Source: an uncultured Oscillospiraceae bacterium (GTDB lineage Bacteria > Bacillota > Clostridia > Oscillospirales > Oscillospiraceae). From it: a DNA stretch of 39,868 nucleotides. Positions 1-39,868 of this stretch are shown piece by piece. Each line of letters begins with the position of its first letter. Positions within the stretch are counted from its first letter, which is position 1. The stretch is taken from positions 1 through 39,868 of the forward strand of contig CAAFEV010000196.1 in assembly GCA_900762005.1 (NCBI GenBank), given 5' to 3'. The notes under the pieces were generated by a model. The model made no database searches. It saw only the letters and a program-made list of their open reading frames with translations, and was not told where the DNA came from. The translations under genes were made by a program, and so were the position numbers.

Positions 1-118
1 AAATGCGTCACATGTTGGTGCCGTCTCTTTTACACGTTTACACAATGCCTGCCCGGGAGGCCCGAACAAACGGATTTTCTCCGGTAGAATCCGCACAGTT
101 TAATGCTGTGCCTTTTCG

Positions 119-376
119 TTATTTTTCGGGCGGGAATTTCAGGAGGAGATACGGTTCGATTTGCAGAACCGCGGAGATGTTCAGCAGCAGGTCGAGCGAG
201 AGCCCGCGGTTCATGTTCGGGGCTTCAATCGCGCCCATATGCTGCCTGCTGATGCCGACCAGCTCGGCAACCTGCTCCTGCGACAGCCGCCGTTTCTTTC
301 GGTAATAGGAAATCGCATAGCCAATCTCCGTCAGCTTCTCCGTGTTGTCAAATTGCATCGCTTTCAATGGCTCCAT
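119..376 (-). CDS. XRE-family helix-turn-helix transcriptional regulator
   Basis: 85 aa; IGYAISYYRKKRRLSQEQVAELVGISRQHMGAIE fits the HTH_3 pattern; the start could instead be the ATG at 358. Confidence 0.85.
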   Translation of the reverse strand: MEPLKAMQFDNTEKLTEIGYAISYYRKKRRLSQEQVAELVGISRQHMGAIEAPNMNRGLSLDLLLNISAVLQIEPYLLLKFPPEK

Positions 377-448
377 TGCGCCGCCCCCTTTTCTTTCTCC
401 TATTTTACTTGGAGGACAGAAAAAACAAAAGCATTTGCAACACGACTA

Positions 449-477
449 TTGACGTTTTTACAACGACAATATATAAT
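449..477 (+). promoter_or_regulatory. sigmaA-type promoter for the 491..784 ORF
   Basis: TTGACG (449-454), 17 nt spacer, TATAAT (472-477). Confidence 0.75.
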
Positions 478-490
478 TTAAACACGAAAA

Positions 491-784
491 ATGACGAATG
501 AGGTGAGAGAAACGGATAACCAAAAGGAGCGGCTGCTGCAGACAGCAGCGCAACTATACGCGCTCGGCATTGCGCTGGAAAAAGCGCGCAGAGAGCTGAG
601 CGCTCTGGTGCAGGCAGGTGAGCCGTATACATCGGAGCGAATGCACAAGGCTCTGAAACAGGCGCAGGAGATACAGGCGCAATGGGAGCTGACAGAGCAA
701 AGGTATTTATCCATGCGAGGGAAATTATCGAGCAAGAGCGGAGAAAATGTGCTTTTTCGGGAAAAAACCGAAAATAACAGTTGA
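491..784 (+). CDS. small helical hypothetical protein, divergent from the XRE regulator
   Basis: 97 aa ORF directly after a consensus promoter; amphipathic helical composition; start uncertain. Confidence 0.6.
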   Translation: MTNEVRETDNQKERLLQTAAQLYALGIALEKARRELSALVQAGEPYTSERMHKALKQAQEIQAQWELTEQRYLSMRGKLSSKSGENVLFREKTENNS

Positions 785-809
785 CAAGCTTCCTATTTCC
801 AAGTAAAAT
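781..809 (+). promoter_or_regulatory. sigmaA promoter of the rpsF-ssb-rpsR operon
   Basis: TTGACA (781-786), 17 nt spacer, TAAAAT (804-809). Confidence 0.85.
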
Positions 810-832
810 AGACAAGCCTGCAAATGCGGGCA

Positions 833-880
833 ATCCTTGCCGCCGGCGCGATCGGCGGCCAAAAGTCCAAAAGGAGGTGC
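833..880 (+). ncRNA. putative S6:S18 ribosomal protein leader RNA
   Basis: In the rpsF 5'UTR, TCCTT can pair with the AAGGA of the RBS and closes a GCCGCCG/CGGCGGC hairpin; a CCA lies just before the SD, as in the known S6:S18 leader. Confidence 0.6.
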
Positions 881-888
881 AAACAACA

Positions 889-1185
889 ATGGCTAAGATT
901 TCCGGCAAGTATGAGATCGTCTATATCATCGACCCTGCAAAGGGCGAAGAGGGTATTGCCGCTCTTGTGGAAAAGTTCAAGGTGATGGTTGAGGCAGAGG
1001 GTACTCTCACGGGTATCGAAGAGTGGGGCAATCGCCGTCTGGCGTATCCCATCAACGACCTGAACGAGGGTTACTATGTCCTGATGAATTGCGAATGCAA
1101 GCCCGAGCTCCCCGCAGAGCTCGACCGTGTATTCAAGATTACCGACGGCATTATGCGCTCCATTATCGTCGCTGTCGAAGCGTAA
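889..1185 (+). CDS. rpsF: 30S ribosomal protein S6
   Basis: KYEIVYII...EEWGNRRLAYPINDLNEGYYVL...ELDRVFKI; AAGGAGGT RBS before ATG 889. Confidence 0.98.
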   Translation: MAKISGKYEIVYIIDPAKGEEGIAALVEKFKVMVEAEGTLTGIEEWGNRRLAYPINDLNEGYYVLMNCECKPELPAELDRVFKITDGIMRSIIVAVEA

Positions 1186-1197
1186 GGAGGCAACGAA

Positions 1198-1668
1198 ATG
1201 TTGAACCAAATCGTGATTATGGGCCGTCTGACCCGTGACCCCGAGCTCCGCCGCACCGGCACCGGCGTCGCCGTGGCATCGTTCACGCTGGCTGTGGACC
1301 GCGATTTTACAAGTGGCGCAAGCGGTGAGCGTGAAACGGATTTCATTGATATCGTCGCATGGCGCAATACGGCTGAATTTGTCAGCAAGTATTTCGCCAA
1401 GGGACGCATGGCAGTGGTATCCGGCAGACTTCAAATTCGCAACTGGAACGACAAAGAGGGCAATAAACGGCGCAGCGCAGAGGTGATTGCCGACAATGTC
1501 TACTTTGGAGACTCCAAGCGCGACGGTGACAGCTCCTATTCCGCCCCGGCTTACGGCTCCGCGCCTGCTGCTCCGGCGAATTACAGCGATGCTGCCCCCG
1601 CGGCTGCTCCCGTTGCGGCATCCGATTTTGCAATGATTGAGGATGACGACAATCAGCTGCCGTTCTGA
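1198..1668 (+). CDS. ssb: single-stranded DNA-binding protein
   Basis: MLNQIVIMGRLTRDPELR OB-fold start, acidic DDDNQLPF tail, canonical position between rpsF and rpsR. Confidence 0.98.
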   Translation: MLNQIVIMGRLTRDPELRRTGTGVAVASFTLAVDRDFTSGASGERETDFIDIVAWRNTAEFVSKYFAKGRMAVVSGRLQIRNWNDKEGNKRRSAEVIADNVYFGDSKRDGDSSYSAPAYGSAPAAPANYSDAAPAAAPVAASDFAMIEDDDNQLPF

Positions 1669-1711
1669 GTGAACTTTTCTACCTGAGTATTGTAAGAAGG
1701 AGGATTTCATC

Positions 1712-1954
1712 ATGGCTATGTACGCTAACGATAAGGCTCGTCCGCGTAAGCGCAAGAAGGTCTGTAACTTCTGCGTCGATAAGGCAACGACCATCGATTT
1801 TAAGGATTACGGCAAGCTCCGCCGCTATACGTCCGAGCGCGGTAAGATTCTTCCGCGCCGCACGACCGGCACCTGTGCTGCACATCAGCGTCTTCTGACC
1901 ATCGCCATCAAGCGCGCCCGTCAGATTGCCCTGCTGCCCTACGTTGCAGACTGA
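1712..1954 (+). CDS. rpsR: 30S ribosomal protein S18
   Basis: CNFC...[20 protein letters not shown]...[13 protein letters not shown] (zinc-binding form). Confidence 0.98.
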
Positions 1955-1981
1955 TCCGAGCCGAATCAAAAAATGTTACAC

Positions 1982-2017
1982 AAACCCGCGCTGCAAGCGA
2001 TTTGCAGTGCGGGTTTT
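1982..2017 (+). terminator. rho-independent terminator after rpsR
   Basis: AAACCCGCGCTGCAA / TTGCAGTGCGGGTTT stem followed by a T-rich tract. Confidence 0.85.
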
Positions 2018-2072
2018 GCTGCTTTTTGGTTCTGTTGTAAATATTGGGATATCGTGTGCATTGTAGGGGACT

Positions 2073-2215
2073 CTCTCTCCCTCAGGCACGGCTGCGCCGC
2101 GCCAGATCTCGCTGCGGCTCGGTCACGTTTCGGCTCTGACCTGCCACCGGCAGGTCATTCACTACCGAAACGCCGCTTCGCTACCCTCGTCAGAGGGAGC
2201 CAAGGGCGAGGGACG
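2073..2215. repeat. intergenic palindromic repeat, long form with a ~78-nt nested multi-stem insert
   Basis: CTCTCTCCCTCAG..CGGCT..GCCGCGCCAG [insert 2106-2183] CCCTCGTCAGAGGGAGCCAAGGGCG; both flanks match the copy at 24246-24312. Confidence 0.8.
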
Positions 2216-2234
2216 AAGGACGGAGACGGGGAAA

Positions 2235-2260
2235 CGGCGGGAGCAAGCCCCCGCCCTGCA
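2235..2260 (-). repeat. GTAG-type REP-like palindrome
   Basis: Minus strand reads TGCAGGGCGGGGGCTTGCTCCCGCCG: a degenerate GTAG foot plus a GC-rich hairpin. A facing GTAGGGG lies at 2063. Confidence 0.45.
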
Positions 2261-2383
2261 AGACAGCCCCAGCTTTTGGCATAAAACCTGCTTTTTACAG
2301 TTCTGTCATAGCAGAGAGGCAAACGCCGCGCTCCGGCATTGGTTGCAGCGCAGGCCTGTAAAACGGGTTCAGACCGCAGCAGG

Positions 2384-2908
2384 CTAATCAAGCAAATCGC
2401 GGCGTTCCATGTCTGCGCGAAGCGTCCCGATTGCCTTATGGCAGAGATAACGGACATTGGCATAGCTCAGGCACAGCTTTTCGGCAATATCCCGGTGCGC
2501 CAGCCTGTCGTAATAGTGCAGCACAATAATTTGCCGTTCCCGCTCCGGCAGCGCGGTCAGCGCGTCTGCCAGTGCGTCGCAGACAGCCTCGCGGCAGAGG
2601 CGTTCATCGTCCCCGGCAGATTGGGAAAGCAGCGTATCCAGCACCTCCGGTTCAACGTCGGCAACATATTTTCCGTGTGTTGCGCCCCGGCGCAGATAAT
2701 CGCGCAGGGTATTGTTGGCGATGGTATAGAGCCACGTCGATACGGCGGCCTTTTGTGCGTCGAAGGTCGCCAGGGCGGTCAGTGCCTTGGCGAAAACCTC
2801 GGAGGTCAAATCCTGCGCATCATGCGGATGATGAATGCGCGCGCTGATGTAGGACAGAACCTTGTCGTGGTAATCACTGTAGATACATTCAAAGCTCAGT
2901 TCCGTCAT
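2384..2908 (-). CDS. ECF-type RNA polymerase sigma-70 factor
   Basis: Region 2 DAQDLTSEVFAKA...STWLYTIANNTLRDYLR and region 4 LPERERQIIVLHYY...DIAEKLCLSYANVR; ~174 aa from ATG 2908. Confidence 0.93.
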   Translation of the reverse strand: MTELSFECIYSDYHDKVLSYISARIHHPHDAQDLTSEVFAKALTALATFDAQKAAVSTWLYTIANNTLRDYLRRGATHGKYVADVEPEVLDTLLSQSAGDDERLCREAVCDALADALTALPERERQIIVLHYYDRLAHRDIAEKLCLSYANVRYLCHKAIGTLRADMERRDLLD

Positions 2909-3092
2909 GATTCTGCTCCGACAAGTCAAAATGCTTGGGTGTCGCCTCCCCGGCAGCCCAGATATCCGCCTCTGCGTCGGTCAAAGCGCGCCCCTGCGCA
3001 AGCTCCGCATGGGTGCGGTCAATCACCGCGCCCAGATGTGCTGTGCCCGCAAATTTCTGATAATCGAAAATTCTTGCAAGCTTCAATTCCAT
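2889..3092 (-). CDS. 67-aa protein with a double-glycine/NHLP-like leader motif (LTDAEADIWAAG)
   Basis: GGAGGA RBS before ATG 3092; fills the gap between the ABC transporter and the sigma factor; motif aligns with LTDDVIDLISGG of the 9704 precursor. Confidence 0.8.
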   Translation of the reverse strand: MELKLARIFDYQKFAGTAHLGAVIDRTHAELAQGRALTDAEADIWAAGEATPKHFDLSEQNHDGTEL

Positions 3093-3102
3093 ATGGTTCC
3101 TC

Positions 3103-5286
3103 CTACTTCTTCTCCGTGCCGGCATCCACGCGCTGCCGCGCAACCAGCTCGCTGAAAAATCCGTTTTTGGCAAGCAGCTCGTCATAGGTGCCGTCCTCGA
3201 TAATTTTTCCCTTGTCCAGCACTAAAATCCGGTCGCACTGCCGTATGGTGGAAAGCCGGTGCGCAATCACAATTCTGGTGCAGCGCAGACTATCCAGCGA
3301 TTGCGAAACCTGCTTTTGCGTGATGTTGTCCAACGCCGAGGTCGCCTCATCAAAGAAGAGAATGCGCGGCTTCGGTGCAATGGCGCGGGCAATCAGCAGA
3401 CGCTGCCGCTGTCCGCCCGAGATGCCGCCCGAGCCCTCGGAAATAATCGTGTGCATCTGCATCGGCATGGCGCGGATATCGTCGGCAATTCCCGCCATTT
3501 CCGCCGCCGCCCAAGCCTCATCAAGCGTCAGCCATGGCGCGGTAATCACGATGTTCGAGAAGATATCGCCGGAAAAGAGCTTGCCGTTCTGCATCACCGA
3601 GCCGATGCTGCGGCGCAGGGATTTCAAATCCAATGCGGAAATATCCTTGCCGTCATAGTAAATCGCGCCCTTTTGCGGCGTTTCAAAGCCTAAGAGCAGC
3701 CGCATCAGTGTGGACTTTCCGCAGCCGGTCGTGCCGACAATGGCGATATACTGTCCGCTTCGGATTTTCAGGCTGAGGTTGTCAATCACGAGCGGCGCAT
3801 TTTCGTCATAGCGGAAGGAGACATTGTTGACCTCGATTGCGCCCGTGAGCCGTGTGACGACCTTTTTCCCCTGTGATATTTCCGGTACCGACTTTAAAAT
3901 CGGCTCAACCATGTGCAGGGTCGGCCGGATGTCCGCAATTTGCACCGCCATGCCCGCCAGCTGCAAAAATGCGCCGACCACCATGCCGTAGGCGGCATTG
4001 AACGCCATATATTCCGCGACGGAGATTTTCGCCCGCACAGCAAGAAAGTAGATAACCGCCACGCCGATTGCAGAAATAAAGGAGGACACCGCCGCATACG
4101 CCTGCGGATAGTACTTATACGTCAGTACGTTTTTATACAGCCCCGCCCACTTGGCAAAGGCGCGTTTTTCCGCGCCGGAGATTTTGACCTTCTGAATGCC
4201 GGAGAACAGCGAATACACCAGACCGCTCTCCTTCGCGCGCGCCTCGAGCAGCTTATCGGAGCACTTCATCTGCCAGACCGTGACCAGTACCGCAAAGCCG
4301 CAGGTCGCTAAAATAATCAGAATCGCCGGCAGCGCCAGCGCAGCGGAATAGTCAAAAATCTGGAACAGATAGACCAGAGAAAAAGCCGCGCTGAGCCCGG
4401 AGGCGAGCACAATCTCCACGAGCAAATCACAGAGCTTGGCAACGCCGGCCGTGCGGCTTGCCAGATTACCCGCGCCATAGCCCTTGAAAAAGCCGGCAGG
4501 CAGGGAGAGCACGCGCATCATCGTCGCCGCTTCGACGGCGATTTTCAACTTGGTCTGAATACGCGAAAGCATCAGGGATTTTGTGATGCCGAGCAGCGTG
4601 CTCGACACGGTAACGCCGAGCAGCAGCACCGCCGCCGCCAGCAAAAGCGCGGTGCTTTCGCTGAAAATCACCTGTCCGAACACCAGACTGTTGGTATATG
4701 CCGTCAGAAGTCCGATAAGCGCAACTGCCGCCGTTGCCGCCGCAAGAAACACATAGTCCGCAACTGAGAGCACATTGCCGATATAGCGCACAAGGTCGCC
4801 CGCAGTCATTGCCCGCAGGGGGAAGGGCTTATAAAAACAGATTGCCTCGCCGGTAAACCGTGCGGCGTTTTTGCGGTTGACGCGCACGCGCTTGCCCAGC
4901 GTCTTATCGTAATAGGTATAGCCGGAGAATCTGCCGGGAATCAGGGCGACAACGCCGTCCGGCGTTGCGCAAAGCAGCGCGCCGTAGCCGTCGCGGTACC
5001 AGCTTCCCTCCAGCTGCACCGTGCGGCGCATAATGCCGGAGGGGCGCAGAAGAAATTCCAGAATGTCGTTCAGGCCGCGCAGCTTGTCGGGCAGCTCCTG
5101 CATGGGTACGCGGTAAAAATCAAGGATTTCCTGCACGGCATCCGCCGTGCGCTTGGTATCGTCCGCCATCGCCGCGTCAAAGGGGTCCTTGCCCGTAACG
5201 ACCCCTGCCATCGCCGCAAACGCGGCAGAGAAGGCCGCATCGTCATGCACCATCCGCTGCTTTATTTGTTCGTCAAACCATCCCAT
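3103..5286 (-). CDS. NHLP/NHLM bacteriocin-system ABC transporter, permease/ATPase without active peptidase
   Basis: Degenerate N-terminal domain (RTVQLEGSWYRDGYGALL), TM region, GTTGCGKST, ISGGQRQR, FFDEATSALDN; paired with a C39-type ABC. Confidence 0.9.
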   Translation of the reverse strand: MGWFDEQIKQRMVHDDAAFSAAFAAMAGVVTGKDPFDAAMADDTKRTADAVQEILDFYRVPMQELPDKLRGLNDILEFLLRPSGIMRRTVQLEGSWYRDGYGALLCATPDGVVALIPGRFSGYTYYDKTLGKRVRVNRKNAARFTGEAICFYKPFPLRAMTAGDLVRYIGNVLSVADYVFLAAATAAVALIGLLTAYTNSLVFGQVIFSESTALLLAAAVLLLGVTVSSTLLGITKSLMLSRIQTKLKIAVEAATMMRVLSLPAGFFKGYGAGNLASRTAGVAKLCDLLVEIVLASGLSAAFSLVYLFQIFDYSAALALPAILIILATCGFAVLVTVWQMKCSDKLLEARAKESGLVYSLFSGIQKVKISGAEKRAFAKWAGLYKNVLTYKYYPQAYAAVSSFISAIGVAVIYFLAVRAKISVAEYMAFNAAYGMVVGAFLQLAGMAVQIADIRPTLHMVEPILKSVPEISQGKKVVTRLTGAIEVNNVSFRYDENAPLVIDNLSLKIRSGQYIAIVGTTGCGKSTLMRLLLGFETPQKGAIYYDGKDISALDLKSLRRSIGSVMQNGKLFSGDIFSNIVITAPWLTLDEAWAAAEMAGIADDIRAMPMQMHTIISEGSGGISGGQRQRLLIARAIAPKPRILFFDEATSALDNITQKQVSQSLDSLRCTRIVIAHRLSTIRQCDRILVLDKGKIIEDGTYDELLAKNGFFSELVARQRVDAGTEKK

Positions 5287-5299
5287 TTCCGCATCCCCC

Positions 5300-7483
5300 C
5301 TATTCGCTGGTAATCAGTCTGGTATACAGACCGCCGAGCGCAAACAGCTCGTCATGCGTACCGCGCTCGACGACCCTGCCGCGATCCATGACGATAATTT
5401 CATCGCAGTCGCGGATGGTGGAAAGGCGGTGCGCCACAACAATGCAGGTAATGCCGCGATCCTTGATGGATTTGACAACCTCATATTCCGTCTTTGCGTC
5501 CAGCGCACTGGTTGCCTCGTCCATGATGATAATTGTCGGGTCCTGCGCCAGAACGCGGGCAATTTCCATTCTCTGCCGCTGTCCGCCGGAGAAGTCCTTG
5601 CCGCCCTCCATGATTTTGTACTGATAGCCGCCGTCACGCTGCATGATGTCCTCATGAATCTGCGCATCGCGTGCCGCCATAATCATTTCAAAGTCCTCAA
5701 TGGAGGGATCCCACATCTTGATGTTGTTCGCAATCGTGTCCTCAAAGAGGATAATATCCTGATCGACCACCGCCAGAGAGCCGGTAAAAACCTCGCGGTT
5801 GATTTCGCCGATGGGCTTTCCGTCAAAGAGAATTTCGCCGCTCCACGGCTTGTAAAGACCGGAAATCAGCTTGGACAGCGTGGATTTTCCGCAGCCCGAG
5901 GAGCCGACAAAGGCAACGCGGCTGCCCGGTCTGAGCGTCATGCTGAAATGCTCAATCAGAGGCTTGCCGAGCCGTGCGTAGCCGAAGGTGACGTCGCGCA
6001 GCTCCACCGTGCCGGAGAGCTTGTCGTAGGACGCCTTATCCGACACATCGTTCTCGGTGTACTCCACATCGGCTGGATAGCGCAGGACATCCTCAATGCG
6101 CTCCATGTTGGTGCGCGTCTCCTGCAGCTTCTGTCCGGCGGCAATCAGCTTGCCTGCCGGGGCGGCAAAGGACGCCATATACCCCTGAAACGCCAAAATC
6201 ATGCCGACGGTAAATTCTCCGCGCATCGTTAAAAATACGCCGAGGATTAAAACCGCAATGTTGGCAAGCGAGGAAATGAAGCCCGGCAGCACGCCGAGGT
6301 ATTGGTTGATTTTCGCGTAGCGCACGTTTTGCGTATTGACGCTCGCCTGATAGCCCGCCCATTTTTCGTAATACCCGTTTTCCGCACCGGACGCCTTGAT
6401 GGACTCAATCATGCCGATGCCGTTGACGGTCATGCCCGCAAGCTTGCCGGCGTTGCGCATCTGCACGCGGGTGATGTTGACCTTTTTTGCCGCCGTCAGC
6501 CGCGCAACCAGCAGATTCAGCACAATTGAGAAAACGCCGACCACCGTCAGTATCAGGCTGTAGCGCAGCATGACAACGAAATAAACCACCATCATTATCG
6601 CATCAAGCAGCAGCGGTGCAAAGGTATTCATCAGCTCCTGCGCCACACTCTCGTTCTTCGTCTGGCGGTCGGCTATGTCGCCCGCCATGCGCTGAGAGAA
6701 AAACTCCATCGGCGCACGCAGCACGTGCCACATGAACGCGGAGTTGGAAATTATCGCCAGCTTTCCCTCCACCTTAAGCATATACAAGCCCTTAATCGCA
6801 AGCGTCAGCAGTTGAATTACCGCCAACGCCCCCAGCGCAAGGGTAAACGGATAGAGCCATTCCGGGTTCTTGCCCGCCAGCAGACGGTCAATGAACACAC
6901 GGGAAAACGCCGGATTTAACAGGCTTAACAGAATGCTGATAAAGCTGGTGGTGAGAATCAGCGCGAAGCCGACACCCGTTCCGCGCAGCCGGCTGAGCGC
7001 AAATTTCATGACGGATTGCGGCTTTCCGCCGGGGACAAATTCCTCCGTCGGGGTAATCACCATACACACGCCGGTAAAGCTGTTGTCAAACTCCTCCATC
7101 GACACGCGGATGCAGCCCTTTGCAGGGTCATTCAGCACCGCCTTGCCCTTGCGGAAGCCGTCCAGCACGACGAAGTGGTTCATATTCCAGTGGATAATGC
7201 AGGGGAATTTCCCCACCTTTTTCAGATCATCCACCTCGTAAAGATACGCCTTTGCAAGCATCCCATAGCTACGTGCGGCAATCAGAATGTTCTTCGCACT
7301 CGAGCCGTCACGGGAGACACCGCAGTCCGTGCGCACCTGTTCCAGCGGAAGAAATTTTCCGTAATACGCCAAAATCATCGTCAGCGAGGCGGCACCGCAT
7401 TCCAGTGCCTCCATCTGCATCACGACGGGCACCTTGGCACAGCCCTTTGTCACCGGGGCGGGGACTTTCCTCTTTTTTTCCAT
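5300..7483 (-). CDS. NHLP-family bacteriocin export ABC transporter, C39 peptidase/permease/ATPase
   Basis: QMEALECGAASL (catalytic Cys), HWNMNHFVV (His), LNDPA (Asp); GSSGCGKST, FSGGQRQR, DEATSALD. Confidence 0.95.
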   Translation of the reverse strand: MEKKRKVPAPVTKGCAKVPVVMQMEALECGAASLTMILAYYGKFLPLEQVRTDCGVSRDGSSAKNILIAARSYGMLAKAYLYEVDDLKKVGKFPCIIHWNMNHFVVLDGFRKGKAVLNDPAKGCIRVSMEEFDNSFTGVCMVITPTEEFVPGGKPQSVMKFALSRLRGTGVGFALILTTSFISILLSLLNPAFSRVFIDRLLAGKNPEWLYPFTLALGALAVIQLLTLAIKGLYMLKVEGKLAIISNSAFMWHVLRAPMEFFSQRMAGDIADRQTKNESVAQELMNTFAPLLLDAIMMVVYFVVMLRYSLILTVVGVFSIVLNLLVARLTAAKKVNITRVQMRNAGKLAGMTVNGIGMIESIKASGAENGYYEKWAGYQASVNTQNVRYAKINQYLGVLPGFISSLANIAVLILGVFLTMRGEFTVGMILAFQGYMASFAAPAGKLIAAGQKLQETRTNMERIEDVLRYPADVEYTENDVSDKASYDKLSGTVELRDVTFGYARLGKPLIEHFSMTLRPGSRVAFVGSSGCGKSTLSKLISGLYKPWSGEILFDGKPIGEINREVFTGSLAVVDQDIILFEDTIANNIKMWDPSIEDFEMIMAARDAQIHEDIMQRDGGYQYKIMEGGKDFSGGQRQRMEIARVLAQDPTIIIMDEATSALDAKTEYEVVKSIKDRGITCIVVAHRLSTIRDCDEIIVMDRGRVVERGTHDELFALGGLYTRLITSE

Positions 7484-7493
7484 GACCGCGCCC

Positions 7494-7979
7494 TCAGCCG
7501 AAAATGTAATCCAGCGGACGGATTTGCTCCGTCACAATCTCCGCGCGTGCAAACGTGCCGTCCGTCAGTGCATCTGCAAGCGTCAGCTCCACTACATAGC
7601 TCCATTCCGGCAGGGCAAGGCAGTACAGCGCGTATTCGTCCGCGCCGCTTTCCGTCTGCGCCCGGTCGCGGGAAATCGGCTTTGCGGAAACAGCGGTAAC
7701 CGTGCCGTGTACGCCGTTGACCGTGACCTCCTGCCCCTGCATGATGCCGGAGGCATCCGCCATATAGCAAACGAGCTTGCCGTCCCTGGCAACGCCGGAC
7801 GCAGTTACGGTGGTATCCAAGCTGCCGACCGCCGCCCAAACAAGCAGCGCAATCAGCAGCGCAGCCGCAGCCGCAAGCACCAGCCAGATGCCGGGGTTGG
7901 AGATTTTTATGTAGTCATGCAGCTCCTCCGGCGAGGACACCTTCTTTACGCTCTCTTTTCGGAAAATCGTTTCTGCCAT
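7494..7979 (-). CDS. NHLP bacteriocin-system secretion accessory protein (short HlyD-like)
   Basis: IFRKESVKKVSSPEELHDYIKISNPGIW N-terminus, one TM helix, C-terminal EQIRPLDYIF; GAAAGGA RBS before ATG 7979. Confidence 0.82.
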   Translation of the reverse strand: MAETIFRKESVKKVSSPEELHDYIKISNPGIWLVLAAAAALLIALLVWAAVGSLDTTVTASGVARDGKLVCYMADASGIMQGQEVTVNGVHGTVTAVSAKPISRDRAQTESGADEYALYCLALPEWSYVVELTLADALTDGTFARAEIVTEQIRPLDYIFG

Positions 7980-8057
7980 TTTTGTTACGCATCCTTTCAT
8001 CTGTTGCTCTGCTGCGTCGGTCAGGCAAGGGGTCGTAGTTCGGATTCTCTTCCTCCA

Positions 8058-8086
8058 AGTATACCATACCGTTCCTTATTTCGGAA
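8058..8086 (-). promoter_or_regulatory. putative extended -10 sigmaA promoter of the export/sigma operon
   Basis: Minus strand TTCCGA, 17 nt spacer, TATACT, with TG one base upstream of the -10. Confidence 0.55.
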
Positions 8087-8179
8087 GTTTTTTTGCTTAA
8101 AAGCCAAAAAAACCTTTCGCAACCGCAAAAAATGTGGTATCTTGTGGTTATCAACTCCGAGAAAAGGAGGTGTGCGTCC

Positions 8180-9433
8180 GTGCATTCGGAATGGAGCTAT
8201 CTCATATACTTATACGTATGCGGTGCCGCTTCTGTTAGTGCCGAAGCACCGAAGGAAGCAATTTCCTGGCAAATCCTCTGGTCGCTTGCACAGCAGCAGG
8301 CAATTACCGGTGTGATTGCACACGCGCTGCGCCGTTCGCCCGCGCTCGACTGTCCGGCAGATATACGCAACGAGGCAACTTCCTTTCTGCTCGGCAACGC
8401 GCTGTCTAACACCGCACAGCAGGAGGCGGTGCTGCGGATAATTGCCATGCTGGAGCACAACGGATTGCATCCCGCCGTCCTGAAGGGCATGGATGTCGCC
8501 CGGTTTTACGCCTACCCCGAATGCCGCAGCTCCGCCGACACGGATTTGCTCCTGCCCGCGCAGGAGGAGGAAGCGGCACTCAGGCTGCTGGCACAGGCGG
8601 GCTTTCAAATTGAGCGGCGTAGTGAACAGACGCACCACAGCTCTTGCTTCCGTGCAGACACGGGACTGCTGGAGCTGCACGGACGGCTCTGGAGCACCGT
8701 CGCGGAGCAGGGCGTCTTTGCCGGGCGCGGTGCTGCGCTTTTACCGCTCGGCAGTACGCGGCACGTCCCCTTTGCCGGAACGCAGCTTCCCGTTTTGCAG
8801 GAGACAGACGCTCTGCTGTTTCTGGCGATGCATCTGATTAAGCACTTTGCCGTGCAGGGCACCGGCGTGCGCATGGCATACGATTTCACTTTATATTATG
8901 CAAGCAACCGCGCGCATATCGACCGCGCCCGCTTTTGGCGCGTCATGGAGCAGCTGGGCTTTGCAGGAATCGTGGGCGGCATTTTCGGCATCTTTGTGCG
9001 CTGGGGCGGCTTTTCGGCGCAAACCCTCGATGCGCCGCACCTGCCGGACGAGCAGACCTGCCGTCTGCTGCTGGAGGATTTTGCCAATTACTCCACCGCT
9101 GAGGTAATTGATGTCTCCTTAATCAACGAAGCATGGGTGCTTTTCTGCAAACGTACCGCCAGACGCACCGGTAAAGGCTATCGTTTGCGTATGGCACTGC
9201 GCCGTCTCGGCACACGGGTACAGCTGCTCTTTCCGAGCGCAAAGGTCCTTGCGGTGCAGTATCCCTATTTAAGCAAGCACTGTTTTCTCTACCCTGTCGC
9301 CTTTACGCAGCGTTTTTTTGCGGTGCTCTGCAGCAAAGAGCGTCGCCGCGCTACCCGCGTCCTGCACGATCCCCGCACCGTCACGGGTAAAACGCAACAG
9401 CGCGCCGCCCTGTTTGAGGCTTTGGGCATTTAG
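8180..9433 (+). CDS. nucleotidyltransferase family protein (NTP_transf_5-like)
   Basis: VLKGMDVARFYAYPECRSSADTDLL motif, LELH, HLIKHF...G.R...D; AAGGAGGT RBS before GTG 8180. Confidence 0.88.
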   Translation: MHSEWSYLIYLYVCGAASVSAEAPKEAISWQILWSLAQQQAITGVIAHALRRSPALDCPADIRNEATSFLLGNALSNTAQQEAVLRIIAMLEHNGLHPAVLKGMDVARFYAYPECRSSADTDLLLPAQEEEAALRLLAQAGFQIERRSEQTHHSSCFRADTGLLELHGRLWSTVAEQGVFAGRGAALLPLGSTRHVPFAGTQLPVLQETDALLFLAMHLIKHFAVQGTGVRMAYDFTLYYASNRAHIDRARFWRVMEQLGFAGIVGGIFGIFVRWGGFSAQTLDAPHLPDEQTCRLLLEDFANYSTAEVIDVSLINEAWVLFCKRTARRTGKGYRLRMALRRLGTRVQLLFPSAKVLAVQYPYLSKHCFLYPVAFTQRFFAVLCSKERRRATRVLHDPRTVTGKTQQRAALFEALGI

Positions 9434-9556
9434 CTCCGGGTTTATGACCGCCGCGCAGCACCCGCCCGTGCGTCCGCTCTCTGCGAAAGCAGCCCGGGAA
9501 ATGTCCGTGTAAAGGCTGTATATAAAAAAAGAAATCTGAAATTATATGCAATTCGC

Positions 9557-9585
9557 TTGACTTTACCGCGAAAATATGGCATACT
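9557..9585 (+). promoter_or_regulatory. sigmaA-type promoter upstream of the precursor genes
   Basis: TTGACT (9557-9562), 17 nt spacer, CATACT (9580-9585) with extended TG. Confidence 0.6.
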
Positions 9586-9613
9586 GAAAAAAATAAGCTG
9601 AACGATATTTTTT

Positions 9614-9642
9614 CCTAACAATCCCCGTTTTCCTGCGTATAA
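9614..9642 (+). promoter_or_regulatory. putative ECF sigma promoter upstream of precursor 1
   Basis: cctAACa: AAC (9617-9619), 16 nt spacer, CGT (9636-9638) in CGTATAA; matches the generic ECF AAC/CGT consensus. Confidence 0.5.
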
Positions 9643-9703
9643 GTAAGTGAAAGGCAGTGCAAAGCCCCTGCTGCTTTTACATAATCTGAAAAGGAGAATT
9701 GTC

Positions 9704-9916
9704 ATGAGTGAAAATAAGATTGATTTGAAGGAAGCCAAGAAAATGGCCGAGGAGGCCGGCGTTGAGCTGACCGACGATGTCATTGACCTGATTTCCGGCG
9801 GTGCTATCCCTGTTGAAATTTGGAATGAGATGCCGCCCGAAGAGCGTCGCGCTGCCCAGCAGCTTTCCATTTTTAACAAGTTCGTCTTGAAGCAGCCCTG
9901 CGCACTCGACCCGTAA
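9704..9916 (+). CDS. candidate RiPP precursor 1, double-glycine (Nif11/NHLP-like) leader
   Basis: AAAGGAG RBS; 33-aa leader ending AEEAGVELTDDVIDLISGG; 37-aa core AIPVEIWNEMPPEERRAAQQLSIFNKFVLKQPCALDP. Confidence 0.88.
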   Translation: MSENKIDLKEAKKMAEEAGVELTDDVIDLISGGAIPVEIWNEMPPEERRAAQQLSIFNKFVLKQPCALDP

Positions 9917-9926
9917 GAAAAGCCCT

Positions 9927-9957
9927 GCCGCGGCGGCTTTTCCGCCGCGGCGGTTTT
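9927..9957 (+). terminator. GC-rich hairpin (terminator or mRNA stabiliser) between the two precursor genes
   Basis: GCCGCGGCGG-CTTTT-CCGCCGCGGC, then GGTTTTA. Confidence 0.65.
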
Positions 9958-9985
9958 ATATTGCCCGAAAAAGGAGGAACCCCTC

Positions 9986-10210
9986 ATGTATCAAGCACCT
10001 GATTTCGTCAAGGTTTCCGTAAAGGTCAAGGACGTTTTTGCCGGATACGCGCAGAAGTGCCCGTACGATTTTATGGACACCTCGTCCTACACCACCAACC
10101 CGCCGATCGTTACAAACTGCCCCACTACCGATCCGAACTATACATACTCCGCATATATTTACACGGCAGTCATGGCGCCGGCAAACTGCTACAGTACTTT
10201 AAATATGTAA
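9986..10210 (+). CDS. candidate RiPP precursor 2, YxxP (RRE-binding type) leader with Cys/Tyr/Thr-rich core
   Basis: AAGGAGG RBS; MYQAPDFVKVSVKVKDVFA leader; Cys25, Cys45, Cys68; directly upstream of kinase, PqqD and radical SAM genes. Confidence 0.85.
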   Translation: MYQAPDFVKVSVKVKDVFAGYAQKCPYDFMDTSSYTTNPPIVTNCPTTDPNYTYSAYIYTAVMAPANCYSTLNM

Positions 10211-10219
10211 TTCCCCGCC

Positions 10220-11089
10220 ATGGGCATTTTCCCGGTATCATCCGAACAACTGAATTTACTGGATATCGGCAGGCGGTTTTCCCCTTTTTCAAACGAGGCG
10301 TGTAAACTGCCCGTTTGTTATGTCCATTTTTATACACGGGAGGACTTTGCGGCGGCATCGGCGCAATTTTCCGCCTTTTCCGCATACATTGCAAAATGTG
10401 AGCGCGGCGAGACCATTTCCGGCGAGCTTTCCGTCAACGAATTCGGCTTTTCGCCGCTGACAGACGGCATTGCCCTGCGCGATGACGAGCCGGTTTTTAT
10501 TTGGCTGCACAACGCTTACCGCCGGATGGAGGTTGTATTGCCTGCCGGCTTTGCTACTCCGCACCGCATGGAGCATCTGGCCATGCGCGCTTACCAGTAC
10601 ACCGCCGTAATGAGCGATTTTTTCCTGCTGCACGCTGCCGCCGTCGAATACTGCGGCGCGGGGATTGCCTTTTGCGGCATTTCCGGCGCGGGAAAAAGCA
10701 CGCAGGCACGGCTTTGGAGCCGTACCTACGGTGCAAGCGCAATCAACAACGACCAGCCCTGCGTATTCTTTGATAACGGCTCCGCCTTTTTACACGGCAC
10801 ACCGTGGAGCGGCAAGGAGCCGTGCTACCGCAACGAGTACTTCCCGCTGCGTGCGATTGTCTTTGTCGAGCAAAGCACGACCGAGCGCGTAGAGCGGCTT
10901 TCCGCCGCCGAGGCCTTCTCCCTGCTGTATCTCAACAACCGGATGCTGCCGATATATCCCGCGCCCGAAGCGGCCTATACCGCACTGGCGGAACGGCTTG
11001 CCACCTCGGTGCCGGTTTACCGCCAATTTTGCTCGGCAACCGAGCTTGCCCCGCATACTCTGCGGCAGGCACTTTTCGGAAAGGATTAG
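10220..11089 (+). CDS. HPr-kinase-like P-loop protein (ScmC / RiPP-associated kinase type)
   Basis: LLHAAAV...FCGISGAGKSTQARLW...INNDQP...GTPWSGK. Confidence 0.8.
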   Translation: MGIFPVSSEQLNLLDIGRRFSPFSNEACKLPVCYVHFYTREDFAAASAQFSAFSAYIAKCERGETISGELSVNEFGFSPLTDGIALRDDEPVFIWLHNAYRRMEVVLPAGFATPHRMEHLAMRAYQYTAVMSDFFLLHAAAVEYCGAGIAFCGISGAGKSTQARLWSRTYGASAINNDQPCVFFDNGSAFLHGTPWSGKEPCYRNEYFPLRAIVFVEQSTTERVERLSAAEAFSLLYLNNRMLPIYPAPEAAYTALAERLATSVPVYRQFCSATELAPHTLRQALFGKD

Positions 11090-11094
11090 AAGCT

Positions 11095-11373
11095 ATGACA
11101 CACTATACCGCGAAAAAGCACTTTGCACTCAAGGAAATTGCCGGAGAGTTCCTCCTGATGGCACGCGGTCCCGAAGCACTGGATTTCAGCGCGGTTATCG
11201 TATTCAATGAGACCGGCGTTTTTCTTTGGAACGCACTTGCCCTGCCGCGTACCGCCGAGGAGCTGGCGCAGCTGCTTGCCGCGCAGTTTTCTCTGTCCCC
11301 CGCAGAGGTCAGCGGAGATGTTGCCGCGTTTTTAAAGAAAGCAGAAGAAGAGGGCCTGCTCTGTATCGAATAG
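11095..11373 (+). CDS. PqqD-family RiPP recognition element (stand-alone RRE)
   Basis: 92 aa; LKEIAGEFLL...FNETGVFLWNAL...EELAQLLAAQF...DVAAFLKKAEEEGLL. Confidence 0.92.
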   Translation: MTHYTAKKHFALKEIAGEFLLMARGPEALDFSAVIVFNETGVFLWNALALPRTAEELAQLLAAQFSLSPAEVSGDVAAFLKKAEEEGLLCIE

Positions 11374-11460
11374 CCGTCTGCGGGAGAAAGAAGCTTGAAG
11401 CAAGCTCAGGCTTTATTTGATTTAAGCCGTTTTTCCCGCCGCAAAAACGGCAGCCGAATA

Positions 11461-11535
11461 GCATGGCACTTTATGACCATTCCTTTTTATGGTCTTTTGT
11501 GCCTTGCAGCGCGGCGGAAAGGAATGGTCATAAGT
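11461..11535 (+). promoter_or_regulatory. putative translational control structure over the radical SAM RBS
   Basis: Perfect 16-bp inverted repeat TTATGACCATTCCTTT (11471-11486) / AAAGGAATGGTCATAA (11518-11533), plus a competing local hairpin 11461-11507. Confidence 0.6.
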
Positions 11536-12702
11536 ATGTCTCTTTACGATAAAATTAAATCGTCCGACAATCCCATAAAGGCCTACGGCGATGCGCTTGT
11601 TCAGCTCACTGCGCAAAATCGCTCGCTCTGTGTTGCAACACTTGAACTCAGCCCGGTGTGCAACTTTACCTGCCCGTTCTGCTTTGCACGGCAGTCTGCG
11701 CAAGCCCTTGCCGCCAAGGGTGAGCATATTCTGCGCTTTGACGGCTGGCAGCGGATTATCGACGGTCTTTCGGAAATGCAGGTAATGTCACTGAGCTTTA
11801 CAGGCGGCGAATGTATGCTCCATCCGGATTTTACCCGCATCTATCGTTATGCCTACGAAAAAGGCTTCGAAATCTCCTTGTTGTCCAACGGCTCTGCAGT
11901 AACCGACGAAATCATTCGTCTGTTTTGCGCCTGTCCCCCGCAGAGTATGTATTTCACCGTCTACGGCGCATCGCCGGAAACCTATGAAACCGTCTGCGGC
12001 AATGCGCTCTGGTACGAGCGCGTGCTTGCCAACCTTCGCAAAATGAAGGAGGCGCAGCTCCAGTTTGCCTTGCAGTTCACCGCCGACAAGGAAAATCTCG
12101 CCGATATGGAGCAGATTTATGCCCTTGCAAAGTCACTGGACGTTCCGGTGCGTCAGAACGGACTGTTTATCGCTTACGGCGAATGCAGCAGCGAAACAGC
12201 GCAGGCGCGGGAGGCGGATCCGGCGGAATTTGAACGGATTTCCAAGCAGCTTTATTTTCAGGAGCATCAGACCACCGAGCAGGAATACTTACAGCGTCCC
12301 GTGGCTGCCATAACACCGGTGCAACAGCCGGTGATTGAAAAGGGCATCCCCTGCACGGCGGGCAGAAACGCCTGCTATATCGACTATCGCGGGGTTATGA
12401 CCCCCTGCGTCATTTTTGACGCAATTTCCGTTGACACCGCCGGAAAGACCATCAGGGAATGCTGGCAGCAGCTCGTCGCCGCCTGTGACGAGGTGCCGCG
12501 CTTGGTCGAATGCACGAACTGTCTGCACCGTACCAAATGCAAAACCTGCATTGCCGCACATTATAACGACACCAAGCAGTTCGGGAAGCCCTCTCCCCGT
12601 CTGTGTTATAAGCTGAAATATCCCGAAAAGGCAAGGGAAATTGAGGAACGCTTTGCCCGCGAGGGACATCTGCGCTCCGATATTGACTTGATTAAGGCAT
12701 GA
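11536..12702 (+). CDS. radical SAM/SPASM-domain peptide maturase
   Basis: CNFTCPFC (CxxxCxxC), FTGGE, SNG; SPASM CTAGRNACYIDYRGVMTPC...CTNCLHRTKCKTC...C; start 11536 (alternative 11524). Confidence 0.93.
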   Translation: MSLYDKIKSSDNPIKAYGDALVQLTAQNRSLCVATLELSPVCNFTCPFCFARQSAQALAAKGEHILRFDGWQRIIDGLSEMQVMSLSFTGGECMLHPDFTRIYRYAYEKGFEISLLSNGSAVTDEIIRLFCACPPQSMYFTVYGASPETYETVCGNALWYERVLANLRKMKEAQLQFALQFTADKENLADMEQIYALAKSLDVPVRQNGLFIAYGECSSETAQAREADPAEFERISKQLYFQEHQTTEQEYLQRPVAAITPVQQPVIEKGIPCTAGRNACYIDYRGVMTPCVIFDAISVDTAGKTIRECWQQLVAACDEVPRLVECTNCLHRTKCKTCIAAHYNDTKQFGKPSPRLCYKLKYPEKAREIEERFAREGHLRSDIDLIKA

Positions 12703-14882
12703 TGCAGCCGAAAAACACCGTCGCCGTACTGGGCGACGTGCATGACGGGGCACAGGTCTGCCGGATTGCCGAGGGGGAAACCGAATACATTTGGAAACCC
12801 CGCAATTCCGATACGGAGCTCGCCTTTGCCGCCTTTTTGCAATCGCTCGGCGAGGCGGGCTTTCCCTATTTACCGGGGCAGGTCCGGCTTGTGAAGCAGG
12901 GGGACGGTTGGCACACCGAGCTGCCTGTGGCACATTCCTCCACAGATGCAGACGGTATCCGCCGCTATTACCGGCGTGCCGGTGCCTTGGTTTTCCTTTG
13001 CTATCTGTTCGGCGCGACCGATTTACACGCAGAGAACTTAATTGCAGACGGGGAGTATCCCGTTTTGGTTGATCTGGAAACCCTGCTCGGCGCACCGGCC
13101 GCCCGCACCGTTGACCCCGAGGAGCGTTCGCTGCTCGGCTCGGTGCTCCATTCGCACCTTTTGCCGGTCTTTCAGACGGGCGAAGCCGCCGTGCAGGACG
13201 TAAGCGGATTGTCCGGCGTAACCGCGCAGGGCGCAAACCTGCCGCTGTTAAACGGTGTGCCGCAGAAGATTACGCACTATTGTTCCGAGCTGGCCGAGGG
13301 CTTCGCGGCTGCTTACCGTTTTGCCCTGACCCATACCGAATTGTTTGACGGACTGCTCGGTCTGTTTGACCGCTGCCGCTTTCGGCAGCTGCTGCGTCCG
13401 ACCGCGACCTATGCCGCCTTTCTTTCTGTGCTTGCCGTCGCGAAGCCGCTACAGCGAGAGCCACTGGCGCAGACGCTTGTCATCCGCGCCTATGCGCGTG
13501 ATGTTGACCCGCAGCGGGCGCAGATTGCCGCCGAGGCGATTCGCGCCGAGCGCGAAGCCCTGCTGCACGGTGAAATTCCGCTGTTTTACACCTATGGCAA
13601 CGAAACCGGCCTGCGCAGCGGTGGAAAATCGGTGCTGGACGGCTTTCTGCTCTGTTCACCGGTGGACTGCGCACGCCGCCGTCTGCATCGGCTCGGCGAA
13701 GCCGACCTTTGTAAGCAGCAAACGCTTCTCGAATTGAGCTATCATGCGCTTGCTCCCCTGCCGCCGCACAGTCCGGCGAAAAGCGGCGACCCGCTCGCGG
13801 CAATCGCGGCGGAATTAGAGCACTGTGCCGTGCCCGGGTTGCCGAACGGCTATTTCCGCCTTACCCACGATACCAACGGGCGCGCCTTTTTTGAGAGCGT
13901 CGGCTTCGGTCTTTACGATGGGCTGACGGGCATTGCCTGCTGTTACGCCGCCTTTTATGCCAAAAGCGGGCAGGCGCAATGGCTTGAACGGCTCGACAGG
14001 CTGCTTGCTCCTTTTGCACAAGCCGTGCTTGACCGTCCGTTTTCCGCCCCGCTGTCGGACAGTGTCTGCGCCCTGTCAAACGGGCTTGGCGGGATGATTT
14101 CCGCCCTGTTGCATATCGCGCAGTTGACCGGGCGGGACGAATGGCGCACCGCCGCAGAGGGCTTGGCGCAAAAGCTTGACCCCGCCCGTACCGGTGCACT
14201 TTCCGCCGATTTGCTCAACGGCGGCGCGGGGCTTGCCTTGTGTCTGCCCCGGCTTTCAGGTCAGACCGCCCTGCCGCTGGCGCAGGCACTTGCTCCGACG
14301 CTTGAAGCGGCTGAGCCTACGCTGACCGGCACCGCCCACGGCGCGGCAGGTCTTGCGCTGACACTCGGTGCACTGCAAACGGTGCTCGGCGACGGTCGTT
14401 ATGACGGGAAAATTCTCTCCCTTTTACAATGGGAAAATCAATATTACTGCGAGGAACAGCGGAATTGGCGCGATTTGCGCAAGCCGGAAAAGCCCGCGTT
14501 TATGCGCGGCTGGTGCTCCGGTGCACCGGGCATCGGTATGGCGCGCAGCCGTCTGCTTTCCTACAGCCGCGACAGTCGCATCCGCGCAGTATGCGAGACG
14601 GATATTGCGCGTGTCAAGGACTTTTTATCTCTTGCAAACGACGATGCACGCGCCACGCTCTGCTGCGGTCTTGCCGCAAGCGTCATGGCAGGCTCCTGTC
14701 TCGGTGCGGTAAACGACGCGCAGTATGCCGCGCTTTGCGCTGTAACAAGCACTGCCGCGCCGGAGCTGCTGCACCCGCTGCAAACGGGCGACGATAACGT
14801 ATCCCTAATGCAGGGACTATCCGGCGTCGGCTATGCCCTTGCCCTGTGCGGCAATCCCTTGAGCGGAGGAATGCTGCTTTGA
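12699..14882 (+). CDS. lanM: compact class II lanthipeptide synthetase-like protein (DUF4135 dehydratase + LanC-like cyclase)
   Basis: GDVH, WKPR, DLHAENLI, VDLETL, RQLLRPTATY, GEIPLF; cyclase LYDGLTG, GTAHGAAG, WRDLR, WCSGAPG, LCCG, LMQGLSGVGY; only 727 aa. Confidence 0.85.
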   Translation: MMQPKNTVAVLGDVHDGAQVCRIAEGETEYIWKPRNSDTELAFAAFLQSLGEAGFPYLPGQVRLVKQGDGWHTELPVAHSSTDADGIRRYYRRAGALVFLCYLFGATDLHAENLIADGEYPVLVDLETLLGAPAARTVDPEERSLLGSVLHSHLLPVFQTGEAAVQDVSGLSGVTAQGANLPLLNGVPQKITHYCSELAEGFAAAYRFALTHTELFDGLLGLFDRCRFRQLLRPTATYAAFLSVLAVAKPLQREPLAQTLVIRAYARDVDPQRAQIAAEAIRAEREALLHGEIPLFYTYGNETGLRSGGKSVLDGFLLCSPVDCARRRLHRLGEADLCKQQTLLELSYHALAPLPPHSPAKSGDPLAAIAAELEHCAVPGLPNGYFRLTHDTNGRAFFESVGFGLYDGLTGIACCYAAFYAKSGQAQWLERLDRLLAPFAQAVLDRPFSAPLSDSVCALSNGLGGMISALLHIAQLTGRDEWRTAAEGLAQKLDPARTGALSADLLNGGAGLALCLPRLSGQTALPLAQALAPTLEAAEPTLTGTAHGAAGLALTLGALQTVLGDGRYDGKILSLLQWENQYYCEEQRNWRDLRKPEKPAFMRGWCSGAPGIGMARSRLLSYSRDSRIRAVCETDIARVKDFLSLANDDARATLCCGLAASVMAGSCLGAVNDAQYAALCAVTSTAAPELLHPLQTGDDNVSLMQGLSGVGYALALCGNPLSGGMLL

Positions 14883-15328
14883 CGGAGCTTTATTTTGACC
14901 ATGAGCAGCTGGAGCAGTTGCTTGCCGAAACCGTTTTTCGCGGAGAACGGCTCACCGTTTCCGGCTGCGGGAACAGTATGGCTCCCTTTATCTGCGAGCA
15001 GACGGACAGGGTTGTGCTTGCACCGCTGACAAAGCGCACACGCAAAGCAGGTAACATCTGCCTTTACAAGCGTCCGAACGGACAGCTTGTCATGCACCGC
15101 ATCTGCCGCATCCACGGCGGCTTATGCGATATGCGCGGGGATAATCAGCTTTATATCGAGCACGATGTCGCGCAATGCCAACTGCTGGCGCAGGTTGTGC
15201 AGGTCATCAGACCGAAGCAGACCGTGCGCTGCGACACCGTCCGCGCAAGGCTGCGGTGGCGATACGGGACTCTGCGGTGCTTTGCCGCACGTATCCGCAA
15301 TCGCTTGTTGAAAAAGAAACGAGGATAA
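14879..15328 (+). CDS. S24/S26-family peptidase (signal-peptidase-like, no TM anchor)
   Basis: GNSMAPFI (Ser), LVMHRI (His), RGDN; GGAGGA RBS before TTG 14879, which overlaps the lanM stop. Confidence 0.88.
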   Translation: MTELYFDHEQLEQLLAETVFRGERLTVSGCGNSMAPFICEQTDRVVLAPLTKRTRKAGNICLYKRPNGQLVMHRICRIHGGLCDMRGDNQLYIEHDVAQCQLLAQVVQVIRPKQTVRCDTVRARLRWRYGTLRCFAARIRNRLLKKKRG

Positions 15329-15332
15329 CTCC

Positions 15333-17027
15333 ATGAGGCGAATTAAGAATCTTTTCGGGAAAATCAAGGACAACAAGGGTAACGCCCGCTGGCTGCTCGC
15401 GCAGAGCAGCGGCACCAAAAAGTATGTCTTCGGCTTTCTGCTGATTAGCTTCTTTTCGATGCTCTTTTCTCTGGCAAGCCCGATTGCGAGTAAATACGTT
15501 GTTGACGCCGCCACCGGCAAGCGTACCGATTTTCAGCTCTACTATGTGCTGATTATGCTCGGCTCTACGGTCATCTCAATTCTGCTGGGCATTGTGTCGA
15601 ACCTGTTCGGCAGCTATGTCAACGAAAAATATGCCTTCAATGTCCGCGCAAAAATGTTTGACCGCGTGCAGCGCAGCAGCTGGAAACGAATTTCAAAATT
15701 TCACACCGGCGATATGCTCTCGCGCCTTACCTCCGACATTGACAACATCGCCACCAACATCATCAGCCTGCTGCCGAGCATGATTATTACCGCGTTGCAG
15801 CTGGTCATTATTTTGATTGTCGTGCTCAGAACCGACCCGACGCTTGCCCTGATTGGCCTGATTGTCGGTCCCTTCGGGCTGTTGATTACGATTTTTTATC
15901 GCAAGCCCTTCAGCCGCTATCAAACCGCGTTGCGTGAGAGCCAATCGGAGTATTATACCTTCTTTCAGGAGTCGCTGGGCAATCTCAGCGTGGTCAAGGC
16001 GTTTGAGCTGGAGGACCGAAACAACGAGCACTTTCAGGATATTCGTGACCGCCGCTTGAAAACCGTGATGAAAAGCGCACGGCTCAGCTCCGCCATGAGC
16101 GCGTCCATGCGCATGGTTTACAGTCTCGGCTATGTACTGGCGTTCGGCTGGTGCGCTTATCAGCTGCGCACCAATCCGGGCTATACCTACGGCACTATGA
16201 CACTCTTTCTTTCGATGGTTTCGATGATTCAAAGCTCGGTACAGAGCTTGGGCGGGGTTGTGCCGAAGTTTTATTCTATGCTGGTCTGCGCCAAGCGCGT
16301 GCGCGAAATTACCGAGCAGGAGCCGGAGTCAGCCGTCTCGCAGGCGGCTGTTCCGGAGCGGGCGGGGCTGCGCGTGCAGAACGTCAGCTTTACCTATGAA
16401 AATGAAATTGTTTTGAGGAACATTTCCTTCACGGTTGCGCCCATGCGCCGTGTCGGCATCATCGGCTCGTCCGGCGCAGGCAAAACAACTCTGATTCGTC
16501 TGCTTCTGGCACTGGTTATGCCGGACAGCGGCAGTCTGGAATTCACCTGCGGTGACACCGCCGAGCCAAGCTCGTCCGCAACCCGCCGCCTGATATCCTA
16601 TGTTCCGCAGGGTAACACGCTCTTAACCGGCACGGTGCGCGAAAATCTTCTCACAGGTAACCCCGACGCCTCCGACGCGGAGCTTTGGCGCGTCCTGGAG
16701 CTGTCGGACGCGGCGGATTTCGTGCGCAAAGACCCCAACGGGCTGGATATGGCAATCCGTGAGGGCTCCGGCGGTTTGTCCGCAGGACAGGCACAGCGTA
16801 TCGGCATCGCCCGCGCACTGGTGCGCAACCGCCCGGTGTTGATTCTCGACGAGGCAACCAGCGCACTCGATGAGGCAACCGAGCGGCGTATCTTCGAGCG
16901 CGTTGTCTCTGAATGCGGTAAGACCTGCTTCATCATTACGCACCGCAGCTCCATGCTGAAATACTGCGACTGCGTCCTCGAAATCAACGATGACGGAACG
17001 GCAAAAATGACCGACAGGGAGGACTGA
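15333..17027 (+). CDS. ABC exporter, fused permease/ATPase
   Basis: TM domain with HTGDMLSRLTSD; GSSGAGKTT, LSAGQAQR, ILDEATSALD. Confidence 0.95.
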   Translation: MRRIKNLFGKIKDNKGNARWLLAQSSGTKKYVFGFLLISFFSMLFSLASPIASKYVVDAATGKRTDFQLYYVLIMLGSTVISILLGIVSNLFGSYVNEKYAFNVRAKMFDRVQRSSWKRISKFHTGDMLSRLTSDIDNIATNIISLLPSMIITALQLVIILIVVLRTDPTLALIGLIVGPFGLLITIFYRKPFSRYQTALRESQSEYYTFFQESLGNLSVVKAFELEDRNNEHFQDIRDRRLKTVMKSARLSSAMSASMRMVYSLGYVLAFGWCAYQLRTNPGYTYGTMTLFLSMVSMIQSSVQSLGGVVPKFYSMLVCAKRVREITEQEPESAVSQAAVPERAGLRVQNVSFTYENEIVLRNISFTVAPMRRVGIIGSSGAGKTTLIRLLLALVMPDSGSLEFTCGDTAEPSSSATRRLISYVPQGNTLLTGTVRENLLTGNPDASDAELWRVLELSDAADFVRKDPNGLDMAIREGSGGLSAGQAQRIGIARALVRNRPVLILDEATSALDEATERRIFERVVSECGKTCFIITHRSSMLKYCDCVLEINDDGTAKMTDRED

Positions 17028-17029
17028 GA

Positions 17030-17824
17030 ATGCGCTTTGCTTATGCCGGCTTTGACCTGCTATACCCCGCAATGCAGGCACTTTTGGATTGCGGAAATAC
17101 CGTCTGCAAGCTTTTTACCTGCAAAACAGACCAGATTACGGAGTTCAATACCCAAGTGATTGCGCTTGCAAGCTCCCACAGCATCCCCTATACCGAAAAG
17201 AAGCTGACCCTTGCGGATTTGCAGGAGCTGCAGGCAACAGGCTGCGACGCCCTTTTGTGCGCCGGCTATTACTATCGCGTGCCGATTTTACCCGGCTTTC
17301 CGATGATTAACGTGCATCCCTCCTTTTTGCCCGAGGGGCGCGGCGCGTGGCCGATGCCGGTGGCGATTTTACGGCAGCTTCCCATCGGCGGCGTGAGCTT
17401 CCATAAAATGGAGGCCTCGTTCGACACCGGGGACATTCTGTTACAGCGCAGCTTTCCGCTTTCGCCGCGGGAAACACTGGAAAGCTATATGCAAAAGCTC
17501 TACGCGCTGCTGCCCGCGATGCTTCGGCAGCTAACCGGGCAATTCGACTCACTGTACGCACAGGCAACGCCGCAGGGCGAGGGGAGCTATTGGGACTGCC
17601 CCACCGAAAAGGACTGGACGGTGGAATGCACCATGACGGCGGAGCAGGCAGACCGGATATTGCGCGCCTTTTACGGCTATGAGTGCATCTATTCCAACGG
17701 CAGCGAGCGTTACGAGTTCATCGGCGGACGCTGCGTTGCAGGCAGCAATGAGAAGCGGGAATTTCCCGTGCAGGGAGGCTATCTCCTTGCAGATAAAATC
17801 AGAAAGTTGAATGAAGCATCATGA
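17030..17824 (+). CDS. formyltransferase family protein (Fmt-like, 10-formyl-THF dependent)
   Basis: INVHPSFLPEGRGAWP and FDTGDILLQ motifs; 264 aa with a short C-terminal region. Confidence 0.85.
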   Translation: MRFAYAGFDLLYPAMQALLDCGNTVCKLFTCKTDQITEFNTQVIALASSHSIPYTEKKLTLADLQELQATGCDALLCAGYYYRVPILPGFPMINVHPSFLPEGRGAWPMPVAILRQLPIGGVSFHKMEASFDTGDILLQRSFPLSPRETLESYMQKLYALLPAMLRQLTGQFDSLYAQATPQGEGSYWDCPTEKDWTVECTMTAEQADRILRAFYGYECIYSNGSERYEFIGGRCVAGSNEKREFPVQGGYLLADKIRKLNEAS

Positions 17825-18702
17825 TTACCACGCATGAGCAGACCGTTCCGATTGCCCCGGTGCACCAAGCACCAATCGAAGCCCTGCGAAGAAAATATCA
17901 TCACACGCTCTCCTCGCACGCCTTTGTCTCGCTCTACCTCTGGCGTGAGGAGATGCGGCTCTCCCTGTATTTACGCGATGACTGCTTCAGCGCACGCTGC
18001 GGCTGGAAGGGCGAAAACGCATGGTTTTTCCCCTGCGGCAGTGAAGCGGCAAAGCTTGCCTTTGTTGCAGAGCACGGACAGGAGCCTGACTTCCGCCTGT
18101 GCTATCTGCGTGAAGCCGACCGGGATTTTCTGCAAATGCACTTCCCACAGGTATATCGGCTTGTCCGGGATGAAAACTCCGACGAATACCTTTACGACCG
18201 CGTCGGTCATTTGCTGCTCAGGGGCGGACGTTACGCCAATGTGCGCACGCAGGTGCACCGCGCCGAGCGCGATTACGCGCTGACCGTTCAGCCGCTGGAT
18301 GCCGAAGCCTGCCCCAAGGCGGTGGAGATTGTCCGCCAATGGGCAAGCCTTCCTCATCCGTTTGTCTGCGGACTTAACGACGACAAGGTGGACGAGGAGG
18401 CAATTAAGCGTCTGCCGGAATTACAGATGCAGGGTGTTTTGGTTTCGGTAAACGCAGAACCCTATGCCGTCTGCGCGGGCTTTCCCCTGAGCGGGGACAC
18501 CTTTGACCTGTGCGTCGCGAAATGCCGCAAGAACCTGCCCGGCTTGTCTTACTACGCCAAACGTGCGCTGTTTCAAGTGCTGGAGCCGCGCTTCACTTAT
18601 ATTAACCTAGAGGAAGACCTCGGCATTCCCGGTCTGCGCGAAATGAAGCAGCTGCTGGCGCCCGTACAAAAAAACGAAATATGGGAGGCGACTCGGCTCT
18701 GA
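17821..18702 (+). CDS. DUF2156 / phosphatidylglycerol lysyltransferase-domain protein (aa-tRNA-dependent transferase fold)
   Basis: SHAFVSLYLW, DENSDEYLY...LRGGRYANVR, YINLEEDLGIPGLREMK. Confidence 0.82.
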   Translation: MITTHEQTVPIAPVHQAPIEALRRKYHHTLSSHAFVSLYLWREEMRLSLYLRDDCFSARCGWKGENAWFFPCGSEAAKLAFVAEHGQEPDFRLCYLREADRDFLQMHFPQVYRLVRDENSDEYLYDRVGHLLLRGGRYANVRTQVHRAERDYALTVQPLDAEACPKAVEIVRQWASLPHPFVCGLNDDKVDEEAIKRLPELQMQGVLVSVNAEPYAVCAGFPLSGDTFDLCVAKCRKNLPGLSYYAKRALFQVLEPRFTYINLEEDLGIPGLREMKQLLAPVQKNEIWEATRL

Positions 18703-20429
18703 AAAAGATAAATGACCGTTTTACGGGAAATATGTTCCGCCGACTGTTCCTGCCGTCCCTGTTCTCAGCGTTCGGGCTTGCCTTCGCGGATATGGCGGAC
18801 GCGCTGGTGGTCGGTCAGCGCATGGGTGCAACAGGCCTGGCGGCTATCAGCTTGTCTTTGCCCGTGTACATGATTATCAATCTGTTTATGCACGGCTTCG
18901 GCGGCGGCGGCTCGGTGCGCTACTCCAAGCTGCTCGGCGAGGGACGCAAGGATGACGCAGTGCGCAGCTTCAACCGCGTGGCGCAGGCGGCTCTTGCCGT
19001 CAGTATCGTCATGGCAGTGCTCGGCAATCTGTTTTTAGAGCCGCTGCTCTCCGTGCTGGGCGCGGCACCCGAAAATCAGGAGCTTTACAACGCCAGCCGC
19101 GAGTATGTGCAGATTATCGTCTGCGGCATTCCGCTGTTCTTCTTCGCATATATTCTGAATTATTATCTGCGCAACGACGATAATCAGCGGCTTGCCAGTG
19201 TTGCCTTCATCATCGGCAACGCGGTGGACATCGGGTTAAATATTCTCTTTGTGCTGGTTTTGGACCTTGGCGTCAAGGGCGCGGCGTACTCCACGCTGAT
19301 TGGCTATGCCGTCTCCATCTGCTGTTACCTGCCGGGCCTGTTCTCCAAAAAGCACACCCTGCGCGTGCGCACGGTCAGACCCGGCATCAGGGAGGCTTTC
19401 TCCTGCTTTGCAACAGGCTTTTCCACCTCGTCGCAATATCTGATGCAAATGCTTTTCTTTATCATCGTCAACAACACGCTTTTGCGCATGATGAACGGCA
19501 GCGAGAGCGGCGTCGCCGTCTTTGATATGCTGCAAAACGCCTCGTATCTGGTGCTCTATCTCTACGATGCAGCCGCAAAAGCAGCGCAGCCGTTGGCAAG
19601 CACCTACTGCGGCGAGCAAAATCGGCAGGGCGAACGCAATACGCTGCGCTATGCGCTGATTTTCGGCTCGCTTGCCGGCGCGGCAATGGCACTGCTGCTG
19701 TGCCTGTTCCCCCACACAATCTGTGCCCTGTTCGGGCTGGGAGAGGCTTCGTTGATTGCAATGGCAACCCCCGCTCTGCGCATCTACTGCGGCGGTCTGC
19801 TTCTTGCCGGTGTCAGCATCATTTTGGAGAGCTATTTTCAGTCCTGTGACCGCGAAAAAGCAGCTTTCGCCCTCACGCTGCTGCGCGGTGCGGTAATTCT
19901 GCTGCCGGTGACGCTGCTGTTCTCCCTGTGCTTCCCGATTGCGCTCTTCTGGTGGCTCTTCCCCGTCACCGAGGCTCTGACCCTACTCCTATTCTTCGTG
20001 CTGCTGCCGCGCTTCAAACGCAAGGCACTTCCGGCAGAGCGCATTTTGGAACGTACCATCAAAAACAAAAACGAGGATCTGGGCGACCTTACCCAAGCGG
20101 CAGAGGTCTTCTGCGAGCAATGGGAGGCTACGCCGAAGCAGACCTATTTCGTCACCATGACGATTGAGGAAATCTGCCTTGCAATTATGCTCAACGCCTT
20201 TGACCAAACGGAAAACGGCTTTATTCAGATGACCTTAGTTGCCTTGCCCGACGGACTTTTTGAGCTGCATCTGCGCGACAACGCAACGGCGTTCGACCCG
20301 TTCTCCTTAGTGACCGAGGGCGCGGGCTTCAACATCGACGCGGCAGGCATGACCGTTATCAAAAACAAAGCAAAGGACTTTTTCTACCGACGCTATCAGG
20401 GCTTTAATGCACTGGTGGTGCGCATATAA
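18681..20429 (+). CDS. MATE-family efflux transporter fused to a C-terminal HATPase_c (RsbW-like) domain
   Basis: MATE motifs (ADALVVGQRMGATGLAAI, NILFVLVLDLGVKGAAYST); C-terminal EEICLAI...LRDNATAFDPF...YRRYQGFN. Start is ATG 18681 or CTG 18699 (GGAGG at 18684). Confidence 0.85.
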   Translation: MGGDSALKKINDRFTGNMFRRLFLPSLFSAFGLAFADMADALVVGQRMGATGLAAISLSLPVYMIINLFMHGFGGGGSVRYSKLLGEGRKDDAVRSFNRVAQAALAVSIVMAVLGNLFLEPLLSVLGAAPENQELYNASREYVQIIVCGIPLFFFAYILNYYLRNDDNQRLASVAFIIGNAVDIGLNILFVLVLDLGVKGAAYSTLIGYAVSICCYLPGLFSKKHTLRVRTVRPGIREAFSCFATGFSTSSQYLMQMLFFIIVNNTLLRMMNGSESGVAVFDMLQNASYLVLYLYDAAAKAAQPLASTYCGEQNRQGERNTLRYALIFGSLAGAAMALLLCLFPHTICALFGLGEASLIAMATPALRIYCGGLLLAGVSIILESYFQSCDREKAAFALTLLRGAVILLPVTLLFSLCFPIALFWWLFPVTEALTLLLFFVLLPRFKRKALPAERILERTIKNKNEDLGDLTQAAEVFCEQWEATPKQTYFVTMTIEEICLAIMLNAFDQTENGFIQMTLVALPDGLFELHLRDNATAFDPFSLVTEGAGFNIDAAGMTVIKNKAKDFFYRRYQGFNALVVRI

Positions 20430-20451
20430 TAATGGAAAGGAAGAGAATGCC

Positions 20452-22152
20452 ATGAAAAAGCCGCGCCTGTCCCTGCAAACCAAGGTAATCGCCATGATTT
20501 TGTTGGTCGCAGTCATTCTGTCTGCCTCCGCCGTCATCATCAGCTACGCGGTCTATGCCAACACAATGGATGAACACTACCAGACCCTCGCGCAGAATAT
20601 CTCCAAAACCGCTGCCGAGATGCTCGACGCACAGGAGGTGCGCACACTGACCGGGAGGGTCATGGACATCTTCCGGACACGCTGCAGCGGCGACACTCCG
20701 CCGGATTTTTCCACGCTGAGCGTCGAGGAGGTGGATGCCTTCTATCGGGAGTCGGGCATCTATGAGCTGCCGGAATATCAGCACTGTCTCGACACGCTCT
20801 CAGCACTGAGAGATGCCAACAATGTCAAGTGGATGTATATCTGCTACATGGATCTCGATACCGGCAGTGCGGTCTACATTCTCGATGTGGACGGTGTGGA
20901 AAACATCGCCGATACCATTGAGGACGGCAACCGGCATCTGATTGAAAGCGGCACCTATGATTTTCCCGCTTACATCACCAACTATGAGGACTACGGCTGG
21001 CTCAGTACGGCAGCCTCAGGCATCTTTGACAGCTCGGGTAACTATGTTGCCAACGCCTACGTCGATATCTCGATGGATAACATTATGGCAGACCGGCAGG
21101 AATTCTTAATCTGGCTGCTTATCTTCCTGTTCGCGGCAACCACGGTACTGATTGTCCTGATTATCTGGTTCATCCGCCGCAGCATTGTCAAGCCCATCAA
21201 TCAGCTCTCCCGTGCGACAAGCCTGTTCGTCAACGAAAAGAAAGACCCGCAGGGCGTGTCCGCCATTTCGCAGCTGCAAATTCATACCAAGGATGAAATC
21301 GAGCATCTCTCCGACTCCATCAAAACGATGGAGCGCGAGATTAACAGCTACATCGACAATCTCGCCCGCGTCACGGGCGAAAAGGAACGCATCAGTGCCG
21401 AGCTGAACGTCGCCACACAGATTCAGGCGAGTATGCTGCCGAGCACCTTCCCCGCCTTCCCCGAGCGCGAGGAATTCGACATTTACGCCTTGATGAACCC
21501 GGCAAAGGAGGTCGGCGGCGATTTCTACGACTTCTTCTTCGTCGATGATGACCATTTCGCCATGGTGATGGCAGATGTGTCCGGCAAGGGCGTTCCCGCC
21601 GCGCTGTTTATGGTGGTTGCAAAAAACCTTATCAAAAACAATGCGCAGACCATGCCCTCTCCCAAGGACATCCTGGAAAAGGTCAATCAGGAGCTGTGCG
21701 AAAACAACGAAGCGGAGATGTTCGTCACGGTCTGGCTCGGCATTCTGGAGATTTCTACCGGCACGCTCCGCGCAGCAAACGCCGGTCACGAATACCCGAT
21801 ATTGCGCCGTGCGGACGGCAGCTTCGAGCTTTATAAAGACAAGCACGGCTTCGTCCTCGGCGGAATGCCCACCGCAAAATACCGCGAATATGAGCTGCCG
21901 CTGCAGAAGGGCGATAAGCTCTACCTCTACACCGACGGCGTAACCGAGGCCACCAACGCCCGCAACGAGCTTTACGGCACCGCCCGTCTGCTCGCCGCCC
22001 TGAACGACAATCCGCAGACACCGCCGAGCCGGCTTCTGCCCGCTATCCGTGCGGATATTGACCGCTTTGTGCAGGAGGCACCGCAGTTTGACGACATCAC
22101 CATGATGGCATTTGAGCTGAAAAAGGGCGGCAGCGTATCAAAAAAAGTCTAA
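20452..22152 (+). CDS. membrane sensor PP2C/SpoIIE-family phosphatase (RsbU-like) with HAMP domain
   Basis: Two TM helices around an extracellular domain, HAMP (IVKPINQLS...DEIEHLS), EVGGDFYD, ADVSGKGVPAA, NAGHE, YTDGVTEA, QFDDITM. Confidence 0.93.
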   Translation: MKKPRLSLQTKVIAMILLVAVILSASAVIISYAVYANTMDEHYQTLAQNISKTAAEMLDAQEVRTLTGRVMDIFRTRCSGDTPPDFSTLSVEEVDAFYRESGIYELPEYQHCLDTLSALRDANNVKWMYICYMDLDTGSAVYILDVDGVENIADTIEDGNRHLIESGTYDFPAYITNYEDYGWLSTAASGIFDSSGNYVANAYVDISMDNIMADRQEFLIWLLIFLFAATTVLIVLIIWFIRRSIVKPINQLSRATSLFVNEKKDPQGVSAISQLQIHTKDEIEHLSDSIKTMEREINSYIDNLARVTGEKERISAELNVATQIQASMLPSTFPAFPEREEFDIYALMNPAKEVGGDFYDFFFVDDDHFAMVMADVSGKGVPAALFMVVAKNLIKNNAQTMPSPKDILEKVNQELCENNEAEMFVTVWLGILEISTGTLRAANAGHEYPILRRADGSFELYKDKHGFVLGGMPTAKYREYELPLQKGDKLYLYTDGVTEATNARNELYGTARLLAALNDNPQTPPSRLLPAIRADIDRFVQEAPQFDDITMMAFELKKGGSVSKKV

Positions 22153-22535
22153 CCTCACAAACCGCTCAGATTACCGCAGAAGACGTCCGCCGGTTTGTTG
22201 AGGAAGAATTTAAAAAAATGGACGTGCCGCGCACCGTCGCAAGCAAAATGTATATCGCCGTCGATGAGATTGTCTCCAACATTCTGCAATACAGCGGTGC
22301 CGGAGAACTGACACTGTGCTGCGAAATCTCTCCGCAAGCCGTTATGCTCTCCTTCTCCGACAACGGCACCCCCTATGACCCGCTTGCCAAGCCGGACCCC
22401 GATGTGACATTGGCCCTTGATGAGCGCGAAATCGGCGGCTTGGGTATCTTCATGGTGAAAAAAAGCATGGATGCCATGGACTACCGCTTTGCAGACGGAA
22501 AGAATATACTGACTTTAAAAAAACTTATCGTATAA
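22137..22535 (+). CDS. RsbW-like anti-sigma factor / Ser kinase (HATPase_c_2); start anomalous
   Basis: IAVDEIVSNILQYS, FSDNGTPYDPL, REIGGLGIFMVKKSMD, GKNILTL. The first ATG is 22218, but the domain-like frame is open from 22116; the inferred start position 22137 reads ATC. Confidence 0.8.
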   Translation: MKKSLTSQTAQITAEDVRRFVEEEFKKMDVPRTVASKMYIAVDEIVSNILQYSGAGELTLCCEISPQAVMLSFSDNGTPYDPLAKPDPDVTLALDEREIGGLGIFMVKKSMDAMDYRFADGKNILTLKKLIV

Positions 22536-22548
22536 AGGAGAACAGATT

Positions 22549-22845
22549 ATGACGATTCAGAAAACAGCAGAAGGCGCAAGGCTGACCCTGTCCCTGCAGG
22601 GACGTCTGGACACCACCACCGCACCGCAGCTGGAGGCGGAGTTAAAAGGCTCCGTCAGCGGTGTGGAGGAATTGATTTTGGATTTCTCCGAGCTGGAGTA
22701 CATCTCCTCCGCCGGGCTGCGTGTCCTGCTTTCGGCACAGAAGGTCATGAGCCGTCAGGGCAGCATGGTCGTCCGTAAGGTCAACGAAGAGGTCATGGAT
22801 GTTTTTGAGCTGACCGGCTTCGCGGATATTCTCACAATCGAGTAA
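22549..22845 (+). CDS. STAS-domain anti-anti-sigma factor (RsbV/SpoIIAA-like)
   Basis: GRLDTTTAP...LDFSELEYISSAGLRVLL...VFELTGF; AAAGGAG RBS. Confidence 0.95.
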   Translation: MTIQKTAEGARLTLSLQGRLDTTTAPQLEAELKGSVSGVEELILDFSELEYISSAGLRVLLSAQKVMSRQGSMVVRKVNEEVMDVFELTGFADILTIE

Positions 22846-22858
22846 CGCTGCTATCGTG

Positions 22859-22904
22859 AAAACGGCTCCGTCCTGCACCTTGTGCGAAGGACGGAGCCGT
22901 TTTT
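22859..22904 (+). terminator. rho-independent terminator closing the cluster
   Basis: AAAACGGCTCCGTCCT...AGGACGGAGCCGTTTTT long stem with T tract. Confidence 0.88.
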
Positions 22905-22935
22905 CCGGCGGGCTGCCGTGACCTCGGGCGCGGGC

Positions 22936-22963
22936 TTGCTTTTTGAGGAAAAAACGGTATAAT
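22936..22963 (+). promoter_or_regulatory. sigmaA promoter of psd
   Basis: TTGCTT, 16 nt spacer, TATAAT. Confidence 0.6.
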
Positions 22964-22984
22964 AAGAAAAAAGGCGGTGCGCTT

Positions 22985-23866
22985 ATGCAGATTTTTGACA
23001 GAAAAACTCAGACACTCATACAGCAGCCGGAGGTCGGCATCGGCGCAATCCGCTTTGTCTACGGCACAAGCCTCGGCAGAATGCTCGCCAAGGGGATTTT
23101 GTGCCGGAAATTCGTCTCCAACGCCTATGCCGCGTGGCAGAAAAGCTGCTTTTCCCGCGGCAAGGTCCGGAAATTCATGGCGCAGTATCAAATCTCCGTT
23201 GACGACTGCACAACGCGGGAGTTTCCAAACTTCAACGCGTTCTTTACCCGCCGTCGAAGATGTTATGTAAACCAAACGCCGGAGACGGGACTGCCCGCGA
23301 TTGCCGATGCCAAGCTGACTGCGCTGCCGATTGACGGGCAGTCGGTTTGCACGGTCAAGGGCGTGCCCTATACCGTCGCGGAGCTGTTGGACGACGCGGC
23401 GTTGGCAGCGCGGTATGTCGGCGGTCTGTGCCTGATTTTCCGCCTTGCACCGAGCGATTACCATCGCTATGCCTACCCCGACAACGGACGGCAGGACACA
23501 ACGCGGCTTGTGCCGGGCGTGCTGCATACGGTGCATCCGCTTGCAGCCGATTTGCGCGTTTACCGACGCAATACCCGCACGGTGACGGTTCTGCACACCG
23601 AGCATTTCGGACAGATTGTGCAGCTGGAGGTCGGTGCGCTGTTGGTCGGGAAAATCTGCAACCACTGCGAAACCGACGGGGAATTTACGAAACTGCAGGA
23701 AAAGGGGTACTTTGCCTACGGCGGTTCAACGGTGATCTTGCTGTTGCAGCACGGCACTGCCGTGCCCGATGCGGACATCGCAGCGCAATCTGCAGCGGGG
23801 ATTGAGACGCAGGTGCACCTCGGTGAGCAGGTCGCCTCTGTGCCGAAGCAGGAGGTAACACCGTGA
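22985..23866 (+). CDS. psd: phosphatidylserine decarboxylase proenzyme
   Basis: FNAFFTR, FRLAPSDYHRY, EVGALLVGKI, EKGYFAYGGSTVI (GGST autocleavage site). Confidence 0.92.
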   Translation: MQIFDRKTQTLIQQPEVGIGAIRFVYGTSLGRMLAKGILCRKFVSNAYAAWQKSCFSRGKVRKFMAQYQISVDDCTTREFPNFNAFFTRRRRCYVNQTPETGLPAIADAKLTALPIDGQSVCTVKGVPYTVAELLDDAALAARYVGGLCLIFRLAPSDYHRYAYPDNGRQDTTRLVPGVLHTVHPLAADLRVYRRNTRTVTVLHTEHFGQIVQLEVGALLVGKICNHCETDGEFTKLQEKGYFAYGGSTVILLLQHGTAVPDADIAAQSAAGIETQVHLGEQVASVPKQEVTP

Positions 23867-24120
23867 GCCATTCGTTTTTTCAGAACAGAAAGTGTGAATT
23901 TTTTCCCTGTCACGCGGGAGCCGAGGCAGAACGGTTTAACTGTTTGTTTTGCTTTTGCCCGCTTTACGCGCTCGCAGAAGCCTGCGGCGGGCAGTTCATC
24001 CGCACCCCCGACGGTGTGAAGGATTGCTCTGCGTGCCTGTTTCCGCACCTTCCGGAGAATTATATGGCGGTCTGTCAAAAAAGTACCGTGCTATGTGAGA
24101 GAAGCAAGAAACGGGCGTAG
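23863..24120 (+). CDS. cysteine-rich small domain (metal-binding) protein
   Basis: FFQNRKCEFFPCH...FNCLFCFCPLY...CGG...GVKDCSACLFPH; GTG start overlapping the psd stop. Confidence 0.85.
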   Translation: MSHSFFQNRKCEFFPCHAGAEAERFNCLFCFCPLYALAEACGGQFIRTPDGVKDCSACLFPHLPENYMAVCQKSTVLCERSKKRA

Positions 24121-24245
24121 GTTTTCTGTCTTTTCTCTTTTTGCAGTTTACCATAATTTTTATTATGTTAACCTCTGCTTTGCGGGATTACCCTGTTCTT
24201 TCTTCCGAAGCGCGTTTAGCCGCAGAATGCGGAGGGGAGAAAAGG

Positions 24246-24312
24246 CTCTCTCCCTCAGTCGCGGCTATGCCGCGCCAGCTCCCTCGTCAGAGGGAGCCAA
24301 GGGCGGGGGACG
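24246..24312. repeat. intergenic palindromic repeat, short form
   Basis: CTCTCTCCCTCAGTCGCGGCTATGCCGCGCCAGCTCCCTCGTCAGAGGGAGCCAAGGGCGGGGGACG; two hairpins; homologous to 2073-2215. Confidence 0.8.
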
Positions 24313-24427
24313 GGGGACGAGGAACGGGATACGGGGAATGGGAGGCGCAGGATGCGGTACTTGCAACAACAAGCGGCGTTTTTTCAGCCGATAAGGCGTC
24401 AGCGGCTTGTGTTCCCGAAAATAACGC

Positions 24428-24455
24428 TTGCTTTTCGGCAAAAACGCGGTACAAT
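24428..24455 (+). promoter_or_regulatory. sigmaA promoter upstream of the THF riboswitch
   Basis: TTGCTT, 16 nt spacer, TACAAT. Confidence 0.55.
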
Positions 24456-24480
24456 GGGACTACAATCAAATTACGGATGC

Positions 24481-24585
24481 TGTATGGAGTAGGAATCGTG
24501 CGTTAAGTACCGGACGGATGGGAGGTTGCCGCCGGGCGAAGGCAGTGCTTGCGCTGCCGCGATGCGATTACCGCAACCGCCTGCA
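24481..24585 (+). ncRNA. THF riboswitch
   Basis: GAGTAG...GCGTTAAGT...GGATGGGAGGTTGCC...CGAA...GCGATGCGATT..CGCAACCGC matches the THF aptamer pattern; upstream of folT-folC; CCTCC anti-SD near the RBS. Confidence 0.9.
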
Positions 24586-24649
24586 CAAAGATGCCCGTAG
24601 GGGCATAGCATCCATTTTTAACCTCCTCCAAACAAGGGAGGATTTTTTT

Positions 24650-25246
24650 ATGTCTGTTTTTAAACGCTTTCTCGGTCCGTTTTCCATTCAGCGCATTGCC
24701 GCGGACGCTGTGCTGATTGCGCTCTATTTTGCGCTGTCGCTGCTCTCGGTGGAGCTTGGCGGACTCAAGCTCACGTTCGCGTCTCTGGCGACGATTCTCT
24801 GCGCCCTGCTCTACGGTCCTGCGGACGGCTTTCTGGTCGGGCTGCTGGGCGCGTTTTTGGAGCAACTGCTCAGTAAATACGGTCTGACTCAGGCGACTAT
24901 CCTGTGGATATTGCCGCAGGCACTGCGCGGGCTGACCATCGGGCTTTTTGTCATGCTGTTTGCAAAGCAGTTTTCCGTTTCTGCCGTGCTGCAGCGCCGC
25001 CGTCCCTTTGCGTTTTTTGCGCTCTGCATCGGCTCGGGGCTGTTGGTATCCGCGCTGAATACGGCTGTCTATTACATCGACTCCAAGCTGTTCGGGTATT
25101 ATGAATATCATTTGATTTTCGGCGTACTGTGGCTGCGGCTGCTTTCGGGAATGCTCTCGTCCCTGCTGATGGCAATGGTCGCCGTGCCGATTGCCGCAGG
25201 TCTGGTGCGCGCACGGCTCGTAACGCCGATAAGGAGCAAGCCATGA
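24650..25246 (+). CDS. folT: folate-family ECF transporter S component
   Basis: Hydrophobic 198 aa with LKLTFASL...LLYGP..G..VG; follows a THF riboswitch. Confidence 0.82.
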   Translation: MSVFKRFLGPFSIQRIAADAVLIALYFALSLLSVELGGLKLTFASLATILCALLYGPADGFLVGLLGAFLEQLLSKYGLTQATILWILPQALRGLTIGLFVMLFAKQFSVSAVLQRRRPFAFFALCIGSGLLVSALNTAVYYIDSKLFGYYEYHLIFGVLWLRLLSGMLSSLLMAMVAVPIAAGLVRARLVTPIRSKP

Positions 25247-26532
25247 CGATAACTGAAGCACTTGCTTATATTCAATCCGTGAGCTGGCGCGGCTCGGTTC
25301 CCGGGCTTTCGCGCACACGGGAGCTGCTGGCGCGGCTCGGAAATCCGCAAAATCGTCTGAAATTTATCCACATCGCGGGCACAAACGGCAAAGGCTCGAC
25401 GGCGGCGATGCTCGACTCGATTTTTCGCGCCGCCGGATACACCACGGGGCTTTACACATCCCCGTATATCACCTGCTTCAACGAGCGGATGCAGGTAAAC
25501 GGCGAGATGATTTCCGACGGTGAGCTGTCCGCCCTGACCGAGCAGGTGCGTCCTCACGCCGAGGCAATGGACGACCATCCGACCGTCTTTGAGCTGGTGA
25601 CGGCGATTGCCATGCTCTATTTCGCCCGACACACCTGCGACATCGTGGTACTGGAGGTGGGCCTGGGCGGGGAGCTGGACTCGACAAATGTGATTGCCGC
25701 GCCGGAGCTTGCCGTGATTACAAGCATCGGTTATGACCATATGGCGGTGCTCGGTGATACGCTTGAGCAGATTGCCTCGGCGAAAGCGGGCATATTCAAG
25801 GGCGGTGACGCGGTGATTTACCGCGCTTCGGACAGCGTGGAGCAGGTGTTCGCCGACCGCTGCGCCGCAACGGGAACAGCCTTGCACAGGGCGGACTTTG
25901 ACAGTCTGTTGCTGCATTCGCACAATTTTTCCGGCCAGATATTTGACTGCGGCGCAAGAAAAGCACTTCTTCTGCCGCTGTTGGGGGCGCATCAACTGAA
26001 AAACGCCGCCGTGGTGCTCGCCGCCGTGGACGTACTGACGCAAAGAGGCTGGCGGATTTCGGAGGCACAGCTGCGCGAGGGCTTGCGCACCGTGCGGTGG
26101 TGCGGCCGCTTTGAGCTGCTGCGCACGGAGCCGATTTTTATCGTGGACGGCGGTCACAATCCGCAGTGCATGGACGCTCTGGTGCAGAATATCCGCGATT
26201 ATCTGCCCGGTCGCCCGATTACCGCGCTGACCGGGGTCATGGCGGACAAGGACTATTCGGAAATGTACCGCATTATCGCGCCCTATCTCACGGGCTTCGT
26301 CACCGTGACGCCGGACAATCCGCGTGCTCTGCCCGCAAAAACGCTGGCACAGGTGCTTGTCCCATTCGGAAAGCCCGTGACCGCCTGCGAAAGCGTGGCG
26401 GGTGGCGTAAAAACGGCACTTTCGCAGACAGGGCAAAACGGCGCGGTGCTCGCCTTCGGCAGCCTGTATATGGTCGGGGAAATTCGGGACACCGTGGCGG
26501 CGGGCAGAAGCTCCCGCCCCGCAGACGGTTGA
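25243..26532 (+). CDS. folC: folylpolyglutamate synthase / dihydrofolate synthase
   Basis: IHIAGTNGKGST, YTSPY, LEVGLGGELDSTNV, GRFE, DGGHNP, FGSLYMVG. Confidence 0.96.
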   Translation: MTITEALAYIQSVSWRGSVPGLSRTRELLARLGNPQNRLKFIHIAGTNGKGSTAAMLDSIFRAAGYTTGLYTSPYITCFNERMQVNGEMISDGELSALTEQVRPHAEAMDDHPTVFELVTAIAMLYFARHTCDIVVLEVGLGGELDSTNVIAAPELAVITSIGYDHMAVLGDTLEQIASAKAGIFKGGDAVIYRASDSVEQVFADRCAATGTALHRADFDSLLLHSHNFSGQIFDCGARKALLLPLLGAHQLKNAAVVLAAVDVLTQRGWRISEAQLREGLRTVRWCGRFELLRTEPIFIVDGGHNPQCMDALVQNIRDYLPGRPITALTGVMADKDYSEMYRIIAPYLTGFVTVTPDNPRALPAKTLAQVLVPFGKPVTACESVAGGVKTALSQTGQNGAVLAFGSLYMVGEIRDTVAAGRSSRPADG

Positions 26533-26550
26533 TTTTTCGGAACTTTTGTG

Positions 26551-26579
26551 TTGATTTTTGCGGAAAGAATGGTTATAAT
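26551..26579 (+). promoter_or_regulatory. sigmaA promoter
   Basis: TTGATT, 17 nt spacer, TATAAT. Confidence 0.65.
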
Positions 26580-26605
26580 AGAAAAAAACAAAGGAGACTG
26601 CTGTT

Positions 26606-26824
26606 ATGGCTGTTAAAATTGAAAGAACCACGATTATCGGCGATGTGCTGGACATCGCGCCGCAGACCGCACCCCTGTTCATGGCAATCGGAATGCACTG
26701 CCTCGGCTGCCCGTCCTCCCGCGGCGAGACCGTAGAGGAAGCCTGCATGGTGCACGGCATTGACGCCGACGCTTTCCTGACGCAGGTCAACCGCTTCCTC
26801 GAGGCGCAGGAGGCCGGCGAATAA
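26606..26824 (+). CDS. DUF1858 domain protein (hybrid-cluster-associated redox disulfide domain type)
   Basis: GMHCLGCPSSRGETVEEACMVHGID. Confidence 0.9.
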   Translation: MAVKIERTTIIGDVLDIAPQTAPLFMAIGMHCLGCPSSRGETVEEACMVHGIDADAFLTQVNRFLEAQEAGE

Positions 26825-26921
26825 TTTATGAAAAAAGGCATCCGGCAACCCAACCGAGCTGTGCAAATATGTGCAGAAACGGCAACGGCAGCTCGGGTGC
26901 TTTTTTTGTGACGGAGGAACA

Positions 26922-27638
26922 ATGAAGCTACCGATTTCAAAGCGTTTGCAATGCTGTGCAGAGCAGGTGCTGCCGGGTGCGCGGGTTGCGGATGTCGGCT
27001 GCGACCACGGTTATCTGGGCATTTCCCTTTTACTCGGCGGCAGGGCAAGCTTTATACACGCGACCGATTTGCGTGAGCTGCCGCTCAGACACGCCCTGCA
27101 AAACGCCCTGTGCTTCGGCACGGCGCAACAGATGCGCTTTACCTGTGCGCCGGGGCTTTCCGCCGTTTCACCCGACGAGGTGGACACGATTATCTGCGCC
27201 GGCATGGGCGGCGATCTGATTGCGCAGATTTTACGCGACTGTCCATGGCTCAGGTCGGCGCGGTATCATTTGATTTTACAGCCGCAGTCCTCCGGCAATG
27301 ATTTGAGGCGCAAGCTCTATGCCCTCGGCTTCGGAATGGAGCGCGAGACGCTGGTCGAGGACGGCGGCTTTCTTTACACCGTGCTGTGTGCACGCTTCGG
27401 CAACGCAGTAAGCCTTACGCCGGGGCAGCAATACTGCTCGCCGCAGCTATTGCAAAGCGGGTCTGCGCTGCTGCCGGTGTATCTTGCACGGATTTTTCAC
27501 GCGCTGACACTGACTGTGGAGGGCCTTCGCCGCGCAAATGACCCGACGGCGGCGAAGCGGCTGGCTTATTATGAAACGGCACTGCGGGAGGTGTCGGAAA
27601 TGAGGGATACTGATGGCAACAGTACAGACGATTTATGA
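26922..27638 (+). CDS. trmK: tRNA (adenine22-N1)-methyltransferase
   Basis: ISKRL, VADVGCDHGYL, ICAGMGGDLI, LILQP; adjacent to Nif3 as usual. Confidence 0.88.
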   Translation: MKLPISKRLQCCAEQVLPGARVADVGCDHGYLGISLLLGGRASFIHATDLRELPLRHALQNALCFGTAQQMRFTCAPGLSAVSPDEVDTIICAGMGGDLIAQILRDCPWLRSARYHLILQPQSSGNDLRRKLYALGFGMERETLVEDGGFLYTVLCARFGNAVSLTPGQQYCSPQLLQSGSALLPVYLARIFHALTLTVEGLRRANDPTAAKRLAYYETALREVSEMRDTDGNSTDDL

Positions 27639-28401
27639 CTTTGTGAAAACCCTTGCGCCGGAAACGATGGCTTACGAGGACGATTCCATCGGGCTGCTGT
27701 GCGGCAGAGCGGGCAAGTCCGTCCGGCGCATTCTGATTGCGCTGGACGTTTCAGCCGCCTCCTGCGCGGAGGCGAAAGCCCTCGGCTGCGAGCTGCTCGT
27801 GACGCACCACCCCGCCCTGCGCCGGCTTTCCGCTGTCAGCGACACAAGCGCAATGGGCGCAAATCTGCTGTTTTTAGCGGAGAACGGGATTGCCGCCGTC
27901 AACGCGCACACGAATTTGGACTGTGCCCCCGGCGGCGTGAACGACTGTCTTGCCGCCGCTCTCGGCTTGTCCGGGGTGTGCGTGCTCGACCCGACCGGTG
28001 TTGACGAAAACGGACGGGCTTACGGTCTGCTGCGCGGCGGCTCCTTGCCCGAAACCGAGCCTGAGGTCTTTGCTGCGGCTGTGAAGAAGGCTCTCGGCTG
28101 TGAGGGTCTGCGTTATGCTTCGGGCGGGCAGGCGATCACGAAGGTCGCCGTCGGCGGCGGGAGCTGCGCCGATTTTCTGGGTCGCGTGGCGGCACTGGGC
28201 TATCAGGCGTTTGTCACGGCGGACGTAAAATATCACACCTTCTGCGAGGCGGCGTTCCTCGGCGTGACGCTGATTGACGCGGGGCATTTTGAGACGGAAA
28301 ACCCCGTTTGTGCCTATCTCGTGCGTGAGCTTGCCGCAGCATTCCCCGATATTGCGGTTTTTTTGTCGAAAACGCACGCCGATTGCACAAAATTCCTCTG
28401 A
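27613..28401 (+). CDS. Nif3-like dinuclear metal centre protein
   Basis: ILIALD, LVTHHP, AHTNLD, VTADVKYH, IDAGHFETE. Confidence 0.93.
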   Translation: MATVQTIYDFVKTLAPETMAYEDDSIGLLCGRAGKSVRRILIALDVSAASCAEAKALGCELLVTHHPALRRLSAVSDTSAMGANLLFLAENGIAAVNAHTNLDCAPGGVNDCLAAALGLSGVCVLDPTGVDENGRAYGLLRGGSLPETEPEVFAAAVKKALGCEGLRYASGGQAITKVAVGGGSCADFLGRVAALGYQAFVTADVKYHTFCEAAFLGVTLIDAGHFETENPVCAYLVRELAAAFPDIAVFLSKTHADCTKFL

Positions 28402-28470
28402 ACGGTTGTTTTTTCGGGGAACTTATGCTAAACTATATGCGATAATTTTTCTACGAAGGGAAGAGTCTTT

Positions 28471-29208
28471 ATGTCCGGTCATTCCAAATGGAATAACATT
28501 CAAAAAACCAAGGGCGCACAGGATGCGAAGCGTGCCGCCGTCTTTACCAAGATTGCCAAGGAAATGTATGTCGCAGTGCGCGAGGGCGGCGGCTCGGCAG
28601 ACCCGAACTATAACTCCCGTCTGGCCACCGTCATCACCAAGGCAAAAGCGGCGAATATGCCCAACGACAACATCAAGCGCGTGCTCGAAAAGGCTGCCAG
28701 CGCAGGCTCCGGCGACGCTTATGAGTCCATTACTTACGAAGGCTACGGCCCGAGCGGCATCGCCGTGATTGTCGAAACCATGACCGACAGCCGCAACCGT
28801 ACCGCCGCAACAGTACGCCACCACTTTGACAAGTTCGGCGGCAAAATGGGCGCGGCAGGCTGTGTTTCGTGGAACTTCTCAAAAAAGGGCGTGCTCGTGA
28901 TTGACGACGAGGACGAGGACTATGAAGAGGACACCGTCATGCTCGACGCGATGGACGCGGGCGCGGATGATTTCGAAGCCGAGGAGCACTGCTACACCAT
29001 TTACACCGCGCCGGACGACTTCAACGCCGTGGCGGACGCGCTGACGGCAAAGGGCTATTCCTTTGTTTCCGCGCAGATTGAAATGGTTCCCGGTGAGTAC
29101 AAAAAGCTCGACAACGCCGATGACATCGCCAACATGGAAAAATTGCTCGATAATTTTGAGGACGATGACGACGTGCAGAACGTCTGGCACAACTGGGACA
29201 GAGATTGA
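28471..29208 (+). CDS. yebC: YebC/PmpR family protein
   Basis: MSGHSKWNNIQKTKGAQDAKR, YEGYGPSG, DDDDVQNVWHN. Confidence 0.96.
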   Translation: MSGHSKWNNIQKTKGAQDAKRAAVFTKIAKEMYVAVREGGGSADPNYNSRLATVITKAKAANMPNDNIKRVLEKAASAGSGDAYESITYEGYGPSGIAVIVETMTDSRNRTAATVRHHFDKFGGKMGAAGCVSWNFSKKGVLVIDDEDEDYEEDTVMLDAMDAGADDFEAEEHCYTIYTAPDDFNAVADALTAKGYSFVSAQIEMVPGEYKKLDNADDIANMEKLLDNFEDDDDVQNVWHNWDRD

Positions 29209-29227
29209 ACTCGGATTCAGATATAGA

Positions 29228-29270
29228 ACGGGCAGTCCGTGCAGGTTTGCACGGACTGCCGTTGCTTTTA
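29228..29270. terminator. terminator between convergent genes
   Basis: GGCAGTCCGTGCA-GGTT-TGCACGGACTGCC stem. Confidence 0.8.
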
Positions 29271-29271
29271 T

Positions 29272-29946
29272 TCATTCCTCGCGCCATAAGCGCAGACGGA
29301 AGCTCTCGCTGCCGTCTGCCTTTTTGCCGCAAACATAGCCGCCCGGTGCTGTGAGCAGCGTGAGGGCTTCGCCGGCGAAGCATTCGCGCTCAAAGCAGAT
29401 ATTCAGCGCATTTGCGCCTGCGCTGACCAGCGGCGCACTGCGGCGGAGATACTGCACGTTGTTCAGATGCCCGTTGGCGTCGATTTCCTCCGGCACAATC
29501 TGCCACGTTGCGGCGGCGGTCATGTCTTCCGGCAGGCGCACCCTCGGCGGCAGGCTTGTACGAGGCGGCAGCGCAAAGGGCAGCTTGCTTAACACCTCCA
29601 GCCCGTTCAGGCGCAGCATGGAGCGTGTTCCGGCATCTGCCAGCACCCATGTCTGCACGGCGGTGCCGACGGGCGTTTCGCCGTCATAGAAAGTGAAATC
29701 GCGGCAGCTCACGGCAGCCGTGGGTGGACGCAGCACAGTTTCCAAGCGCACGGGCGCAACGGGAAGCTTTTGAAAATGCACCGTGCACCGCGCCAGCATC
29801 CAGAGCGCGCCGAAATTGCGGAGCATCCGGTCGTGGTCGATGTGCAGGTCAATGCTGTGGGCAACGGCGGCGCGTTCCATGGCAAACAGCGCGTCCGGCA
29901 TGGTCACAATGCCGTCGGAAAGGAAAAGCGGATATCGTTCCTGCAT
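29272..29946 (-). CDS. acyl-ACP thioesterase family protein
   Basis: WMLAR, RDF, WVLAD...R, EIDANGHLNNVQY, FERECFAGE double hotdog motifs. Confidence 0.85.
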   Translation of the reverse strand: MQERYPLFLSDGIVTMPDALFAMERAAVAHSIDLHIDHDRMLRNFGALWMLARCTVHFQKLPVAPVRLETVLRPPTAAVSCRDFTFYDGETPVGTAVQTWVLADAGTRSMLRLNGLEVLSKLPFALPPRTSLPPRVRLPEDMTAAATWQIVPEEIDANGHLNNVQYLRRSAPLVSAGANALNICFERECFAGEALTLLTAPGGYVCGKKADGSESFRLRLWREE

Positions 29947-29967
29947 GAGAGAAGCCTCCTTGGGAAA

Positions 29968-30711
29968 TTATATCGTGGAACCGGACGTACGGGGGTGCGG
30001 GGCGGTCTGCCACGCGGGCAGGGGCAGACGCTGCATCGCGCCGAACACGCGGTCCTTTAAGTCGGGATACTGCGCGGAGAGCTGCACAATCAGTTGCTTG
30101 ATCTCCTCGCGCTTGGTGTGCTTATCGGCAGGGCAATTATTGTGCACGACGGGCAACTGCTCGCGGGCGGCAAAGTTCTTTATCATGCCCTCGGTCAGGT
30201 AAAGCATCGGGCGGATTTGCGTCACGCCAGTGCGGTCAAGGTACGTCACCGGCTCAAAGCAGCTCAACCGCCCTTCATACAGCAGGCTCATCAGAAAGGT
30301 CTCCACCGCGTCGTCGTAATGATGCCCCAGCGCGACCTTGGAAAAGCCCTGCTCCAAAAGTGCCTGATTGAGTGCGCCGCGCCGCATCTTTGCGCACATC
30401 GAACAGGGATTTTTCTCCTTACGATAGTCAAAAATAACCGACGCAATTTCGGTTTTCACAATTTGATACGGCACGCTTAACCGCTCACACAGAGCCGCAA
30501 CCGGTGAAAAGTCCATGCCCGGCAAGCCCATATCAATCGTAATCGCCGTGAGGTCATACGGCTGCGGATAATACGCGCGCAGAGCCGCCAGCAGCACCAG
30601 CAGCGTGAGAGAATCCTTGCCGCCGGAGATGCCGACGGCAATTTTGTCATGCGGCGCAATCATTTGATAATCGTCCGCACAGCGGCGGACCAAGCCCATC
30701 ATTTTTTGCAT
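29968..30711 (-). CDS. ttcA: TtcA-family tRNA 2-thiocytidine biosynthesis protein (PP-loop ATPase)
   Basis: VGISGGKDS, PCSMCAKMRRG, ALGHHYDD, IRPM. Confidence 0.85.
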   Translation of the reverse strand: MQKMMGLVRRCADDYQMIAPHDKIAVGISGGKDSLTLLVLLAALRAYYPQPYDLTAITIDMGLPGMDFSPVAALCERLSVPYQIVKTEIASVIFDYRKEKNPCSMCAKMRRGALNQALLEQGFSKVALGHHYDDAVETFLMSLLYEGRLSCFEPVTYLDRTGVTQIRPMLYLTEGMIKNFAAREQLPVVHNNCPADKHTKREEIKQLIVQLSAQYPDLKDRVFGAMQRLPLPAWQTAPHPRTSGSTI

Positions 30712-30821
30712 ATTGTCACCTTTTTCGGAAAAACAGGAAGTTAGAATACAGGAGAATAAACGTGAATAAACGAGATTACACGAGTTTGTTCGGAGGAAAA
30801 TAAAAAATTCGGAAATTGTGC

Positions 30822-30850
30822 TTGACATTCATTTTTTGCCGTGGTATAAC
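30822..30850 (+). promoter_or_regulatory. sigmaA promoter of rplM-rpsI
   Basis: TTGACA, 17 nt spacer, TATAAC with extended TG. Confidence 0.8.
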
Positions 30851-30924
30851 TACCCATACGCGATGATTGTACGCGCAGCCATTTGATTTGTCAATCATTT
30901 AATTCATATACGGAGGAAAATTCC

Positions 30925-31356
30925 ATGTCCACGACTTTGGTCAGAAAAGAAGATGTGCAGCGCAAGTGGTACATCCTCGACGCAGCGGATAAGCCCATGG
31001 GCCGCACCGCTGTTATCGCCGCCAACATTCTGCGCGGCAAGGTTAAGCCCGATTTCACCCCCAACGTTGACTGCGGCGACTATGTCATCGTCATCAACGC
31101 CGAAAAGGCAGTTCTTACCGGCAGAAAGCTGGAGCAGAAGTACTACCGCCGTCATTCCGGCTGGATTGGCGGACTCAAGGAAACCAAGTACAAAACCCTG
31201 ATGGCAGAGCGTCCCGCGTTCGCTATGGAGCTGGCTGTTAAGGGTATGCTCCCGAAGAACACCCTCGGCAGAACCGCCATCACCCGTCTCAAGGTTTTTG
31301 CAGGCAATGAGCATCCCCATACCGCTCAGCAGCCCGAAGCTTGGACGCAGGACTAA
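30925..31356 (+). CDS. rplM: 50S ribosomal protein L13
   Basis: [53 protein letters not shown]. Confidence 0.98.
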
Positions 31357-31374
31357 TTGAGGAGGAAATTGACA

Positions 31375-31779
31375 ATGTACGAGAGCAAAAGAACCTATCA
31401 GTACGGCACCGGCCGTCGCAAGTCCTCCATCGCCCGTGTCCGCGTTTATGAGAACGGCACCGGCTCCATCGTCATCAACGGCAGAGACATCGACGATTAT
31501 TTCGGTCTTGAAACCTTAAAGCTGATTGTCCGTCAGCCGCTGGTCTCCACCGAAAACGTCGGCAAGGTTGATATCATTTGCACCGTCAAGGGCGGCGGCG
31601 TGACCGGCCAGGCAGGCGCAATCCGTCACGGCATCTCCCGTGCGCTGCTCGGTCTCAACGCCGAATATCGCACAACACTGAAGGCTGCGGGCTTCCTGAC
31701 CCGTGACCCGAGAATGAAGGAAAGAAAGAAATACGGCCTCAAGGCCGCAAGACGCGCTCCTCAGTTCTCCAAGCGTTAA
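31375..31779 (+). CDS. rpsI: 30S ribosomal protein S9
   Basis: [46 protein letters not shown]. Confidence 0.98.
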
Positions 31780-31798
31780 AAGTTCAAACCGCTTATTT

Positions 31799-31832
31799 AT
31801 CGGCTCTCCGGATATTCCGGGGAGCCGATTTT
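31799..31832. terminator. bidirectional terminator between rpsI and nth
   Basis: ATCGGCTCTCCGGA-TAT-TCCGGGGAGCCGAT followed by TTT. Confidence 0.82.
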
Positions 31833-31881
31833 AATGCCGCTTTCTCTTGGCGTGATAACACTTCTTCGTATGCAAGGGGCT

Positions 31882-32514
31882 TTATTTCTCCTTTTGCCCG
31901 GTAAATTGCGTGCAATACGGACGCAGCGGGCAAGTCTCGCAGTGCGGGCTGCGGGCGGTACAAATCTCGCGCCCGAAGAGGACGATGCGGTGGCAGAAAG
32001 CATTGCTCTCCTGCGGCGGCAGAATTTTCCGAAGCTGCCGCTCTACCCGCTCCGGCTCCTTGCCCTTGGCAAGCCCCAAGCGGTTGGCAATGCGGATGCA
32101 ATGTGTGTCGCAGACCACTGCCGGCTGCCCGTAAACATCGCCGAGCAGCAAATTTGCTGTTTTTCTGCCGACACCGGGCAGCTTCAGCAGCTCCTCCATC
32201 GTGCCGGGCACTCTGCCGCCGTAGTCGCGCAGCAGCATCCGGCAGGCGAGCACAATGTCCTTTGCCTTTTGCCGGTAAAACCCGCACGAATGCACAAGCT
32301 GCTCCACCTGCGCAATGTCCGCTTCCGCAAAGGCCTCCAGCGTCGGAAACTGCGCAAACAGCGCGGGTGTTATCAGATTCACGCGGGCATCGGTACATTG
32401 CGCCGACAGCCGCACGGAAATCATCAGCTCATAGTCCTTGTCGTATTGCAGCGCACACAGGGCGGCGGGATACCGCTCCTTCAAAACCTCGATAATTTCG
32501 TTGACATACTTCAT
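31882..32514 (-). CDS. nth: endonuclease III
   Basis: LSAQCTDARVN, LPGVGRKTAN (HhH), VCDTH, CTARSPHCETCPLRPYC Fe-S motif; ATG 32514. Confidence 0.96.
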   Translation of the reverse strand: MKYVNEIIEVLKERYPAALCALQYDKDYELMISVRLSAQCTDARVNLITPALFAQFPTLEAFAEADIAQVEQLVHSCGFYRQKAKDIVLACRMLLRDYGGRVPGTMEELLKLPGVGRKTANLLLGDVYGQPAVVCDTHCIRIANRLGLAKGKEPERVERQLRKILPPQESNAFCHRIVLFGREICTARSPHCETCPLRPYCTQFTGQKEK

Positions 32515-32575
32515 CAAAATACACCGCCTTTTCGACCAGTATAGCATATTTCTGCGCTTTTGGGTATGGGGAAGC

Positions 32576-32604
32576 TTGCCTTTTTTTCCGTGATGCGGTA
32601 TAAT
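32576..32604 (+). promoter_or_regulatory. sigmaA promoter of ung
   Basis: TTGCCT, 17 nt spacer, TATAAT. Confidence 0.65.
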
Positions 32605-32631
32605 CGTTGCAAAAAGGGGGAGGGAACGCTT

Positions 32632-33303
32632 ATGGACTTCAAGCTCGGCGCGTGGTCTGCACTTTTGCAGCAGGAGGTTCAAGCCGCCTATTTTCCCGCG
32701 CTGCTTCGGCAGGTCAGCCTTGCACGGGCGCAGGCGGAGATTTATCCCCCGTCGGGACGGGAGTTTTTTGCGTTCTCCTGCACACCGCCGGAGCGGGTAC
32801 GCGTGGTGATTTTGGGGCAGGACCCCTATCACGAGCCGGGACAGGCGATGGGGCTCTCCTTTTCCGTGCAAGAGGGTACGCCGTTTCCCCCCTCCCTGCG
32901 CAACATCTTCCGGGAGCGTTTTTCGGATGTGGGGCTGCCGACCCCGGGCAGCGGAGATTTGACCCCGTGGGCAAAGCAGGGCGTGCTGCTGCTGAATACC
33001 GTGCTGACGGTAGAGCGCGGCAAGGCAAATTCCCACGCGCTTTGGGGTTGGCAACGCTTTACCGACGCCACTTGCGCACAGCTTGCGCAACTGCCGCAGC
33101 CGATTGCCTTTGTGCTCTGGGGCGCACAGGCGCAGCAAAAAGCACCGCTGTTCGCCGCGTCCGACGCGCCGCGACTGGTGCTTTCCGCGCCGCATCCGAG
33201 CCCGCTTTCTGCCTATCGCGGTTTTTTCGGCAGCAAGCCGTTTTCCAAGGTCAATGCCTTTTTGCAATCACACGGTGAACCGCCGATTGACTGGTCGTTA
33301 TAA
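32632..33303 (+). CDS. ung: uracil-DNA glycosylase (family 1)
   Basis: GQDPYH, GLSFSV, PPSLRNI, GVLLLN, HPSPLS. Confidence 0.97.
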   Translation: MDFKLGAWSALLQQEVQAAYFPALLRQVSLARAQAEIYPPSGREFFAFSCTPPERVRVVILGQDPYHEPGQAMGLSFSVQEGTPFPPSLRNIFRERFSDVGLPTPGSGDLTPWAKQGVLLLNTVLTVERGKANSHALWGWQRFTDATCAQLAQLPQPIAFVLWGAQAQQKAPLFAASDAPRLVLSAPHPSPLSAYRGFFGSKPFSKVNAFLQSHGEPPIDWSL

Positions 33304-33310
33304 ATTCTAC

Positions 33311-33342
33311 GCTCCCGGAGAAGCTCTCCGGGAGCGATTTTT
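33311..33342. terminator. terminator between convergent genes
   Basis: GCTCCCGGAGA-AGC-TCTCCGGGAGC followed by GATTTTT. Confidence 0.8.
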
Positions 33343-33354
33343 CGATTTACAGCC

Positions 33355-33654
33355 TTATAGGGCTTCGACATAGAAGCTGACCGGGCGAAAGCCGTCGTTA
33401 CAGGAAATCATGGCGGAGTGCGGATTTTTCATCCAGCCATCGTAAAAATCACCGCCCCCGTGCGCAAGCGTCATGACAAAGGGCAGCAGGCTCTGCCACG
33501 CGCTGTCACAGAAGCCTGCCGGACACAGGGCGTTTTCGGAAATAAACTCCTGCCCCTCGCACATTACACAGGCGTGCTCGATGGGGTTCTCGTAGCGTTC
33601 CGATAGGTCGGGGTAGCTCGCCATACGGACAACCGTAATTTTACAGCGTTTCAT
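33355..33654 (-). CDS. TIGR04076-family protein
   Basis: CKITVV...PAGFCDSAW...MISCNDGFRPVSFYVE. Confidence 0.82.
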   Translation of the reverse strand: MKRCKITVVRMASYPDLSERYENPIEHACVMCEGQEFISENALCPAGFCDSAWQSLLPFVMTLAHGGGDFYDGWMKNPHSAMISCNDGFRPVSFYVEAL

Positions 33655-34426
33655 GTTCTGTCTCCTCTGCAAGCCCGAACAGACGTTTGGCGTTTTCGGT
33701 TGTAATCTGCCCCGCCTGCGCCGGAGAAAGCCGCTTTAGCTCGGCAATCTTTGCGGCAACAAGGGGCACAAGGCGGCTGTCGTTGCGCCTGCCGCGATGC
33801 GGCTCGGGTGCCATGTAAGGGCAATCCGTTTCAACCAGGATGCGTTCGACAGGCAGTGCCTGCACGGTTTCGATTGCACGGCGGGCGTTTTTAAAGGTCA
33901 CAACGCCGGTAAAGCCGATGTACCACCCGCGCTCGACGAGCCACATTGCAAGCTCTGTCGAGGCGGAAAAGCAGTGAAACACGCCGCGCAGATTCGGGTG
34001 CCGTCTGACACAGGCGACAATGTCCTCGTGCGCCTCCCGGTGGTGGACGATGACGGGCAGCTTCAATGTCTCGGCAAGGTCAAGCTGCTGCTCAAAGGCA
34101 TTGATTTGCTGCGCACGCGGCACATCCTCATAGTGATAATCCAAGCCGATTTCCCCGATGGCACGTACCTTCGGGTGCTTTGCAAGCGCACGGTAGTGCG
34201 CAAGCAGCTTGCCGTTGACACTGCCGGCATCGTCCGGGTGGCTGCCGACAGCGGCATAGACAAAGGGGTAGCACTCTGTCAAGGCAACCGAACGCTCCGA
34301 GGAGGGCAGGTCACAGCCGACATTCATCACGTACGCCACCTCCCGGGCGGGCAGCCCGGCAAAAATTTCAGTACGGTCGGCATCAAAACGGGAATCGTCC
34401 AAATGGGCATGAGAGTCAAAAAACAC
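33641..34426 (-). CDS. tatD: TatD-family hydrolase
   Basis: FDSHAHL, GSHP, IGEIGLDYHY, GVFHCF, ETDCPYMAP; GTG start after GGAGG. Confidence 0.93.
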   Translation of the reverse strand: MFFDSHAHLDDSRFDADRTEIFAGLPAREVAYVMNVGCDLPSSERSVALTECYPFVYAAVGSHPDDAGSVNGKLLAHYRALAKHPKVRAIGEIGLDYHYEDVPRAQQINAFEQQLDLAETLKLPVIVHHREAHEDIVACVRRHPNLRGVFHCFSASTELAMWLVERGWYIGFTGVVTFKNARRAIETVQALPVERILVETDCPYMAPEPHRGRRNDSRLVPLVAAKIAELKRLSPAQAGQITTENAKRLFGLAEETEHETL

Positions 34427-34428
34427 GG

Positions 34429-36600
34429 CTATGCCTCCAGTCTGCGGCAAGTAAATAGAATCACCTGCCGCTGCGCCGCCTCGTTTTGCAGGAGTCTGAT
34501 TGCGGCGGCGGCGCGGACTTCATCAAAATTCACAAGCGCATCGTCAAGTAAAATCGGCGCGTCTGGCGGCAGCAGGCGGCGCGACATAGCAAGGCGCAGG
34601 GCAAGATACATCTGATCCGCCGTGCCGCAGCTCATCGCCGCTGCCGGACGCAGGACAACGCCCTGCTCCTCGCTGACGGACAGGCGCATATCCGGGTTGA
34701 GCAGGAGCTTGCGGTATTTACCGTCGGTCAGGACATCTAAAAGCCGGGCCGCCTCCTGCGTGATTTGCGGTGAAAAACGGGCGCGCAGTGCGGCATCGGC
34801 GGCGGTGAGCGCGGCAAGACAGAGATCTGTTGCCTGCACCTTCTGCTGCACGGCGGCAAGCTGCTCCCGCGTTTCGTCCAACTGCTCCTGCAGGGCGGCC
34901 GGCTCCCCCTTGGCGATAATCATCCCCTGCTTTTGCGCAAGCTGCACGGAAAGGCTCTGCACGCGGCGTTCCGCCGTGGTTTTTTCATAGTTGAGCTTCG
35001 CCTCGTCAAAGGCCAGTGCCTCGGCATCCGGCGCAGACACCTGCGTCTTGCCGAAGAGCTGCTGCATGGAGGAAAGCTGCTGCGTCTGCTGTGCAAGGGC
35101 GCGCTGCTCCGTCAAAAGACGGTCATGCGCCTGCAGCGCGGCGGCAATCGCCTCACGGCAGGCAGCAGAGCTGTCTGCCTTCGGCGCAAAGTGCCGTACC
35201 TCAGCAAGCAGCCGGTCTGCCTGCGTCTGCTTCTGCGCAAGGACTTCGGCGGCAGCGGCTTTTTGCTGCCGCAAAGCTTCGGCTTCTGTCTCATATACCT
35301 GCATCTGCGCCTGATATTTCTGCGCCAAGGGGAGAATTTCCGCTGCATCGGAGACGCTATAGCGCAACAGCAGCAATTCCGCCTTGTGCTGCGCCTCTCT
35401 TTGCCCGGCAGCGGAGCGGAGACGAAGCAGCAGCGTGACAGCCACGCCGACGGCACCGAGCGCGGTTAGCGCAGCGGCAATCGGCAGGGAAAGCAGAAAA
35501 AACGCCGCAATGCCGAGGGCAAGCACCAACGCGGAAAGCAGCAGCGGCAGACGCAGGCTCTTCGGTCGGCTGTCCGTCAGCGCAGCATAGTCCGCCGTGT
35601 CCTTTTCGGCGCGGGTGACCGCCTGCTCCGCGCTCATTGCGGTAAAGCAGGCGGGGGCGGTCGGCTTTTCCACACCCTTGGGAGCAAAGGCCGCCTCCAT
35701 CTGTGCGGTTTGCAGCGCGTTCTGCGCCGCATCGAGCTGCCGTTGCAGGGTGGAGAGCGTCTCACGCGGCGGCAGCGCGGCGGTGGTTTCGGCAAGCCGT
35801 TCACAGCGTTGCTGCTGGATGGCCAATTCCTGCTCCAGTGCCTCCAGACCGGCACGTTTTTGCGCGGCTTGGGCACGCTCATAGCGTTGCAGCAGCGCGT
35901 CCGCTTCGGCTTGCGCCTGCTTCGCCTGCGCTAAATCGCTTTCTATGGCAAGCACATCCCCGCGCAGTGTTTCCAGCTCCTGCAAGCCGCGTGTCAGATA
36001 CGCCTCGCGCTCTGTGAGCTGCGGCAGACGTCCGACGCGCCCGACGAGCTTATTCCGGCGGTCCTTCAGCGCGTCCTTCAATTCGGAAAAGGACTTTGCG
36101 CCGTCCTCGCCCGTGGTGACGAGCGCACCGAGCCGTTTTTCCAGCGCGTCGTCTCTTGTGACGCTCAGACCGAGCTGACGGATGAAGGCAGTGCGCTCAA
36201 AAACGGAGCGTTCCACGCCGCAAAGCACTCTGCCGCAGTTTTCCGCCGTTAATTCCGGAACCGCTGCGCCGCCGTCCGTCTCATAGGCACGGAAGCTCCC
36301 CATCGGTGCGCGGGCGGTTCCGGTGCGCTCGATGGTGAGTTTGCGGCCGTTCCAAAGCAAGTCCATGCTGCCCTCCATGGGGCTGCCGTCCCACGGGCGG
36401 TAGCGTTCCTTGGCAGGAAGTCCTTCATTTGCCTTGCTCGTGCGCTCTGTGGTGTCAATGCCGTAGAGCATCGCAAGTAAAAACGCGCTCCACGTCGATT
36501 TTCCCGCCTCGTTTGGCAGGCAGAGCAGATTCATTCCCTCGTGCAGGGTCAGCTCACCGTGCAGCTTGCCGAAGCTGGCGCGCATTTTCAGGATAATCAC
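34429..36600 (-). CDS. YhaN/SbcC(Rad50)-like AAA ATPase with coiled coil and internal TM hairpin
   Basis: PNEAGKST Walker A, MSCGTADQMYLALRLA signature, LLDDALVNFD Walker B, FTC. Confidence 0.88.
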   Translation of the reverse strand: MIILKMRASFGKLHGELTLHEGMNLLCLPNEAGKSTWSAFLLAMLYGIDTTERTSKANEGLPAKERYRPWDGSPMEGSMDLLWNGRKLTIERTGTARAPMGSFRAYETDGGAAVPELTAENCGRVLCGVERSVFERTAFIRQLGLSVTRDDALEKRLGALVTTGEDGAKSFSELKDALKDRRNKLVGRVGRLPQLTEREAYLTRGLQELETLRGDVLAIESDLAQAKQAQAEADALLQRYERAQAAQKRAGLEALEQELAIQQQRCERLAETTAALPPRETLSTLQRQLDAAQNALQTAQMEAAFAPKGVEKPTAPACFTAMSAEQAVTRAEKDTADYAALTDSRPKSLRLPLLLSALVLALGIAAFFLLSLPIAAALTALGAVGVAVTLLLRLRSAAGQREAQHKAELLLLRYSVSDAAEILPLAQKYQAQMQVYETEAEALRQQKAAAAEVLAQKQTQADRLLAEVRHFAPKADSSAACREAIAAALQAHDRLLTEQRALAQQTQQLSSMQQLFGKTQVSAPDAEALAFDEAKLNYEKTTAERRVQSLSVQLAQKQGMIIAKGEPAALQEQLDETREQLAAVQQKVQATDLCLAALTAADAALRARFSPQITQEAARLLDVLTDGKYRKLLLNPDMRLSVSEEQGVVLRPAAAMSCGTADQMYLALRLAMSRRLLPPDAPILLDDALVNFDEVRAAAAIRLLQNEAAQRQVILFTCRRLEA

Positions 36601-37670
36601 AGCGGCACCTCCCGTCCGTCCATTAGGGCAATTCCGAGCTGCGCCGCCTGCGCAATCGTACTGCGCCCGTCTGCGTCGGCGGCATCATAAGCAGCTTTCA
36701 GCTCGCGCAGGAAGTGTCCGCGCAGCGTATCGTCGTCCAGTCCGTCCCACAGTGCGCGCTTTTCCGTCAGCTGATAGCTGATTTTGAGATAAAAACAGGA
36801 ATCGGACAGCGCAGCCTCCAGCGCGGGTTTGTCTATCTCGCCGCTCTCTCCCTTGAGCTGCACGGAGCAGCAGTCGCGCTCATGTCCGCGCAGTGCGGCG
36901 CGGACGGCGGCAAGGGCATCCTTCCCTGCTTCGACATCTATAATTTCATAAGTGCGGCTGTGCAGCGGCACAAATTCCGGCTTGCATTCGGTTTCCGAAA
37001 CGGTGACGCGCAATACGCCCTTCTCGCCGCATTCGTCAAAGCCCCTGCCAATCAGGCAGCCGGGATAGGCGTAGGTTGTCATTCCGGCACGTCCGGCGGC
37101 GCATTTGTGGATGTGTCCGAGGGCGAGATAGGTCAGCCCGGTGGCGGCAATCTCCTCCGGAGTGACAGGGTTATAGGCGGAATCCGGCTGCAAATCGCCG
37201 TGAAGCACCATCAGATTGACGGCGTCCGGATTTTCCACGCGGAAGCCGCGCAGCAGACCGGGCATATGAGCCGCCGTAAAGGACGCTCCGTAAACGTCGC
37301 AGTTGAGGCGGTCAAGATGGATGCACTCCGGCTCCGCCTTGGTGAACAGATGTACGTTTTTCAACGCCTGCCAGCCCTGCGTCAGATAGGGCGAGTCAGC
37401 GGAGAGAAAATCATGATTTCCGGCGGCGATAAAAATCTCCGCTTTGGTCTCGCAGAAAAAGCGGGACAATGCCTCCAGCGTCTCGCGGTAGACATTCGCG
37501 CCGTCAAATAAATCGCCTGAGAGCAAAACAAGATCACACTCACGCGCAAGTACACACAGCTCCCGCAACGCCTCGCGCTGCTCACTGCGGCGCACGGCGG
37601 CAAGCTCCGCCGAAAGCGCGGTAAAGGCGGAATCCAAGTGAAAATCCGCCGCATGGAGCAGCTTAATCAT
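36597..37670 (-). CDS. YhaO/SbcD(Mre11)-like metallophosphoesterase, DNA repair exonuclease
   Basis: HAADFHLD, SGDLFD, AGNHD, YLALGHIH, YPGCLIGRGFDE. Confidence 0.9.
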   Translation of the reverse strand: MIKLLHAADFHLDSAFTALSAELAAVRRSEQREALRELCVLARECDLVLLSGDLFDGANVYRETLEALSRFFCETKAEIFIAAGNHDFLSADSPYLTQGWQALKNVHLFTKAEPECIHLDRLNCDVYGASFTAAHMPGLLRGFRVENPDAVNLMVLHGDLQPDSAYNPVTPEEIAATGLTYLALGHIHKCAAGRAGMTTYAYPGCLIGRGFDECGEKGVLRVTVSETECKPEFVPLHSRTYEIIDVEAGKDALAAVRAALRGHERDCCSVQLKGESGEIDKPALEAALSDSCFYLKISYQLTEKRALWDGLDDDTLRGHFLRELKAAYDAADADGRSTIAQAAQLGIALMDGREVPL

Positions 37671-38439
37671 GGATTGCCACCCTCTCTACGTTGACGCAGC
37701 GTCCGCTGTCGGCATCGACGGTGAACAAACAGCCCTCTAATTTACACGCGCCGTCTGCCGGCTCGTAGCGTCCGGTCAAATCGCCGCGGAATTTTTTTAC
37801 GGATTGCTCTGCGCGGATGCCGAGCACGCCGTTGCGCGGTCCGGTCATGCCGAGGTCGGTCAGATAGCCCGTGCCCTGCGGCAAAACGCGCTCGTCCGCC
37901 GTCTGCACATGGGTGTGCGTGCCCCAGACGGCACTGACTTTACCGTCGAGCATCCAACCCATTGCGAGCTTTTCCGAGGTCGCTTCGGCGTGCAGCTCGA
38001 CAAAAATCAGCTTGGTTTCCATGCGGCGCAAAATTTTATCCACGAGCAGAAAAGGATTGTCCGGCGTGAAGTCCATCGCGCAGCGGCCAATCAGGTCAAT
38101 TACCGCCAAATCGCCGAAGCGCGTCTCATACACGCCCCAGCCGCGTCCCGGCTGCTGCGGCGGTAAATTCGCAGGACGGAGCATCTGCTCCGAGCGTGCG
38201 ATATAGGGGATGATATCACGGCGGTTCCATGTGTGGTTGCCCATGCTGATCACGTCCGCGCCGGCGCGTAAAAGCTCGTCCGCCTGCTCCGGGGAAATGC
38301 CGAGCACCGCTGCATTTTCCCCGTTGACAACGCAGAAATCGATGCTCCGCTCTTTGATTAGCTGCGGTAGCTTACTTTTCAGATAGGTCAGTCCGGCTTC
38401 GGAGACTACGTCTCCGACCGCGAGAAGATTCAGTTCCAT
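37663..38439 (-). CDS. ymdB: YmdB / TIGR00282-family metallophosphoesterase
   Basis: GDVV, NGENAA, MGNHTW, HAEATSEK, GTHTHVQTAD, TDLGMTGP. Confidence 0.92.
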   Translation of the reverse strand: MELNLLAVGDVVSEAGLTYLKSKLPQLIKERSIDFCVVNGENAAVLGISPEQADELLRAGADVISMGNHTWNRRDIIPYIARSEQMLRPANLPPQQPGRGWGVYETRFGDLAVIDLIGRCAMDFTPDNPFLLVDKILRRMETKLIFVELHAEATSEKLAMGWMLDGKVSAVWGTHTHVQTADERVLPQGTGYLTDLGMTGPRNGVLGIRAEQSVKKFRGDLTGRYEPADGACKLEGCLFTVDADSGRCVNVERVAIHD

Positions 38440-38688
38440 GTTCCATGAGTCCTTTCCGATGCAGTTCTTATTTCTTATTATACCGAAAATATTGCGGCAG
38501 TTCAACTTTTTTACGAAAATAATTGCTTTCGTCTAAATACGGCATTTCCCGCCATTTCCCAATATATTGTGTCCGTGAAAAATTTTAACCGCAATTTATT
38601 GTGTTTCGTCTCCCGTTTTCGCGCGTTTTCGCACCCAAATCGGATAAAATAAAAAAGGAGAGAGTTTTACGATACGGGAGGCACAACA

Positions 38689-39537
38689 ATGCGCAGGAGC
38701 AAGGGGCTGTTGGAAAACGGACAGATTTTACATCTGCCCGTCACACAAATTCGTCCAAATCCGTCCCAACCGCGAAAGATTTTTGATGCGGAGGCTCTGC
38801 GTGAGCTGGCAGACAGCATTTCGCAGTACGGCATTTTGCAGCCGTTAACCGTGCGGCGGCAGGGCAGCGGCTATGAACTGGTCGCGGGAGAGCGGCGGCT
38901 GCGTGCAGCTCGCCTTGCGGGGCTGACGGACGTGCCGTGTCTGGTGCTGACGGTGGACGAGGAGCAGTCCGGCATGGTTGCGCTGGTCGAAAACCTGCAG
39001 CGTCGGGATCTGGACTATATTGAGGAGGCGGCGGGTCTGGCGCGGCTGATGCGACTTTACGGGCTGAATCAGGAGCAGGCAGCGGCGCGTGTGGGGAAGA
39101 GTCAGAGCGCGGTCGCCAACAAGCTGCGGCTGCTGCGCCTGTCTGCGCCGGTGCTGGCAAAGCTGCACGAGCATCAGCTCTCGGAGCGACACGCAAGGGC
39201 GTTGCTGCGCCTGTCCACCGAGGAGGAGCGTTTGCAGGTTTTGGAGGGGGTGGTTGCGCGGCAGCTAAACGTGGCGCAGACGGAGGCCTACATCGAGGCG
39301 TTCTTGGAAAAAGAACGCGCGCAGGAGCAGCCACGCGGGAGGCGTCGGCTGCTGGTACGTGATTTGCGGCTGTTTCTCAATTCCGTCAGTCATTCTCTTG
39401 ACCTGATTCGTGGCGCGGGCATTGATGCGCAAGCGACGCAGGAGGAGTCGGACAGCGAGATTGTGCTGACCATCCGTCTGCCGAAAAGCAAGCGGGAGGA
39501 GGGAAAAAAGGACGCCGCTCCGGCAGTTCACTGTTAG
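38689..39537 (+). CDS. ParB/Spo0J-family protein (Noc-like)
   Basis: IRPNPSQPRKIF, GILQPLTVR, LVAGERRLRAA, ENLQRRDL, GKSQSAVANKLRLL, SERHARALL; C-terminal RDLRLFLNSV. Confidence 0.92.
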   Translation: MRRSKGLLENGQILHLPVTQIRPNPSQPRKIFDAEALRELADSISQYGILQPLTVRRQGSGYELVAGERRLRAARLAGLTDVPCLVLTVDEEQSGMVALVENLQRRDLDYIEEAAGLARLMRLYGLNQEQAAARVGKSQSAVANKLRLLRLSAPVLAKLHEHQLSERHARALLRLSTEEERLQVLEGVVARQLNVAQTEAYIEAFLEKERAQEQPRGRRRLLVRDLRLFLNSVSHSLDLIRGAGIDAQATQEESDSEIVLTIRLPKSKREEGKKDAAPAVHC

Positions 39538-39609
39538 CTCTTCAGCGTCCGCACGCCGCGGTGAAATGGAGAAAGCCGTTCGCATACGGAAAAAGGGAGA
39601 AATGAGAGA

Positions 39610-39647
39610 GCCCGCCCGACTGCCGATAAAAGCAGCCGGGCGGGTTT
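39610..39647 (+). terminator. putative terminator after the ParB-like gene
   Basis: GCCCGCCCGACTGC...GCAGCCGGGCGGGT followed by TT. Confidence 0.6.
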
Positions 39648-39868
39648 GTATCCTCTTATTTTTTGTCTTTCAGGGCTGCCTGTGCAGAACGATACTCAGG
39701 TAGGTCTTTAGGTACAACGGCACCGCATCCATCAAGCACACTGGCGTATGACAAGTAAGATGGCGAATTACCGCCGTTTTGGTCTTTTCAGATAAAATTT
39801 GATGAAGCACAGGTATTTCGCAAATCTTTCGGTTACTACCTCAGACCAAATCAGTGGGAAGATATAAC

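Follow-up and report, generated by a model that had tools for sequence, protein, structure and literature searches.

Related RiPP systems

Clusters for linear polyphosphorylated peptides (LPP), lppAKBSDN of Paenibacillus alginolyticus, are described in the consulted sections of Popov et al. (Nat Commun 2026, PMC13381572). Their core consists of an SpI, an RRE, a kinase resembling HprK, an NTP-transferase and a pump resembling MsbA, and their precursors carry YxxP leaders. According to the same sections, paeninodin-type lasso clusters have a YxxP leader and a PqqD RRE, and their tailoring genes encode HPr-kinase-like proteins and nucleotidyltransferases. Two-component thioether bacteriocins (two-peptide lantibiotics; thuricin CD, PMC12093266), as portrayed in the consulted part of that source, comprise two co-encoded, separately modified peptides that are evolutionarily kept together. 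ProcM-type (CCG) LanMs occur with NHLP/Nif11-type export in the prochlorosins, and the SynChlorMet cassette of NCBIfam has an architecture of HPrK-like ScmC, PqqD-like ScmD and the rSAM-SPASM proteins ScmE/F. The latter cassette is, to our knowledge, uncharacterised, and a literature search for 'SynChlorMet' returned no result.

The locus analysed here lies in a stretch of 39,868 nt (the window) and resembles each of these systems in part. The original prediction recognised no characterised RiPP class in it. Five of its protein types are in fact those of the LPP core as given in the consulted sections of PMC13381572 (HprK-like kinase, discrete RRE, soluble SipW-like Ser/His/Asp peptidase, NTP-transferase and MsbA-like pump), and one of its precursors, preB, shares the N-terminal YxxP and a Phe three residues before the proposed cleavage site. 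Unlike LPP clusters, the locus also encodes a radical SAM/SPASM enzyme, a LanM, another precursor (preA) and a C39 exporter. Neither the HQxIxFET portion of the LPP motif nor a conserved Ser at core position 3 is present in preB, and a linear product is unlikely. The terms 'radical SAM' and 'LanM' are absent from the main text of PMC13381572, as are DUF4135 and LANC_like from the consulted portions of its supplements. The whole combination of preA, preB, HPrK-like protein, PqqD, radical SAM enzyme, short LanM and S26-like peptidase was found in no paper retrieved by the literature search, and we found the additions to the published LPP set, namely the radical SAM enzyme, a CCG-type LanM without capping helices and the second precursor, described nowhere.

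The SynChlorMet architecture is shared as well, but the matches to ScmC, ScmD, ScmE and ScmF are weak and all far below cut-offs (scores of 28.6 vs a cut-off of 125, 20.1 vs 100, 57.8 vs 400 and 54 vs 400, respectively). Lasso cyclase and B2 protease families have no match in any of the 16 cluster genes (Pfam, NCBIfam). As in the prochlorosin systems, the LanM carries the CCG zinc motif and the exporters match TIGR03796 and TIGR03797 above cut-offs; the nearest full-length relatives of the LanM are cyanobacterial or from Chloroflexota and Acidobacteriota (24-30% identity). Unlike ProcM-type enzymes, however, it is about 250 residues shorter and has a minimal N-lobe, the preA leader is of a short double-glycine type and neither NHLP nor Nif11, and one conserved substrate takes the place of many. 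Whereas both peptides of the two-component bacteriocins belong to one chemical class, a lanthipeptide would here be paired with an RRE/radical SAM/kinase product.

Gene content and extent of the cluster

The gene content of the window was called from Pfam and NCBIfam profile matches. The genes listed originally are all present, and the ORF coordinates bear out their tight spacing, with overlaps or gaps of a few nt. The minus strand encodes an ECF sigma factor, a small ORF (orfX) and an NHLP-type export set. The plus strand encodes the nucleotidyltransferase, preA, preB, the HPrK-like kinase candidate, PqqD, the radical SAM/SPASM enzyme, the LanM of 727 aa, the S26-like peptidase and an MsbA-like ABC exporter (ABC3).

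The conserved unit extends from about 2384/3103 to 17027 and is thus shorter than the single locus of 2384..22904 proposed originally. The genes at 17030-22845, which encode a formyltransferase (Fmt), a DUF2156/LPG_synthase_C protein, a MATE transporter, SpoIIE, an RsbW-like protein and a STAS protein, form a separately conserved neighbouring block outside the RiPP cluster. In a genome of the same genus (G009) this block is syntenic from Fmt to STAS (53-80% identity) and stands alone, with no RiPP gene within 9 kb upstream. The original prediction counted the formyltransferase and the DUF2156 protein as tailoring enzymes and the MATE protein as an export route. That these three genes (17030-20429) provide further steps of the same pathway is very unlikely: none of them has a match in the 22 related genome loci or 11 metagenome contigs screened. 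In the window, the gap between ABC3 and the formyltransferase gene is only 2 nt without a terminator-like site, so that read-through is possible in this genome.

Strong terminators had been proposed on both flanks. A 16-bp hairpin (1982-2016) is indeed found upstream of position 2384, but the other side has only a 5-bp hairpin (22916-22933). The strongest hairpin is located inside the cluster, between preA and preB (9925-9953, plus strand; 12 bp, 11 of them GC, followed by a T-run). The 72-nt spacer between the two precursor genes folds with -31.7 kcal/mol (RNAfold), and of 11 loci compared, the window among them, 5 have such a hairpin. It is a candidate attenuator. A promoter-like site precedes preA (9557-9585, plus strand; TTGACT-17-CATACT with TG before the second hexamer), identified by its match to the consensus.

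The ECF-type sigma factor (2384-2929, minus strand; Sigma70_r2/r4 in Pfam, TIGR02937 above cut-off) is a candidate regulator of the cluster. Only in the closest relative, L044, does a homologue adjoin the exporter gene ABC2; it lies at a contig edge and is 46% identical over 92 aa. In the window, orfX (2889-3092, minus strand; 67 aa) separates the sigma factor gene from ABC2 and has no match and no family in a Pfam search; a 52% identical ORF is found at the same place in L044.

The export set comprises ABC2, an NHLP-type bacteriocin export ABC permease/ATPase (3103-5286, minus strand; TIGR03797, 716.9 bits vs a cut-off of 709.4), ABC1, a C39 peptidase-ABC transporter (5300-7483, minus strand; Peptidase_C39 E 1.7e-33; TIGR03796, 925.8 bits vs 853.3), and a short HlyD-like membrane adaptor of 168 aa (7494-8000, minus strand). 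The adaptor is a stub that covers only the N-terminal positions 1-100 of the 421 of TIGR03794 and scores 42 bits, below the cut-off of 156; it is kept beside ABC1 in 8 genome loci. Orthologues of ABC1 (61-78% identity) and ABC2 (48-72%) are likewise found in 8 related loci. NHLP exporters in cis are not universal (8 of 22 genome loci, within the flanks). A TIGR03796 match is present elsewhere in each of five genomes without NHLP exporters near the LanM locus, above cut-off in four of them, compared to none above cut-off in 14 control genomes.

Conservation of the combined gene set

The short LanM defines a clade of 18 protein clusters (696-737 aa, 36-48% identity); the next match outside this clade has 1066 aa and 29% identity. 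It is found at 22 species-level genome loci and on further metagenome contigs, and the hosts are about twenty uncultured Clostridia of gut and rumen. Among loci with contig sequence on the side in question, the short LanM is accompanied by the radical SAM enzyme in 18/18, by the HPrK-like protein in 17/17, by PqqD in 17/17 and by the S26-like peptidase in 20/21 cases. Both preA and preB are present in all 16 genome loci and in all four non-duplicate metagenome contigs with the respective flank, that is, in 21/21 loci when the window is counted. The gene set is retained even where its order is shuffled (L030-L032, L120 and L121). The cluster is thus a real, conserved two-precursor RiPP gene cluster family.

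As the original prediction proposed, the locus unites two types of precursor with two sets of enzymes. This is not a chance combination. The halves do differ in leader type, peptidase and exporter, as would be expected if two independent clusters happened to be neighbours in this genome. This explanation is extremely improbable, since the same combination recurs in 22 species-level loci as well as metagenome contigs with interleaved or rearranged order, and since the LanM gene is placed within the operon of the other module. In addition, the LanM-linked radical SAM enzymes form one clade: a tree separates 23 of them, including that of the window, from 17 LanM-less paralogues with a support of 100/99.

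Precursors and LPP-type genes

preA (9704-9916, plus strand) encodes a precursor of 70 aa, is preceded by a Shine-Dalgarno site and has a double-glycine leader (…DLISGG). Its conserved core of 37 aa contains Ser55 and Cys66. In the alignment (A2), G32, G33, E38, W40, E47, R48 and S55 are invariant and C66 is nearly so. A uniform scan for double-glycine ORFs detected preA-type genes in 19 of the 21 short-LanM loci with upstream flank, the other two being detected by other means, and in none of 16 LanM-less cassettes. The latter were drawn from one genus and one other family, so that this contrast of 21 vs 0 among related genomes is not an independent statistic.

preB (9986-10210, plus strand), also with a Shine-Dalgarno site, encodes 74 aa with a YxxP-type leader (MYQAPDFVKV…DVFAGY) and has no match in a family search. 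The core is variable and Ser/Thr-rich, and the alignment (A3) has invariant M1, Y2, P5, D6, Y21 and the three cysteines C25, C45 and C68, but no invariant core Ser or Thr. Between Y21 and C25, 11 of 15 sequences have a Ser or Thr, whereas preB of the window has none. The LPP phospho-site (core Ser3) has no conserved counterpart, a point against the pathway proposed below. In the same genus, LanM-less HPrK-rSAM-PqqD cassettes adjoin Cys-rich MKKxYxKPxL peptides, in line with a radical SAM enzyme acting on preB.

The LppN-like nucleotidyltransferase (8093-9433, plus strand; NTP_transf_5, PF14907 E 8e-40), which probably begins at the ATG at 8132, occurs within the flanks of 9 of the 22 genome loci and is not universal. 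The LppK-like kinase candidate is an HPrK/ScmC-like P-loop protein (10220-11089, plus strand) with an invariant GxxGAGKST motif; TIGR04355 and TIGR04249 match it with about 28 bits, far below cut-offs, and its neighbours in the Atlas either have PF27840 (ScmC) or bear the name 'HPr kinase'. It is followed by a discrete PqqD-type RiPP recognition element (11095-11373, plus strand; PF05402 E 9e-14), to which it is fused in 8 of 16 loci. The radical SAM/SPASM peptide maturase (11536-12702, plus strand; PF04055 E 1e-16) has no fused RRE; its SPASM family matches in NCBIfam are all below cut-offs, and among solved structures SkfB comes nearest (E 1.6e-9). As the NCBIfam matches of the HPrK-like, PqqD and radical SAM proteins are far below the curated cut-offs, homology cannot give their chemistry.

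The assignment of the S26-like peptidase (14846-15328, plus strand) was upheld with modest E values. As a single sequence it falls below the cut-off (TIGR02228, 20 bits vs 51.85). A profile of the family matches SEC11A/C (E 5e-4 and 8e-4) with aligned SM…HR…GD motifs, S44, H84 and D99 are invariant, and 8 of 9 members have a Peptidase_S24 match. The predicted structure (pLDDT 82.5) has SEC11A, LexA, SipA and SpsB as top Foldseek matches, all with E above 1e-3. The protein appears to be a soluble, LppS-like peptidase of the ER/archaeal type and is predicted to remove the preB leader. The LppD-like exporter ABC3 (15333-17027, plus strand; ABC_membrane and ABC_tran) has MsbA as its best NCBIfam match (258 bits, below cut-off), and orthologues with 45-62% identity are found in 16 of the 21 genome loci with downstream sequence.

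The short LanM and its substrate

The class II lanthipeptide synthetase (12699-14882, plus strand; TIGR03897, 362 bits vs a cut-off of 304) lacks the N-terminal capping helices. Its residue 11 aligns to residue 198 of LicM2, and residues 29-209 align to CylM 270-445. It retains the CCG motif and the residues equivalent to the catalytic ones of CylM; these catalytic residues are invariant. The roles of the CylM and CCG residues were taken from the consulted parts of PMC4550811 and PMC10783134. The predicted structure (pLDDT 89.3) matches LicM2 (E 6e-30) and CylM (E 2e-21) in Foldseek.

Two observations count against preA as its substrate. In the loci examined, the LanM gene never adjoins preA or the C39 exporter. 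The missing capping-helix region is the one through which another LanM contacts the leader, according to the consulted part of PMC12537861. The short LanM might instead be recruited through the PqqD/HPrK-PqqD platform and act on preB, alone or in addition to preA; preB would then carry radical thioethers, lanthionines and phosphate, and preA would have a role of its own, as a signal or accessory peptide. In line with this, the LanM gene is embedded among RRE-dependent genes in all loci, after rSAM/PqqD/HPrK and before S26 or ABC3, and in the window it overlaps the radical SAM stop codon by 4 nt. In L030-L032 it points the same way as HPrK-PqqD, S26 and ABC3, with both precursors on the other strand. 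CCG-type LanMs are called promiscuous in the consulted part of PMC10783134, and preB cores offer many Ser/Thr residues besides the three cysteines. We nonetheless consider such cross-modification rather unlikely, because it is preA, with its invariant Ser and single conserved Cys, that tracks the LanM (21/21 loci vs 0/16 LanM-less cassettes), because the preB core lacks a conserved Ser or Thr, and because preB-type peptides are processed without a LanM in the LanM-less cassettes.

Proposed pathway and role

On balance, we lean slightly towards an integrated two-precursor cluster (2384/3103-17027) that joins an LPP-type set serving preB, a radical SAM enzyme acting on the preB cysteines and a lanthipeptide set serving preA. 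The analysis establishes the gene identities, the conservation of the full set, its behaviour as a single clade, the conserved residues and the truncated LanM. From these we infer the pairing of enzymes with peptides, the chemistry at every step and where the peptides are cut as follows. The LPP-type set (kinase, PqqD, SipW/SEC11-type serine peptidase, NTP_transf_5 and MsbA-like ABC) would serve preB. With YxxP as the RRE-binding motif of its leader, preB would be presented by PqqD to three enzymes, namely the kinase, the radical SAM maturase and the peptidase. The radical SAM enzyme would most likely cross-link the three invariant cysteines, thioethers being the likeliest chemistry. By analogy with LppS, the leader may be cut off behind residue 20 (…DVFAG|Y…), a site proposed because LppS needs a Phe at position -3. 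The LanM would dehydrate the conserved Ser of preA and close one large lanthionine ring onto the single Cys. The C39 domain of ABC1 is predicted to cut preA after GG, and the product would be exported via C39-ABC/ABC/short-HlyD. As to the biological role of the two peptides, our guess is a two-peptide bacteriocin or a signal.

Gene content and extent of the cluster

Nearly all genes named in the original prediction are supported by Pfam and NCBIfam. Encoded on the minus strand are an ECF-type sigma factor (2384-2929), a conserved 67-aa ORF termed orfX (2889-3092) and two ABC proteins, ABC2 (3103-5286) and the C39-peptidase protein ABC1 (5300-7483), which exceed the NCBIfam cut-offs of TIGR03797 and TIGR03796, respectively. 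They are accompanied by a 168-aa HlyD-like protein (7494-8000), to which the NHLP-system HlyD model was matched over the first 100 positions only. The plus strand carries an NTP_transf_5 nucleotidyltransferase (NTase; 8093-9433; Pfam, E 8e-40) and the two precursor genes preA (9704-9916) and preB (9986-10210), both small ORFs with a good ribosome-binding site. Further downstream on this strand are an HPrK-like P-loop protein (10220-11089) with weak HprK-related-B and ScmC matches, PqqD (11095-11373; Pfam, E 9e-14), a radical SAM/SPASM enzyme (rSAM; 11536-12702) with a Radical_SAM domain and SPASM-type matches, a 727-aa LanM (12699-14882) over the TIGR03897 cut-off, a 160-aa S26-like protein (14846-15328) with a weak archaeal signal-peptidase match, and the MsbA-like exporter ABC3 (15333-17027), whose best NCBIfam match is MsbA. 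The gap between PqqD and the likely rSAM start (11373-11536) is about 160 nt long, in frame with an upstream TTG, and contains weak hairpins; it spans about 220 nt in the related locus L029 and a few nt elsewhere, e.g. in L033 and L044.

The remainder of the 39.9-kb contig, from a MAG that is 84.5% complete, consists of housekeeping genes, with rpsF-ssb-rpsR upstream and PSD, an ECF S-component, a Mur ligase, TrmK, YebC, rplM-rpsI and ParB downstream. Two long ORFs are without Pfam match at E ≤ 0.001, one at 33797-34615 (plus strand, 272 aa) and one at 34429-36600 (minus strand, 723 aa).

The locus had been proposed to extend to position 22904 as one unit, with a formyltransferase, a DUF2156 protein and a MATE transporter as tailoring or export steps. 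These genes lie 3' of ABC3, from 17030, together with SpoIIE, RsbW-like and STAS genes. The same block, from formyltransferase to STAS, is syntenic in the same-genus genome G009 (contig C2, 53-80% identity), where no RiPP-like genes are found within 9 kb upstream of it, and it is absent from all 22 related genome loci and 11 metagenome contigs screened. It is therefore a neighbouring module outside the RiPP pathway, and the real cluster is narrower than proposed. As the gap is only 2 nt, transcription may run from ABC3 into the formyltransferase gene in this genome. The separately conserved module (17030-23866) encodes the formyltransferase, the DUF2156 protein with the fold of the MprF C-terminal aminoacyl-transferase, a MATE protein fused to a C-terminal, anti-sigma-kinase-like HATPase_c_2 domain, a HAMP-SpoIIE phosphatase, the RsbW-like kinase, the STAS protein and, last, a phosphatidylserine decarboxylase, a composition suggestive of membrane-lipid modification controlled by partner switching.

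Of the strong terminators predicted on both flanks, the upstream one corresponds to a 16-bp hairpin (1982-2016), but the downstream one is merely a 5-bp hairpin (22916-22933). The strongest hairpin is located between preA and preB (9925-9953). It was rejected as a family hallmark, with a similar one in just 5 of 11 loci.

Conservation of the gene set

Eighteen protein clusters of 696-737 aa and 36-48% identity make up the clade of the window LanM; the next matches listed share 29% identity and are about 1000-1100 aa long. With one genome scanned per species, 22 loci with a short LanM (L029-L050) were located in human and ruminant gut MAGs labelled Acutalibacteraceae, Ruminococcaceae, Oscillospiraceae, Lachnospiraceae or Clostridia. 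Gene presence was assessed by tblastn with the window proteins; a locus was counted for a given gene only if its contig extends to the side in question. The rSAM (18/18), HPrK-like (17/17) and PqqD (17/17) genes are always present, the S26-like gene is found at 20 of 21 loci (L041 differs), ABC3 at 16 of 21 and the NTase at 9 of 22. An NHLP-type exporter trio is encoded in cis at 8 of the 22 loci. For genomes with no exporter near LanM, a TIGR03796 match was detected elsewhere in 5/5 (four over the cut-off), compared to 0/14 control genomes. The sigma factor and orfX recur solely in L044, the closest full relative.

Both precursors are present at each of the 16 genome loci whose upstream flank is covered and on all four metagenome contigs that include flank and are not duplicates (L118, L120, L123 and L124); L119 duplicates the L032 contig and was left out. 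The gene set is kept throughout despite a varied order: in L030-L032, rSAM and the two precursor genes are on the opposite strand, next to the exporters, and the order is PqqD-rSAM-HPrK-LanM in L120 and LanM-ABC3-S26 in L121. The predicted combination of two precursors with two toolkits thus holds as a conserved hybrid RiPP family, with the same set at 22 genome loci. This family is real and combines known kinds of components, to which it adds a LanM without capping helices and an obligate pairing of precursors.

Precursor copy number varies. Two preB-type genes are found in L035 (865-1302), L047 (7251-7692) and L048 (7271-7674), and two preA-type genes in L120 (5573-6024). In L037 (3662-4078), an extra 138-aa ORF between the HPrK-like and PqqD genes breaks the otherwise tight operon.

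A maximum-likelihood tree of 40 rSAMs separates 23 LanM-linked from 17 LanM-less enzymes by a branch with 100/99 support. Since the two groups were sampled differently, LanM-less members may exist inside the LanM-linked clade. rSAM matches occur in 20 of 24 other genomes of the genus, mostly at 24-30% identity; of 16 such loci, 14 have an HPrK-like neighbour and none a LanM neighbour. Paralogous HPrK-like/rSAM-SPASM/PqqD cassettes are numerous in the genus, with up to nine rSAM matches per genome. They are found beside Cys-rich MKKxYxKPxL peptides on contigs C144, C248, C164 and C273 of genome G000 and at the LanM-less loci L013-L028, and the genome of the window itself contains at least two further full triads.

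Precursor peptide families

The preA leader is of the canonical double-glycine type (…ELxDDxLDxVAGG; alignment A2), and the preA core is unusually conserved, with the consensus xYTxEEWxxMTxEERQAAQQRS…PCELD. Invariant residues are G32, G33, E38, W40, E47, R48 and S55, and a single, nearly invariant Cys follows the Ser at a distance of 10-11 residues. The cores in L037 and L040 are shorter and still end in Ser/Thr…Cys. The preB leader, of the YxxP type, is conserved over 21 residues (MYQxPDFxKV…DVFAxY; alignment A3), with Y2, P5, D6 and Y21 invariant and K9, F18 and A19 nearly so. Three Cys are the only invariant residues of its hypervariable core.

No curated family was matched by either precursor. 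For preB, none of 15 members has an NCBIfam match, bar one chance row; for preA, there were only sub-threshold matches to double-glycine-leader families (CTB bacteriocin in 9/12, XyeA in 6/12). The window preA matches neither the NHLP nor the Nif11 leader, and one of 12 preA homologues reaches E ~0.06 for each. Since the strongly conserved, lanthipeptide-type preA always co-occurs with the hypervariable three-Cys preB, the constant pairing points to a two-peptide function, be it a bacteriocin, a signal plus effector, or another.

A short LanM without capping helices

The LanM scores 362.3 bits against TIGR03897 (cut-off 304) and matches PF13575 (DUF4135, E 4e-55) and PF05147 (LanC-like, E 5.5e-31). 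The alignment with LicM2 starts at residue 11 of the short LanM and residue 198 of LicM2, and residues 29-209 align to CylM 270-445. In CylM, the capping helices comprise residues 5-131 and 180-200 and the N-lobe residues 135-279; the catalytic residues are D252, H254, K274, D347, H349, N352, D364, R506 and T512 (PMC4550811). Compared to full-length LanMs (with capping helices and a complete N-lobe; about 1000-1100 aa for the other LanMs listed), the short LanM is capless and most of the N-lobe is gone. Invariant across the clade are D13, H15, K33, D108, H110, N113, D125, R229 and R233, with T235 nearly invariant. K33 is aligned to CylM K274; the remaining correspondences are putative and follow motif order. 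The zinc ligands C606, C655 and C656 are likewise invariant, so that the short LanM retains the 'CCG' zinc motif, a hallmark of ProcM-like enzymes (PMC10783134). Because catalytic and zinc residues are kept, the chemistry is, as judged from sequence, intact despite the missing capping helices and N-lobe portion. The region that contacts the leader in another LanM, as described in PMC12537861, is absent from the short LanM.

The structural model (pLDDT 89.3, pTM 0.87) has LicM2 and CylM as best structural matches. A truncated pseudogene was rejected, given the shared length of all 18 clade members (696-737 aa), a model pLDDT of 89 and a gene start that overlaps the rSAM stop.

Relation to known RiPP systems

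The original prediction did not recognise the combination as any characterised class. No published description of the full architecture was found in literature searches, but half of the cluster has a precedent in the linear polyphosphorylated peptide (LPP) clusters (lppAKBSDN) of Popov et al. 2026. As described there, the LPP core comprises LppS, a soluble SipW-like peptidase with the triad S29/H68/D93, together with LppB (discrete RRE), LppK (HprK-like kinase), LppN (NTP-transferase) and LppD (MsbA-like pump) (PMC13381572). All five of these described protein types are encoded together in the window.

The S26-like protein shows an invariant Ser/His/Asp triad (S44, H84, D99), and its profile aligns SM, HR and GD motifs to human SEC11A and SEC11C (E 5e-4 and 8e-4). 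The best Foldseek folds for its model (pLDDT 82.5) are SEC11A, LexA, SipA and SpsB, with S24/S26 as the leading fold theme and all at E >1e-3, and the single sequence retrieved only chance ribosomal-protein rows from the PDB. A likeness to LppS is putative and was judged from the triad and the fold. In the HPrK-like protein the Walker A motif is invariant and HMM scores are sub-threshold; its nearest Atlas clusters carry PF27840 ScmC or are named 'HPr kinase'. In the PDB, its profile recovered only P-loop proteins (ABCB1 and adenylate kinase) and, weakly, PEPCK, with no direct match to HPr kinase, and the only PDB match of PqqD was a lasso chaperone at E 0.34. At eight of the 16 related loci, HPrK-like protein and PqqD are fused in a single ORF of about 360-378 aa (L030, L031, L032, L036, L043, L046, L047 and L048; e.g. 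L047:7692-8828), which is good evidence that the encoded proteins would act together.

LPP precursors carry the motif YxxPxVLxHQxIxFETxxS and are polyphosphorylated at Ser3 of the core; leader cleavage after T-1 depends on the RRE, and F-3 matters for it (PMC13381572). From this published motif, preB shares YxxPx-hydrophobic and the Phe, but HQ, FET and Ser are absent. By analogy with F-3/T-1, preB would be cut after residue 20, with F18 at -3. A conserved phospho-Ser of the LPP kind was rejected for preB, which shows no such conservation. LPPs are described as linear products of clusters with no cyclising enzyme, whereas here rSAM/SPASM and LanM lie inside the operon at all related loci with flank. 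The terms 'radical SAM' and 'LanM' do not occur in the main text of PMC13381572, nor DUF4135 and LANC_like in those of its supplements that were searched.

Other systems share parts of the cluster. An HPrK-like protein, PqqD and rSAM/SPASM are also the layout of the NCBIfam SynChlorMet cassette (TIGR04248-04251), but ScmC, ScmD, ScmE and ScmF score only 28.6, 20.1, 57.8 and 54 bits at cut-offs of 125, 100, 400 and 400. As in sactipeptide and ranthipeptide systems, there is an rSAM/SPASM maturase, a discrete PqqD and a precursor with three invariant Cys (preB); the nearest solved enzyme to the rSAM is SkfB (E 1.6e-9). The NHLP/Nif11 system (TIGR03793-03798) is represented by the paired ABC1 and ABC2, both over cut-off, but its full-length HlyD partner is replaced by the 168-aa HlyD-like protein with 42 bits (cut-off 156). 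A lasso peptide cluster was rejected: among 16 cluster genes, no Asn-synthetase-like cyclase or B2 cysteine protease was matched in a family scan whose ORFs below 95 aa were preA, preB, PqqD and orfX only.

Proposed assignment of enzymes to the two precursors

The preA peptide would be paired with LanM and the C39 exporter because of its double-glycine leader, its invariant Ser with a single Cys, and its occurrence only where LanM is encoded. A uniform scan for double-glycine ORFs detected preA-type genes in 19 of 21 LanM loci, the other two being seen by other means, and in none of 16 LanM-less cassettes. The preB peptide would be paired with PqqD, the kinase, rSAM and the S26-like peptidase, as suggested by its YxxP leader, by an rSAM that has no RRE of its own, and by the peptides of the same kind that adjoin LanM-less cassettes, of which there are ten Cys-rich MKKxYxKPxL examples.

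Against these assignments, the LanM gene never adjoins preA and always lies among RRE-dependent genes, LanM is without the usual leader-binding region, and preB has no conserved Ser that would mark a kinase site. Cross-modification, with LanM acting on preB, alone or in addition to preA, is therefore kept as an unlikely alternative. With similarly low probability, LanM could be a client of a PqqD platform, often in the form of the HPrK-PqqD fusion, and have given up its capping helices; a single peptide, presented by one RRE, would then pass in turn through kinase, radical SAM cross-linker, lanthionine synthetase and signal-peptidase-like protease. Alternatively, LanM could recognise the conserved, helical preA 'core' in place of a leader. 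An intermolecular thioether that links the two peptides is a long shot.

If true, either reading of LanM would represent a mode of leader recognition not known for class II synthetases, and the PqqD-client reading would further define a RiPP class that unites radical thioethers, lanthionine and phosphate. A natural minimal LanM with every catalytic residue but no capping helices bears on class II substrate recognition, and the 727-aa enzyme could be a smaller scaffold for engineering. LPP clusters were first described in 2026; the family found here is their first extension, in which the LPP toolkit is joined by a radical SAM maturase and a lanthionine synthetase, and it is hosted by never-cultured gut and rumen Clostridia.

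Follow-up and report, generated by a model that had tools for sequence, protein, structure and literature searches.

The window analysed here, a stretch of 39,868 nucleotides from an uncultured Oscillospiraceae bacterium, encodes a lanthionine synthetase (LanM) that is unusually short and is accompanied by two precursor peptides, P1 and P2 (Table 1). The locus raises the question of whether so short a LanM is a working enzyme and, if it is, which of the two precursors it modifies.

A preliminary description had reported a LanM of 727 residues lacking the N-terminal region, with its GDxH motif about 10 residues from the start. The open reading frame, the start of the profile match, and the alignment with CylM bear this out. 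GD-x-H occupies residues 12-15, and the reading frame cannot be extended upstream because an in-frame TAA lies at 12693-12695, two codons 5' of the start; the true start could be the second ATG, at 12702. The overlaps with both neighbors are present as described, ATGA at 12699-12702 joining the LanM start to the radical SAM (rSAM) stop, and TTGA at 14879-14882 joining the LanM end to the start of the S24/S26 peptidase gene, with GGAGG at 14865-14869. Pfam places DUF4135 at residues 10-176 (profile positions 52-227 of 378) and LANC_like at 401-715. The LanM profile TIGR03897 scores 362 bits against a cut-off of 304, with the match beginning at profile position 144. The dehydratase and cyclase motifs said to be retained (KPR, DLHxEN, DLE, RxxxRPT, AHG, WCxG, and CCG as the last zinc motif rather than CHG) were all found, the zinc site being Cys606/Cys655/Cys656. 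The layout is that of a minimal kinase/dehydratase from the P-loop onward, followed by the KA region and a LanC-like cyclase. It has neither the capping helices nor the complete N-lobe of canonical LanMs (CylM 5-239), features that are typical but do not define the class. By its domains and residues, the protein is a member of the class II LanM family with a non-canonical architecture.

Table 1. Features of the short-LanM gene cluster; coordinates refer to the window.
Feature	Coordinates	Strand	Basis or remarks
ECF sigma factor	2929-2384	-	possibly regulatory
Small ORF upstream of ECF sigma factor	3185-2889	-	possibly regulatory
NHLP-type export operon, probable P1 exporter	3103..8000	-	TIGR03796 926 > 853, TIGR03797 717 > 709
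Second ABC subunit of NHLP operon	5286-3103	-	
C39-peptidase ABC transporter of NHLP operon	7483-5300	-	
Short HlyD-like protein of NHLP operon	8000-7494	-	
NTP_transf_5 nucleotidyltransferase	8093..9433	+	profile match; start codon not fixed
Promoter-like site before P1	9557-9585	+	consensus match only
P1 precursor, 70 aa	9704..9916	+	double-Gly leader (1-33), Nif11-like and telescoped; core helical; proposed LanM substrate
Strong stem-loop between P1 and P2	9925-9953	+	consensus match only
P2 precursor, 74 aa	9986..10210	+	YxxP leader, variable core; proposed rSAM/kinase substrate
HPr-kinase-like protein	10220..11089	+	His, GKST, N-x-D kept; profile matches weak, below cut-offs
Stand-alone PqqD/RRE	11098..11373	+	PF05402, E 9e-14
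Radical SAM enzyme, Cys-rich SPASM-like C-terminus	11536..12702	+	profile matches and alignment
Short LanM, 727 aa	12699..14882	+	domains, motifs, model, conservation
S24/S26-like peptidase, probable P2 leader peptidase	14879..15328	+	SM-x-P, HR motifs conserved; weak profile match
ABC exporter without peptidase domain	15333..17027	+	profile match, locus comparison

The extent of the loss was then defined by the alignment and AlphaFold modeling that the preliminary description had proposed. The AlphaFold2 model of the short LanM, built from 19 sequences, had a pLDDT of 90.6 and a pTM of 0.88. It begins with three strands, a helix (38-52), and two further strands, which we take to be the canonical kinase N-lobe order. 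The best fold matches were CylM (5DZT) and LicM2 (6ST5), with Foldseek E values of 4e-29 and 9e-21 and VIA Z scores of 32.2 and 25.1, respectively. Model residues 2-727 aligned to CylM 240-991 and LicM2 233-1020 with an rmsd of 8.5-10.3 over the two domains. In the CylM structure, residues 5-131 and 180-200 make up the capping helices; the N-lobe spans 135-279, with the P-loop at 247-262 (PMC4550811). The short LanM thus starts just before the P-loop, and what is absent is CylM 1-239, that is, the capping helices and N-lobe residues 135-239. Since the same work has the capping helices holding the KA domain and, as a proposal, the activation loop in place (PMC4550811), catalysis without them is not guaranteed. 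The lost segment also includes the equivalent of CylM 162-177, a loop at the interface of N-lobe and capping helices by which DprM-type LanMs are described as binding long leaders (PMC12537861). Two further reductions were absent from the preliminary description. Compared with LicM2 and TIGR03897, ~28 residues are deleted internally, past residue ~175, a deletion also seen in the seven top-scoring full-length LanMs shown; the cyclase loops are also shorter, several of those of CylM and LicM2 being absent. CylM and LicM2 otherwise share with the short LanM the lipid-kinase-like dehydratase, the LanC-like cyclase, and the catalytic residues, although CylM has Cys911/His912 where the short LanM has CCG.

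Homologs indicated that the short form is shared. Eighteen proteins of 696-737 residues were found at 36-48% identity, followed by a gap to LanMs of 935-1120 residues at 24-31%. With the short family delimited at 690-800 residues and a score of at least 600 bits, a profile search returned 45 proteins of 696-760 residues with the short start, all at or above 600 bits and 27-48% identical to the query. GDxH lay at residue 6-14 in 41 of the 43 pattern-matched short rows (6 of 49 rows gave no pattern match), compared with a median position of 267 in 153 full-length rows. An in-frame stop was located 11-47 codons 5' of GDxH in all 23 whole loci, whose upstream genes differ. Residues H15, K33, D108, H110, N113, D125, E127, R229, and C655 were invariant in 41 of 41 short LanMs, and D13, T235, H547, C606, and C656 were kept in at least 90% of them. 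These conserved positions map to CylM D252, H254, K274, D347, H349, N352, D364, R506, T512, and the zinc ligands, and the residues for phosphorylation, elimination, and zinc binding are all present in the window's LanM. The dN/dS ratios in the three closest pairs were 0.20, 0.21, and 0.12; of 276 pairs, 170 showed saturated dS, and no close partner was available for the LanM of the window itself.

The main short group formed one clade (SH-aLRT 100). Two sequences (P0120 and P0122) fell outside it in the trees, and two origins of the truncation were considered and set aside, one clade not being rejected (AU p 0.42). The top-scoring full-length LanMs share the CCG and the internal deletion with the short clade; the trees do not resolve sister status. 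A profile of the lost segment, built from 70 full-length N-termini, matched 0 of the 45 short proteins. It did match 82 of 83 full-length LanMs kept out of the profile, and control loci gave 56 of 56. It had no match at E<=10 in 32 short-clade loci or in the organism's own genome (84.5% complete), which argues against an N-terminus encoded elsewhere. A frameshifted fusion to the upstream gene was likewise rejected, since that gene varies between loci. The suggestion that the short form is stable is thus upheld by 45 homologs with a common start and conserved catalytic residues, and the dN/dS values of 0.12-0.21 fit purifying selection, not decay. Short LanMs thus form a conserved family of Clostridia from gut and rumen, and one that apparently works. 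Where records carry a name, they are MAGs of Acutalibacteraceae, Ruminococcaceae, Oscillospiraceae, Lachnospiraceae, and other Clostridia, and several bear a ruminant gut label. The family is rare, being present in 2 of 401 genomes of the order and in 0 of 60 closely related genomes from the genus and order; the plasmid search returned ordinary LanMs only.

Gene content was compared across the 23 loci with a whole short LanM. The rSAM enzyme, the HPr-like kinase, and the S24/S26 peptidase were each present in 22, and the RRE in 21, fused to the kinase in 10. The plain ABC exporter was found in 17, the nucleotidyltransferase in 15, and a whole C39 transporter (PCAT) in 10, not being seen in some long loci (L011, L022, and L023). 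P1 and P2 were both present, and adjacent, in all 20 loci with upstream DNA; in the three loci that lack them, the sequence stops no more than about 2 kb upstream of the LanM gene. The LanM gene is part of the P2 operon, where it is coupled to the S24/S26 gene and to either the rSAM or the kinase gene; on contigs of sufficient length, the RRE/rSAM module always accompanied it. The region of the ECF sigma factor and small ORF (2384..3185) recurred in one other locus, L019. The formyltransferase-MATE-SpoIIE genes downstream (17030-22845) had no matches in other short-LanM loci and were rejected as cluster members. In the literature searched, no short or N-terminally truncated LanM or cluster of this type is described, subscription papers and supplements being places where earlier notice may exist; the pairing of a double-Gly precursor family with an RRE/rSAM/kinase module is an architecture that we did not find described.

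P1 carries a double-Gly leader of 33 residues with the hydrophobic residues at -4, -7, and -12, and a core modeled as two helices (pLDDT 72.7) with invariant Trp40, Ser55, and Cys66. The Ser and Cys were invariant in 22 of 22 P1 peptides. The spacing S-x(9-12)-C was kept in 107 of 110 homologs, most of them counted by sequence alone; the remaining three were one cut-short sequence and two leader-only matches. The P1 profile matches both halves of Nif11-like leaders. Conversely, PF07862 did not match P1, TIGR03798 matched 4 of 22 with E values of at least 0.014, and the ESM Atlas gave no match at or above 0.9. By sequence, P1 is a new conserved double-Gly precursor family of 110 homologs with no profile over cut-off.

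P2 has a YxxP leader, presumably lasso-type and RRE-bound, three invariant Cys, and no positionally fixed Ser or Thr. In 16 of 23 peptides, x-x-D/E comes directly after the first Cys, which we take to fit the thioether donors of rSAM enzymes, the ranthipeptide pattern. As regards a ranthipeptide or sactipeptide type for P2, the rSAM enzyme matched no NCBIfam maturase over cut-off and P2 no precursor family, and the rSAM protein has a Cys-rich C-terminus alongside the three invariant Cys of P2. The paeninodin and pseudomycoidin lasso clusters (PadeK kinase, PsmN nucleotidyltransferase) similarly place an RRE, an HPr-like kinase, and a nucleotidyltransferase beside a YxxP precursor, but have a lasso cyclase and B2 where the short-LanM cluster has an rSAM enzyme and an S24/S26 peptidase. 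Lasso-type kinases are described there as modifying a C-terminal Ser (PMC9266682), which P2 mostly lacks.

Genomes with and without the LanM bear on the choice of substrate. A related rSAM enzyme was found in 25 of 401 genomes, and 26 of 27 rSAM loci examined had no LanM and no P1 match, most having kinase and RRE matches. The remaining locus, L191, which by precursor sequences is the same cluster as L015, has both LanM and P1. Cys-rich YxxP peptides resembling P2, picked by pattern and by eye, were found in 18 of the 26 LanM-less loci. When the 401 genomes were searched with P1, 10 matched, the core matching only in the two with a short LanM and the leader alone in eight. Because in these genomes the RRE/rSAM/P2 module occurs without LanM and P1 was seen only with it, LanM most likely acts on P1 and the RRE on P2. 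The pairing of LanM and P1 at genome level draws on two genomes, and their co-occurrence is not independent evidence since all clusters descend from one ancestor. The top-scoring full-length LanMs also lie beside double-Gly precursors (L091, L125, and L157, that of L125 being a Nif11 peptide with S-x8-C), so P1 is again the most likely substrate. DprM, OspM, and MppM, LanMs of NHLP/Nif11-leader peptides, similarly have double-Gly precursors with single-Cys cores in clusters with rSAM enzymes, an RRE, and several transporters; compared by description, they possess the leader-binding loop that the short LanM lacks, and the P1 leader has only 33 residues (PMC12537861). On balance, we consider it somewhat probable that P1 receives a single lanthionine from the short LanM and that PqqD acts for P2. 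Several observations point the other way: the LanM gene lies in the P2 operon and co-occurs with the RRE (21/23) and rSAM enzyme (22/23) as well as with P1, just 10 of 23 loci have a whole PCAT, and Ser/Thr make up 18% of P2 cores.

We propose that the protein is a functional, naturally minimized class II synthetase that begins at the P-loop. It keeps the canonical five-strand-plus-helix kinase N-lobe, the C-lobe, the KA phosphate-elimination residues, and the zinc cyclase, and has lost the capping helices and the early N-lobe. LanM would phosphorylate Ser55 of P1 and dehydrate it to Dha at the expense of ATP, and the zinc-assisted addition of Cys66 to the Dha would close a single lanthionine ring. 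Cleavage of P1 at the double Gly and its export would then fall to the C39 transporter. With the usual leader site gone, LanM probably recognizes P1 through a remodeled surface and through residues 34-50 of P1, the conserved helical stretch after the double Gly. Residues D268 and R273 (KA region), H692, T696, and D698 are conserved in the short clade and not in the ten full-length top matches; the surface that they would form is a candidate for P1 recognition, which is the weakest step of the mechanism. The helical stretch is weakened as a recognition element because P1 of L012 and L015 lacks most of it and their LanMs keep D268/R273. In parallel, P2 would be matured by the RRE and rSAM enzyme together with the kinase and nucleotidyltransferase; the S24/S26 peptidase would cut it and the plain ABC transporter would export it, so that the cluster would give a two-peptide product or two co-regulated products.

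The CCG motif had been read as a sign of ProcM-like promiscuity. A review ties CCG to low specificity in ProcM (PMC12328550), and ProcM and SyncM share the motif with the short LanM. However, CCG was present not only in 45 of 49 high-scoring short rows (4 unread) but also in 81 of the 136 full-length relatives whose motif could be read, which removes it as a special trait of the short LanM. Compared by description, ProcM-type enzymes serve many variable Nif11 precursors, whereas the short LanM usually has one conserved precursor with a single Ser/Cys pair; the window's own genome (84.5% complete) held one P1 and one P2 match. As far as sequence comparison goes, CCG is unremarkable, simply common to many relatives, and does not imply promiscuity.

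The preliminary description had suggested that the LanM may rely on PqqD or the rSAM partner for substrate recruitment. As a model for this cluster, PqqD/RRE would bind the YxxP leader of P2 and deliver P2 to the short LanM in place of the lost leader site, and LanM would dehydrate and cyclize Ser/Thr and Cys of P2, with or without P1. The embedding of LanM in the RRE/rSAM operon, the three invariant Cys and Ser/Thr content of P2, and the loss of the region that includes the DprM-type leader-binding loop are consistent with this. Yet P2 has no fixed Ser/Thr, P2-like peptides with RRE and rSAM exist without LanM (the 18 picked from 26 loci), and P1's invariant Ser/Cys is left unexplained; where the RRE is fused, its partner is the kinase, and no RRE-LanM fusion was seen, as no short-clade match exceeds 760 residues. 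Recruitment via PqqD or the rSAM enzyme is less favored, and we judge this model unlikely.

Quite improbable, in our view, is a LanM that links the two peptides, with the Dha of P1 Ser55 attacked by a P2 Cys, P1 Cys66 joined to P2, or both, to give a heterodimeric RiPP. LanM would then dispense with leader binding, P1 being a conserved helical carrier that bears the export signal, and the variable, rSAM-modified P2 its cargo. The precursors do adjoin in all 20 loci having them, all 23 of 23 P2 peptides contain exactly three Cys as against 2, 3, or 4 in LanM-less clusters, and the P1 core is unusually conserved and helical. Intermolecular MeLan has been proposed for nostolanthin oligomers, there probably non-enzymatic, in a preprint. 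P1 nevertheless has a Cys of its own at 9-12 residues from the Ser, the cluster retains another peptidase and exporter that fit P2 alone, and the Cys-x-x-D/E of most P2 peptides presumably suits rSAM chemistry. We give similarly little credence to an incomplete LanM, in which the kinase, the N-terminal helices of the rSAM enzyme, or P1 would stabilize the active site, or the HPr-like kinase would make the phosphoserine and LanM only eliminate and cyclize. The supporting role ascribed to the CylM capping helices agrees with this idea, as does the retention of the kinase although P2 ends in Ser in only 2 of 23 LanM clusters (versus 14 of 18 P2-like peptides in LanM-less clusters); but the residues for phosphorylation do not vary, the model reaches its high confidence with no partner included, and nothing resembling the lost segment was found among the ORFs of the loci or genome. 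A decaying remnant, split gene, or assembly artifact, suggested by the short length alone and by records that are all metagenome-derived, is scarcely credible given that 23 loci and 45 proteins, the latter 27-48% identical to the query, share one start, that the catalytic residues are invariant, that dN/dS is about 0.1-0.2, and that no separate N-terminal gene was found in the loci or genome.

The region lost here is the one to which leader binding has been assigned in other LanMs, and it is the proposed holder of the active form of the CylM activation loop. A family that naturally has all of the catalytic residues and not that region would be a ready-made test of how leader recognition and activity depend on it, and the short LanM, about 25-30% smaller, is a candidate compact cyclization catalyst.

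Two further short LanMs, P0120 and P0122 (758-759 aa), shared 27% identity with the 727-residue query and were placed outside the main short-LanM clade in the trees, and they possibly represent a second truncation. Among the precursors, variants of P1, the double-Gly-leader peptide proposed as the LanM substrate, were encoded at L012:2247-2393 and L015:4335-4475; these lacked most of the helical stretch while keeping the Ser and Cys, and are putative natural minimal substrates. P1 was present in two copies in L084, as was P2, the YxxP-leader precursor, in both L010 and L022. Nif11-like double-Gly precursors occurred in arrays in L219, L223, and L226, and the LanM search of the 401 genomes of the order returned no match in the genomes holding these three loci.

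Features flanking the short LanM in the window
Feature	Position	Strand	Remark
ECF sigma factor and small upstream ORF	2384-3185	(-)	directly behind NHLP transporter genes
HlyD-like adaptor	7494-8000	(-)	only ~160-170 aa
Formyltransferase, LPG_synthase_C protein, MATE, SpoIIE phosphatase, anti-sigma kinase, STAS protein	17030-22845	(+)	single run

The small ORF ends in a double-Gly-leader-like motif, and its pairing with the ECF sigma factor recurs in L019. The HlyD-like adaptor compares with 421 aa for the TIGR03794 model, and the adaptors of homologous loci are similar to it in length. The downstream run, whose MATE carries a C-terminal extension, was not found at the other short-LanM loci searched.

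The radical SAM enzyme, HPr-like kinase, and RRE (PqqD-type protein) also form a widespread module without LanM (L192-L217), found in approximately 24 of the 401 genomes and in the window's own genome (C248, locus L216, and C144, locus L217), and often accompanied by S24/S26, ABC, and nucleotidyltransferase genes. Its precursors are Cys-rich with a YxxP leader, and 14 of 18 have a C-terminal Ser. The module looks like a radical SAM counterpart of phosphorylated lasso clusters.
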